DNA of 64,000 bases, taken from assembly GCF_004010195.1 (NCBI RefSeq), contig NC_057713.1, forward strand, positions 133,356,561 through 133,420,560. The letters are read 5' to 3'. This DNA is from Chiloscyllium plagiosum. Its lineage: Eukaryota. Position 1 is the stretch's first letter. Each line of letters begins with the position of its first letter. The position numbers and the translations under genes were made by a program. This document shows, piece after piece, positions 1-64,000 of this stretch. Under the pieces are notes generated by a model. That model was not told the DNA's origin and did not search any database. It saw only the letters and a program-made list of their open reading frames with translations.

Positions 1-1089
1 CCACCACGCTGACCCCCCCCACCCACTGTGCCCACCATGCTGACCCCTCCACCAAGTCCCATGACATTCCGCTCATCATGTTGCACTCATATTCTGATAC
101 AAAGATCTGTGGTGAGATCAAGTTCAGGAGAGCAAGGTCAGGTTTATATTTGCAGCAACAGGGTAATTCTATATCCTGCAGCGAAGGGACCGATCAGCAC
201 TCAGCTCCCTACGTGAGGAACTGACAGTGATCATTGTCCTACGTTCCCGTTGGTTATAGCAATAGAAGCATTACCTCTTTCAAGTGTTAAAGAGGTTTTC
301 TTTCCCAAGTATGTCACAACTGTGCAGCAATTGACATTATGGCACTGCTGTGTTTGCTTAACAGGGTAGTTTGATATTCAAATGAATCTGTCAGGAGAGA
401 GAATCTGCTGCCTCCATCACCACTCAAATCCAATGACAATGATTTGTGACCATAATACCTGATTACAGGATGTGTGACAGATAAATTTTATCAAAATTAA
501 AGCACAATTAAACATTTCATCTTCTTAATTACTGGCTGTGGATTCAGCCTGATGACCATGTGCTGTAAGAAATCAGTGACCATTACACATTTTAATGGGA
601 CACAGCTGTCTTACACCTCTGCAATATTTGCGCTGCGCAACAGATCTGTAATTTATGATAAAAAGGAAAATTATGCAGTGGTTTCTTTTGCCAAAACAGA
701 TTTAAGATTCATATACCATGTTACGCTTCAGAATAATTTTGTACTCATTTCTGTTTCATGGTATGCCATTGTCTTGTTGCACGTATGCAAATCGGAATCC
801 ATTACCGGCAAAAATGTTTTCCCTAATGTTGTTGAATAAAAACCTACACTATCAGCAGAGCTTTTAGTTAAATAATATTAAATTAGGAAGCTAATGTAAA
901 TTGGTAATACTCTCTAGGTGGCAGGCTTATGTTCAAAACTTAATATAAACCACAACACTGAAATAAAATACATTGGAGCATAGTTTGGTTTATGAGAATA
1001 AAGAAAAATTCTAGCACCTAATCTTGGGAGGTTCTTTAAACTTTATGTGTGGAGCAAAGTACAAACATTGAAGGTGATTTTTATTTCAC

Positions 1090-1395
1090 TGCAGTTCCTT
1101 AGACATTATCTGAGAATTAGGGCGAGACCACTTGGGAGAGATGTCAGGAAGCACTTCTACACAAAAAGGGTGGGAGAGGTTTGGAAATCCCTTCCACAAA
1201 TGACATTGGATGCTCGATTAATTGTTAGTTTTAAATCTGAGATAGATACATTTTTGTTAAGCAGTGCTTATTAAGAGATATGGGCCAAAGGCAGGGAAAA
1301 TGAGTTGGGCCAGAGAGCAGCATAATCTCATTGAATGGTGGAACAGGTTGGAGGGGCTGAATGGCCTCCTCCTGTTTACATGTTCCTATGTTCCT
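1090..1395 (+). mobile_element. CR1-clade LINE 3' fragment
   Basis: Encodes LRIRARPLGRDVRKHFYTKRVGEVWKSLPQ (CR1 ORF2 C-terminus), then 3' UTR ...GGCTGAATGGCCTCCTCCTG...TGTTCCTATGTTCC tail. Confidence 0.8.
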
Positions 1396-1568
1396 TTGGT
1401 GCTCAACCTTGGGATAATATTCAGAGAAAGTGGCTAGTGGATAATCCCATTCTTTGTGGTTTTGACAAGTCTTTCAGGTTTGGGAGATGAATTCTTGAGG
1501 CCATATATCACTGGCAAGAGTCTTGTGTCTATATATATAAATAAGGATGTTATTTGAGGAGTTTTTGT

Positions 1569-1910
1569 TAGATTAGATTAGATTCCCTACCGTATGGAAA
1601 CAGGCCCTTCGGCCCAGCAAGTCCACACTGACCCTCCGAAGAGTAACCCACCCAGAGACATTCACCTACATTTATCCCTGACTAATGCACCTAACTTACA
1701 CATCCCTGAACAGTATGGGCAATTTAGCATGGCCAATCCACCTAATCTGCACATGTTTGGAATTTGGGAGGAAACCGGAGCACCCAGAGGAAACCCACGC
1801 AGACACAGGGAGAATGTGCAAACCCCACACTGACAGTTGCCCAAGGCCAGAATCAAACCCAGGTCCTTGGTGCTGTGAGGAGGCAGTGCTAATCACTGAG
1901 TGACCGTGCT
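1569..1910 (-). mobile_element. HE1-like tRNA-derived V-SINE
   Basis: Minus strand has a tRNA-like head, V-domain TGTGTGGGGTTTGCACATTCTCCC...GGGTGCTCCGGTTTCCTCCC and a CR1-like (AATCT)n tail. Confidence 0.9.
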
Positions 1911-2096
1911 ATATTCACAATGTGGCCAAACGTTAGATTATTAACCTGTAAATACACCTTTGCAGGCAGGAAGTGTATGAGTGTCTTCTGGTCACGTGCA
2001 GTGATTCCCCTCAAACATCAGCCTTTGACAACAGACACTAGGAAATTGCATAGGATAGGAAATTGATTGAGTGGCAGGAAACAGAGCGTTGAAATA

Positions 2097-3020
2097 AGAC
2101 CATAAGACCATAAGACATAGAAGTGGAAGTAAGGCCATTCGGCCCATCGAGTCCACTCCGTCATTCAATCATGGCTGATGGGCATTTCAACTCCACTTAC
2201 CCGCATTCTCCCCGTAGCCCTTAATTCCTTGTGACATCAAGAATTTATCAATCTCTGCCTTGAAGACATTTAGCGTCCCGGCCTCCACTGCTGCAATGAA
2301 TTCCACAGGCCCACCACTCTCTGGCTGAAGAAATGTCTCCGCATTTCTGTTCTGAATTTACCCCCTCTAATTCTAAGGCTGTGTCCACGGGTCCTAGTCT
2401 CCTCGCCTAATGGAAACAATTTCCTAGCGTCCACCATTTCCAAACCATGTATTATCTTGTAAGTTTCTATTAGATCTCCCCTTAATCTTCTAAACTCCAA
2501 TGAATACAATCCCAGGATCCTCAGCCATTCCTCNNNNNNNNNNNNCTGCTTTTATAATCCAACCCTCTTGAGATAAATGACAACATTGCATTCGCTTTCT
2601 TAATCACGGACTCAACCTGCATGTTTACCTTTAGAGAATCCTCGACTAGCACTCCCAGATCCCTTTGTACTTTGGCTTTACAAATATTCTCACCATTTAG
2701 AAAGTAGTCCATGCTTGTATTCTTTTTTCCAAAGTGCAAGACCTCGCATTTGCTCACATTGAATTCCATCATCCATTTTCTGGACCACTCTCCCAAACTG
2801 TCTAGATCCTTCTGCAGCCTCCCCACTTCCTCAGTACTACCTGCCTGTCCACCTAACTTTGTATCATCAGCAAACTTCGCTAGAGTGCCCCCAGTCGCTT
2901 CATCCAGATCATTAATATATAATGTGAACGGCTGCGGCCCCAACACTGAACCCTGCGGGACACCACTTGTCACCGGCTGCCATTCCGAAAAAGAACCTTT
3001 TATCCCAACTCTCTGCCTTC
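2097..3020 (-). mobile_element. 5'-truncated young CR1 LINE (RT to 3' tail)
   Basis: ORFs 2521-3096 (GVPQGSVLGP, KFADDTK) and 2270-2509. Tail (TCTTATGG)n. TGAAATA duplicated at 2090-2096 and 3021-3027. Confidence 0.92.
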
Positions 3021-3418
3021 TGAAATATTGGGTAAATACTAAAATTGGGAGGATATGACTCATGGTGCCCCACAGGGATCTGTGTTGGGGCCTCACTTAT
3101 TCACAATATTTATTAACAACTTGAATAATGGCATAAAAAGTCATTGGGCAGCATTTGCAGGCAGTATTGAAGATAAATTACAACAGGGTCTTGACAGATC
3201 AGGTGAATGGGCAAAGCTGTGGCAGGTGGACATTAATATAGACAAGCGTGAAGTTATCCATTTCTGACTGAAAAACAATAGACCAGCATATTTGTCAGAA
3301 GGCACACAGTTAAATGTAGTGGACGTCCAATGAGATTTGGGGGAAGTTCAGGTGCATTGCTCTTTAAGTTGCTACAAACAAGTGCAGAGGATAGTCAGGA
3401 AGGCTAATGAAATCTTTT

Positions 3419-3729
3419 TTAGATTAGATTACTTACAGTATGTAAACAGGCCCTTCGGCCCAACAAGTCCACACTGACCCTCCGAAGAGCAACCCACCCA
3501 GATCCATTCCCCTACATTTACCCCTAACTAATGCACCTAACACTATGGACAATTTAGCATGGCCAATTCACCTGACCTGCACATCTTTGGATTGTGAGAG
3601 GAAATCAGAGCACCCAGAGGAAACCCACGCAGACACAGAGAGAATGTGACTCCACACAGACAGTTGCCCAAGGGAATTGAACCCAGGTCTTTGGCGCTGT
3701 GAGGAACCATGTGCCACCGTGCCACCCCT
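3419..3729 (-). mobile_element. HE1-like V-SINE
   Basis: Same head, V-domain and tail as 1569-1910. Confidence 0.9.
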
Positions 3730-4383
3730 GCTGGCCTTCACATCTGAAGGGCTGGTGTACAAGGATCCAGACATTGTGCTGTAATTATGCAAAACCCTGG
3801 TGGGCCCCACTTGGAGTACAGGGTGCAGACCTGGGCCTCACACCTTAGGAAGGAGGTTTTGGACCTGGAGGGAGCTCAGTGCAGGTTTACAGGGACTTCA
3901 GGGGCTGAGCTCTTTCACATGTTGAGGAGTAGCAGTGATTCTGCACTACTGTCAGGATCTTGCACACAGTCCATGTGCTTTGGGACTTTGCAGCTTGTTC
4001 CAAACTGTCAGATATTGAGTCCTGGAAGATCGCTGACAATCCAGAAAACATCAGTAATCTCAGTTTCGGAGGTGGTCACAATGACACATGCGACTGATCC
4101 AGGGAAGGATCAGTCTGTGAAATGTCGTAAAGAGTGTTTTTACCTGTTCAGGCACGGGGCACACACTTTCCCCATGGACAGTGTTTCATAACTGGGCCAC
4201 ATCAGGGCTCTGGAAGATAGCAGCAGTGTCACCACTGCAAGCTGTGGCTGGTCTAACCACCGCAGTACAAGGGACCGAAAGGAATCAAATCCTGAGATCC
4301 AAGCCCAAACATTTGTTCCTGCCACAGAAATCCTGACTAGCTCCTCAAAAAAAGTCACAGGATGACCACAATATTTCCAACAC

Positions 4384-5092
4384 TCAGGAAAATTGATGTT
4401 TCAGGCCAGAGCCCTTTATCAGGAATGAAGCTGGGAGCCTTGGGAGTGGATGATAAATGGGAAGGGGGTGGGGCTGGAGGGAAGATAGCTGAGAGTGCAA
4501 TAGGTGGATGGACATGGGGGTAATGATGATAAGTTGGAGAGGAGGGTGGAGTGGACAGGTGGGAAGGAAGATTGGCAGATCGGACAGATCATGAGTGTGG
4601 CACCGAGTTGGAAGGTTGGATTTGCGATAAGGTGGGGGATGGGGAAATGAGGAAACTGGTGAAGTCCACATTGATGCTCTGGGATTGGAGGGTCCCAAGG
4701 TGGAAGATGAGGCATTCTTCCTCCAGGTGTTTGGTGATGAGGGAGTGGTGGTGGAGGAGGCCCAGGACCTGCATGTCTTCGGCAGAGTGGGAAGTGGAGC
4801 TGTAGTGTTCGTCCACAGGGCAGTGGGGTTAATTGGTGCGGGTGTCCCAAAGATGTTCCCTAAAGCGCTCTGCGAGGAGGCGTCCAGTCTCCCCAATGTA
4901 GAGGAGACCGCATCGGGAGCAATGGATACAATAAATGATATTGGTGGATGTGCAGGTGAAACTTTGATGGATGTGGAAGGCTCCTTTGGGGCCTTGGATG
5001 GAGGTGAGGGAGGAGGTGTGGGCGCAGGTTTTGCAATTCCTGCGGTGGCAGGGGAAAGTGCCAGGACGGGAGGGTGGGTTGTTGGGGGGCAT
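4384..5092 (-). mobile_element. Penelope-like retroelement (family A): GIY-YIG endonuclease end plus pLTR
   Basis: ORF 4829-5092 GTFPCHRRNCKTC...NIIYCIHCSRCGLLYIGETGRLLAERFREH, followed by a pLTR with a degenerate hammerhead core near 4390-4427. Runs into the N gap. Confidence 0.92.
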
Positions 5093-5912
5093 NNNNNNNN
5101 NNNNNNNNNNNNNNNNNNNNNNNNNNNNNNNNNNNNNNNNNNNNNNNNNNNNNNNNNNNNNNNNNNNNNNNNNNNNNNNNNNNNNNNNNNNNNNNNNNNN
5201 NNNNNNNNNNNNNNNNNNNNNNNNNNNNNNNNNNNNNNNNNNNNNNNNNNNNNNNNNNNNNNNNNNNNNNNNNNNNNNNNNNNNNNNNNNNNNNNNNNNN
5301 NNNNNNNNNNNNNNNNNNNNNNNNNNNNNNNNNNNNNNNNNNNNNNNNNNNNNNNNNNNNNNNNNNNNNNNNNNNNNNNNNNNNNNNNNNNNNNNNNNNN
5401 NNNNNNNNNNNNNNNNNNNNNNNNNNNNNNNNNNNNNNNNNNNNNNNNNNNNNNNNNNNNNNNNNNNNNNNNNNNNNNNNNNNNNNNNNNNNNNNNNNNN
5501 NNNNNNNNNNNNNNNNNNNNNNNNNNNNNNNNNNNNNNNNNNNNNNNNNNNNNNNNNNNNNNNNNNNNNNNNNNNNNNNNNNNNNNNNNNNNNNNNNNNN
5601 NNNNNNNNNNNNNNNNNNNNNNNNNNNNNNNNNNNNNNNNNNNNNNNNNNNNNNNNNNNNNNNNNNNNNNNNNNNNNNNNNNNNNNNNNNNNNNNNNNNN
5701 NNNNNNNNNNNNNNNNNNNNNNNNNNNNNNNNNNNNNNNNNNNNNNNNNNNNNNNNNNNNNNNNNNNNNNNNNNNNNNNNNNNNNNNNNNNNNNNNNNNN
5801 NNNNNNNNNNNNNNNNNNNNNNNNNNNNNNNNNNNNNNNNNNNNNNNNNNNNNNNNNNNNNNNNNNNNNNNNNNNNNNNNNNNNNNNNNNNNNNNNNNNN
5901 NNNNNNNNNNNG

Positions 5913-7045
5913 GGGGGGCCCAGGGAGATAGGGGGGGAAAGAGATTAATCTGAGACTGATACAGTTAGAACAGAAGAGAGTCAAACATCAGGGCAGGCAG
6001 GGACAAGGTCGGACTAATAAATTAAACTGCATTTATTTCAATGCAAGAGGCCTAACAGGGAAGGCAGATGAACTTAGGGCATGGTTAGGAACATGGGACT
6101 GGGATATCATAGTAAATCCAGAAACATGGCTCATGGATGGGCAGGACTGGCAGCTTAATGTTTCAGGATACAAATGCTACAGGAAGGATAGAAAGGGAGG
6201 CAAGAGAGGAGGGGGAGTGGCATTTCTGATAAGGGATAGCATTACAGCTGTGCTGAGGGAGGATACTCCCAGAAATACATCCAGGGAAGTTATTTAGGTG
6301 GAACTGAGAAATAAGAAAGGGATGATCATGATATTGGGATTATATTATAGACCCCCTAATAGTCAGAGGGAAATTGAGAAACAAATTTGTAAGGAGATCT
6401 CAGTTACCTGTAAGAATTACAGGGTCATTATGGTAGGGGATTTTAACTTTCCAAACATAGACTGGGACTGCCAAAGTATTAAGGGTTTAGGTGGAGAGGA
6501 ATTTGTTAAGTGTGTACAAGAAAATTTTCTGATTCAGTATGTGGATATACCTACTAGAGAAAGTGCAAAACTTGACTTACTCTTGGGAAATAAGACAGGG
6601 CAGGTGACTGAGGTGTCAATGGGGGAGCTTTTGGGGCCAGCGACCATAATTCTATTCGTTTTAAAATAGTGATGGAAAAGGATAGACCAGATCTAAAAGT
6701 TAAAGTTCTAAATTGGAGAAAGGCCAATTTTGACGGTATTAGGCAAGAACGTTCGAAAGCTGATTGGGGGCAGATGTTTGCAGGTAAAGAGATGGCTGGA
6801 AAATGTGAAGCCTTTAGAAATGAGATAACGAGAGTCCAGAGAAAGTATGTTCAGAGGAAGTGGTGGAGGCTGGTACAATTGCAACATTTAAAAGGCATTT
6901 GGATGGGTATATGAATAGGAAGGTCTTAGAGTAATATGGGCTGAGTGCTGGCAAATGGTACTAGATTAGGTTGGGATATCTGGTCAGCATGAACGAGTTG
7001 GATCAAAGGGTCTGTTTCCATGCTGTACATCTCTATGATTCTGAC
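5913..7045 (+). mobile_element. CR1 LINE: APE endonuclease region fused directly to the 3' end (RT deleted)
   Basis: CIYFNARGL, ETWL, GGGVA, YYRPPNS, MVGDFNFPNIDW, LDLLL motifs. Jumps near 6850 to EEVVEAGTIATFKRHLDGYM and the tail. Confidence 0.9.
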
Positions 7046-7564
7046 TGTAAGAGCAGAGAACCATCAATCTTAGTTCCAACCTGGCAGAGTGACTCAATTG
7101 GTCAGGATATTGCACTGAGAATATATCAGGAATTGGCAGTCTCCATGTTCCGGTGAGAAAGGTGTATTGTCCGTACAAATTCCTTATGTCAACATAAAGC
7201 AGGTATCCGGATGTTAGTATGTATGGCTCCTGGACATGCAAATACCGAAAGACTGTCTGAAAATCTTACTATTTACTTCTGGTATAATTCATAGTGCAGT
7301 CCAGATTATTTAATAAATGGTGACAAATTGCATGATTACATTAAGACTAGAATTCAGGAGGTGTTCTGAGGTTTGTAAGTATGGGCTGATTGAGCATGTT
7401 CAGCAAGCTACCTGAGGCAAATGGTCAAGGGGATGTATTATTTGATACAAATCCCAGACATAGGGATGAGTCAAATCCATCTAGCACTGAGACTGACCCT
7501 TCTGGTTTGCATGGCGGACAACATGTTTCAGGCCTGATGACGGGGTCCTGTTCAGGGGTTTACT

Positions 7565-7670
7565 CATCATTCCTTATGAAGGGCTTATGTCCGACACGTC
7601 GATTCTCCTGCTCCTCAGATGATGCCTGACTGGCTGTGCTTTTCCACTGCCACACTTTTCGAATTTACTC
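7565..7670 (+). mobile_element. Penelope family A solo pLTR, degenerate hammerhead core
   Basis: CATTCCTTATGAAGGGCTTATGTCCGACACGTCGATTCTCCTGCTCCTCAGATG... Confidence 0.8.
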
Positions 7671-7874
7671 CAAAGCAGCAGAATTGAGAACCTGTTTCAC
7701 CTGTGCTTCACGTTTTGAGACAACTTTCCCTTTCCAGGCTCAGCATGTGGCTTGGCCACCATCCATACCCAAGGGTGGTGGACATAAGCCCTTGCACAGA
7801 TTTGCAAGATTTCCCAACCAACAGGTTTCCCAACTAATACATCAAAGATATACATCAATACATCATTGAGTATA

Positions 7875-8250
7875 ATTAAGACAGAGATAGATAGGTTCTT
7901 GATAAGTTATACAGTCATCGAACTGTTCAGCACGGAAACACATCCTTTAGTTTAACTCATCCATGCTGAACAGATGGCCTAAGTTAATCTAGTTGCATTT
8001 GCCAGGATTTGGCCCATATCCTTCTGAACCCTTCCTATTCATATACCCTGCCAGATGCCTTTTAACTGTTGTAATTGTACTAATCTCCACCATTTCTGCT
8101 GGGAGATCATTTCAGTTATGAGTAAGGGGATTGAGTGTTATGGGATGAAATAGTAGAATGGGGTTGAGAACCATACATGATTGAATGGTACAGCAGACTC
8201 AATGGGCTGAATGGCCTAATTCTGCTCTTATATCTTCTGGTCTTATGGAT
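7875..8250. mobile_element. CR1 3' tail (+) interrupted by a second CR1 tail (-, about 7911-8112)
   Basis: Two CR1 3' UTR types. AGTTAT repeated at the insertion edges. Confidence 0.7.
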
Positions 8251-9224
8251 TTAAGATTGGGAGCTCATTTGTTTACTCAACGTCAATGGTAAATGTGAGT
8301 GAAGGATGCTGTTTATGAAGAATCTTTCTTTATGTTACAATTAAATTAGCTCTTCTAGTCTGCTTTACATAGACTACAATTAAGATGGCTGCTATGTTAA
8401 TTTGCATGAATTACTATTCCACAAAACTAGGTCACGAGTTGAAATTCCTAGTGGGGATTCTTCCAATATGCTGTTTCTCTCAGAGCCATGAATTCCTCCA
8501 CCTTTCGAAGGCCTCATTGTGTTCTGCAGGTGGTTAATCAAATTCTAAATGTTCCTATTTGTGGTTGAGGCTGAATTAACAGATCAATCTATCTCTCTTT
8601 CTACCTGGAAATAGACAATTGTGTGACACCTCTTTAAGTTCCTTCTGTCAATTTAAAAAGAAATTGCCTTTGTTAAATGAAATAAAAACCATCATAAATA
8701 CACGCTATGACAACCACATATATAAGGTGGTACCAGAGGTGAATGGAAGCACCAATCAGAGAGCAAAGGCTGGAGAAGGGGGTTGGACATCATGAGAAGT
8801 CACATCTCGAGAGTAGGCAGGTACAGCATCCGAACTAACCAACAGAGTGGATCAGAATACCTAGGGAGGTTGGACACTCAGGCGATGAGAGTGGCTAGAA
8901 TGTCATTACAACAAGCAAGCAGACTCTCTACACAGCTTAGAGATAATAACTACAGGTAGTTCTTCCATAATGTAATGGTTGTGTTCCTAGTTGCACGCAG
9001 CAGTATCTCCTCAGGAGAACATCAAGTAAACTGGGAGGGATTGGGATGGAAATGCGGAAATATGATGATGCCAAGGAATCAAGGAGGAATCAATCCGATG
9101 AAAACCAAATGGCGATGTTTCAGACCATTGTTCTGGATAAGAGATTGATGGTAATATTATAGTCACGTCATGCTTTTGTTTGTAGGACAAATTTAGCATG
9201 TGCTAACAATAAACATTTGAATAA

Positions 9225-9782
9225 GTTCAAATTTCAGCCTGCAACTTATGTTGCAGTTGTACGGGATGTTGGTGAGGCCACACTGGGAGTATTATGCTCA
9301 GTTTTAGTCACCTTGCTTCAGCAAGGATGTTATTAAACTGGAAAAGTGCAGAAGAAATTTACAAGGATGTTGCCAGGACTCAACAGTCTGAGTTATAGGG
9401 AGATGTTGGACAAGCTAGGACTTTTTCTTTAGAGTGTAGGTGACCGAGGGTGGATGTTATAGAGGTGTATAAGATCATGAGAGGCATGGATAGGGTGATT
9501 GCATTCAGGGTTGGGGAATCGAGGACTAGAGAGCATCGGTTTAAGGTGAGAGGGGAAAAGAATGAAAAGGAACCTGAGGGGCAACGTTTTTACCCAGACT
9601 GTGGTTGAGGTGGATACGTTAACAACATTTAAAAGGTGTTTGGACAAATACATGGATAGGAAAGGATTAGAAGGATATTGACCAAGTGCAGGGAAATGGG
9701 GTTAGCATGGATGGACATTTTGGTCGGCATGGACCAGTTTGGGCCGAAGGGCCTGTTTTTGTGCTGTAGGACTCTATGACTG
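9225..9782 (+). mobile_element. CR1 LINE 3' fragment
   Basis: LYGMLVRPHWEYYAQF..., LGLFSLE..., tail GGGCCGAAGGGCCTGTTT...CTCTATGAC. Confidence 0.85.
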
Positions 9783-9807
9783 TTTGAACTTAGTGACAGG
9801 GCCTAAA

Positions 9808-9880
9808 ACAAAGCTCAGCAGGTCTGGCAGCATCTGTGGAGAGAAAGCAGATGTCACATTGCAGTGACCCTTCCTCAGAG
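9808..9880 (-). mobile_element. Family C pLTR-like fragment (presumed Penelope)
   Basis: Reverse complement reads CTGAGGAAGGGTCACTGC...TCTCTCCACAGATGCTGCCAGACCTGCTGAG. Confidence 0.65.
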
Positions 9881-10399
9881 ACCTCCTTGGTCCTAAACTC
9901 CAGCTCTCTTCAAAATAAGGCCGTAGCTGGTCTAAGTTCAAATTAGAAAGCTGTGTTACTGAGTTCCTCCTTTAAAGTTTTGTCAGTTGATTTTTTTTTA
10001 TGTTGTGTAGCACATTTTATTTTTGGCGTTGATATATGAAAGTATGCCTTGCTTATCATCACTTTAACCCAATTGCCTTCTTATGGAGTGTGAAAGTGGT
10101 GTCAGGAAGAGTTTGGAGCCTATTCCTGGCAGTGGAGTTAGACGGAGGACTAACAGATGTAGAAAATGATATACCAGCACATTTTCCTTCAAACCAGTGT
10201 GACTGAGAACTCTTCAAAATGGCACTGATGTAAAAACCAATTCCAGATTTTGAAAGTTGTGGTTGAATTTTCACCCATACAACACAAATCAGATATCCAA
10301 CAATAAACTGCCACTGAATACATTTACTGTCTGTTACAAAAAGTAGCATTAATATCGAGACCAAAGATAATGTAATAAGCAAATAACTGAAGTGTATAT

Positions 10400-10720
10400 C
10401 AAGTGTTTCATGACTTCAGAATGTGCCAAAATGCTTTACACCAATGAATTACTTCTTGAAGTGTTATTAATGTTATGGAAGCAAATTCAACAGCCAATCT
10501 GCAAACAATAAGGTTTTCATAAACAGTAAATGAGCTGAATGCCAGTTAAAGTAATGGCACTGGGGTTTGCTGAGAGAAGGAATATTGGCTAGTTCACCAT
10601 TTGTTGTTCTTTCAATTGTGAAGTTGGATGTCATGAGGGAGAAGCTCTCCATAGCTTTTTATTGAGCACATGGCCTGTGGTGTATAATCTCACCTACTTT
10701 CCAGCTGAGACAGATAGTAC
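10400..10720 (-). mobile_element. Degenerate DeuSINE-like element
   Basis: Minus strand resembles the Deu domain and 3' part (...CACTTCAAGAAGTAATTCATTGGTGTAAAGCATTTTGG). Recalled consensus only. Confidence 0.5.
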
Positions 10721-11314
10721 ACAAAGTTAGTGCTGTCTCTTCTGTGATGGGGGTAAGTGAATGGAGCACCAATACAGACAGAGATTGGTTACATTCAGAG
10801 ATATAACACTTCAGGCATTAATCATGAAGGGCATCAGGAGGGAAGAGGCAACACTTTCAGGGAAGCCCAAGGAGATCACTCTCTGGAGGGAATAGGAAAA
10901 GTTGGAACTGGGATCAGTGTAACATGGTAGCAGTGCTGCACAATATTGAATAACCTCACCATTTATATCTTCATCACATAGCTAACTATTCTCGGTGCTC
11001 AGTCTACTCTAACCCATTACTCACCCAGCAGTTCAGGATTTGGGCCTTACACTCAGGTACAATACCTCACCCCCTTCACCTACCAATTGTATCAGTCTTA
11101 CACCAGCAACTTGCACCTTGATGTGCCTCCAACCACACAGCTATGACATATCACCCAATCCTAGTGCAGAATACTTGCTAACCTTCTCTCCTCTCTCCTG
11201 CAGGACAACGTACCACCCAACGGATTGGAGTGGAAATGGAAGAGTCCGGGCACACCCTCATCACCCCGAACCGCAATGGAGGTGAAGACACATTGCATCA
11301 GATTGGTGGAGTCG

Positions 11315-11530
11315 AGCTGCAGTGGTAATATCCCTGCTGTAAGAATTGAGAATGCCAGCCTAATGTTCTCAGGACATGGCTCCAATCCGACCATTGGCAG
11401 ATGGTGAAATTTGAACTCAATATAATCTGGAATTTACAAAAATAAATTACTGACTGTTGTCAAACCTCATCTGGTTCACTTCAATCCTTCAGAGCGTGGA
11501 ATCTGCAGTTGCTACCTGGTCTAAATTGCA
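11315..11530 (+). mobile_element. tRNA-head SINE, second family (degenerate)
   Basis: Homologous to 48535-49000 and 55865-56185 (GGCAGATGGTGAAATTTGAA...CTGGTTCACT). Confidence 0.6.
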
Positions 11531-12060
11531 ATCACCACCTGGTGCTACGCAAACTCTGGAAACTCGGATAGAGTTGGCCCATTGTGAGGGCAGGCCAGGG
11601 CAAAGGGCAGATCGTGTGCCAAGATATAGTTACATGGAGTCACTGATGGAGGATGCACTGAGTGATGCTTGCTGCATTATCACACCTGCCAGAAAACCTC
11701 TCGACACGCTCAAAGTGAATGGAGGGACCAGACTCCCACATGACACAGGCCAAAGTTCATAGCATGGAGTCCACCATGTGCAGGATGAAAGTGATGCTCA
11801 GTCTCCACCTCTGCTGCATACCATCTAGCTGCACTGGAGGCCCAGCGATCGATCCCAATGCTGACTCTCATAACAACCCTACTATCTACAACAAATTGAG
11901 CACAATCCTCTTAGCTCTCCCTGCCTGTAACTGAAGCCACTTCAATAACCTAACAATTAGATAATGAGGTTTTGTGAATGATTACGAACTGCTGGGCTAG
12001 AGAGACACAACTAAGCTCAATGCTAATTATAAAACAAAAATTGGATACATACCTCAAAAA

Positions 12061-12377
12061 ATCATAGAATCCTTACAGTGTGGAAACAGGCCCTTCGGCC
12101 CAACAAGTCCACACCGACTCTCCGAAGAGTATCCCACCCAAACCTTTCCCCTATCCTATTACTTTACATTTTCCCTGACTAATCACCTAGCCTACACATC
12201 CCTGAAGGCTATGGAAAATCTAGCATGACCAATTCACCCTAACCTGCTCATCTTTGGACTGTGGGAGGAAACAGGACCCGGAGGAAACCCACGCAGACAT
12301 GGGGAGAACGTGCAAACTCCACACAGTCAGTCGCCTGAGGGTGGAATTGAACCCGGGACCCTGGTGCTGTGAGGCAC
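12061..12377 (-). mobile_element. HE1-like V-SINE
   Basis: V-domain and CR1-like tail as in other copies. Confidence 0.9.
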
Positions 12378-12954
12378 CTATTGAGGAAAGATTGCGTTGA
12401 AAAAAGTGGAAGGAAATGACACTAATTGGACAGAGTTGATATGGTTAAGACAGACCAAATAGCCTCCTGTGTGCTGTATGATTTGATGAGCGCCATTGTT
12501 ACTCAGCTGATGCACCGTCTGCAGTGCAGGGGAAAGTTTTAATTGCTTGGCCTGTGTGTAGTGTCACTGATCATTTTGTTGTTTGGAAGCCTTGCCTGAT
12601 GGATGCGCAAGAAGGCAGCGGGTGGGGTTAGATGCCTCACGGGGGGCAGGGGAATTCTTATACCTCACTGCCTGGCCCTCTGGACTCTCAGGAGTTCAGC
12701 TGGGTGGTACAGTCTGCAGTGTAAAGAACATAGAAATAGAAGTAGGACCTTCATCTTCTCAAGCCTACCCCAGCATTCTTTAAGGTCACAGGCCTCAGAC
12801 TTTAACTCCTCTTTGTGCCTGCTTCTCATAGCCCTCTACCCCCTGATATACAAACATCTATCTGTGGCTAATTATCTATCAATGGGGTTAACTATACCCC
12901 TGGGTCTAAGAATTAGCTCCCTAGTACATGTGACAGGACTACTATGTCATGACC

Positions 12955-13050
12955 TGAGCAAGGGCTCCCGCCCGAAACGTCGATTCTCCTGCTCCTCAGA
13001 TGCTGCCTGACCTGCTGTGCTTTTCCAGCACCACTCTAATCTTGTCTCTA
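12955..13050 (+). mobile_element. Penelope family A pLTR fragment
   Basis: AAGGGCTCCCGCCCGAAACGTCGATTCTCCTGCTCCTCAGATGCTGCC. Confidence 0.8.
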
Positions 13051-13137
13051 TTACCATCATTCATATATAGATATGTTCATTAAAACCTGGAATTGGTCAC
13101 CCACTTGAGTGTAGACCTGACCTTACCAAAAGGTAAA

Positions 13138-13370
13138 ATCCGAGGAGCAGGAAAATCGATGTTTCGGGCAAAAGCTTTTCATCAGGAATACAGGCAGACT
13201 GCCTGCAGAATGGAGAGATAGATCAGGCACCCTGCCTCTGTTCCTGATGAAGGGCTTTTGCCCGAAATGTCGATTCTCCTGCACCTTGGATGCTGCCTGA
13301 ATTGCTATGCTCTTCCAGCACCGCTCTAATCTAGACTCTGGTTTCCAGCATCTGCAGTCATTGTTTTTAC
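13138..13370. mobile_element. Penelope family A inverted pLTR pair with 12-bp TSD
   Basis: Antisense and sense arms around a spacer of about 50 bp. CCAAAAGGTAAA at 13126-13137 and 13371-13382. Confidence 0.88.
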
Positions 13371-14329
13371 CCAAAAGGTAAACTCACCGGTCTAGGGAAG
13401 ATTTGCTCAGTTGAGACACTAATTGAGTTTAAAATTGATGAACTAGAGTGGTGAGATAGACTAGGTGGACTTCACTTTGGCAGGCCACCTGGATAAGACC
13501 CATTGGAGGATTCTGAGGGAAGTTCTGGATCACTGATAGTAATCCACTTGCTTCTCGTTTGGTAGAGGGACAGCACCAGATGGCTGGACAATTACAGAAC
13601 TTGAGTATTGCTGAAAAGAAAAGACACATTTTGTTGAATCCTTTGAGCTTGTACTTATCAGGACAATTCACAAGAAATACCAAACTCAAGGGAAAACAAC
13701 ATGAACACTGTATGAGAGCCGAATGGGTTGGCTCTTGGACTCTGATTGATCCAGGCATTGAGAGGGTGATTGCTCCAGTTAGACAATGACTGAAATTTAA
13801 CAGTCAAAGCTCGTTTAGATTTTAAATATGACAGATTGACTCTGATCAGTTAAAACATTGCCCTGCTAATGAACCAGACGAAGGCTGGCATTAACTTTGC
13901 TAAGTTTAAACAGGTGCAGTATGTATGTTATTGCTGTGTTCAAAGAACAGGGTCTTGTGCATTAATATATGTAGCTCTGAGCTCATACACTCTGAGAATC
14001 ACACCAAATGCTCGACTGACAATCCTAACCAGATGGTCTGATTTCCTAATCAGCATCACAGTACAGCAAATTCAGGGAGGAGAAACTTCAGTTGTCTAGC
14101 TTAGAGAAGTTGAGGTGGTTGTCCTTAGAGGAAACAGTTTAAGGGAGTTGTTTCAAAGCGCAAGGGATCAGGACAGGATACATAGGGAGAAACTGCATTG
14201 GCAGAGAAAGGAAGGAATGAAAGAAAAGAGAAAGAGAAGGGAAGAAATGAAAATAAAGCATGAGAAAGAGACACAGAAAGACAAAGGGATAACATGGGCT
14301 GCTTTCAGCATAATATTGACCATCCCTTT

Positions 14330-15295
14330 ATAGAGTCATTGAGTCATACAATATGGTACCAGACCCTTCTGCCCAACCAGTCCATGCAAACCAAGTTTCC
14401 CAAACTAAGCTAGTCCCATTTGCCTGCATTTGGCCCAAATCCCTCCAAACTTTCCTTATTCATGTAACTATCCAAATGTCTTTTCGGTGTTTTAGCTGTC
14501 CCTGTATCTAACACTTCCTCTGGCAGGCCGTTCCACATACAATCCACCCTCTGGATGATAAAAGTGCCCTTCAGGTCTCTTTTAAATCTTTCTTCTCTCA
14601 CCTCAAACCTGTGCCCTCTAGTTTTCAACTCTCCCACTCAAGGGAAATGACCTTTGCTATTCACCTTACCTATTTGTCTCATGATTTTATAAACTTCCAT
14701 AAAGTCATTCCTCAACCTCCTACACTCCAAGAAAAAGGTCCCAGCCTATCCAGCCTCTGTATTAGCTCAGACCCTCCAGTCCTGGCAACATCCTGGTGAA
14801 TCTTTTCTGAAACCTCTCCAACTTAATAATATCCTTCCTGTAGCAGGGCAATCAGAACTGTACTCAGTACTCCAAAAGTGGCCTCACCCTCATCCTGTAC
14901 AACCTCAACATGACGTCTCAACTTCCATACTCAATGGTCTGAGCAAAGAAGGCACATATGCTAAACACCTTCTTAACCACTCTATCTACTTGTGACACAA
15001 CTTTCATATCGCTGAACCCCTCAGTCTCCCTGTTCAACAACATTACCCCAGGGCCCTACCATTAACTGTATAAGTCCTGTCCTTGTTTGTTTTACCAAAA
15101 TACAATACCTCGCATTTATCCAAATTAAACTCCATCTGCCACCCCTCAGCCCATTGACCCAATTGATCAAGATCCCTTTGTAATCTTCGATAACCTTCTT
15201 CACTGTCCACTGTACCACCAATTTTGGTGTCATCTGCAAACTTACTAACCATGCCTTCTATATTCTCATCCAAATCATGTCCATAAATGACAAGG
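14330..15295 (-). mobile_element. 5'-truncated CR1 LINE
   Basis: ORFs 15043-15273 (SKFADDTKIGG, WQMEFNLDKCEV) and 14410-14637. Confidence 0.92.
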
Positions 15296-15319
15296 AAAAT
15301 GTGCCTAACTTCCTTTCAC

Positions 15320-15515
15320 TCCCGCTAGCCTCCATCCCCATCTATCCACTCACTCCTATCCCTATCCACAACCTCCCCATCATCAGCATAAATACCACAT
15401 TTACTCAGCAACCATCAGTTCTAACGGTGGACTAGCCTCGAAACATTAACTCTGCTTTCTCTCCACAGATGTTGCCAGACCTGCTGAGTTTCTCCAAAAT
15501 TGTTGGTTTTGTTTG
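15320..15515 (+). mobile_element. Family C 3' end/pLTR-like element (presumed Penelope)
   Basis: ...GAAACATTAACTCTGCTTTCTCTCCACAGATGTTGCCAGACCTGCTGAGTTTCTCC. Confidence 0.7.
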
Positions 15516-15916
15516 TTACGTTTCACAAATGTTTCCTATACTTTAAATGTTCCATTCGGTGCATTCCAAATACGGGCTTGCAAACAAATTGTTCCTTTTC
15601 TGGGGAAACAACTCTGAATCAAGGAGAGTATTTTGTTTTAAGACAATCTAAATGTGTTTTGGTTGTCTTCAATCAAGGACAAACAATGAGGTTTAGAGCA
15701 ATATGGCATGATCCTGGAAATTTCAGAGACAAATGTGGAAAGTCAGGAATGTTTCTCTGTGACCCAGGTATCATTATGATGAATAAAGCATGCTCTTTTG
15801 CATCTCCTTGTTATAAATTGCCTCATCCTAAATTCTGTAATGTTTCTTGACTGGGTTAAGGAGATGCTAATCCATCTTTCTGGTATTGCATAGTCAGGTA
15901 TGTTTAAATTTCTTGA

Positions 15917-16114
15917 CGTGGAGGAGCTGGTGTTGGACTGGGGTGTACAAAGTTAAAAATCACACAACACCAGGTTATAGTCCAACAGGTTTAATTGGAA
16001 GCACTAGCTTTCAGAGTGCTGCTTGTAGGTACCTGATGAAGGAGCAGCATTCCTAAAGCTAGTGCTTCCAGTTAAACCTGTTGGACTATAACCTGGTGTT
16101 GTGTGATGTTTAAC
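15917..16114. mobile_element. Penelope family B inverted pLTR pair
   Basis: Arms of about 75 bp (GTTAAAAATCACACAACACCAGG... / ...CCTGGTGTTGTGTGATGTTTAAC) around CTGATGAAGGAGCAGC. TAAATTTCTTGA / TAAATTCCTTGA flanks. Confidence 0.85.
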
Positions 16115-16639
16115 TAAATTCCTTGAAACAGCAACTTACAGAGTTTCGAGAAGTCTTTAGCAGAGGACAGCTATTTGCTTCCATATCCCCACCACTAGCC
16201 TTTTGGCCATTGGTTTGGTTGCAATATTGAGAACATGATGTTTTTGTGTACATAGATCAGGTGGCTAATACACACCATGAAGGGCTAGGGGTGAACGTTC
16301 AGTGACTGATGCTACATCAGTGCTCCTCTGTCTGATGTTACAGTCACAAATTATATTCTAAAACTTCAGCCTCATTTTGTAAACAGAAAGATGTTTCAGC
16401 TGCTCTACACCAACCTTATATTACTGTGGCCTAACTATTGTGGGAGCTTTAATAAAGGAAATACAGATTGCTTTTCAGAATGATATCATGCATATGCCTG
16501 ACATTTTTGTACAATGCCGTGGTATTGTACCACTACACCTGGGTTACTATATTTACCTCTTCTTCCAGGTGAGTGATTGTTTTAAAATATAGTTTCACAG
16601 TACTCCTGTTATCATTATTTAATTGTGAAGCTTATTAGA

Positions 16640-17525
16640 TCATACAACCATAAGATACAGGAACAGAATTAGGCTGTTTTGCCCTTTCAGTCTGCTTCAC
16701 CATTTGATCATGGCTGATATGTTTCTCAATGCCATTCTCCAGCCTTCTTCCTTGATCCCCTTAAGAATCCTATCTATCTCTGTCTTAAGCACATTCAATG
16801 ACTTGGCCTCCCCAGCCCTCTGTGGCAATGTGTTCCACAGATTCCACACCCTATGGCTGAAGAAATCCCTCCTCATCTCAGTTAGAAAGGGTCGTCTCTA
16901 AAGGCTGTGCCCTCCGGTCCTATTCTCTCCTACTGGTGGAAACATCTTCTCCACATCCACTCTATCCAGGCCCCTCAGTATTCTGTCAGTTTCAATCAGA
17001 TCCCCTGTCATCCATTGAAACTCCATCAATACAGACCCAGAGTCCTCCACCACTCATCCTATAACAGACCCTTTATCCCTGGGATCATTCATGTCAACTT
17101 CCTTTGGACCCTCTCCAATGCCAGCACATTCTTACTTAGAAACAGGGCCCAAAACTGCTCACAATATTCCAAATGTAGTCTGACCAGAGCCTTATACAGC
17201 TTCAGCAGTATATCTCCGCTCTTGTATTCTAGCCCTCTCGAAATGAATGCTGCCATTGTATTTGCCTTCCTAACTGCCAACTGAGCCTGCCTGTTAATCT
17301 TCAGAGAATCCTGAGCTCAGACTCCCAAATCCCTTTGTGCTTCAGATTTCCAAAGCCCTTCCCTATTCAGAAAATGGTCCTTGCCTCTATTCTTCCTACC
17401 AAAGTACGTAACGTCCCACTTTCCCACACTGTATTCCATCTGCCACTCTTTTCCCACTCTCCTGGCCTGTCCAAGTCCTTCTGCAGCCTCCCCACCTCCT
17501 CAACACTACCCGTCCCTCCACCTAT
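16640..17525 (-). mobile_element. 5'-truncated CR1 LINE
   Basis: ORF 17089-17280 KANTMAAFISRGLEYKS...LVRLHLEYCEQFW, plus 3' UTR. Confidence 0.9.
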
Positions 17526-17527
17526 AG

Positions 17528-17756
17528 GTGAAGTGAGGGACTGCAGATGCTGGGGATCAGAGTCAAAATGGATGGTGCTGGAAAAGCACAATTGGTCAGG
17601 CAGCATCTGAGGAGCAGGAGAGTCGACATTTCAAGCATAAACTCTTCGTCAGAAATGTGCACATTCCTGATGAAGGGCTTATGCTCAAAACATCGATTCT
17701 CTTGCCCGTCGGATGCTGCCTGACCGGCTGTGCTTTTCCAGCACCACATGTTTTGA
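17528..17756. mobile_element. Penelope family A inverted pLTR pair
   Basis: Palindrome centred on AATGTGCACATT (about 17654-17665). Degenerate TSD CCCTCCACCTATAG / CCCTGCACCTTTAG. Confidence 0.85.
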
Positions 17757-18246
17757 CCCTGCACCTTTAGATGTTGTATTTAAACTTTAAACTGTAGTTT
17801 TGTACCTCCTTCGAGCATCTGTTATTCTACAAAGATCGTGGGGGTTAAATTTGAAATCCCCCGAAAGTGACGAGCATGCTGAGTGTAGTTCAGGAAGTAT
17901 GCAACTCCAATCCTTGTTCACGGCAAGGATTTCAGTCCTTAACCAGTGCAAGGCGTGTTGTTGCTTGGTTAGATGCTTTAAAGCTGATCAATCATTATCT
18001 TCTCCTAAAGCAAGTTTGGCCTTCTTAAAGTCAGCCTATAGTTCCGAATGGCAACGTGCACCATGACTGGAGCAGGTGCTGGAAGGGATTCTGACCTGGG
18101 AATGATTGAAGAATGGTACAATATGGAGAACGAAGGTTTGGAATAGAGATGCTTTGGATCCACAGGAAACAAATTATTTTGGAAACCCAGTGGCAACTGA
18201 CCAGCAAGAGTCAAATTCTGATGATATGGATATGGTGTCAGAAAGG

Positions 18247-18432
18247 TAGAACATAGAAAATAGAACATAGAAGAATACAGCGCAGTACAGGCCCTTTGGC
18301 CCTCGATGTTGCGCCGATCCAAGCCCACCTAACCTATACTAACCCACTATCCTCCATATACCTATCCAATGCCCGCTTAAATGCCCATAAAGAGGGAGAG
18401 TCCACCACTGCTACTGGCAGGGCATTCCATGA
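18247..18432 (-). mobile_element. CR1 3' tail fragment
   Basis: (AGAACAT)n tail and GCGCAGTACAGGCCCTTTGGCCCTCGATGTTGCGCCG. Matches 45775-45930. Confidence 0.8.
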
Positions 18433-19128
18433 ACGATATGAATGGTAATGACATTACACAACTAGACATATACAATGAATATTTATTTAAATGCCATACC
18501 CTGCCAAATGTAACAATATCTCCAGACTGATTAAACACCACATCTCTAAATCTCAGATCCCAACCATTGTATCACTCTGGGCTCATACCTGACTTTCAAG
18601 AGCACACTCTTAAGCATTTAACACTGTTGCAAACCACACAGTCAGGTCTTACAGTGCACACACACACTATCAGCTATTCAACTATTTTGACCAGATTACA
18701 TGGTACTCTTTGGGGATCTTCACTCTCTCCTTCAGGACACGATGTGCACATCCATAGGCTGCAGGAGATATCCTGAGGGTCATAGGTACAGCTGGATTTC
18801 CTTATTCCCACAGAGGAGATGGTGCTCAGCACCTTGCTGCAGTCATAGCTAATAGCCAACACTGAAATCATTGAAGGTGGCACTGTTATTAAACCTAACT
18901 CTCTTTCTCACACTCCACCCACCACAACCCACGTCCCTACCTTCCCCTTCCTGTATCACCTTCAAGGACAGTGCTGCCAGAAATGGGTTCTCCAAGTTTC
19001 CTCTTCCCGTCCTCCAGCTGCTCCCTCCACACGTCCTGTTCCTCCTCTCCCTCTTCATCCTCTTGAGGCGCTCATTGTTGAGCAGGGCTGTCTTTTAATG
19101 TTAATGCGTTTGCCTAGCATGTCCAGCC

Positions 19129-19261
19129 TCATTCCTGATGAAGGGCATATGCCCGAAACATCGATACTCCTGCTCCTCAGATGCTGCCTGACCGGCTGTG
19201 CTTTTCCAGCAACACACTCTTCGACTCTGATCTCCAGCATCTGCCGTGCTCACTTTCTCCT
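19129..19261 (+). mobile_element. Penelope family A solo pLTR with hammerhead core
   Basis: ATTC-CTGATGA-A-GGGC-ATAT-GCCC-GAAA-CATC. Confidence 0.85.
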
Positions 19262-19555
19262 TGCGTGCAGCAGACTGAGATAAATTCTGACTCCTGCTCT
19301 GCCAAGAATACAACGGGGCTCCCCAAGAGGTCTTGACATGTTGTATCAATGCAGCAATGATCTTCCCTAACACACTTGGCATCAAAGCATGACTTTCATT
19401 ATGTACACACTATGAATTTGTGCATGGTTTGTGTACAAGAGCCATTAAGCTTGTTGTCCAGCAGTCACCCTAAGGCTTGTGAGTGGTTCAAATGTCCCTG
19501 GAACATCAGACAGCTGCAGAATGAAAGCAACATAACAGGTGCCAAGATAGAATTA
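19262..19555 (-). mobile_element. Degenerate PIF/Harbinger (HARBI1-like) transposase remnant
   Basis: Minus strand gives YLGTCYVAFILQLSDVPGTFEP...LR..LLDNK (compare YPGSCHDAFILRQS...GWLLGDK) and WGAPLYS...SVCC (compare GGALQYS...VCC), with frameshifts. Confidence 0.55.
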
Positions 19556-22399
19556 GAATGAGGCTTTACCGTCATGTGTACTTACACGGAGGGATACAGG
19601 AGTACACTGAAACATTTACAATGTCGCCAGTCCTGGCACCATCTTAGATATAGGCACCTAGCTGCAAAATCTTAGGTAAAATGTAGAAAAACAAAGAAAT
19701 AAGTTAAAATAAATTAAAAGTTTGACTTTACAGTCCTTCTCAGTCTAAAGTAGTAATAAAATTTAAAGTTTGAAATTAGAGTCCTTCATTGATCTGTTTC
19801 CATTCACTACCTGTTGTCATACAGCAGTTGGATGTTAATGGTGTGGACTCCCCACCCAGTCTCCAGCTGCCAGAGTGATTGGCAGTTGCAGAGTGAGGTG
19901 AGTACAGTCAATAGCACTTTGCCCCATTGAGATACCTGTACCCCAGCAAAGCTGCCAGCATGCTCATCTCCTTGGTAATGCTGTTATTGAGGAGCCCACG
20001 TCAATGACTGCCCTGTACAACAGTGGGAGACAGACACTGAGATGTTAGAAATATCCTGGAGACAATCAAATGCATAAAGCATTCATTGCAGCAGTCACCC
20101 TCACAACCAGAAGCAATTGAGTCTTTACCCTGCTCGGAGGCTGCAGTTGAAGTTGGGGAAAGTGGAGCTCACAGTGGTCCTTCTTACTGAAAGTTCAGAT
20201 ATCTCCTACCCTGATCCTCATTGGGTTTTCAGTTAGAGACATTCTCCTGAACAGGCTGGGGAGTATATTGTCTCCTTCCCACTGCCCTCTAGAAGCTTGT
20301 TCAGTTCTGGCTGCTTATTACTCGTTCTCCAAGTCCCAGTGTATTTCAATGGAAAAGCTCAGCGTGTGCCCATGTAAAGAAGTTTGTGCAGATGCTTTGA
20401 GTTTATTCAGCACCAGCTACAACACCCCTGGTGGACTTTAGCAAGCCTTGAACAAAGATTTTAAAACTCACCAACAGTTGAAGAAGTAGTCAAACAAAAT
20501 CAAACAGTAACCAACTTGGAAGTAGTTGGTGTTCCCCTTAGACACCTGCTTGGAAGGTGCATGTGTGAAGATGATGGGCTGATGGCCTCTTAACATTGGA
20601 AATAGGAACAGAAGTAGCCATTCGGCCCCTCGAGTCTTCTCTCCCATTCAATAGGATTATGGCTGATCCAGCATTCCTCACGTCTACCATCCTGTCCTTT
20701 CCCCATAACGAGGGCATTAGCTAGAACATTGAGCTGTGAACTGGCACTGTTGGCGTGGAATGTCCAGGCTGTGTGCTGTTTGATGTCATTGATTTGTGTG
20801 TCCATTTAAGGTTGTGCACTCTAACATGCCCACCAACATGGCGGGCAGTATGACTCACTGTAAAAATGTGTGTGGACACCATTTCCGAACTCTGAGAGCT
20901 TTGTTGCCCTGAACTTTGATCTAAATTGCTATCGGTTAGAAGAACAAATTTTCCTTATCTTACAGTTCGATAAGAATTTACTCGAAACAGGGAGATAGCA
21001 CAATCACCAAACAAACTGATAGCTTAGTTCATGCCAGAGACTGGCATCTGGTTTGAAGAGAGTTTGTGAAATTCTGTGACAGAATAAAATGCCGCAGAAG
21101 ACATTTTCAACTTTCAGTTCTGGATGTTTTTAAAGTAGACCATAGAAATGTTTAAATTGCTGCCTCTTTTTTCAACAATCTGTGAGACAGTCTTGTGAGC
21201 TGTTTAAAGCAACGTGTACATGACATTGGACAGAGATCCATCAAAGTTAGAGATGTCAGTGTTGGCAACAATGAAATTCCATAAATGTAAGAATGCGGGG
21301 GATTGGTTGTTGTTCAGGTTGCCTGCAGAGCTGCTCCGTTTCTTAGCGGCTGCACTTGTTTTGTGAAAAGACCTGATGGATTTTCATGGAGCCATGAACA
21401 GAACAGTGAGCACAGGCTCATTTGTGTCATTCTGTTTGCGGCAATGAAGCCTGACGTGTGGTCAAATGTTTACAGATAGCCAGCCGTCTGTTGCCCTACA
21501 AAGCAGTTCCCTGCCCCAGGACATGAAGTCCTGAACATACACGGACACAGAGCAGTGTACAGACAGACCCTCCACTGCGGTCCCCATTGCAGCTGTGCAT
21601 ACAGGGGACAAACTGGAGGAATTTGTTTCCATTCTGTAGTTGCTCATGAAGCATTAGTACACGGCCACGCTTGTTGCTATGTTTTATAATAACATGGTTC
21701 CACATACTGGCATTAAATCTAATAATCCTGATGATGATATTGACAATGAAGGATGTACTGCACCAATGTTTATTTCAGACGACAAGATGTTAGTTGAGAA
21801 AATTACAAAATGCAAGTCTGTGCCGGAGTTTCATGGTTAAAATATTCCAAACGTGAGTTTCAAATCTGACATAGTTGGGCTATTTCAGATTAATTCAAAG
21901 ATTGGGTGACTTAACGCAGAATATTTTAATGTTTTGGACCAACTGGAAGAGCTGAGAGCTCAGTGAGGAAGTCCACACAGGGGATCGGATGTTCCTGCGT
22001 AGAAGTCAGTGATAACCAGCAGATGGTGAAGGAGAGATAGCAGGAGGTGAGCGAGCTGAGGCTATTCTGACTTGTGGGAGAGCTGCACTTGGAGGCTGCA
22101 GAGGAGAAGGGTGGAGGCCTCAGGTGGAGGGGATGAGGGATCACAATCCTTAGGGAAGTAGAGGCTGGATGCTGGGTGGGGAGCAGCCTCAGGGCAGGAG
22201 GGAGTCTGAGCGGAGGCAGGCAGGGGGTGATCTGAAGGCCTTGGGGTTGGGGGGGAGGAGGAGGTGGTGAACCTGATTGGGGAGGGGTAGCAAGTTTTGC
22301 CTCACCATGCTGGATGGAGGGATTTTTTTCCCTCTTAGTCAGGCCTTCTGGATTGAGGGAATCTCGCTCCCACTCGGGTTTGCTGGAATCTGAAAAGGT

Positions 22400-22740
22400 G
22401 GATTGACCCTTCGATGAAGGGGAACAGCTGCTTACTATCCCCCTGTCCATGTCCCTCATAACCTTACATACCTCAATGAGATCCCTCCTCAACCAAAGAA
22501 AACAATGCAAGCTTATCCAGCCTGTCTTCATCGTTGAGATTATCCATCCCAGAGCAGCATCCTGGTGAATCTCCACTGTCTCCCATCCAGTGCAGTCACA
22601 TCCTTCCTATAATGCGGTGACCAGAGCTACACACAGTATTCCAGCTGTGGCCTCACCATATTCCAGCTTCAACATAACCTCTCTGCTCTCATAATCTATG
22701 CCATTTCTGACAGAGACATGTGTCCTGTATGTTGCTTTAA
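22400..22740 (-). mobile_element. CR1 fragment
   Basis: NGIDYESREVMLKL... and WLRRDLIEVCKVMRDMDR. Confidence 0.8.
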
Positions 22741-22749
22741 CTACCGTCT

Positions 22750-22965
22750 TATGGAATAGCATATAGTCGCGCAGATCACTGCTGCCCACAACCAATGAAC
22801 TTAGTCTCGGCTTTGAGATCTTGGTCCTCAAATATCCTTTGACCCAATTGGCCAAAGGCTGAGCTGGGAGTGTGAAGGATCTGTTTTGTGATTTATGTCT
22901 ACCTTTGTCAAAGAAAGGCTCCCAAAGTATGGAAAATGATCCACATTTTCCAATTTCCGGCTATT
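22750..22965 (-). mobile_element. RTE-clade LINE RT remnant
   Basis: KLENVDHFPYFGSLSLTKVDI followed by FGQLGQRIFEDQDLKAETK, typical of RTE ORF downstream of the RT core. Confidence 0.65.
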
Positions 22966-23225
22966 TCTCACAATCAGTGGAGTTTTGGGGTGTGGGTGGG
23001 GGTCGGTGGGAAGACATGGTGGGGGAGGATTGCAAGCAAGCCATTGGAAAAGGCTTTGAAGTGGATCAGTTTGGCAGGCAGAACAAACAATGTTTTCTGA
23101 AACAAGGGTCAATGCTCAGGTGACACAATCTGTTTAAAGCCTCACTATCGCATTTGGGATGAGAGTTGGGGGTAGCACAAGTGAATCAGGAATGGCTCAG
23201 GGACAACACCTCAGCTTGTGGATTC

Positions 23226-24551
23226 AGGGAGCACTATAGTGTTGGACAGTACAACAGTGTTGGAGATTACTACAGTGTTGGAGAGCTCTACAGTGTTGAA
23301 AAGTACTACAGTGTTGGAGAGTACTACAGTGTTGGAGAGTACTACAGTGATGGAGAGTACTACAGTGATGGAGAGTACTACAGTGTTGGAGACTACTACA
23401 GTGTTGGAGAGCTCTACAGTGTTGAAAAGTACTACAGTGTCGGACAGTACTACAGTGTTGGAGAGTACTACAGTGTTGGAGAGTACTACAGTGTTGGAGA
23501 CTACTACAGTGTTGAAGAGCTCTACAGTGTTGAAAAGTACTACAGTGTTGGAGAGTACTACAGTGGTGGGGAGTACTACAGTCTTGGGAGTACTACATTG
23601 TTGGAGAGTACTACAGTGTTGGAGAGTACTATAGTGTTGGAGAGTACCACAGAGTTAGAGAGTACTATACTGTTGGAGAGTACTATAGTGTTGGAGAGTA
23701 CCACAGAGTTAGAGAGTACTATACTGTTGGAGAGTACTACAGTGTTGGAGAGTACCATAGTGTTGGGGAGCACTACAGTGTTGGAGACCACTACAGTGGA
23801 GGAGAGAACTACAGTGTCGGACAGTACTAGTGTTGGAGAATACTACAGTGTTGGAGAGTACTACTATGTGGGAGAGCACTACAGTGTTGGAGAGAACTAC
23901 AGTGTTGGGGAGCACTACAGTGTTGGGGTGTATTACAGTGTTGGGGAACACTACAGTGTTGGGGAGTATTACCATGTTGGAGAGCACTACAGTGTTGGGG
24001 AGCACTACAGTGTTGGAGAGCACTACAGTGTTGGAGAGCACGACAGTGTTGGAGAGTACTACAGTGTTGGAGAGTACTACAGTGTTTGGGAGCACTTCAG
24101 TGTTGGAGAGTACCACAGTGTTGGGGAGCACTACAGTATTGGGGAGTACTACAGTGTTGGGGAGGACTGCAGTGTTGGTGAGTACTACAGTGTTGGAGAG
24201 TACTACAGTGATGGGGAGCACTACTATGTTGGAGAGTACTGCTGTGTTGGGGAGCACTACAGTATTGGGGAGTACTACAGTGTTGGGGAGTACTGCAGTG
24301 ATGGGGAGCACTACTATGTTGGAGAGTACTGCAGTGTTGGAGAGTACTACAATGATGGGGAGCACTACAGTGTTGGAGAGTACTACAGTGTTGGGGAGCA
24401 CTACAGTATTGGGGAGTACTACAGTATTGGGGAGTACTACAGTGTTGGGGAATACTAAAGTGATGGGGAGCACTACAGTGTTGGGGAGTACTGCAGTGTT
24501 GGAGAATACTACAGTGTTGGAGAGTACTACAGTGATGGGGAGCACTACAGT
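23226..24551. repeat. 18-bp minisatellite, about 73 units, consensus GTTGGAGAGTACTACAGT
   Basis: Direct tandem periodicity. Reads (GEYYSV)n, (LESTTV)n and (WRVLQC)n. Variant units form higher-order blocks. Confidence 0.97.
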
Positions 24552-24584
24552 TTTCCAGTTTACACTGTTCTAAATAGATTTTAA

Positions 24585-24715
24585 ATCTGTCTGGATGTGA
24601 AATAAACCACATTTCACCTCCTCTCTTAGATAAAGAGTGTTCATTCTTATGTCCTGGATAACATTTATCACTCAACTAATATTGTTAAAAGAAATTATTT
24701 GATCTTGGCATTGCT
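24585..24715 (+). mobile_element. DeuSINE-like remnant downstream of the minisatellite
   Basis: CTGGATGTGAAATAAACC...TGTCCTGGATAACATTTATCACTCAAC resembles the recalled Deu domain. Confidence 0.45.
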
Positions 24716-24717
24716 CT

Positions 24718-25058
24718 GGGATCTCAGTGGAAGGAGGTTCCCAATATACGGGGGAGTCCAGAACCAGGGAGTCCTAGATTAAGGATACCGGGTTGACCAT
24801 TCAGGACAGAGATGAGGGATAATGTCTTCACCCAGAGTGCTGAGTCTGTGGAATTCTGTTCTACAGGAAGCGTTGAGAACAAAACATTGAATGTTTTCAA
24901 GGAGAAAGATGTAGCTCTGTAGTTTAAAAGGATCAGAGAGTATGGGGTGAAAGCAGGAACAGGGGACTGAGTTGGATGATCAGCCTTCTTCATGTTGAAT
25001 GGCAGAGATGGCTCAAAGGGCCGAATGGCTTCCTCCTGGTCCTATTGAACGTGTCTAT
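24718..25058 (+). mobile_element. CR1 3' fragment
   Basis: GESRTRES..RIPG.PFRTEMRDNVFTQ plus CR1 3' UTR. Confidence 0.8.
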
Positions 25059-25119
25059 GTCCCTGTCTGCTGCCAAACATGTAACATTACTATATCTACA
25101 CCTTAAAAGTAAAGTTGAA

Positions 25120-25320
25120 ACAAAAAGTAGAAATTGTTGGAGGTCTGGCAGCATCTGTGGGAAGAGACGCAGAGCTAATGTTTTTCGTTCAGTGACCCTT
25201 CCTCGCTGGATTTGCAACATTAACTCTGTTCCATCGCTCCACAGATGCTGCCAGACCCACTGAGTTTCTCTAGCAATTTCTGTCTCTGATCAGATTTCCA
25301 CCATTGGCAGTTCTTTGTTT
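25120..25320. mobile_element. Family C inverted pair (presumed Penelope pLTR)
   Basis: GGTCTGGCAGCATCTGTGG ... CCACAGATGCTGCCAGACC inverted arms. Confidence 0.75.
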
Positions 25321-26518
25321 AATTAATTCTAGAACATAGAACAGTACAGCACAGGGACAGGCCCTGTGGACCACCATGTCTATGCCCTCCATTCTGAACT
25401 ACTCCCATCCCATGGTCCGTATCCATCTGTTCCTCCATAATTCCAGCATCTTCAGCAATATTTGGGAGTCTGGATGGTCAGCCTGCGTAACCTTAGGGGA
25501 TGAATTTACATCGACCTAACCCACTGTCAATGTGAGCAAATTCATTTGTAACAGACCAAATGTGGCAGGACAGATCTCCAAAAGGGAAGACCAGTTACAA
25601 TGATCAAACATGAATGCAGAAATACAAATGCAAGAATTTTTATATCCCCATATATTTGCTCAGGTATGCAATTTATCTTAAGCACATACATATAAACATA
25701 CATATATATATGGCCTGGCCTTAATTAGTTAATGTACTAATTTTATCTGTTTCTCCAATCAGGAAATGTGCTCACTTTCCCTGTTGAAGTTGGTGAACAG
25801 AAATGTTAAGTTTTTCTGCAGATAGTTTTATAAATATTCGTTGAATAGAGTTAGGGTTCTCTTCATTTGTAATGGAATTAATGTTGGACAATCTGTAGTC
25901 AACTCTGCACTTAAACTTTCTTCAATGACCTTTACAACCAAGATTTAATCTCATGTATGCTCAGATAGAATAGACTCTGAAGAAAAAAATTCAATTATTT
26001 ATTTCCAATGTAATGGTTCATTGTACTGTTGGTCCATTGTATCCTTGTTTATATATAACAGTTCAGATGTTAGAAGAATATTACTGTAATCAGTCAATTC
26101 AGGTTACACAGCATTCATCTTACACATTCCAGTTAATTGATAAAATGATTTGGATCATTTGATAGGAGTAACTAATTAATACTGGCACCAGACTTAACTC
26201 AGTGCTGCATATCGCAATAGTGAGCTGTCCTATCTAATTATTAATTTCCATTATTCTGGCTGTTGTTTTGAGGACAACTCACTCAAACTTAACAGATGGT
26301 GCTATATAGTTCAGTGCTTCGTATATAACTTATTCAAGATGAATGCATCAAAAGTTGAACATGACAAGCAAAAAGGTTTCAGTTAACGTTACACAGGAAT
26401 AGAAATTCATTGTATCTGTGTAAGACTACAGGAAATAGGTCCAGCGAATTCATTCAAATATTACCGACTAAATGCAGTTATGGCCAAAGTGGAGATGTTC
26501 AGCTTTGCAGGAGTACTA

Positions 26519-26735
26519 GGAAAATGTGAGGACTGAAGATGTTGGAGATCTGAGTCAAGAGTGAGGTGTTGGAAAAGCACAGCAGGTCAGGCAGCAGCCA
26601 AGGAGCAGGAGAGTCGACGTTTCAGGCATAAGCCCTTCATCGGGAATTCCTGATGAAAGGCTTATGCCTGAAACGTCAACTCTCCTGCTCCTTGGCTGCT
26701 GCCTGACCTGCTGTACTTTTCCAGTATCACACTTA
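26519..26735. mobile_element. Penelope family A inverted pLTR pair (no spacer)
   Basis: Near-perfect arms of about 75 bp centred on GGAATTCC (26643-26650). Confidence 0.9.
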
Positions 26736-26764
26736 TTGCAGGAGTACACCAAGATTGATGAAGG

Positions 26765-26852
26765 GTTCTGAATAAGGGTCACTGGACTCAAAACCTTAAC
26801 ACCGCTTCTCTCCGTGGATGTGGCCAGACCTGCTGAGTTTCTCCAACAATTT
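26765..26852 (+). mobile_element. Family C pLTR-like element (presumed Penelope)
   Basis: TTCTGAATAAGGGTCACTGGACTCAAAACCTTAAC...CCAGACCTGCTGAGTTTCTCC. Confidence 0.75.
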
Positions 26853-27841
26853 GGGGGGTGTGGGGGGTGGGGGGTGTCTGGTAATCCCTCTCGCTTCCCC
26901 CTTCCCTAACCTGTGTTCCTGCTGCTTCAACCTCTGAGGCATTAACCTGACTCAGAGTACCTTACTCTGGCTCCCAAGAGGACACATTCTTTCGCCAGTC
27001 TTTGATGTAATGCTTCCTAAGAACTTGAGCTGAAGAGTTTATACCGAGGTACATTGTACCGAAGATGCACCGTAAACTGTGACTTGTAAACATTTCACTG
27101 TACTGAGTTGAGTACATGTGACAATAAAGTTAATTCAAGTCAATTCAATTCCTGTTAAACTTGGCATGGAGTTTGATAGAATCTATGTAAACTGGATCCT
27201 GACGTTTAAAATCTTCTGAATCTTGCTCTGCTGAGGACCACAAAGTTTCCAATTCACTTCAGATCCCATTCACACTGAGTCTACTAGCTGTTACAACACT
27301 TCCTCAGTTTTATTTCACAAATGATGTTAAGACCTGAAGGCGTTGGTGAAGTAATTTCTACTTAGCTAGTGAGTCTTTCCGGAGCATTCACCCGAAGCCG
27401 AACCAACTCCCTACACAGTCGACTTGTTCAAAACTTTGGTCTGTGAGAGTTCCGGAAGGTCATGTCAGGACTGGGTCAAATTTCCTATTCACCGGGGAAA
27501 GGTTTGAGTTGCATCAACGTCTCTCACGTTCGGCAACTGTTGTTGTTAATGTGACATTCAGACAGAACAGTCCATGCCTTACAAATAGAATGGTGAAGAG
27601 TTTATGAGCATCACGCTCAGGAACAACATGAAACTGATTTTGTTTTCGCCACGCACATGAATTAAAAACATCAATGGGAGGGCTAATGAAACATCCTGTT
27701 CCTATTTAATAAAACTGATGCAATCAAGTCACTAAAAATGCAGAAAAATAATCAGAAAAAGCTGACAAGTTGCTGCTAGTGTTGTCATTAGTGGATTCAC
27801 TGCCTTGGATCAGGTGCATGGATAACCCATATGATTTGAGT

Positions 27842-27942
27842 TGGAGACAGTAAGGACCACAGATGCTGGAAACCAAGGCCAATAGATGTTGATTTTCCAG
27901 CTCCTCGGATGCTGTCTGACCTGCTGTGCTTTTTCAGCGCCA
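27842..27942. mobile_element. Penelope family A rearranged pLTR remnant
   Basis: Short antisense end (CAGATGCTGGAAACC) joined to a sense GCTCCTCGGATGCTGTCTGACCTGCTGTGC. Confidence 0.65.
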
Positions 27943-30289
27943 TATCCTATTGGCTCTGTGATTTGAGCCCTGGTCTGTGCTGCGAGACGCTGGGAGGATT
28001 TCAGGGGAAGCATATCTCTTCAGGATTCACAGGATTGGGTGGCAAAAGAAACTGGGCAACGGTTCACAAATGTTACAAGGGTCCTTTAAGTTGTTCACAG
28101 TCACATAACAACAGTAATTAGAATTGAGTTCATTAGATATAGCAATAGGAGACACCAGTACATACACTGGTATATAGACCAGGAGCAATGTGTGGGTTTT
28201 CCCAAGCTGGTGTTAAGTCAATATACATGCAAGTGATGTAATCACTCTTGCACGCATAAGCCCCAGACTAATGAGGGACCCCATACAAGCCTACGGTTCA
28301 TCCCTAACCATCTGTTATTTTGTATAATATATACACAAGATCTGTGCACAAAGCATGCTCATCTTCCTGACGCCGAGGGTTTCTGACACAAGTAGGTAGA
28401 TGGCATGTGAGGAAGGACAATCCATGTGTTGTTAATGGCCTGGTGTGATGCTGTACCCAACAGAGTCACTGTACTTGATGTGTGCAATATATTAATTAAT
28501 GTCCACACTGGGGAAGGGGAGAATGATCAGATAGCATTGATAAGACATCATTTTAAACAGGTTGACTGGGGAGGGGATGGAATTCATGGCTTAGATTGCA
28601 TTATAAGATTCATGGCCTATTATGATTAATACAGTCCCTCTTTCAATTTTGATATTGCATCTGAACACTACATTATCAAGATCCCATACTATCATATGCT
28701 CTGTTCCCATTTGAGCAGCTGAATTGTTATGAAGCCATTATTATGAGAAATCAGTATGAGATTGCATAACACCCAGCTCAATGTATAATGCAGAAACAGC
28801 GTCGCAATGGTGCATTTCTGTCTCTGCTGGTATTAGGACAGGGATAATTGCTGGTGCTGACAAAATTTGAACAGCAGAACACTTTTCACTTTTTGCAGCT
28901 GGGCTTAAATGAGGGACTGTTATTGTCTGTAAGGTAAGGAGTGTTGGCATCATCCCCAAAGTCTGCTTTATTATACACAGCAAGCGCTGAAACTACAAGT
29001 CTCCCATTGCCAATAATCCATCGTGGTGGCAGTGCTGTCAGAATTACCTGAGTCTGACATTGCTGCAACTGATAAAATGCTTGTTTCCTTTCTCCTTTTC
29101 TCCTTTTTGCAAATAATGTGGAGGTAAGGTGATGACAGCTGAATAAGTCTGTATTTGCTGAGAAACAGCATGATGTTCAGAAAAAAAACGGGTTCCTGAG
29201 GGAGATCTAATGGTTCCTATCCTTCCTGCACAGAGATAAAGACTCATAATAAGCATTGTATGTTCACCATCTGGCTCTGCGCATGTGGTCCTTATGGAGG
29301 CGAAAGCAGCACAATCTGTAAACGATCAGGAGCCATCGTGCTCTCTCCAGAGAATCTCCGATGCAATCAAGGTGACAGATGGCATGGCCACTGCTGTGGC
29401 CTCACAGAGAAGATCAAAATCACCTTCAATAAACTGTGACTGGAATGGGCAAGAATACCTCAAAAGTCAGCTTGTCAGTCAAACTGTGACAGCAAGCTGC
29501 ACAGGGAACCGTGGCCTGTTCTCTCCAATTCTTTTCCAACTGACTGAACCTGAACTGTGATCCTTCTCCAGCAGCAGAGAACACAAATTGCCAGATTCCT
29601 TGTTTTATTGAAGAAAATTGGGAACATGATGTCTCTTAATACAAGGTACAAACAGCTGGCAGGTGCCCGGACATGAGGACACCTTTTGGCAGTAGTTACA
29701 AGTTGTGCTGGTTCTGTTCCACACTGATGGAGGGTTCTGCCACGTAATACAGCAATGATGTGACTTTAGTTTGAGATGTGTAGGAGAATGAGATTCATCT
29801 TTGCAAACTGCCTGCTCTGTCTTATATTTGTATCAACAAATGCACGATGGAGAAGAACAAATTCTTCCCCCTAGCCCATCACCGAAACCACATGGAAATT
29901 GCACGCGATCGTAGGAGGAGTGGCATGAAATTTAAAAGTAATCATATCATTTTGTTTCAATGAACGCGTTTCAGAATTTACAACAATACAAAGCAATATC
30001 AACGTTCAATCAGTTTTACTTACCGTGGGGTGGGGGGGGGGGGGGCGCGGTGGGGGGGGCAGGGGAAAGGAAAGACTCCATTTCTCACCAAGCCATCTGC
30101 CCTACCCTCAAAAAGCCACACACTCACATTCCCTTCAGCTCGCCGATGTCTGAATACATGACCACAACTTGCAGCATTTAGCAGAATGCAGTCAGGGATG
30201 TGCACACGGGAAAATCCCGAACACCACTTCTACATCATTTACTTCATCTCGTCTTAGTGTAGATGTCAGTTTGTTTCAAAATCTCTCAA

Positions 30290-30580
30290 TTTTGATTCAA
30301 GTCTGAGTTCAAATTCTCCTTAACTGAACACTCTATCAAAATGCTTTCAGTGTTGCCTGAGGACTATTGCATTGTTAAAGATACTACCGTTCAAATCAGA
30401 TGTTAAACAGAGCTGTTGTCCATCTCATCATGTGAAAGATACCTAGACACAATTTAAAAGAGAATACACTTAACTAATTTGACCAAAAGCACATCACCAG
30501 CAGCTTGTTGTTTGTATGATCCTACACTGTGTTCATCAGCTGACATGTTAGGAACAGTAATTGACACTTCACATGTAACT
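30290..30580 (+). mobile_element. Degenerate DeuSINE-like element
   Basis: GGACTATTGCATTGTTAAAG...AGATGTTAAACAGAG...GTGAAAGATACC resembles the recalled Deu domain. Confidence 0.5.
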
Positions 30581-30719
30581 TGAACAAAAATGATACCAAA
30601 CACGATCAAGCATTACATTATGTGCAATCACAGAGGTTTACATCACAAAAGGAGGCTGCGATTGAACACGTGCATTTATTAATGAAATCCAGAATCAGTC
30701 TCCCTGCTCGCACCATCGG

Positions 30720-30975
30720 GCACACGGTTACCTGCAAGTTCCCGTCCAAGCCATTCACCATCCTGACATGGAAATATATCGCCGTTCCTTCACTGTCACC
30801 GGGTCAGAATCCTGGATTTCCCTCCCTAAGGGCATTGTGGTCAACCTACAGCACATGGACTGCAGTGGTTCAAGAAGGCAGCACACCCCCACCCTCTCAT
30901 GGGGCAACTAGGGACGGGCAAGAAATGCTGGGCCCAGCCAGTGACACCCACCTCCCAAAAGTGAATTTAAAAAAG
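30720..30975 (+). mobile_element. LINE 3' end (second CR1/L2-type family)
   Basis: RSFTVTGSESWISLPKGIVGQPTAHGLQWFKKAAH plus tail GGGCAACTAGGGACGGGCAAGAAATGCTGGCCCAGCC. Confidence 0.75.
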
Positions 30976-33014
30976 TACTGATCTTGTGGCCCACTGCTTA
31001 AAATATTTATCCCTGCAAAAAACCCCAGAGATTGATGAGACGTATCTAGCCAGGCAGTAAATTCAAAAAGCTCAGAGGCTTTAATAATTCTTCAATTATC
31101 TATCTTCTCAAACCTTCACTGCAGTTTGAGCTGTTGGTATCTCGATATCCTGGTACAGATATGTGCTGAAATACAGAAGATGCTGGATTGCCCAACCCTG
31201 AAATATCCAAGGGGATCCTGTCAAGGTGAACACCACCTACTTCACACCCATTTAATGTTGAGTCATTAAGGGAAGATCTATCTCTGAGAGCTACCGGCCA
31301 ATCAGATTGAGGCAGGCAGCTCTCCAGCATTTCAGATCCCACCTGTGGCGTTGGACGTCAGGTGGTAACGTTGAGGGGCTTGCCTGATGTCAAAGGTGAA
31401 GGGTAAGAGACCCACAGTCTGAAAAACCAATGGAAAAGCCAGCTTAGAGAGGGAGTTAACTTCTTGAGGGTCAGGTGTCTGTGGTGAAGGCAGATGTGTG
31501 TGAGGCATTTGATTGCAGACTACCTTCTGGATTTAATAATCTTCCTCTACATCTATACCAATTAGTCAGGGAATTTAAAGTTCAACCCGACAAACTGCGA
31601 AGTGTCCTTCTGTTCTGTAGCCATTCCATGATTTTATGATTGGTCTAATGGACTTATTGACATGTTAAGTGGATTTATGAAGGTTGGCAGTAAAATACAA
31701 GGTGGTAGAAGTCATGTTTCAGATATACAAAGCCCTAGTTATATCACAGCCAGAGTACTGCGAGCACGTCATAGCAACAGTACTTCCTTCCTGAAGGAAA
31801 TGTAATAGAGTTACATTCCCAGGAGAGGTTACACCTTGTACGGTTATAAGTAACTTAACAAGTTAAAGGATAACTTGATTGAAGTTTTCAAAGGTATTAA
31901 GAGTACGTACAGAGTAGAGAACTACTTGGCTGGGGAGTCGAGGACTAGCATGTGCAGCTTAAAGGTTGGAACTAAATTTGTGATAAGAAGATGCTTCTTG
32001 AATATTTCCTTCTTGACAGAAGTTTGAAAGATTGCTGAGATGTCTGGATTCCTTTTTTAAAGATCAATGAAAGGACACATTGGAACATTTCTTTGAACAA
32101 GGTGGTTTTGGAAACCGCTTGATTCTAGACAATTGCTGGTCTTGTTTGCTTGAACTCGCTGCAGGAAAACAGCCAATTATTTTACAACTGGACTTGTGGC
32201 GGTTCTGTTTGAGTAGTGCAGTTCATTGTGGATTGATGGAAATCTGCTACAGAACAAGCCACAAGTTAATTTCTCTTGTTTCTGAAATGTTGTCTGAGAG
32301 ATCAGCGTGAAACGTGATGGTTGCTCTGGAGCAGTGACTGAATGATTGTATTGTACTGACTGTATTGTATTTCCTGAGCAAGTTGTGTCTTCTTAGACTC
32401 CAGAGACAACTGGGCAAGATTCCTGTCTTGACTACATATGTAAGAACACCAGATCAATAGACTTCATAACATTCTATGCCTTATTCTTTTTACCTTCAAG
32501 AACAAACAACATTGGCATGAAAATGCTTTTACTTATTTAAGTAAATNNNNNNNNNNNNNNNNNNNNNNNNNNNNNNNNNNNNNNNNNNNNNNNNNNNNNN
32601 NNNNNNNNNNNNNNNNNNNNNNNNNNNNNNNNNNNNNNNNNNNNNNNNNNNNNNNNNNNNNNNNNNNNNNNNNNNNNNNNNNNNNNNNNNNNNNNNNNNN
32701 NNNNNNNNNNNNNNNNTTATTGTACTTTATAAAATTTGTGTTAACCAATTGTTCATCTTCATTGAATAGGTTTTGTTTTATCATAAATCAATAATTTTTG
32801 TTTGTTAAAGCTTATGCTTCTTTACATTCTCAGACAGACATATGGAATCCATCCTATTGGTCATCTCTGGGATTTCACTCATGGAGAAGTGAGACAAGAG
32901 CAAACATTGGACTCCTTCCATCTCCAGCTCGAACACCTTTCAGGATGCAAGTTAGTCAGCACCTCTACATACAAACAGTGGCAAAAGTTTGAAAGACTAG
33001 TTCCTTTCACAAAC

Positions 33015-33325
33015 TGAAACAGTTTCTCCCTGTTTACTCCATTTTGAAAACCTCCATCAGATCTCATCTTAGCCTTCCCCTCTCCAAAGAGAATAATTTT
33101 AATTTCTTCAATCTGTCCTCATAAAGTTTCTCATCCCTGGAACTAGTGGGTTTCAACCATTGGAAATCCCTACTGCTGGGGGCTAAGAAAGATCAGTCTG
33201 TGAGTTGAGATTGATAGACTTCTGCTCACCATTGACAGACAGGATTATGGGAATGGGGTGGATAAAAGGTATGGAAATGTTCGATCCACCATGATCAGGT
33301 GGGATAGTGGGACAGGCTCTAATAG
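33015..33325. mobile_element. CR1 3' fragment with inverted 5' portion
   Basis: 33015-33143 is CR1 on the minus strand and 33145-33325 continues on the plus strand. Confidence 0.55.
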
Positions 33326-33565
33326 GGTGAAAGGTTTATGCTCGAAACACTGACTCTCCTGCTCCTTGGATGCTGCCTGACTGGCTGTGATTTTCCAGCG
33401 CCATACTCTTTGACTCCAACAGGATGAATGGCCTACTCCTGATCTTCCAGCTGATGAAGGAGCAGTGCTCCAAAAACCAATGATTCTAAATAAACCTGTT
33501 GGACTATAACCTGGTGTTGTATGATTTTTAACTTTATACACCCCGGTCCAACACTGAGACCTCCC
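33326..33565 (+). mobile_element. Adjacent Penelope pLTRs: family A (33326-33418) and family B (33450-33565)
   Basis: GAAAGGTTTATGCTCGAAACAC... and CTGATGAAGGAGCAGTGCTCCAAAAAC...CCTGTTGGACTATAACCTGG. Confidence 0.8.
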
Positions 33566-33659
33566 AATCATGACTTCCATTTGTAAAATTCAGTTTCTCT
33601 CATGTTTTGTTCAACACTTTACCAACATGCCCTGCCACCTTCAATGACTCTCACATATA

Positions 33660-34170
33660 TTTTTGATTTAATTTGATTTATTTATTGTCACTTGTACCTA
33701 GACACAGTGAAAAGTTTTGTTTTGTGTGCAGTACGGGCAGATCATGCCATACAAAATGCATTCGGGTAACAGAACAGAGCAAGGAATACAATGTTACAGC
33801 TGCAGAGAGTTTCAGTCATCAATCTAATAACAGCAAGGAATAAGCTGTTCTTGAATCTGTTGGTGCATGTGCTTAAATTTTTGTATCTTCTGCCAGATGG
33901 AAAAGATTGTAACCGGGTTGGGAGGGGTCTTTCATGATGTTGGCAGCCTTCCTGAGGCAGTGAGAACTATAGATGGAGTCAAATGGATGGAAGGTTGGGT
34001 TGTGTGATGGACTGGGCTGTGTTCTCAACTCTCTGTAATTTCTTACGATCCTGGGCAGAACAGTTGTTGTACCAAACTGTGATGTATCTAGATAGAATGC
34101 TTTCTATGGTGCATCTACAAAAGTTAGCAAGAGTCTGTACTGATATGCCAAACTTTCTTAGCTTCCTATG
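33660..34170 (-). mobile_element. Rex1/Babar-type LINE 3' fragment
   Basis: Minus strand RKLRKFGISVQTLANFCRCTIESILSRYITVWYNNCSAQDRKKLQRV, with an (AAATC/AAATT)n-like tail. Confidence 0.8.
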
Positions 34171-34257
34171 TAACCTTAGATTACCCTGTTCCTTTCATTC
34201 CATGAGGTTTGACTTCACTGAGAGCTCTACTATTTATCAAATGTAATTACAACGTCC

Positions 34258-34522
34258 ATATAAATAAGTCACCTGGGCCAGATGGGATCTATCCGAGGAT
34301 TCTCTGGGAAGTCAGGGAGGAGATTGCAGAGCCTTTGGCTTTGATCTTTATATCGTCATTGTCTACAGGAATAGTGCGAGAAGACTGAAGGATAGCAAAT
34401 GTTGTCCCTTTGTTTAAGAATGGGAGTAGAGATAACCCTGGCAATTATCGACTGTGAGCCTTACTTCGGTTGTGGGTAAAGTGTTCAAAAAGGTTAAAAG
34501 AGATAGGATTTATAATTATCGA
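34258..34522 (+). mobile_element. CR1 RT N-terminal fragment
   Basis: KSPGPDGIYPRILWEVREEIAEPL...ANVVPLFKNGSRDNPGNYR. Confidence 0.88.
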
Positions 34523-34819
34523 GAATTAGAATCCCTTTGGTGTGGAAACAGGCCCTTTGGCCCAACAAGTCCACACCGACCTCCGAAGAGTATCCCACTC
34601 AGACATATTCCCCTATATTTATCCTAGACTAATGCCCCTAACCTCCACATCACTGAACATGATGGGCATTTTAGCATGGCCAATTCACCTCACCTGCACA
34701 TCTTTGGACTGTGGGAGAAAACTGGAACACCCTGAGGAAACCAACACAGGCAGTCACCCGAGGCTGGAATCGAACCTGTGAGGCAGTATTGCTAACCACT
34801 GAGCCACCATGCCACCCCT
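34523..34819 (-). mobile_element. HE1-like V-SINE
   Basis: Head and tail match other copies. Internal deletion. Confidence 0.85.
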
Positions 34820-34932
34820 GCTGTACTGGCACTGGTAAAAGTTGAAATTCAACAACAGCGCAACAGAATGATGGGAGCAAAAAGCCAACTGTGATGAACT
34901 CCCTTCCTAACGATGTTGTGGGTGTCTCTACA

Positions 34933-35066
34933 GTTCTGATGAAGGGTTATGCCTGAAACATTGACTCTCTTGCTCCTTAGATGCTGCCCGAACCGCTGTG
35001 CTTTTTCCAGCGCCACACTTTATCGATAATGACTTCTTCAGCATCAGCAGTCCTCGCTATCTCCTA
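34933..35066 (+). mobile_element. Penelope family A solo pLTR with 15-bp TSD
   Basis: GTGGGTGTCTCTACA at 34918-34932 and 35067-35081. Core TTCTGATGAAGGGTTATGCCTGAAACATTG. Confidence 0.88.
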
Positions 35067-35764
35067 GTGGGTGTCTCTACATTACAAGGACTCCTTAAGG
35101 CAGCTCACCACCTTCCCTAGGAAATTAGGGATGGATAATTAATGCTGGCCCAGCCAGTAATCACCATATCCCATGAATAGACCGAGAGAAAAAAAACCTG
35201 TTTGTATCAATGAGTTGAATTTAGTAAATACAGCCCTCTCTTGTCCAGCCTTCTCTCCCAAGATAACAAGCCCATTTCAGGTTCAAGTCTATGACATTGC
35301 TCTGAACTACTTCCAACACACTCACTTCCTTCATTAAATATGGAGATCAATACTGCATATAATACTCCAGTGTGGTCTCACCAGTGCCCTGAAACATCTG
35401 AAGCATAGTCTTCCTCTTTTTGAATTCAACTGATAACATTCTGTTAGCAATAGATATCCTCTTCTGGACTGGCACACATAGGAGTTAAGACCCATAGTAA
35501 TGTGGTTGATTTTAAACTGCCCTCTGAAATCATGGACAATTAGGGACCAGTAACGAATGCTAGTCTTACCAGTGATGTACAGATCCCATGAAAGAATAAC
35601 AAAAAGTAATTCTGCAATTTCCACCCCTATTTCCCTCAGCATCTTATCTGGTCCAAATGACTTCTCAATTTTAGACACACAATCTATTGGACCATAATAA
35701 GACTGGAAGCTATAGGAGCTGAAATAGGCCATTCAGCCCATCCAGTCTGCTCTGCCATTCAATC

Positions 35765-35937
35765 AGGTCAGAAGTCACACAATACCAGGTTATAGCCCCA
35801 AAAGGTTTATTTGAAACCATGGACTTTCAGAGCAGGGGCAGCGCCCCAAAAGCTGGTGATTTCAAACAAACCTGTTGGGCTATAACCTGGGGGAGTGTGA
35901 TTTTTGACTTTGTCCACCCCAGTCCAACACCGGTCTC
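35765..35937. mobile_element. Penelope family B inverted pLTR pair (degenerate)
   Basis: CCAGGTTATAGCCC...TTTGAAA / TTTCAAA...GGGCTATAACCTGG arms. Confidence 0.75.
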
Positions 35938-36697
35938 TCAAAATTTGAGATCATGACATACTCAGGAAACTACAGATCTATTTGCCTGCCTGGTGCATCA
36001 TTCATTTACACTTTCCTAATATTGTCTGAAACTGCAAGGTGACCTTATCCGAAAATGTGGGATGGAAAAAATGTTCAACTTTACGGGCACAGCCCAGTGA
36101 ATTCAACAAGTGCTCAAATTCTTCAGTCTGGAGCTTGAGATGTTCTAATCTATCCCAATTCCTATAGACATGGCAGTTCAAAACAACAAGAAGTGGCCTG
36201 AATTTCCCAGATAGCTCAGGATGGGATCAAGGTACCCTTCCACGTCCTTAATTATTAGATTATTAACTTCAAAATAAATTTAAAAGTTAAATAAATAAAG
36301 ACTTACTATCTACTGTAATTTTGTGCTGATATTATTTTATTAAGAAGGTAAACTTAAATATATATTTATTTAATTTTAATTATTCTTAAAAATCTGATCT
36401 TGATTTACTAAAGGTAAGTTCAGATAGAGACAAATTTTGTTACATGGGACCAAAAGTATGATTAAGGAATAAGGATTAGAATGACCAAAGATGTTTTTCA
36501 AGAGATTATGTGTTGGACACATAACAAGACAATACAGAGAAGAATTGATGCTGCAGAATTTTAGTTTTTGAAGTGAATAATAAAGATATTTTTTAATAGT
36601 TATGCTACAATGGAAGAGGTGATAACAAAATCTGAGTCTAAATGAAGTCTGCTCACTCAGATCAGGAAAAGACAGTTGGGGTACAGATAGGCATCGA

Positions 36698-36800
36698 ATC
36701 AAAAGCAGAAATTGCTGGAAAATCTCAGCAGGTCTATGGCGAGCTGTGGAGAGAAATCGGAGTTAATGTTTCAGGATTGGTGACCCTTCTGCAGAACTGG
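36698..36800 (-). mobile_element. Family C pLTR-like element (presumed Penelope)
   Basis: Reverse complement AGTTCTGCAGAAGGGTCACCAATCCTGAAACATTAACTC...GACCTGCTGAG. Confidence 0.7.
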
Positions 36801-38337
36801 AGAGAATAGAACATCTTTTTCAAGGAATTTCACAGTTTAGACAAACAGACCAAAGATGGTCCATGCCATTAAAATTAACACAGAAGTCGATTGTCACAAT
36901 CCCAGAATTCTGTTCTCTGTAGCTCCTCACTTTCCCTGATAATCAATTTATTGAAATATCTTGGGATGTTTCATTACATTAAGTGTGCCACATAAATGTA
37001 TGGTCTTGTTTTTTTGCTACAGTGTGTCTTGTGGTGAGAATGTGCGTTAATATCTTGTGGTGTCTTGTGCGTTAATATCTTGACCTTCCATGACAAGCGT
37101 GTAATCACGGACATGTTGCCAGGGTGGGTAACACCTAGACATCGAAATAGAAGGCTTCTCTCTCTATTAATGAGGTTGGGGTTGATCAGCAGTTCATCCA
37201 CAAAGAGGAAGTTGAAAATAGCAAGCTATTGCTTGGAGGGTGAGTTATCACAACAAATTTGCTCAGTTTCCATATGAGGGCAGAAGGTGCTGGTCATTAT
37301 ACAGTGACAACTGGAGAGATCTTTTGAATAAGGAGGATCTGGCTCAGCAGTAATTTCCCCAGTGCAATGTTCTATAAAACTACGGCATTGATTGTCTATG
37401 GAACATTCCTTGACATCAACCACAGCCTCCAGGAAAGGGAGGAAGCAAATATTGGAAGGGGATACACCACATGTTTTGCATTTAATGCAATGCATTGCTG
37501 GTGGGAAAATAAACAATGAATGGAATCTTCAGGATTCAGTGAGACTGAATGGTGGAAGGCTATGGTGGGAGGGAGTGTCCCAAATCCTGCTGCTTTCCTA
37601 GCTTCACCCTCTCACCCTAATGCTAACTGACACCCTTAATTGTTAAACTCAGAATCCCTAAAGTGTGGAAACAGGCCATTCGGCCCATCGAGTCTGCACC
37701 CTCTGAAAAGCAGCCCACTCATACCCACCGTCCCAACCCGATACCACTCAGAAATAAAAGTTCTGGTGAATTGCTAACCTGACCTCATTTATTGAAGATG
37801 AGGCCAGCCCCTTTCAATCCTACGGATAACATCAAGATTGTTCAAACATTTATGTTGGCAAATTTTCAGCAATACCACATCATGCAACAATGCTGTCCGT
37901 TAGTGACTGTGTAAAAAACAGTTAAAGGCCTATTCCCATCCACCAGTGCACCAGCCAGAATGGAAAGCAATTACCTTGATCTGCAGTGATATAAGCCCTA
38001 TTAAAGGGAGGACAGGAGTCAGGGGTTACCACTGAGAGCTACATCTCAGCCCTTGCTCCCAGTTCCCCCCCCCCACCGTTTCTCACAACTGCAGAAACCT
38101 CTCCTCCATCCCAAAAAAAAACACACCTTGACGTTTGCCCGTATCCTTCTGGAAACCGTCAAGGACCTTCCAATGGCACAGCTGAATGGACGAGCTGCTA
38201 GCCTCTGAGGGTCTCTCTTACTAGGCCCAGAGGCCTGGTTTTATATTTTAAAACAGGACCCCCTGTTGTCCTGCACATTGCCTGACTGGAAGCTGAAATA
38301 GTAGACCTTGCTCAGAAAGGTCAGCGAGGGTGTTGCA

Positions 38338-38580
38338 GTCATTGTAATAAGGTCATTGTAATGAGGTCATTGTAATGAGGTCATTGTAATGAGATGAACC
38401 TCATAGAATAGGAGTCACCCGATTGGGGCTGTTGATCTGGTCCAATCAGGGAGCCCTGGCTGACATAAAAAGCTGAATATCAGGGACGTTAGGTCCCTGG
38501 AATGCCCGACTCAGTGAGAGGCAGTGCTGTTGTCAAAAGCCATGTATTTGTACATAAAGGGTGATTGGTGATGGAATGAA
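38338..38580 (+). mobile_element. Solo LTR (Gypsy-like) with 14-bp tandem repeat (GTCATTGTAATGAG x4) at its 5' end
   Basis: TGTAATGAG start, CCAATCAGGGAGCCCTGGCTGACATAAAA promoter-like block. Homologous to the minus-strand copy at 56306-57010. Confidence 0.6.
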
Positions 38581-39129
38581 GGGTCAGTTCAGGCGTCTTG
38601 CCACCTTTTGCTAGTGAAAGACTCATCTGATAAAAATGTAAGATTTTTGCCTGATGAATTTAGAAGTGGTCTGAATCAAACTATCAAGCTGTTCTAAGAT
38701 GCTGCTGAGCCACATCTCGATATCGATTTGTGCTGTATGAAATATCTGCCTTTGTTTGTTAGCAATAAACTCCTGTGCACCTGTTGCTGCACAGAATTTG
38801 GCAGCAAAATGAAGTGACCAGATGCCATCGATAATAAAGTCAGTAGGTTGGCTCTTTGAGTATGAAGGACTGACAGCTCTCCATGTGGCATTATCAATCC
38901 TTGGAAAGGAAAGCGTTCCTTTAATAGCTAAACTTTGTCAAATCAAAGTGATTTTACAGCAAAGGTGCTGGCTGTTACATTAACCATACGATTCCTCTGG
39001 AAAACTGAAAGACATAGACACCACATAAATTACATTTTAACTGGGCTGTGATGAATATTCATATATGTATCAGTGGAAAATGATGCCATTTTGTTAGAAT
39101 CGTTTACAGATAGGGTAGTGGCATGCAGT

Positions 39130-39600
39130 CAGAAAGGTGTTGCCCTCATAGTCCTGAACTTTGACTCAAGCTCCCATTAACAATTGAACATGGACAATTA
39201 AATCTCCTGATGTTGTCACCTTTCTCTGTCAGCTGAGGAATCAATACTTCCTCATGTTGGACACCGTTTGGAAGAAGCATTGAGGGTGACAAGGACAGAG
39301 AATATATTCTGTACGGTGGGACTTCAATATCCATCTCAAAAGTGGCTCCTGACTGCACTGGTCAAGATCTACAGTTCGTAGCTGCCAGTCTCAGTCTGCA
39401 GCAAGTGACAAGGGAGCCAGGAAGAAGGGAAAGCTGAGCTGACCTCTTCCTCACCAATCTATCTGCAGATACATATCTTCACAGCAGTATTGGTGACCAG
39501 TACACACTCCTTATGTAATTGAAGCTCAAATGCCCACCATTATATTGCGAGGCATTACCATTGTGTAAATGAGGTAGATGGAGAATCGATCTAATTACTC
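39130..39600 (+). mobile_element. LINE endonuclease remnant (second CR1/L2-type family)
   Basis: HGQLNLL..., LLHVGHRLEEALRVTRTENILYGGDFNIH-like degenerate motifs. Confidence 0.65.
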
Positions 39601-39622
39601 AAAGCTGGGCATCCAGGAGGAA

Positions 39623-39849
39623 GCTGGAAATGTGTTGCTGGAAAAGCGCAGCAGGTCAGGCAGCATCCAGGGAACAGGAGAATCGACGTTTTGGGCATAA
39701 GCCCTTCTTCAGGAAGAAGGGCTTCCTGAAGAAGGGCTTATGCCCGAAACGTCGATTCTCCTGTTCCCTGGATGCTGCCTGACCTGCTGCGCTTTTCCAG
39801 CAACACATTTCCAGCTCTGATCTCCAGCATCTGCAGACCTCACTTTCTC
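39623..39849. mobile_element. Young Penelope family A inverted pLTR pair with 13-bp TSD
   Basis: Arms of about 95 bp nearly identical. CATCCAGGAGGAA at 39610-39622 and 39850-39862. Confidence 0.92.
39722..39758 (+). ncRNA. Minimal type I hammerhead ribozyme motif (family A)
   Basis: CTGAAGA(39726-39732)-A-GGGC-TTAT-GCCC-GAAA-C-GTC. Predicted cleavage after 39753. ACGT palindrome replaces stem III. Activity not demonstrated. Confidence 0.7.
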
Positions 39850-39968
39850 CATCCAGGAGGAACCCAGGGCCATCAGCAGCAGCAGAATTGTAATTCACTG
39901 CAAACTGTAACCTCGTGATCTAGCATGGCACTTACTTTACCAATAGGAGTAGTAGAGGGCTCCACTAC

Positions 39969-40003
39969 CACCTGATGAAGGAGTGTCGCTCCGAAAGCTA
40001 GTG
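39969..40003 (+). ncRNA. Minimal type I hammerhead ribozyme motif (family B)
   Basis: CAC-CTGATGA-A-GGAGT-GTC-GCTCC-GAAA-G-CTA-GTG. Stem I CAC/GTG and AGCT palindrome. Lies in a family B pLTR (39966-40090). Confidence 0.7.
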
Positions 40004-40094
40004 TGCTTCCAATTAAACCTATTGGACTATAACCTGGTGTTGTGTGATTTTTAACTTTGTACACCCCAGTCCAACACCAGCATCTCCAAATCCT

Positions 40095-40965
40095 TTATCC
40101 ATGTTTTGGCCTCAATTGCTTTCTGTGGCAGAGGAATCCACAGGTTCACCACTCTTCAGGTGAAGGTATTTCTCCTCACCTCAGTCCTAAATAGTTTTCT
40201 CTGTATCACAGAGTCATAGAGATGTACAACACATAAACAGACCTTTTGATCCAACTCGTCTGTACCGACTGGATATCCTAATTTAATCTAATCCCATTTG
40301 CCAGCACTTGGCCCATATCCCTTCCGATTCGTATACCTGTCCACATGCCTTTTAAATGTTGTAATTGTACCAGCCTCCACCACATCCTCTGGCTGCTCAT
40401 TCCATACACGTACCACCCTCTGCGTGAAAAAGTTGCCCCGTAGGTCCCTTTTATATCTTTCACCTCTCACCCTAAACCTATACCCTTTCATTCTGGACTG
40501 CCCCACCCCAGGGAAAAGATTTTGTCTATTTATCCTAACCATGCTCTTCATGATTTTATAAACCTCAGCCTCAAATGCTCCAGGGATAACAGCAATAGCC
40601 TGTTCAACCTCTCCCTATAGCTCAAACCTCCAACCCTGGTAACATCCTTGTAAATCTTTTCTGAACCCTTTCAAGTTTCATAACGTCTTTCCGATAGGAA
40701 GGAGACCAGGATTGTACACAATATTCCAAAAGTGGCCTATAGCTGCAACATGTCCTCCCAACGCCAAACTCAACGCACTGACCAATAAAGGAAATCATAC
40801 CAAACGCCTTCTTCACTATCCTATCTACCTGTGACTCCACTTTCAAGGAACTATGAACCTGCACTCCAAGATCTCATGTTCAGCAACACAGGATCTTACC
40901 ATTAAGTGTATAAGTCCTGCTAAGATTTGCCTTTCCAAAATGCAGCACCTTACATTTATCTAAAT
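40095..40965 (-). mobile_element. CR1 LINE 3' fragments
   Basis: ORFs 40288-40551 and 40622-40864 (RPLLEYCVQSWSP, FFTQRVVRVWNE). Confidence 0.9.
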
Positions 40966-42194
40966 GGGATAACATGATGTCAATGATCACATGATTGCAG
41001 GTATCAAAGAGATGTAGTTGCAGGTTGGAGCTGGGGACTGAGTATTCCAGAATATATAGATAATTGTCAGGTATCTGGGAAGCTACCCCAATACCTTCCA
41101 TTGCACCAGCTGCAGGTGAACCACCATGGCAAACTGGGATGGGGCTTGTGGGTGAAAGGACCACCTTCAACCATGTGATAGATGTCTCTGGTATAAAACC
41201 AATGAACATGTGGGCAGTGTGCATGCACTGAATGACTCAGAGCGGACAGATCATCAGCATGTTGGCACAGTCATTCTGCTGCTTGAAGCACTGTCAAGCC
41301 CAGTTGGGCTTGTTAGGGTGTGCACGGGGTCTGTTGGTGACTTGCTGCATATGTACAATATCACCGTTAATACTTGCCATCAGCTAAGAAGATACAGAGC
41401 AGGAGGTCTTAGAGATCAATGCCGGGGTCTAGGTGCTTGGAAATGCAGCCCCAACTCCCCAATCGCCAGCAGCCCAAAACACTCTCTGTAACTCACTACT
41501 TTAACAGTGCTTGGCCACAATGCAATAGAGTGTCACAAAGTAAACTGATGACTGAGATCATGCAATATTCCATATTAATGTGAATGACCCACCTTTATCC
41601 ATTCACCTGTTGTCCCTGTCTTCCACAGTGACAGCAGCGTTGCTGGTGAAGTCTCATGGTGGCTGCAGATAGCTTTGCGAGATCACCAGCTGCAGCTCTC
41701 ACCCTGGCAGGCCTGGCTGACCAACAGTACCACATCAAAGGTGTCTGACAGTAAGGGTACTGAGGGACTGCTAAGGGATATCAGTGCTGAGCTGTGAGCA
41801 GTGCAGGAAGCCAATGATGCAGAGATAGGATATAACACCGACAGATGCATTATCTGACCTTGACAGCTTATGTGACTGTTTTGAAGCCTGGCATCCAGGT
41901 TCTCACAGCTTGACCCCGGCATTGATCTCTAAGACTACCTGCTCTCCCAGTCTTTTGCTCACGTGCTTAATGGCATTTGGGCTCTCTGTGGATGTAGGAC
42001 ATCACTCGTCTTGTCCATCTTCAGCACCGAGACCTCCAGTGCTCCACGTTTGCGATCTCCCATAGTTGTGCCAAGGTGGGGTGGGAAGCCCTGCAGGAAG
42101 AAGTGAGTGGAAATGCAGAGAGGAAACCCCTAGAGACAGAAAGAAGGTTAGATGGACAAAGGGATGGTTAATAGTTAGCCAGAGAAGAAGAAGA

Positions 42195-42450
42195 GGAAAA
42201 AGTGAGCACTGCAGATGCTGGAGGTCAGAGAAGAAAAGTGCGGTGCTGGAAAAGCACAGCAGATCAGGCTGCATCGAGGAGCAGGAGAATTAACTTTTCG
42301 GGCAAGAGCCCTTAATCAGGAATATGGGGAGGGGGGGCGGGGAAGGGGGCTGAGAGATAAATAGCAGAGTGAGAGTGGGCCTGGGGTGGGGAGAAGGAGA
42401 AGAGTTGATAATGGAGACCATGGGGAGGTGAGAATGGCTTGGCTGTGCTG
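42195..42450 (-). mobile_element. Penelope family A 3' end/pLTR
   Basis: Homologous to 4384-4560. GCAGATGCTGGAG...GAAAAGCACAGC...TTTTCGGGCAAGAGCCCTTAATCAGGAAT. Confidence 0.8.
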
Positions 42451-42497
42451 AAAGCAGCCCCTGTCAAAGCAGGGCCTGGGCTGAGGGAACGGGTGGA

Positions 42498-42605
42498 CAT
42501 CTGACGAAGACTCTTACTGGATTTGAAATGTTAACTCTCTTTCTCTCTGCACAAATGCTGCCAGACCTGCTGAGTTTCCCCAGCAATTTCCATTTTTGTT
42601 TTTGG
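42498..42605 (+). mobile_element. Family C pLTR-like element (presumed Penelope)
   Basis: CTGACGAAGACTCTTACTGGATTTGAAATGTTAACTC...GCCAGACCTGCTGAG. Confidence 0.7.
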
Positions 42606-42774
42606 TTAAGAAAATTGACCTTTCTCCAAAATACACTGTCTAAGACAAATAGTTTTAAAATATAATTTATTGAAAAACGGATTTGGAATAGTATCAACCA
42701 TCCAATTATTATTCACCACTTGTGTTACATCTTTACAGAATTCCAATGAAGGAATAGTCTGTTCATTAACATTC

Positions 42775-43865
42775 AGTTAGATTTCTGCCAGGGCCACCCA
42801 GCTCCTGATCTCATTACAGACTTGGTTCAAACGTGAATAGAGGTGCTGAATTCCAGAGGTACATGAGAGTGACTGATCTGGACATCAAGGCAATACTTAA
42901 TCCAGTGTGGCATCAAGGAACCCCAGCCAGAGAGGGATCAATGGGATTCTTGGATAAACCCTCCACTATTTGGATTCACACTTAGCAGAAATGAAGATGC
43001 TACAGTTATTGGAAGTCAATCATCTCAGTCTCCACACATTCCTACAGGAATCCCTCAGTACAGGATAGTGTCTTAGCCCCAAACATCATCAGCTTCATCA
43101 ATGACCTGGCCTCCAATATCAGGTTGGAAATGGGAATGTCCAACACCATTCACAACTCTTCTGGTGTTATTATGGTCTACGATACTGAAATAGCCAGTGT
43201 CCAAATGCAGCAAGATCTGGTCAACAATCAGTCTAAGGCTGACAGGTGACAAGTCTTCTTGTGGCATGTAAATGCCAGGTAATGTCATCCCCAAGGGTAG
43301 CACTATGGCTTAGTGGTTAGCACTGCTACCTGCCAGAGCTAGGGACCTGGATTCAATTCCAGCCTCGGGTGACTGTCTGTGTGGAGTTTGCACATTGTCC
43401 CCATGTCTGTGTGGGTTTCCTCTGGGTGCTCTGTTTTCCTCCCACAGTCCAAAGACGTGCACATTAGATAGATTGGTCATGCTATTTTGCCAGAGATGTG
43501 CAGGCTGGGTGGGTAAGCCATGAAAAATGTAGGGTTATAGGGATAGAGGTGGGTTTGAGTGGGCTGTCCTTTGGAGGGTTAGTGTGGAGTCAAAGGCCTG
43601 AATGGACTGGATTCTATGAGGAGAGAATCTAACCATCATACTTTGGCATTTAGTGACATCACCATTGCTGTGTCACCCAGCCATTCCTTCACTACATTGG
43701 ATCAAAATCCTGGAATTCCCTTCCTGACAGCATCATGGGTATCCTTAAACTCTAAGGGCCACAGCCGTTCAAGATGGCAGCTCACCACCATCTTGTTCAG
43801 GGCAGTTTGAAACAGGCAATAAATGCTGGCTCAATCAACAATTCCCACGTGACTGAACATGTGAA
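42775..43865 (+). mobile_element. LINE RT-to-3' remnant (second CR1/L2-type family) interrupted by an HE1 SINE
   Basis: FCQGHPAPDLITDLVQT...DLDIKA...VWHQG, GIPQ.SVL, and a 3' tail matching 30720-30975. Confidence 0.75.
43295..43617 (+). mobile_element. HE1-like V-SINE
   Basis: TGGCTTAGTGGTTAGCACTGCT (A box), GGATTCAATTCC (B box), V-domain. Confidence 0.88.
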
Positions 43866-44327
43866 AATCATCAACCCCTGTGGATTTGAAATTATCAAAT
43901 TTACAGCACTTATTAATGTATGCATAAATTATAGTATTTCCTTTATAATTCTACAGATATGAAGCTAAAAGCCTTTTCAATCTTCTAGCCTTATTGTACA
44001 ATCCATACCTTAAGAGGCGCCAAGAAATCTCTGCTACATTGGAGCAATTCCTACCCACATTTGCTAAATATTTGAGATGCATTTTCAAGTATTCTGATTC
44101 TTTATGAAGAGTCAAGTTAGTTAATCTTTCAAAAGACCACATCATGACTGATTTGTATTTTCCCAATTATACTGTTTGCTATCTATTTCTTTAAATGTTG
44201 GAAATTTCGTGTGTTTTCCACAATGTAGACAGTCATTAAAAAAAATCTAAACATTTTTTACATAATTTACCTTAGCACTCATTTCAAGCTTTCTCCTTTG
44301 ATGTTTTTGTTTCTTTATAATCAACCT

Positions 44328-44842
44328 TTAGAAACACAGAAAATAGCTGCCGCAGTAGGCCATTCGGCCCTTCGAGCCTGAACCACCATTCAGTATAATC
44401 ATGGCTGATCGTGCAATCTCAGTATCCCATTCCCTCTTTCTCTCCCCATCCTGCCTGATCCCTTCAGCAGCATGGACCATGTCCAGCTCCCTCCTGAATC
44501 TATCTAATGGACTGCCCCCATCCGCTTCCTGTGGGAGAGAATTCCACAGGTTCACAGCTCTCTGAGGGAAGAAATTCTTCCTCATCTCAGTCCTGAATGG
44601 TTTACCCCCTTACTCTTCAACTGTGAACCCTAGTTCTGGACTTCCCCAACATTAGAAACATTCTTCCCACATCGAGCCTGTCTAGTCCCATCAGGATTTT
44701 ATATGTTTCGATGAGATCCCCCCTCGTTGTTCTAAATTCCAGTGAGTATCAGTCCAGTCGATCCATCTTTCCTCATATGTCAGTCCTGCTATCCTGGGAA
44801 TCAGTCTGGTGAACCTTCACTGGGCTCCCTCAATAGCAGGAA
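44328..44842 (-). mobile_element. CR1 LINE 3' fragment
   Basis: ORF 44328-44585 MRKNFFPQRAVNLWNSLPQE. Confidence 0.88.
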
Positions 44843-45277
44843 TAAAGAATTGTATGTAGTCATGAAAGAACTCACGAGTTATTTACAACCTGTACCATCA
44901 GTGCTGTTACTATAACTTGAACCACTTTAATTGAGCCAGTAAGCTCGTTGGTCTCACATACCTGTGAGGATTTTACGGTGTCCCATTAGCGACATGGTGA
45001 AAGGGAGACTGACCACCGCCATCTTGGCTGATATTATCTCATTTTGATGTTAACCCGGAATTGATAGCTAAGTCTCCTCTCCATTTGGTGAGATAGTTTA
45101 GAACAGAGTTTGAACACATCTCAAACTCAGTGAGAAACGTTCACCCCATATATTCCATGTCTGTGTGCATGTGACTTTGCCAATGGTAACCTGACATTTT
45201 ATTATAAAATAAGTTCAAGGATGACGCCACTATCAGGGGTGAGAATCTCTAGTTTGAGAATTCAACAATAGCAAATC

Positions 45278-45425
45278 TTAAAATAAAACAAAGAATCACA
45301 AGTGATGGAGATCTGAGAAAAAAAAAGCCACAGAAATTGCTGGAGAAACTCAGCCAGTCTGGCAATATCTGTGGAGAGAGAGAAACAGAGTTAACATTTT
45401 GGGTCCAGTGACTTTTGATCAGAAT
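45278..45425 (-). mobile_element. Family C pLTR-like element (presumed Penelope)
   Basis: AGAAATTGCTGGAGAAACTCAGC...GAGTTAACATTTTGGGTCCAGTGAC. Confidence 0.7.
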
Positions 45426-45509
45426 ATCAAATCTTAAACTGGCACCAACCGACCTGACAACAAGGCAAGGTGGAAGCGAGATTATCATTGTCATAACTTG
45501 CAGGTTTGT

Positions 45510-45685
45510 TTTGTTAATTCATTTTGTGGGATGTGGGTGTTGCTGGCTGGGTCAGTATTTATACCCGTCCCTAGTTGCCCCTTGAAAAGGTGGGGTTGAG
45601 CTGCCATCTTGAACCGCTGCAGTCCATGTGCTGTAAGTTGACCCACTATGCCCTTAGGGATGGAATTCCAGGATTCTGACCCAAG
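45510..45685 (-). mobile_element. LINE 3' tail (same family as 30720-30975)
   Basis: Reverse complement of the FKMAAQ...GGGCAACTAGGGACGGG tail. Confidence 0.75.
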
Positions 45686-45774
45686 TGAACCTGGGTGAAC
45701 CTAGTTTTTAGTTGCTTGTGAATACCACTGGTGAGGATTTCCTGTCCCTGTTATTGTAGAGGTTTGGTTAGTTG

Positions 45775-45930
45775 GACATAGAACATAGAACATTACAGCG
45801 CAGTACAGGCCCTTCGGCCCTTGATGTTGCGCCGGCCTGTCATACCAATCTGAAGCCCGTCTAACCTACACTATTCCATGTACGTCCATATGCTTGTCCA
45901 ATGACGACTTAAATGTACTTAAAGTTGGCA
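45775..45930 (-). mobile_element. CR1 3' tail fragment
   Basis: (ACATAGA)n and GCGCAGTACAGGCCCTTCGGCCC. Confidence 0.75.
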
Positions 45931-48089
45931 ACACAATTGGTGATCAAATCAATATTTATCTGTTACTTCAGTTCTGTGGAATCTGCCTTGCTTCTCAACA
46001 CCAGGAAGCTACAATATTATAGAACCACATTTCTTTAAAGATAGTACAGTATAAAAAGGTTGTTTTCCCTCTAGTATCAATGGGCATTAAATCCCACAAG
46101 TTTAACACAATCTATTCAACACTGCGGCAGTCTGCTATATTCAATCCATTCTGCTCACACTGTACACCAGAGAATTATGACAGGCATGTGTCATTCATCT
46201 TGAATTCAGTTCTTTAGTTTAAGTTCAGAGAATAATTTCAAAGCATTTTATTAAAAATGGATTCACAATCTGATTTATTCTCTCAGCAGATTTATGATAT
46301 TTCAGGTCATAGCCAATTCCAACACTGTTGTAGCACGGGGTTTAATTTCAATTATTATTCAAATCTCTACAGGATATACAATGACATGCTTACCTTAGGG
46401 TGATGAGTACATTGTAATTTGAAAATTACTGCTCTCAATGGAGAAAAATTACATTGCACATATGTAACCCTCCTGCAGCCAACATTTACATAATTTTGAA
46501 CTTGGAAGAGTGACAATAATTTCATATTTGGACTAGAGTTAGACTGAACCTTCCAGATTTGAATGTAACTTGAATGAATATTGCTTCTCTCACATTCTGG
46601 GATTTTGTGGAGATGACAGCATTTTGCAGCCCTCGTAATGCTCTGACATGAAGTAAGTTTATTTTAATCTGGCTCGTGAGTCATTACCAAATCTGCTCTG
46701 AACATTTCGCAAGATGCAATAAAAAACCTCTGTCATTGTTGCCTTGAATGTTTCAATATTGCAAATGTTAAATGAATAAGATTATTTTTACTTAGGATTC
46801 TATTTGTTCTTAATGTGCAGTAAAATAATTTGTTTGCTCTAATAAGATGAATTTTGGATCTGTAATTTCTCTAAGTCCCTTCTCCATTGACTCTCCTACC
46901 CATTATCTACCTTTGAGTCAGATTGTATTGAATTGTCTGTAACTAGTCAATGATATAGAGGTAAGACCTGAAGCACGATGTTATATGAACTTCCAGCCTC
47001 TGGTATTGGATGGCAATCACCCAATTTTCCTCCTTGTTTGCCTTGAAGATATTTTTGAGTCAGTTCAGAGATATTATTACAAACCTCTGGAGCAGCTGGG
47101 TCTTGAACCAGAGTCTTCTGGCTCAGAAACAGGGACAATACCACTGAACCTCAACAAATATGTTTATTTTTTTCTTTAATTTGCAACTAATCCAGCTGAT
47201 CTTATTTATCTCTAAAAGGGGTACACCAGAGCCATGGTGAATGCATCATTGTTTATTGTAGCAATCCATTCCAGTTGTGAATAGACAAAGATATCGATCT
47301 TTGTAGGAGGGCTTGAGGGCAGTGGGTGATATCCCTGCTAATGAGCCATAAGCTCTGAGATCCCTCCAGAAATTGGTGCATAAGATCAAAGAGACTGAAT
47401 ATCAGCTTCTAAATCTTTCCAACATAGGCCAATGGCTGACCACACCAGCAGGAATGATTTCCCATCAGCAATGTGATGGAAAGACTTTGCAACCTCCACC
47501 ATCACTATCCATGGCTTGAAGCTGGAGTGACTCTAACTCCTCGGGGTTGGCTGGATGGCCAGACAGGTGCTGCCAGCACTGGAACCAATCCCCATTGTGT
47601 TCAGGCGGATTTGGGATCCCACCCAAGGTGGAGGTTGTGGTGATTGTGGTTTGGACCTGCCCTTAGACAGAGAACAGAACAAGAGGTTCCACCTTACCGA
47701 AACTGGCCGTGGATGTCATTTCCAAGAAGTGGGAAAAGCCTGGTAAAGTAGACCAGGTTAAACCACTCCCGTATGAGATTCTGAATGATCGTTCTTGCAT
47801 CACATGTTATATTAGAGGAATATTTTCCAGCCCATTTGCATAATAGTAAATATGAATGACATCCAGAAGTTGCCAGTGGCAAATATTAGCAAGTAGGCAG
47901 CATTGTCTCTGAGCTGAACATTATAGGCCTATGGTATAGCATTATGCTTAAAGGGAATGTAAAAGTCATGAAAATTCCAATTAGCATGTCCATTGTATTG
48001 CCTCATTCCTCATGGCCAATCCAAAATAGCTGAAAAAAAGATACATTTTGTTAAAACTTTTTAACTCATCATAATAATTTGCAAACAAT

Positions 48090-48242
48090 TCTGATTTCTA
48101 ATTGAAGAGCTCATTCCTGATGAAGGGCTTAAGCCTGAAACATCGATTCTCCTGCTCCTCGGATACTGCCTGACCTGCTGTACTTTTCCAGCACTACACT
48201 CTCAACTCTGATCTCCAGCATCTGCAGTCCTCACTTTCTCCC
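48090..48242 (+). mobile_element. Penelope family A solo pLTR with 14-bp TSD
   Basis: AATTTGCAAACAAT at 48076-48089 and 48243-48256. Core CTGATGAAGGGCTTAAGCCTGAAACATC. Confidence 0.88.
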
Positions 48243-48534
48243 AATTTGCAAACAATACCAACCTGAAGGATAAACAATATGCATACTAGTGTTCAGTAGT
48301 TGGCACTAGATGTTGTTTGGTAGAGGCATTGGGGTAGTGTAAGATAGATGGGCTTCAGGTTGGTTCCACAGGTTGGCGTAACATTGAGGGCCGAAGGGAC
48401 TGTACTGCACTGTAATGTTCTATGTTCTATTGCCATAGAGAATGCAGCAGTTAGATAATGACTGACAGTTAACTGCCAAAATCCTTTTGTTCTGAAGAGC
48501 TGACTTAAAGGATCGATGAGGATAATGCTTTTGA

Positions 48535-49000
48535 TATGGTGCATGTAGTGATTGTAATGACTTGGGGAACTGGAGTTCAATTCCAGCCAGAACAGATGGT
48601 GGCATTTGGGTTCAACTTTACAAACAAAAACAAAAACTTCTGGGATTAAGTCTCATTGATATAATTGATTGTCAGGAAAAAGAACCAACTAGTTCCTTAA
48701 TGTCCTTTAGGGAAGGAAACTGTCATCCTTACCTGGGTAAGAACAATGGCTGCAGATGCTGGAAACCAGAGTCTAGATTAGTGTGGTGCTGGAAAAGCAC
48801 AGCAATTCAGGCAGCATCCGAGGAGCAGGAAAATCGACGTTTTGGGCGAAAGCCCTTCATCAGAAATACAAGCCATCCTTTCCTGGTCTGGCCTACATGT
48901 GACTCCAGACCCACAGCAATGTGGTTGACTCTTAAATGCCCCCTGGGCAATTAGGGGTGGGCAATAAATGCTGCCTAGCCAGTGATACCTGAATCCTGTG
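48535..49000 (+). mobile_element. tRNA-head SINE (second family) interrupted by a family A pLTR (-, about 48737-48872)
   Basis: GTCCTTTAGGGAAGGAAAC...CCTGGTCTGGCCTACATGTGACTCCAGACCC. TSD CATCCTTACCTGG / CATCCTTTCCTGG. Confidence 0.75.
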
Positions 49001-49029
49001 AGTATCTGCTGGAGGAAGAAAGTGAATGT

Positions 49030-49480
49030 ACTATTGCCAAATGTGAAGATGGCACAAAAATCCAAAGGCAGGTGCTGACGAGAAGCCTGCAGCAGGGTGG
49101 AGACGGGGGGAGTGAGTGGGAAAAAACCTGACAGATGGAATATATTGTGGGAAAATGTGAGGTTATGCAATTTGGGCAGAATACTAAAGGAGCTGAATCT
49201 TATTGAAATGGAGAGATTGCAGAAAGCTGCAGTACAGAGGGATCTGGGCATCCTCATGCATAAATCACAAAGAACTAGCATACAAGTTCATCACCTTCTT
49301 CAGGAAACCTGACAGATGGAATATATTGTGGGAAAATGTGAGGTTATGCAATTTGGGCAGAATACTAAAGGAGCTGAATATTATTGAAATGGAGAGATTG
49401 CAGAAAGCTGCAGTACAGACGGATCTGGGCATCCTCATCACAAAGAACTAGCATACAAGTTCATCAAGAAACAGGGAAGG
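49030..49480 (+). mobile_element. CR1 RT remnant containing a tandem duplication of about 165 bp
   Basis: 49124-49293 repeated at 49305-49466. Confidence 0.85.
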
Positions 49481-49524
49481 CTATCCCCCCCATGTATCAT
49501 ACAAAACAATAGATTTGTTTCAGA

Positions 49525-49625
49525 CCAAAAGAGAAAATGCTGGGAAATCTCAGCAGGTCTGGCAGCATCTGTAAGGAGAGAAAAGAGCTGACGTTTCGAG
49601 TCCAACTGACCCTTTGTCAAAGCTG
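49525..49625 (-). mobile_element. Family C-related pLTR-like element
   Basis: Reverse complement AGCTTTGACAAAGGGTCAGTTGGACTCGAAACGTCAGCT. Confidence 0.7.
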
Positions 49626-50498
49626 TTTGAGAGATGGATTGCCACAGGGAGACCTCTGCACTACATTCCTACCTTTTCTAAGTGACACCCATCTAGCTGA
49701 CTGAACCTGCAGTGTAACCATCTCTCTAAAACTACTAACTCTGTGCCTCCTGTATCTCCTCAATGATTCCAACTGCCGCCCCAACTGCTACCCCATGATG
49801 ATCATAGTCAACAAGTATGACGTTCAGAAGTTGCCAGAGGTAGGCTGCATTATCTACGAGCTGAATATTGTAAGCCTACAGTATAACATCATGTTTAAAG
49901 GGAAAATTCCAATCATTTGGTCCATTGTATTGCTTCAGTTAAAATCATCCCTCCTGGCCAATCTAACATAGCTGCTCCAAACACACTCCGTGCAGACATA
50001 GTCTCCTGGGACAGTCAAGCGCTCCCTGATCTCCCACATTCAACGGGAGGAGTATACAACTCCACTGACTGCCATCTTTACCCTGGTAACAATTAGTGAG
50101 TGTAACTCATCCAAAACACCCACACTTAGCTCCAAACCCAGTGTTTGCACACTCTTGCTGCACATACTCTGTACTGGGAGAGTTTAATTCCTATCTGTTA
50201 TATTAAAGAGCCTACAAGAAGCAGCTCTAAGTACAACCTTTAAAATATCTACCCTTCCCTTACCCACTTTACAGTATGCTGAACATTATAATTCATATTC
50301 TTAAATTCAACACTTAGCTTAATTCCCAGCATTTGAAAGCTCTTTCTGATCAGGATGGAAACCGAAATGGCCGCCTCCTCCTCAGATCCACTATCGGGAA
50401 GTGATTCTCAACGCTCACCCTGCCCTCTCTGGCTCTGAGAGATGCTGATTGGCCAGAGAAAGATGTTCACCCTTTGCTTGCCACCTCAGTACTTAAGG

Positions 50499-50865
50499 GA
50501 GAAGTGAGGACTGCAGATGCTGGAGAGTCAGAGACAAAACGTGTGGCACTGGAAAAGCACACCCGGTCAGATGACAGGTTTCGGGCATAAGCCTGTCATC
50601 AGGAATGCCCACTTTAAAGAGCTTTTCCTCCTCCCTCCACAAGTAGTGAGTCTCAGTGAGTCACTCTCTCACTGCACCCCCCAGGTCATCTCCTCTGCCC
50701 TGAAGCTCTTCAAGCCACGTCCTGAAGCAGACTCACTACCACAGCCACGTCTCCTTCCTGAGCATCTGCCACATTCCTGATGAAGGACTTATTCTCAAAA
50801 TGTCACCTCTCCTGCTCCTCAGATGCTGCCTGAACGGCTGTGCTTTTCCAGCGCCACATCTTTTG
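50499..50865. mobile_element. Penelope family A inverted pLTR pair with spacer of about 160 bp
   Basis: TSD ACCTCAGTACTTAAG / ACCTCAGTATTGAAG. Spacer reads ...SSALKLFK.. and resembles a Penelope ORF 5' end. Confidence 0.85.
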
Positions 50866-51000
50866 ACCTCAGTATTGAAGTTCTGGGCAAGAGTGTTCTT
50901 AGGCAGCCAATAGATGTTAAGATGTCACAGAAGTAGGCCATATAGCTCACTGAGTCTGACCTTCTTCACCCACCAATCAAGGTTCTTTAGTGATCGAATA

Positions 51001-52315
51001 ATAGAGTCATAGAGATGTACAGCATGGAAACAGACCCTTTGGTCCAACCCGTCCATGCCGACCAGATATCCCAACCCAATCTAGTCCTACCTGCCATCGC
51101 CCAACCCATATCCCTTCAAACCCTTCCTATTCATATACCCACCCAAACGCCTTTTAAATGTTGCAATTGTACCAGCCTCCACCACTTCCTCTGGTAGCTC
51201 ATTCCATACATGGACCACCCTCTGACTGAAAAAGTTGCCCCTTAGGTCTCTTTTATATCTTTCCCCTCTCACCCTAAACCTATATCCTCTAGTTCTGGAG
51301 TCCCCCACCCCAGGGAAAAGACTTTGTCTATTTATCCTATCCATGCCCCTCATGATTTTGTAAACTTCTATAAGGTCACCCCTCAACCTCTGACGCTCCA
51401 GGGAAAACTGCCCCAGCCTGTTCAGCCTCTCCCTATAGCTCAAATCCTCCAACGCTGGCAACATGCTTGTAAATCTTTTCTGAACCATTTCAAGTTTCAC
51501 AACATCTTTCTGATAGGAAGGAGACCAGAATTGCACACAATATTCCAACAGTGGCCTAACCAATGTCCTGTACAGCTGCAACATGACCTCCCAACTCCTG
51601 TACTCAATACTCTGACCGATAAAGGAAAGCATACCAAATGCCTTCATCACTATCCTACCTACCTGCAACTCCACTTTCAAAGAGCCATGAACCTGCACTT
51701 CAAGGTCTCTTTGTTCAGCAACACTCCCTAGGACCTTACCATTAAGTGTATAAGTCCTGCTAAGATTTGCTTTCCCAAAATGCAGCACCTCACATTTATC
51801 TGAATTAAACTCCACCTGCCACTTCTCAGCCCATTGTCCGATCTGATCAAGATCCCGTTGTAATCTGAGATAACCTTCTTCGCTGTCTCTCCCTGAATCC
51901 CATACGATCCACCTTTACTAACCAGTTTACCATACCGAACCTGTCAAAGGCCTCGCTAAATGCCATGTAGACAATGTCTACTGCTCTGCCCTCATCAACT
52001 TTCTTGGTTACATTCTCAAAAACCTCAATCAGGTTTGTCAGAACATGATTTCCCATGCACAAAACCATGTTGACTATCCCTATTCAGTCCTTACGTCTTC
52101 AATTGCTGTAAAACCTGTCTCTCAGAATCCCCTCCAACAACATATCCGACCAATGATGTCAGGATCATTGGTCTACCATTCCCTGGCAACCTTTCTTAAA
52201 TAACAGCACAACTTTAGCCAACCCCCAGTCTTCCGGTACCTCACCCATGACTGCAGATGATGTAAATATATCTGCTAGGGTCCCTGCAATTTATTCCTTA
52301 GCTTCCCACAATGTC
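51001..52315 (-). mobile_element. CR1 LINE (ORF2 C-terminal half, internal deletion)
   Basis: 242-aa ORF 51087-51815 and RT motif ORF 51847-52068 (VDIVYMAFSEAFD). Confidence 0.93.
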
Positions 52316-53204
52316 CTGTGGTGCACTGCTGCTGGGAATGTTTGCCCCAGCTGAAGAGATCAAGTTCATGAGGAATACATGGAACCTGGAAGACTTGCCC
52401 AGCTTGGAAAACATCTCCTGCGTAAGGTTCACACTTAAAATCTGTTCTGGGATCAGAAGTTGCTCAATTGGGAAAATAAAGAAAAACAACAAACCACGGG
52501 AAATGTTTTTTGAGAACACTTTAATTTTCCATGACAATCTAATCAGAGACATTGCAGCACACCTCTGGAGCTGGTGGGTCTAAAACCCAGAACCTCCTGG
52601 TCCACAGGCAGGACACTGTGCCACAGAATCTGGACAGTGTATACTTACAGGACAATGTGATGTATAACCATTGTGGGATTTCTTCTTCATGCAAAAATGC
52701 AAATACGCCATCTCTTTTTTGCAAATTAAATTGCCTTCAAAAGAAGAAAACGGTGTTTAATAAAAGAGTGTTTATTTTCTAGTCATTTATGATTACAAGT
52801 TCCAAAATGTGAAAACTCCTGTCATTTAGTTAACTAATAGCTACAATTCAAAGTCATTTTTAAAAGTTATTGTTCTGCCTGGAGATTAGGGCATTAATTT
52901 CAAGGAAACAAAGACACACAAATGTGTGTTTACTGTCCTTGCCCTTACTATCTGCACAATGTGACTATCATGTTATCTAATGTCTCAAACTCACTTCATT
53001 ATCATTGGCCATTTGTTACTGACCGCATTGATATCATCTTCAGTGAACCTTCTCAAGAGCAATTAGGGCTGAATAACAAGTGCTGGTCTAGTCAGAGGCT
53101 CCCCCATCCAACGACTATTTCCATTCCCATGGGGGAACACTTCAAACATGAGGATGTAGGAGTCTGGGAGGACCCGTGTGTTTGTAGCTGCCTACCATTA
53201 TTCA

Positions 53205-54177
53205 AGGTTAAAAATCACACAACACCAGGTTATAGTCCAACAGGTTTAATTGGAAGCACTAGCTTTCGGAGCGTTGCTCCTACATCAGGTGGTTGTGGAG
53301 GACACAATTGTAAGGCACAGAATTTATAGCAAAAGTTTACAGTGTGATGTAACTGAGATTATACATTGAAAAATACCTTGATTGTCTGTTGAGTCTTTCA
53401 TCTGTTCGAATACCATGATAGTTTCACTTCTTTCATCTGTAAATCACAAAACCTTTTTTTTAAAAGTTGCATTCTCAGGTTAACTGTAACAATTGGTGTT
53501 AGCTAGGCAATATGTTGAAGGTGTTAGCCCCATGTGTTCTCTGTCTATGCCATGGTGTTTAGATTGATTCTAATCTAAAAAGTGAGATAACAGAGTTTTA
53601 CATGAATTCATGCAGTTTTTGAGCAAAGTACAATGTAACTCTGCAAGTACAAATTCACCCAACAAAGGTATATGTATATGTGTGTGTGTCTATCTGGATT
53701 GGGGGGTTGTGAGTGTGAGAGAGAGTGTATGTGTGTGTGTATGTGGGTATAGAGTGTCTTACATCTGTAAGGGGGTGCATGTGTGAGTGTGGGAGTGTGT
53801 GTATCTGTAAGGGTGTGTGTGGATGTCTGTGTGTGCATCTGTGTGTGTGTGTCCGTGTGAATGTGTGTGTGTTGTGTGTGTGTGTGTGTGTGTGAGTGTC
53901 CATGTGTAGGGGTGTCTGTGTGAGTACAGTGCAATGATGGTCACCTGTAGTGTGACATGAACCCAAGGTCCTGGTTGAGGCCCTCACTATGGGTACTGAA
54001 CTTAGCTATCAGCCTCTGTTCGGCTACGTTTTGCTGCTGCCTGTCCTGAAGTCCGCCTTGGAGGATGGTCACCTGAAGGCCCGAGGTCGAATGTCCTGGA
54101 CCGTGTTCCCCAACTGGGAGGGAACCCTCCTGTCTGTTGATTGTTGTGCGGTGCCCATTCATCCATTGCCGTAGCCT
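53205..54177 (-). mobile_element. Penelope-like element, family B (GIY-YIG end, (CA)n-rich 3' UTR, pLTR)
   Basis: ORF 53941-54162 MNGHRTTI...PVGEH...AEQRLIAKF...GLNQD. pLTR with hammerhead core (reverse complement) at about 53255-53292. Confidence 0.88.
53668..53925. repeat. Imperfect (TG)n microsatellite inside the Penelope 3' UTR
   Basis: Direct dinucleotide repetition. Confidence 0.9.
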
Positions 54178-54182
54178 TCGAT

Positions 54183-54267
54183 TACTGATGAAGGGCTTTT
54201 GCCTGAAACATCGATTTTCCTGCTCCTCGAATGCTGTGCTTTTCCAGCACCACTCTGATCTTGACTC
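54183..54267 (+). mobile_element. Penelope family A pLTR
   Basis: CTGATGAAGGGCTTTTGCCTGAAACATCGATTTTCC. Confidence 0.8.
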
Positions 54268-54573
54268 AGAAAGCTGTGAGCTGAATATGTGAGTATCCTT
54301 CAGCTATTTGGCACAATATCCCTCCTTCAGTAGTCCTTCTCACTCAGGAATACTTTTGTCAAACAGATTTTAAGATTGTTTCCCTCATCCCTAAGTCTAA
54401 ATTATCCATAAATATTGAAAACAAAAGTGAACCAATCTCTCACGTCTCCTGAACATTAGTTCTAATCCTGATTTTATGTGACTGTTGAGCACATAATATG
54501 TTTTCTTCTTAAAAAAACGTCTAATATCTAATAAAAAGTATTACGATATTTTACTATAGGCAGCTGTACTGTT

Positions 54574-54668
54574 AATTGAGGAAGAGTCACTTAACCTGAA
54601 ATGTTAATTCTGATTTCTCTCCACAGATGCCAGATCTGCTGAGTTTTTCCAGCAATTACAGTTTTTGG
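54574..54668 (+). mobile_element. Family C pLTR-like element (presumed Penelope)
   Basis: TTGAGGAAGAGTCACTTAACCTGAAATGTTAA...CTCTCCACAGATGC. Confidence 0.65.
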
Positions 54669-55864
54669 TACCTGAAGCTTGCTAACTTCCTTCGGTTATG
54701 AGTTCTTAGGATAACTGTGCAGAACAGATTACAAAACATCTGACCTTGATGTTTTCTTGTAACCTTTTAAGCCTTGTAACTTGGTATGATTTAACGATTT
54801 TCATTTAATACATAACAGGACTGTTAATTGGCGAACTCTCAAATTCTGATTTTCATCGCATTCCAGGCTAGTAAAAATGATGCAAATGTCATCTTTTGTA
54901 ATCTCCATTTCCATGGGTCATATTGATGTCGTGAAAGAGAATTATGTGTTGATTATGTAATCTGCAGTCAAATGCACTGATAGGAACATAAAGCAAAACT
55001 ACTATTTGAGGAGGTGATGAAACATGTTTTTATTAGGCTTGTTCCAGATTTCTTGGATCTTGAAAGGTAGATATCAGCCAGAATTTCATGTCATTATCAT
55101 TACATATGTGGACAAATGGTGCTATACCAATGAGATAACTTACCAATTGGCTCCTATTTCCCATTCCTGTTAAAATATTGACCAGGCCAAAATTCACAGC
55201 GATAACAAAATCCGAAGAACTTGGCTCCTGTAACCAATATCACTGCATTTAACATTACACATCATCAGCCAACAGCAGAGTCAGTGATCAAAAATATTGC
55301 TACACTAAATGAGTTCTTTCAAGTTACTCTGAGGCACATGTGCAAGGATTCTATCACTTGTAAGGCACCGGGAAAATCAGTAATGGAACATTATTCCAAT
55401 TCCTGCCACATTAATCTTGGGAAAACTACAATATAACTGAGCTTTTAACTTTCGGGTTAGAAAATTAGTTTAAACTGCAACCAGGTTACATTTGTAATAG
55501 AAACTATCACAATATGTGTCATGTCTGACAGTTCTGTGCTTTTTTTTGTTCAAATTCATTATTTTCATTAGTAGGATGCAGCTGGTATAATGAGCTTATT
55601 GTATTGCTTTGGAAAGCACCTGGCTAGAGCAGCATTTGAAAAAGCAGCTGGTACACAGTGAATCTGACTGAGACAAAGGGAACTATAGTGCTACCAGCCA
55701 GAAGATCAGCTCTTTGATTTCATTCTCTGCTATGGTCACTTTTGTATGAATAAATCTGGAGCCAGTGTACACCTTGTACAAAAAAAATGAATGTTTCGCA
55801 GCATGCACTTTTATATTTCTATTGCAAATGAAGACAATTTCTTCAAATGTTTTTTGAGCAAGTC

Positions 55865-56185
55865 GTGGTGATGTCAGTGGACCACCAATGCAGAATCCCA
55901 GGCTAATGTTCTGGGGACATTGGCTTCAATCTTACCATCATTGTCGGGGTAATTGAATTTTTTAAAAAACTTGAACTAAAACAAAAACAGACAAATGGTG
56001 ACAATATAATCGTGTTGTAAAAGTCCACCTGTTTCACTAATGTCCCTTAGGGTAGGAATCTGCCATCCTTACCTGGTCTGGCCTACATTAGACTCCAGAC
56101 CCACAGCAATGTGACGACTCTTAATTGCTCTCTGGGTAATTAGATTCAGGTAATAAATGCTTGGCCAGCCTGTGGCGCCCAGAGT
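55865..56185 (+). mobile_element. tRNA-head SINE (second family)
   Basis: Homologous to 48535-49000. Confidence 0.7.
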
Positions 56186-56305
56186 GCAAATAACAGGATG
56201 TGGACAGTACTGACTGGACCAGCAGTTATTGCCTTGCCTTAATTGTCCTTGGCAAGGTGATGGTAAAATGTAATCTTAAACTGCCCTGGTCCAAGGGAGG
56301 ATTGG

Positions 56306-57010
56306 TGAAATAACCCCGCAGAGGCTGGTATCCCATCACCAAGACACCCTTTATTTACATGTGCCAGCCAGCTCAAAGTCAATCCATGAACTGAGGAGAT
56401 TTGGAAACTCCTGGGTTTTTTTCCAGCTCTCAGAGTGAGCAGAAATTCTGATACTCCTGTTTATTTTTTTTCTTTGTGTGTGTGCAGGTGTGAGACACAG
56501 TGAAAGACACAAGGTGCGCGAATCTTTATTCAGTTTCCACAACCAGGAAGAATGGAAACACCCGAGTGGCCAATGACAAGCAGTGCCCTTCACATCGAAG
56601 GGCAATGCTGTGTGATCAAACAGTGAAGGGGAGGGTAGGGATTAAATCAAAATAGAATTGGAGGGAGAAATAATGCACTCCACTCCCTGCAGCGCCCACC
56701 TCTCCCTGAACAACTCCAGGGTGTTGGTGGAGACCACGTGCTCCTTCTCCAAGGACACCCGGGCCCTAACGTAACCGCGGAAGAGGGGCAGGCAGTTGGC
56801 CCTAACGACCCCCTCCACAGCCCGCTGCCGGGACCTGTTAATGGCCAGTTTGGCCAGGCCCAGGAGCAGACTCACGAGGAGGTCTTCAGATCTGCCCTCT
56901 CCCCTCTGTACTGGGTACCTCTTGTTTATATCTGCCAGCCAAGGCTCCCTGATTGGTCCAGGTTAACAACCCCAGTAAAGGATCACACTGTCAATGAGAT
57001 CCACATGGTT
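56306..57010 (-). mobile_element. Solo LTR (same family as 38338-38580) split by a Tx1/L1 insertion
   Basis: CCATCACCAAGACACCCTTTATTTAC... and ...GGCTCCCTGATTGGTCCAG halves. Confidence 0.6.
56465..56918 (-). mobile_element. Tx1/L1-clade LINE 3' fragment
   Basis: ORF 56642-56875 LLLGLAKLAINRSR...RVSLEKE...FRERW, 3' UTR with AATAAA and A-rich tail. TSD CTCCTGTTTAT / CTCTTGTTTAT. Confidence 0.8.
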
Positions 57011-57065
57011 CCAATTGATACAGCAAAATAAAAGTCTAGGCAATAGATGTTAGTAGATAAGTACA

Positions 57066-57314
57066 GGGTTTTGTGTCTGTGTGGAATTTGCACATTCTCC
57101 CTGTGTCTGCGTGGGTTTCCTCCGGGTGCTCCGGTTTCCTTCCACAGCCCAAAGATGTGCAGGTCAGGTGAATTGGCCATGCTAAATTGCCCATAGTGTT
57201 AGGTGCATTAGTCAGAGGGAAATGGGTCAGGGTGGGTTACTCTTCGAAGGGTCGGTGTGCGGACTTGTTGGGCCGAAGGGCCTGTTTCCACACGGTAGCT
57301 AATCTAATCTAATC
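57066..57314 (+). mobile_element. 5'-truncated HE1-like V-SINE
   Basis: V-domain, (AATCT)n tail, TSD TAAGTACA at 57058-57065 and 57315-57322. Confidence 0.9.
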
Positions 57315-57820
57315 TAAGTACAAAGTAAATGCTGGACTGTGTTAAAATATAGCATAAAACGATTGGATCGTCATAGAACCTCACTTCATTGTTTTGTTTT
57401 TGATGCACTTCGATTTTATTCCATAAGTGAGTTTATCTTCAGTTCTCATTTTGGTTATGCAGAGAATTCGTTTCAATTAAACCATCAGCTTGTCACTGTT
57501 CATTAGATGCACCTTTGAAAAAAACCCGAAGCATTAGAATTATACAACTATACTGTATACATTTAATAGGCTAGCTGACCTGTACCAATTCTCTAATATC
57601 ATTAAATATTGGAGATCACTGACGATATAACTAAATTAGTGGAGCAGCTACATGAGGGGATTACATTGAAACTACACCATTGTTATACAAATGTTTCAAT
57701 CTGTCACTTATGCAGGAGAAAGAAGCTTTAGTTTTTTGAAGGTTGGCATACCATGAATTCCAGGTAGTTGAGTGGAAGGCAATAGAGGAAGTTTCTTTTC
57801 TAAAACATTTGTTAGCTCCT

Positions 57821-57892
57821 CTGGAAGAGCACAGCAATTCAGGCAGCATCCGAGGACAGGCAAAATCGACGTTTCGGGCAAAAGCCCTTCAG
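57821..57892 (-). mobile_element. Penelope family A pLTR fragment flanked by a 56-bp direct duplication
   Basis: 57765-57820 is identical to 57894-57949. Confidence 0.9.
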
Positions 57893-58671
57893 ATAGTTGA
57901 GTGGAAGGCAATAGAGGAAGTTTCTTTTCTAAAACATTTGTTAGCTCCTGATGTCAGTTTCACTGAATTTCAATGATGAGTTTTTGTGTGTTATACAAAT
58001 TGCCGATGAGCACCTGCAGTGAATAATTTCTATGTTGGCATTAGCCTTTCCTTTTAGCTGCTGGATAATTTCAGGATTTGTCACATTTCTTGAAAAGCAT
58101 CCTTGACTCTCTGGAGTGCAAAGGTCCTATAAGTGTAGCTGGTGAACTCTTTGTGTTCTTTCAAGATCAGCCTGTATAAAGTCAACATCTGACTGCTGAT
58201 GGATACCTCCATCGCCATTCCCTGGTCTTTTACTGATAGCATTCCTTTAGGGATGGAAACTGTTCTGTGTGAGATTCCAGTCTTGTGTTAATGTTCCAAC
58301 AAAGAGCCATTTTGGACTTGAAATGGTAGTTCTTTCGCTTCAAATGTCACCAGACCTGCTGAGTTTCTCCAGTGTTCTGTTTCTAATCTCACATAATGTT
58401 TATTCATAATTAAACTCTCAGTTATGTCTTTCAGCAGAAGATCAGAAGAGGATACAGAGAGGAGTGGGTGACTGAGGGACCCTGAGATAGGCAGTTGGCA
58501 TCATTAAAGGAGTGGACAGGCGAAGGACCCTTCAGCAGAGCTAGATTATAGCAGCTGTACAGAATTGGCACTTGCTCTACTGCAGAAAAATGAGCTAACT
58601 GTTTGTTGAGTGTCTGGTAAATAGTTCATGCCTTTCTACTCTTAAGTTTTAACACAACTGTTAAACTGTTA

Positions 58672-58864
58672 TAACTCACATGACACCAGGTTATACTCCC
58701 ACAGGTTTATTTGAAATCACAAGCTTTCGGAACGCTACTCCTTCACCTGATGAAAGGTCAGTGCTCTGAAAGCTTGTGATTTCAATTAAATCTATTGGAC
58801 TATAACCTGGTGTCGTGTGAGTTCTAACTTTGTCCACATCTGTGCAACACCGGCACCTCCACAT
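58672..58864. mobile_element. Penelope family B inverted pLTR pair
   Basis: CCAGGTTATA...GAAATCACAAGCTTTC / CTGATGAAAGG...GAAAGCTTGTGATTTC...TATAACCTGG. Confidence 0.85.
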
Positions 58865-59482
58865 TATGTTGAATTGTTGGTAATGTTAATAAAATATATT
58901 TTTAAAAAGCATATGAATAATATCCTTAAATAATTAGTTAAAACTCTTTAAAGAGAGCAGGACCTGTGATGTGTCAAGGCTGCAGCAGATGGGTGCTCCT
59001 GGATTGAATTGTGTTCTACAGCTAACACATCAGCAATGGGATTGAGGATCAAATAAGGTTGACTCAGAGTTTAGAGCTGGAGACTGAATGATAGGCATTG
59101 TGATGTATCAGGGAGGGGAAATATGCTTTACCAGGAGGAAGCCACCTCATACTTGTTGAGCATTAAAGAGATTACAGCTGCACTTTTGACAAAAAAATCC
59201 CTCGAGGTAATCAGGAAGAGGCAATGTATCTTTTGTCAATGGGACATCGTGTTTTACCAATTTATTGAAGAAGTATCATGGATAAAGGGGAACTTGTAGT
59301 CACACTACACTTCGATTCCCAGAAGGTATTCAATAAGATGCCACACCATAATTTGTTGCAGAGAATATAAACTCACAGTGTGGAGGATGAAGGCTTGGCT
59401 GATTGGCTGAATCCAGAGCAGTAAAGTATGTTATGAAGAAGACAATAGAAGGTTGAGTGGAGAAAGGTCTGGCAGATGGTAT

Positions 59483-60092
59483 TGTCACAAAGCTAGTCCC
59501 TTACTTTCCTAAAAGTTGTTCTTTGGCTCAAGGAGACTCTGTCCTTGATTTTTTTTCTAGAGGGGCAATAACTGGGCTGGACTCCAATCCAAAAAGGATT
59601 TTGAGAGGCCTTTTGTTTATATGTAAACGGATGAGACTTCAGGGCTTTAGAAGTGACCTGTATAAAGAGAGAGGAGTGGTCAGCTCTCTAGCTGAGCAGT
59701 TTTAGTTCAGTCTTGAACTGGGACGTTCAACAGGGAGCTGTGTGGAAACTCTCTCTCTCTTTTCTGCCCTTTGACTTCAACCTGTAAGCATGTGTTCCAT
59801 TTATACTGGGTTTTAAAGCGAGTTTGCTTATTGGGGCTGTTGGGTGTATTCAGAGCAGTATAATTAAGTCTAGCTGGATAGATTGAGTTCTGTACGGGTT
59901 CTTTATTCGGTTCTTTGTGTTTTATTGTGTAATTTTGTGAATAAATTTCTGTCTGTTTTAAAATCTAGTAGTCAACCTCGCTATCTTACTCTGAGTAATG
60001 TTCACTGTACACTGACCGAAACAAATTGCAAAGTTATGGTCTGGGACTGCCTGCTTAAGGATGTTTTGAGTGGTCTGGCCTAGTCCATAACA
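59483..60092 (+). mobile_element. Solo LTR of about 610 bp
   Basis: TGT...ACA termini, TATAAA near 59661, AATAAA near 59940, 4-bp flanks GTAT / GTGT. Confidence 0.7.
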
Positions 60093-60096
60093 GTGT

Positions 60097-60404
60097 AGAA
60101 TCCTAGAATCCTGACAGTGTGGGAAGACGCAATTCAGCCCATTGAGTGTGCACCAATTCTCTGAAGAGCATCCTACCCAGGCCCACCCGATCCATGTAAC
60201 CCTGCATTTATCATGGGTAATCCACCCGAACCTTTTCATTCCTGGACACTGTGGACAATTCAGCACAGCCAATCCATCTAAACTTGCACATCCTTGGACT
60301 GGAGTAACAGGGGGAAACCTGCGCAGTGAAAACTCCTCCTGAGGCTGGAATCAAACCCAGGTCCCTGGCACTGTGAGGCAGTAGTGCTCACCACTGGGCA
60401 GCCC
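60097..60404 (-). mobile_element. HE1-like V-SINE (divergent)
   Basis: (AGAATCCT)n tail and tRNA-like head. Confidence 0.8.
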
Positions 60405-62686
60405 TGATGGTATAAGGTGGTATTTTGTGAAGTTGGCAGAAAGTTGTGACTGAACTGAATGCTGACTGGGGAACTTCGAGAGGTTTAAGTGTTCTAACAT
60501 GAGTCACTAAATGTTAATATGAAGTTACAATGAGTAATCAAGATGTATAATTGAATGTTATACTTTATTGTGAAAGGAACTGAATCTAAAATTAAGGTGT
60601 TAAGTGTTATGTTTCAGTTATGCTGAGATTGGATTGTTCTGATCTCATTACTTAAGAATGCATTGGAAATGGTTCACAGGAGGTTTACAGGATTGATCTT
60701 TGGAATGAGTGAGTTGATTTATGAGAACAAACTTGTTCCCACTGACATTGAGAAAAGAGGGTGGTAACTTGATTGAATTGTATACAATTCTGAATAGTCT
60801 TGACAAACACGGTTTGGGAAGGACTTTTCCTCTTCTGGGTCATTCCTGAACCTGGGGTCACTGGTTAAAATTAAGGGTCATCCCTTTTAGGACAGAGATG
60901 AGGAGCATATTTTTCACCTCAGGTGGTTGGGTAATTTTGGAGCTGTCTGCCTCAGAAGGTGTTGGAAATGAGAAAATTGAACATTTTTAATGCAGAGGTG
61001 GGTAGATCCCTATTGGGGCAAGGGAATCAAAGATTATCAGGGATCCACGTGAGCGTGAATTAAGAAGCAAACAGATTGGTAATTATTTTATTGAGCAGCA
61101 GAGCAGGTTTGAGAGGTTGAATGGTCTACTTCTGTTCCTATTTCATACTTCCATGTGTTTCAAGTCAAAAGTCCATCATCACCCTTCACAGAGCCATGAC
61201 AAATTGGTAACAAACGCTGCTCTCGGCACTGTGACAAAGAATGTTAATGTGCATGCTAGACCATTAATGTTCTACCAAAGGATGCCTGGTAAGGTCGAGG
61301 GGATAGTACAAGATGAGTATGAGGGAGAGTGTTCTGGCTGTGACACCAGGACACTGACCAGCTTCTTTGGAAAGGATTAATTAAGGTCAATGTATTGCAC
61401 AGGATCTGCAGTACATAACGCCAGCAAAAGCAGGTGGCATATTTTAAATGACCAATGTTGGGAATGCGAGCTCTGAGAACACCTTGTGCTGCCAAATGCC
61501 AAGTGCTGCTGAGGGCCACACTCATTCCTCCAGAGAGTGTGACACATCAGGGACTTGATTTATTCAGAGCTGTCTCTCAATCGTTCATTCAGCCTCAGCC
61601 TCATCTTATCACCGATGGCTGAGGGATTTAATACAGTCTGTCAAAACACCCTGACCCCCTTCCCATCGCAGACCCACATCTACCCTGTAACTCTTCATTG
61701 CATTCAGTACAGTCCATCAGAATACTTAACTAACCGATGATAAAGCAATTGCCTCCCACCTCCCACAGCATCCTTGTAAGTTCTCAAGTTATGGATCGTT
61801 TGTGGGCAGCATTCCTTCTTTGATGTCAGTGCTGCTAATGTCTGAATCATTAAAATACCAATGACCAATTACCAGTGATACCCTACAAACTGCATTCGAC
61901 CAGTGTTTAAACCCTAAGCATATCCACTCTGCATCTAATACAAATGGACAATGAAATGGTTCTAAATAATTTGCAACTGAAATTTGCAAACATGTGTCCT
62001 TTTATGTTCTAGTGTCCAGTGAATGTGGATCCCACTGTTCCCCCCATCAACCTGATCCCGACCCTGCCCAGTGCGGATGTTGTCCTGGCCATTTTCCAGT
62101 GAGAGTTAGTGTCTAGTGATGGTGAGGTACACAGCTCACAGTGACTGTGGTCAGCACCAGACTCTGCCTGGTCTCCGGATACCTCCCCAGAGCCTCCACA
62201 TTCCCCTTTTACCTTGCACTACCCTGGGAGCTCATTTTCATCCATAGTCCCCAGTCTGGAGGTTGACAATGTCCTAACTCCAGAGATTATACCTTAATGA
62301 TACATACCTTGCTGCTCTAAGGAGGCCACAGTGTGGTCAAAGCCAATAAGCCAATCCCCCAAAGCCTACCTCGGCCTCTGATGCTGCTCTGTGTTGACCC
62401 ACCACAACTCCCTCAGCCCACTTATAACTTTACTTTCTCCCTTTTGTCCCCACCTCAAAACATGCCTTTGCCCTCCACCCCCATGTTAATGTGCATTTTG
62501 CAGTCATTTTCTTTCTGGTGTGGTGGATATGTTCTAGAACACCATGGAGTGCAGACTTGAAAGTATCTGGTTCCCTACATTGATCACATCACATCCTACT
62601 TGAGCAGCAATCCTCTGTGCCAATGGTGCACCCTCACTGAGTAATCATATTGAAGTTATGTCAGGAAGTACAAACAGTGATTAACA

Positions 62687-62760
62687 GTCTCTCTGGTGCA
62701 ATTGGTCAGCACATTCGGCCGTTTACCGGAAGGTTGATGGTTTGCAATCATCCAGGGACG
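62687..62760 (+). pseudogene. tRNA-Asn(GTT)-derived pseudogene
   Basis: 74 nt aligning ungapped to vertebrate tRNA-Asn (GTCTCTGTGGCGCAATCGG...CCCAGGGACG, recalled) with about 16 substitutions, several at CpG. T-loop GTTTG instead of GTTCG. Confidence 0.85.
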
Positions 62761-62819
62761 GAATGCTCACTGCTCTCACTCCAACCCCTTTCTCTGAGGA
62801 TCTAAAATTTGAATTTAAT

Positions 62820-63143
62820 GGGCAGCACAGTGACTCAGTGGTTAGCACTGCTGCCTCACAACGCCAGGGACACAGGTTCAATTCCAGCCTAGGACGACTC
62901 TCTGTGTGGAGTTTGCACACTCTCCCCGTGTCTGCGTGGGTTTCCTCCGGGTGCATTGGTTTCCTCCCACAATCCAAAGATGCGCAGGTTAGGTGAATTG
63001 TCCGTGCTAAATTACTCAGTGTTCAGGATGTGTAGGTTAGGTACATTAGTCAGGGATAAATGTAGGGGAATGTGCCTGGGTGGGTTAGTCTTCGGAGGGT
63101 AGGTGTGGACTTGTTGGGCTGAAGGGCCTGTTTCCATACTGTA
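62820..63143 (+). mobile_element. HE1-like V-SINE, full length
   Basis: A and B boxes, V-domain, CR1-like tail GGGCTGAAGGGCCTGTTTCC. Confidence 0.9.
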
Positions 63144-64000
63144 ATTACTCAGACTGGGATTCCATGCAGGATGGAGCGTGCACAATGGAAGGGGATTGGA
63201 ACTTTGCTTTTCTCTCAGTGGATGCTTGAAAACAGGGTTACTGGAACAAACTGCAGTAAACTCAAAGTTACAGTATTGTAAACAATCGCCTTCTTACCCA
63301 GGGAATAGATTTTCCCCAACTCCCAGGATGTTTTGCAAATATTTGAGCTGAAAGTAAGATCAAAGAGGTCCAAGCAGAGCAGATTGTAACTTGAAATGGT
63401 GGTGGAAATGCGCACTACCTATAGAGAGGGGCAAAAAAATCTCTTCAGGTGACTGACCTTGACAGAATACTTATCTCTCCTTTGACTTGTTAATATGCAG
63501 CCAATGCTGTGACTTTCTGTATTGCCAACACTTTGTGATGAGCTCTCCTCCCTTCACTGCATTGCCAAGCAATGCTCGGCTGCTGCCTGGAACTCACTGT
63601 ACTCTGTTCCATTTGCCGTTAATATCATTGTTAACATTCACTCTTTGTATTTCATACTTATACTAAATATGAGGAAGCTTCATTATATGCATCAGATATT
63701 TGCAGTGGTCAGAGTAAAGATGTCAAATAATGTCAGTGTACAATTGAAAAGGTGAAAATTTTATACAATAATTCAATTTCTTCCAAAACTTTGGCTGCCC
63801 TGCAATTTAAATGCTCTTTTATATTCGTTAATTGCAAGCCTTAGGGTACGCAGTAACAGAACTGTTACCTTCACTGCTGCGATTTGGTTTAGAATTCATA
63901 CTCGTGAATTAAACATAACACAATTTCACATGAGACTATGAAAATCTCTTACAGTTATGAATGCTTCATGTGGTAAATTATAAGGATATTCATTTATTAA

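Follow-up and report, generated by a model that had tools for sequence, protein, structure and literature searches.

Short dispersed hammerhead motifs of Chiloscyllium plagiosum are pseudo-LTR ends of three Penelope-like element families

Penelope-like elements (PLEs) have been known since 2014 to carry a minimal hammerhead ribozyme, and the motif described here is that published motif and not new as such. In the accessible part of its description from metazoan PLEs (PMC4209133), it is of type I, lacks helix III, and has a palindrome at 15.2-16.2, an extra base between 9 and 10.1, a G10.1-C11.1 pair and a short stem I; several families occur per genome, mostly as single dispersed copies with some close opposite-strand pairs, and a U3-A8 core variant exists. 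These traits recur in the repeats of C. plagiosum, which differ in a stem II of 4-5 bp and in number, since we extrapolate ~1.1 million family copies genome-wide as against ~4,000 in coelacanth and ~9,000 in Xenopus, counted with another descriptor. Sharks are not named in that part of the paper, whose supplement may list cartilaginous fish, and the accessible text of a 2020 review calls the in vivo role of minimal hammerheads a mystery (PMC7761336). Other PLE insertions, as presented in parts of three papers (PMC3846280, PMC8557442, PMC2377424), have head-to-head pseudo-LTRs, a tail of 30-40 bp at one end only, target duplications and partial tandems, as do those reported here. The Poseidon element PAc of Anolis (PMC11167929) carries its hammerhead upstream of two tail-defining reverse transcriptase (RT) start sites and uses mainly unprocessed RNA as template, both of which appear to hold here; in vitro, both strands were extended from the two start sites and the ribozyme was protein-assisted. 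Unlike PAc, the present families have a CX2-5CxxC linker, and the family A ORF apparently begins ~40 nt past the tail instead of within the ribozyme. Non-LTR retrozymes also combine PLE-derived type I hammerheads with high copy number (bioRxiv 10.64898/2026.07.22.740005 and PMC7761336, accessible parts), but they form head-to-tail tandems. Our searches of the open-access literature yielded nothing on PLE hammerheads in sharks, on twin priming by PLEs or on chimeras of U6 with PLEs.

The window, i.e., the whole stretch of DNA analyzed, comprises 64,000 nt (GCF_004010195.1, NC_057713.1:133,356,561-133,420,560, forward strand). A profile search found 42 family copies in it (A, 22; B, 9; C, 11), or one per 1.5 kb; the original prediction was ~30 copies in 64 kb, about every 2 kb, and its motif is real. 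Genome-wide, copies occur once per ~3.2 kb and four motif patterns have 112,857 exact matches. A perfect core with 4/4 stem II pairs was seen nine times in the window vs. 0.1 per shuffle, and 22 times vs. 1.5 per shuffle when one mismatch was tolerated (10 shuffles). The family A motif at 39726 (GGGC-nnnn-GCCC/ACGT-C) and the family B motif at 39972 (GGAGY-nnn-GCTCC/AGCT-A) stand as first read. The A hammerhead spans 39722-39757 (+; C3 at 39726, stem I here 2 bp) with a predicted cut after C39753, and the B hammerhead spans 39968-40004 (+; C3 at 39972) with a predicted cut after A40000. The C copies placed at 26765, 36770 and 49590 were recovered at 26768 (+), 36794 (-) and 49620 (-), and the third, thought to be degenerate, is a C' hammerhead (49586-49624, -) with a compensated U3:A8 pair, stem I AGCU/AGCU and a predicted cut after 49590. 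Core, stem II and palindrome were all retained in only 4 of the 42 copies: 39726 and 26650, which are arms of hairpin-forming inverted pairs, and 39972 (B) and 49620 (C'), which are intact solos. The invariant core was present in only 13 of the 42, and 87% of random copies were broken; with 21-24 of 185 random copies predicted to be intact, the genome would hold ~130,000-150,000 such copies. The remaining solos, all decayed, lie within 7570-58381 (C3 or first match at 7573, 9878, 12954, 15424, 19135, 26768, 27884, 33328, 33451, 34936, 36794, 42319, 42501, 45422, 48117, 48863, 54576, 57891 and 58300). A search of 127 frames in the window for a host gene yielded only a LYRM4 pseudogene.

Covariation between lineages is seen in both stems, I and II, as well as in the palindrome and at the core pair 3:8. 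The core CUGANGA...GAAA..UH is kept in all four lineage types, with U3:A8 in C'; the catalytic positions are all invariant, and N17 is C, A or U, never G. The compensated U3:A8 pair defines subfamily C', which includes the copy near 49590; among 1,200 matches, the first 100 contained 93 with this pair. The reduced palindromic stem III reads ACGU in A, C and C' and AGCU in B, and is predicted to allow dimers. In an alignment of 15 distinct, hand-picked A, C and C' rows, 90.9% of cells were paired and two-sided changes occurred at 6 of 11 pairs (slid controls, 14-43%). This tool-based count left out B, which MAFFT had placed one column off and which was assessed by script; the covariation is that of four lineages, and the shuffle of the tool ignores relatedness. 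Compensatory changes in the lineage consensus pairs, from few independent lineages, support stem II and the open stem I, and together with the alignment they bear out the earlier reading of a fixed core with a compensating stem II, as well as its assignment to the minimal type I hammerheads of PLEs. Covariation of stem I is an addition to that reading. Its three families are upheld, but A and C are not dissimilar, since they have a common tail and the C-linked endonucleases are ~34-59% identical to those of A. The check it suggested with Rfam hammerhead models gave nothing: no hammerhead family was among 15 matches at E<=5, and the motifs have no helix III. The miRNA matches in that scan were merely the palindromes. 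A covariance model built from A, C and C' copies gave 26 window matches at E<=1, none of them a B copy, and thus provides no independent test for B.

The repeats are the pseudo-LTR ends of three GIY-YIG PLE families. A-type RT and GIY-YIG frames terminate at family A, and a B-type ORF with RVT_1 (E 1.3e-8) terminates upstream of family B; at seven loci a divergent GIY-YIG precedes family C, so that RT is demonstrated for A and B, and for C only the endonuclease part. [quoted passage not shown] The CX2-5CxxC linker, a Neptune feature that, in the part of PMC8557442 available, is common to Neptune and Nematis, precedes the C-terminal GIY-YIG in A, B and C frames. Pseudo-LTRs from partial tandems, an inverted 5' copy and a one-sided tail are all present, and in four partial-tandem copies (L222, L233, L238, L245) the tail runs on into the ORF. 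In the window, a family A pseudo-LTR remnant with mutated core and broken-off tail (4384-4426, -) lies downstream of a broken C-terminal ORF part (4640-5092, -) with a CxxxxCxxC linker and GIY-YIG, an in-frame stop near 4829 and an upstream part consisting of N. A truncated B element terminates 3' in a family B pseudo-LTR with mutated core and short tail (53200-53292, -); the C-terminal half of the endonuclease of this element (53944-54180, -) is followed by a CA-rich spacer. The GIY-YIG ORFs originally predicted beside A and B, at 4829 and 53941, hold by different routes: the frame at 4832-5092 (-) matched GIY-YIG in Pfam at E 2.8e-4 and 21.6 bits, just below the 22.6 cut-off, while that at 53944-54174 (-) had no match in the Pfam search and was identified through relatives that are C-terminal ends of RT-bearing ORFs.

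The proposal that the repeats are separate non-autonomous elements found no support, as longer A, B and C copies each extend into a GIY-YIG ORF. Since short copies share no sequence upstream of approximately -5, they look like truncated insertion products. The alternative is a self-propagating, SINE-like family with internal start, ribozyme and RT-binding tail; most copies are indeed 95-135 nt with sharp ends, family RNA is present in poly(A) reads, and long-tail solos contain all known cis parts. However, each subfamily checked (A1, A1b, A2, B, C, C') has members with an endonuclease frame upstream and no short-only subfamily was seen among the sampled copies. In family B, moreover, a used poly(A) site lies 3' of the ribozyme and before the RT start sites: at 39972, ATTAAA (40012-40017, within 40012-40032, +) is followed by non-templated poly(A) in family reads past 40029/40032, and the tail (40033-40092, +) has two discrete 3' ends at ~40055-40058 and 40092. 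We therefore regard the SINE-like reading as rather unlikely. Of 84 A copies with intact start, 68 extend upstream by <=14 nt, and copy-to-copy agreement drops at -4/-5, with a blunter boundary in A2 and B. Judging from these ends and the initiator consensus, transcription likely starts ~4 nt before the core. A splice acceptor behind the 5'-end cluster was rejected; its AG is kept in C' copies and has no common position in A or B.

About half of all copies, and 18 of the 42 in the window, belong to head-to-head pairs within one family. An unselected DNA sample of 583 kb contained 44 head-to-head, 2 tail-to-tail and 7 tandem pairs of the same family, so the tandem arrays typical of retrozymes are rare. 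Inserts usually consist of just the two ends and measure ~200-250 bp, with centres that vary from copy to copy. Tails stop at either of two fixed 3' ends, which are separated by 35-40 nt. Of 53 unselected pairs, 49 combined a long tail with a short one (p 7e-11), as did 34 of 43 pairs of a second, gene sample. Target duplications of 12-15 bp flank palindromic insertions; we detected them around 65 of 126 pairs, compared with 4 in controls, and around just 14 of 65 solos. The usual restriction to the two ends and the counted tail and duplication rules set these insertions apart from those in the accessible parts of PMC3846280, PMC8557442 and PMC2377424. One example is the A insertion at 39610-39862, with a short-tail arm (39623-39716, -), a long-tail arm (39722-39849, +) and a 13-nt duplication (39610-39622 and 39850-39862), the RNA of which is predicted to fold into a 95-bp hairpin. 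Long and short arms also form the A insertions at 26520-26736 (12-nt duplication; core intact at 26650, +) and 17532-17761. A further palindromic A insertion lies at 13133-13361, and a head-to-head A pair with a 175-nt centre at 50501-50871. Family B contributes 15913-16116 (left end approximate), 35764-35945 (old) and 58666-58868 (right ends approximate), and family C 25125-25320 (old, right end approximate). Cross-family chimeric insertions, such as A capping B at 54185/53288, were rejected: none of 14 head-to-head pairs between families carried a target duplication, and the A copy at 54181-54270 (+), head to head against the truncated B element, has none in common with it.

With the same identity of the repeats, the inverted arm could instead come from fold-back or self-priming, with either the first cDNA or an antisense RNA as substrate, the latter proposed for rotifer elements in the accessible part of PMC3846280. 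Palindromes at junctions, arms of the same subfamily in 13 of 14 pairs, and the fit of two-thirds of long-plus-short pairs (75/114) agree with this, as does locus L322, where an identical rare U6 junction in both arms indicates that both came from one molecule. However, in 29 of 114 pairs, and again in 6 of 34 pairs of the gene sample, the start of the long-tail arm comes at least 10 nt after that of the short-tail arm. Such long-tail arms lack sequence held by their partners, and the partners in turn lack the distal tail; fold-back of one cDNA cannot produce such pairs. Three of this class (L052, L087, L003) have target duplications. Arm geometry thus argues against fold-back alone, which we consider improbable as the general explanation.

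Whether the motif cuts in cells was approached through chimeras and reads. RtcB ligates U6 to 5'-OH ends, and in U6/LINE-1 chimeras U6 ending in a U tract is joined to a retroelement 3' part at variable junctions (accessible part of PMC6789731). Here, 3 of 39 U6 copies were joined to family A at the first base past the predicted cut, whereas starts near it were seen in no more than 5 of 229 ordinary A copies. Two further U6 copies join within the endonuclease frame, so that 3 of 5 U6-PLE 3' junctions lie at the predicted cut. Joining exactly at the predicted scissile bond, although seen in a small number of copies, suggests, indirectly, cleavage in vivo. Ordinary copies show no 5'-end peak at the cut site, and 3,830 poly(A) reads from one run ran through both cut sites with no drop in depth and no pile-up of starts or ends; such libraries would largely miss cut products. 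Most templates were likely uncut, and integrated copies derive from uncut RNA. The motif might then be a non-cleaving protein-binding or promoter structure, as integration of uncut RNA would allow; moreover, insertion in vitro needs no cleavage and anole RNA-seq showed no cut ends (PMC11167929). This has little chance of being correct considering the invariant catalytic positions, the exclusion of G at N17, the compensated 3:8 pair and the U6 junctions at the scissile bond.

The original prediction held that dispersed ribozymes could cut nascent transcripts, in which case they would influence host gene expression; ~130,000-150,000 predicted-intact copies and the U6 junctions might speak for this. 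We found no sign of harm to host transcripts. The suggested check for sense-strand depletion was negative in gene bodies (562 kb), with 38 sense and 35 antisense solos; intact solos were 6:3 and intact copies in pairs 12:6, few copies with low power, and LINEs as control were likewise unbiased (45:37). Copy density in gene bodies equals that elsewhere. Between paired arms, core and tail diverge alike (7.2% vs. 8.8%, 14 pairs), indicating neutral decay after insertion. The lower core mismatch to subfamily consensus (3.6% vs. 8.6%) was rejected as a sign of host selection, being confounded by lineage differences and ascertainment. Half of the copies are locked in hairpins, reads cross the cut sites, and single minimal motifs were not cleaved in vitro (accessible part of PMC4209133); the construct 39700-39780 proposed for such an assay is itself predicted to fold into a hairpin that buries the core. 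We give host cutting very little credence.

We therefore favor, at a probability of roughly 70%, the reading that the repeats are short, 5'-truncated pseudo-LTR-plus-tail insertions of three endonuclease-positive PLE families, whose ribozyme likely serves the RNA of the parent element and not the host. In the proposed cycle, the element protein would cut the target as a staggered double-strand break, and each of the two DNA ends would start cDNA synthesis on the same element RNA, using the distal start site of the tail in one case and the proximal site in the other; the identical U6 junction in both arms of L322 fits such a common template. The majority of cDNAs would run off the RNA 5' end ~4 nt before the core and two would become joined head to head, one-armed copies retaining a single cDNA. 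In the germ line, some of the element RNA would likely be cut by the ribozyme, with probable help from element protein or dimer formation, and inserted copies would then decay neutrally. A fuller version, combining germ-line cutting and double priming with a circular, re-ligated B template for long copies, is conceivable but on balance doubtful. If it is true, linear family B mRNA would give only stubs, as its poly(A) site precedes the RT start sites, the B ribozyme would supply the circular template needed by long copies, and this genome would preserve a million events from the cycle of Penelope elements.

The value of these repeats lies in material on the origin of inverted ends and tails. 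Their ends give counted rules that an existing in vitro system could test: pairs combine a long tail with a short one, the target is duplicated over 12-15 bp, 5' ends cluster near -4, U6 is joined at the cut, and poly(A) follows it. A vertebrate genome apparently tolerates ~130,000-150,000 predicted-intact motifs, and its short hairpins, which number several hundred thousand, are a potential source of double-stranded RNA.

Hammerhead motifs were present where the original prediction had placed them, in a family A repeat at 39726 (predicted cut after 39753) and a family B repeat at 39972 (predicted cut after 40000). A descriptor scan returned nine sites in the window whose core is perfect and whose stem II has four pairs (0.1 per dinucleotide shuffle, 10 shuffles) and 22 sites when one mismatch was allowed (1.5 per shuffle, again 10 shuffles); no Rfam hammerhead model matched the window. 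Profile HMMs located 42 window copies (A, 22; B, 9; C, 11), and core, stem II and palindrome were all kept in only four of them, fewer than had been claimed. Intact solo copies include those at 39968-40004 and 49586-49624 (-) and, in locus L124, a young family A copy near 1092. The three families had also been called dissimilar, which is correct for B only, as A and C have a common tail. In the 3.56-Gb genome, exact patterns matched 87,506 times for A, 23,796 for B, 355 for C and 1,200 for C', a subfamily of C with the core pair U3:A8, and reversed-pattern controls gave 0 matches each. An unselected sample, drawn at even spacing from three chromosomes as sixty stretches of 10 kb each (583,478 non-N bases), held 185 copies, or ~1.1 million genome-wide by extrapolation. 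The core was kept in 61 of these copies, core plus stem II and palindrome in 24, and stem I as well in 21, from which about 130,000-150,000 copies genome-wide would be predicted to be intact.

Clusters built on tail sequence alone gave four structural lineages (nine of 11 clusters were parsed; two old ones were not). Stem II is G-C, G-C, G-C, C-G in A; G-C, G-C, A-U, G-C, C-G in B; and G-C, G-C, G-C, U-A, C-G in C, with one G-U in C'. Stem I is C-G, U-A, U.U or U-A, A-U in A; C-G, A-U, C-G in B; U-A, U-A, G-C, A-U in C; and U-A, C-G, G-C, A-U in C'. The lineages carry either ACGU or AGCU as their palindrome. Among the first 100 C' matches listed (1,200 in total), U3:A8 replaces C3:G8 in 93, C3 being the first core C; the other seven have C3 with A8, and G8 occurs in none. 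By a pair-count tool, 90.9% of cells were paired in a hand-picked A/C/C' alignment, with two-sided changes at 6 of 11 pairs (slid controls, 14-43%), and 80.3% were paired in the 26 matches from the window after fitting to the model. The number of independent lineages behind these counts is small.

A GIY-YIG frame lies at 4832-5092 and has ~100,000 candidate relatives. Longer A-type copies carry reverse transcriptase (RT) motifs, a CxxxxCxxC linker and the endonuclease, and end at family A; at four loci, in a partial-tandem form, the tail continues into the ORF start. The frame at 53944 forms the last part of a second ORF with RT and endonuclease, which terminates upstream of family B, and family C is accompanied at seven loci by a divergent endonuclease of its own. 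Because of these associations, A, B and C are all pseudo-LTRs of endonuclease-positive Penelope-like elements, and the independence of the repeats had been overstated. By their linker, the elements would be of the Neptune/Nematis type (PMC8557442). The Penelope-type minimal hammerhead had been named correctly: the ribozyme is the min-HHR, for which PMC4209133 already describes, as here, the extra base, the palindrome, single copies scattered through genomes and a variant with U3-A8. Two sampled genomic loci (L077:5663-5908 and L135:1732-1941) hold a fourth kind of GIY-YIG sequence, more distant and sharing 33-35% identity with A, which may represent another Penelope lineage.

The window also contains a processed LYRM4 (ISD11) pseudogene at 57970-58220 (-), identified as such because it is intronless with a premature stop and a frameshift; an 18-bp-period minisatellite at 23163-24675 with long repetitive open frames on both strands; and decayed LINE fragments, which we take to be CR1/L2-type, at 2270-3096, 5932-6914, 40288-40873 and 51087-51914. 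Further, unrelated inverted repeats of 40 nt, 470 nt apart, at 41396-41945 are possibly a DNA transposon remnant.

The original prediction missed a palindromic architecture, of which the window holds nine same-family head-to-head pairs. Same-family pairs within 300 nt in the unselected sample were head-to-head in 44 cases, tail-to-tail in two and tandem in seven. Copies of each family stop at one of two discrete 3' ends separated by 35-40 nt, and one long plus one short tail was found in 49 of 53 unselected pairs (p 7e-11 against one half), in 34 of 43 from a second sample (gene bodies) and in 114 of 126 over all loci scored. Target duplications, mostly of 12-15 bp, surrounded 39/65 A, 17/29 B and 9/32 C pairs (shifted controls, 4), and were found in 14/65 solo copies. 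An inverted end and a one-sided tail are known features of Penelope-like elements (PMC3846280 and PMC8557442).

Fold-back of a single cDNA is excluded for the class of pairs in which the start of the long-tail arm lags that of the short-tail arm by 10 nt or more (29 of 114; the reverse in 10). One palindromic insertion (L322; G000:C7:109202394-109202893) lies inside a 14-bp duplication and has one long and one short tail; both of its arms carry U6 at the predicted cut, and this shared rare junction indicates that both came from one molecule. In vitro, both strands were extended from two RT start sites of an anole element (PMC11167929). Given this extension, the arm geometry and the single-molecule origin of L322, the simplest reading is twin priming on one RNA, which would yield a head-to-head pair with long and short tails. 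In RNA sequencing run X19, 13 reads spanned a strand-switch joint at 39723/39733, so palindromic pairs are transcribed through. At a pair centre (50602-50777) and near 2095 in locus L065, the centre or upstream flank contains a fragment similar to the beginning of the ORF, fused to the pseudo-LTR, which suggests internal deletion or a template jump.

Of 48 U6 matches we scored 39, the others being five almost perfect gene copies, a neighbour and a cluster of three matches. In three of the 39, U6 is followed by a family A sequence that begins with the base just past the predicted cut, each time of a different subfamily; in two more, the junction lies within the endonuclease frame. No more than 5 of 229 ordinary family A copies start near the predicted cut. 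Since U6 abuts that position and RtcB joins U6 to 5'-OH ends (PMC6789731), the junctions are indirect evidence pointing to cleavage in the germ line. Many other U6 copies (loci L305-L343) share one fusion partner, the head of a tRNA-like SINE, and the copy at L307 is fused to a tRNA. In a single-cell run with 3,830 poly(A) reads, depth did not drop at either cut and read ends did not accumulate, which counts against frequent cutting, although such libraries would miss most cleavage products. The same run placed poly(A) behind 40029/40032 in 298 + 341 reads, which may derive from a few loci; B transcripts thus end after the ribozyme and before the RT start sites. ATTAAA or AATAAA lies ahead of the poly(A) position in 52 of 62 B copies.

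No peak of 5' ends was found at the cut site among ordinary family A copies, suggesting that the template is usually either uncut or re-ligated. Where the start of a family A copy is intact, the copy extends at most 14 nt upstream of C3 in 68 of 84 cases, and agreement falls between -4 and -5 upstream of the core, most clearly in C' (0.78 to 0.43), less steeply in C (0.56 to 0.44) and subfamily A1 (0.62 to 0.44), and more bluntly in subfamily A2 and B. In our own reading, these ends would be cDNA run-off from a predicted transcription start near -4, where the sequence presumably matches an initiator. At one of 30 loci (L218:633), the 5' end of a long A element lies just after the long-tail end, making the element exactly one unit in length, as a circular template would give.

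Finally, the proposal that these repeats cut host nascent transcripts gained no support. In 59 stretches (L246-L304; 561,581 bases) inside myosin and ion-channel genes of known strand, density equalled the genome average (173 copies) and sense-strand depletion was not seen (solos, 38 sense and 35 antisense; intact solos, 6 and 3); LINEs in the same gene bodies were likewise unbiased (45:37), so this comparison is insensitive. Comparison of the two arms of a pair showed similar divergence in core and tail (7.2% and 8.8% at non-CpG sites, 14 pairs, p 0.63), and in paired copies the core is buried in a long hairpin. The stretch 39700-39780 likewise forms a hairpin. Family B solos in the gene bodies numbered 7 sense and 1 antisense (p 0.07; a small number), contrary to the bias expected if the poly(A) signal were harmful. 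Family A reads of run X19 over 39740-39820 (+) had strand-skewed A>G changes, including core A14 and A15.1 (55/511 and 65/521 in one orientation, 11/368 and 10/377 in the other; contig runs, under 1%), possibly ADAR editing of hairpins. The hammerhead-bearing repeats are a real feature of an already known kind, and their interest lies in the mechanistic clues they carry, not in the motif itself.
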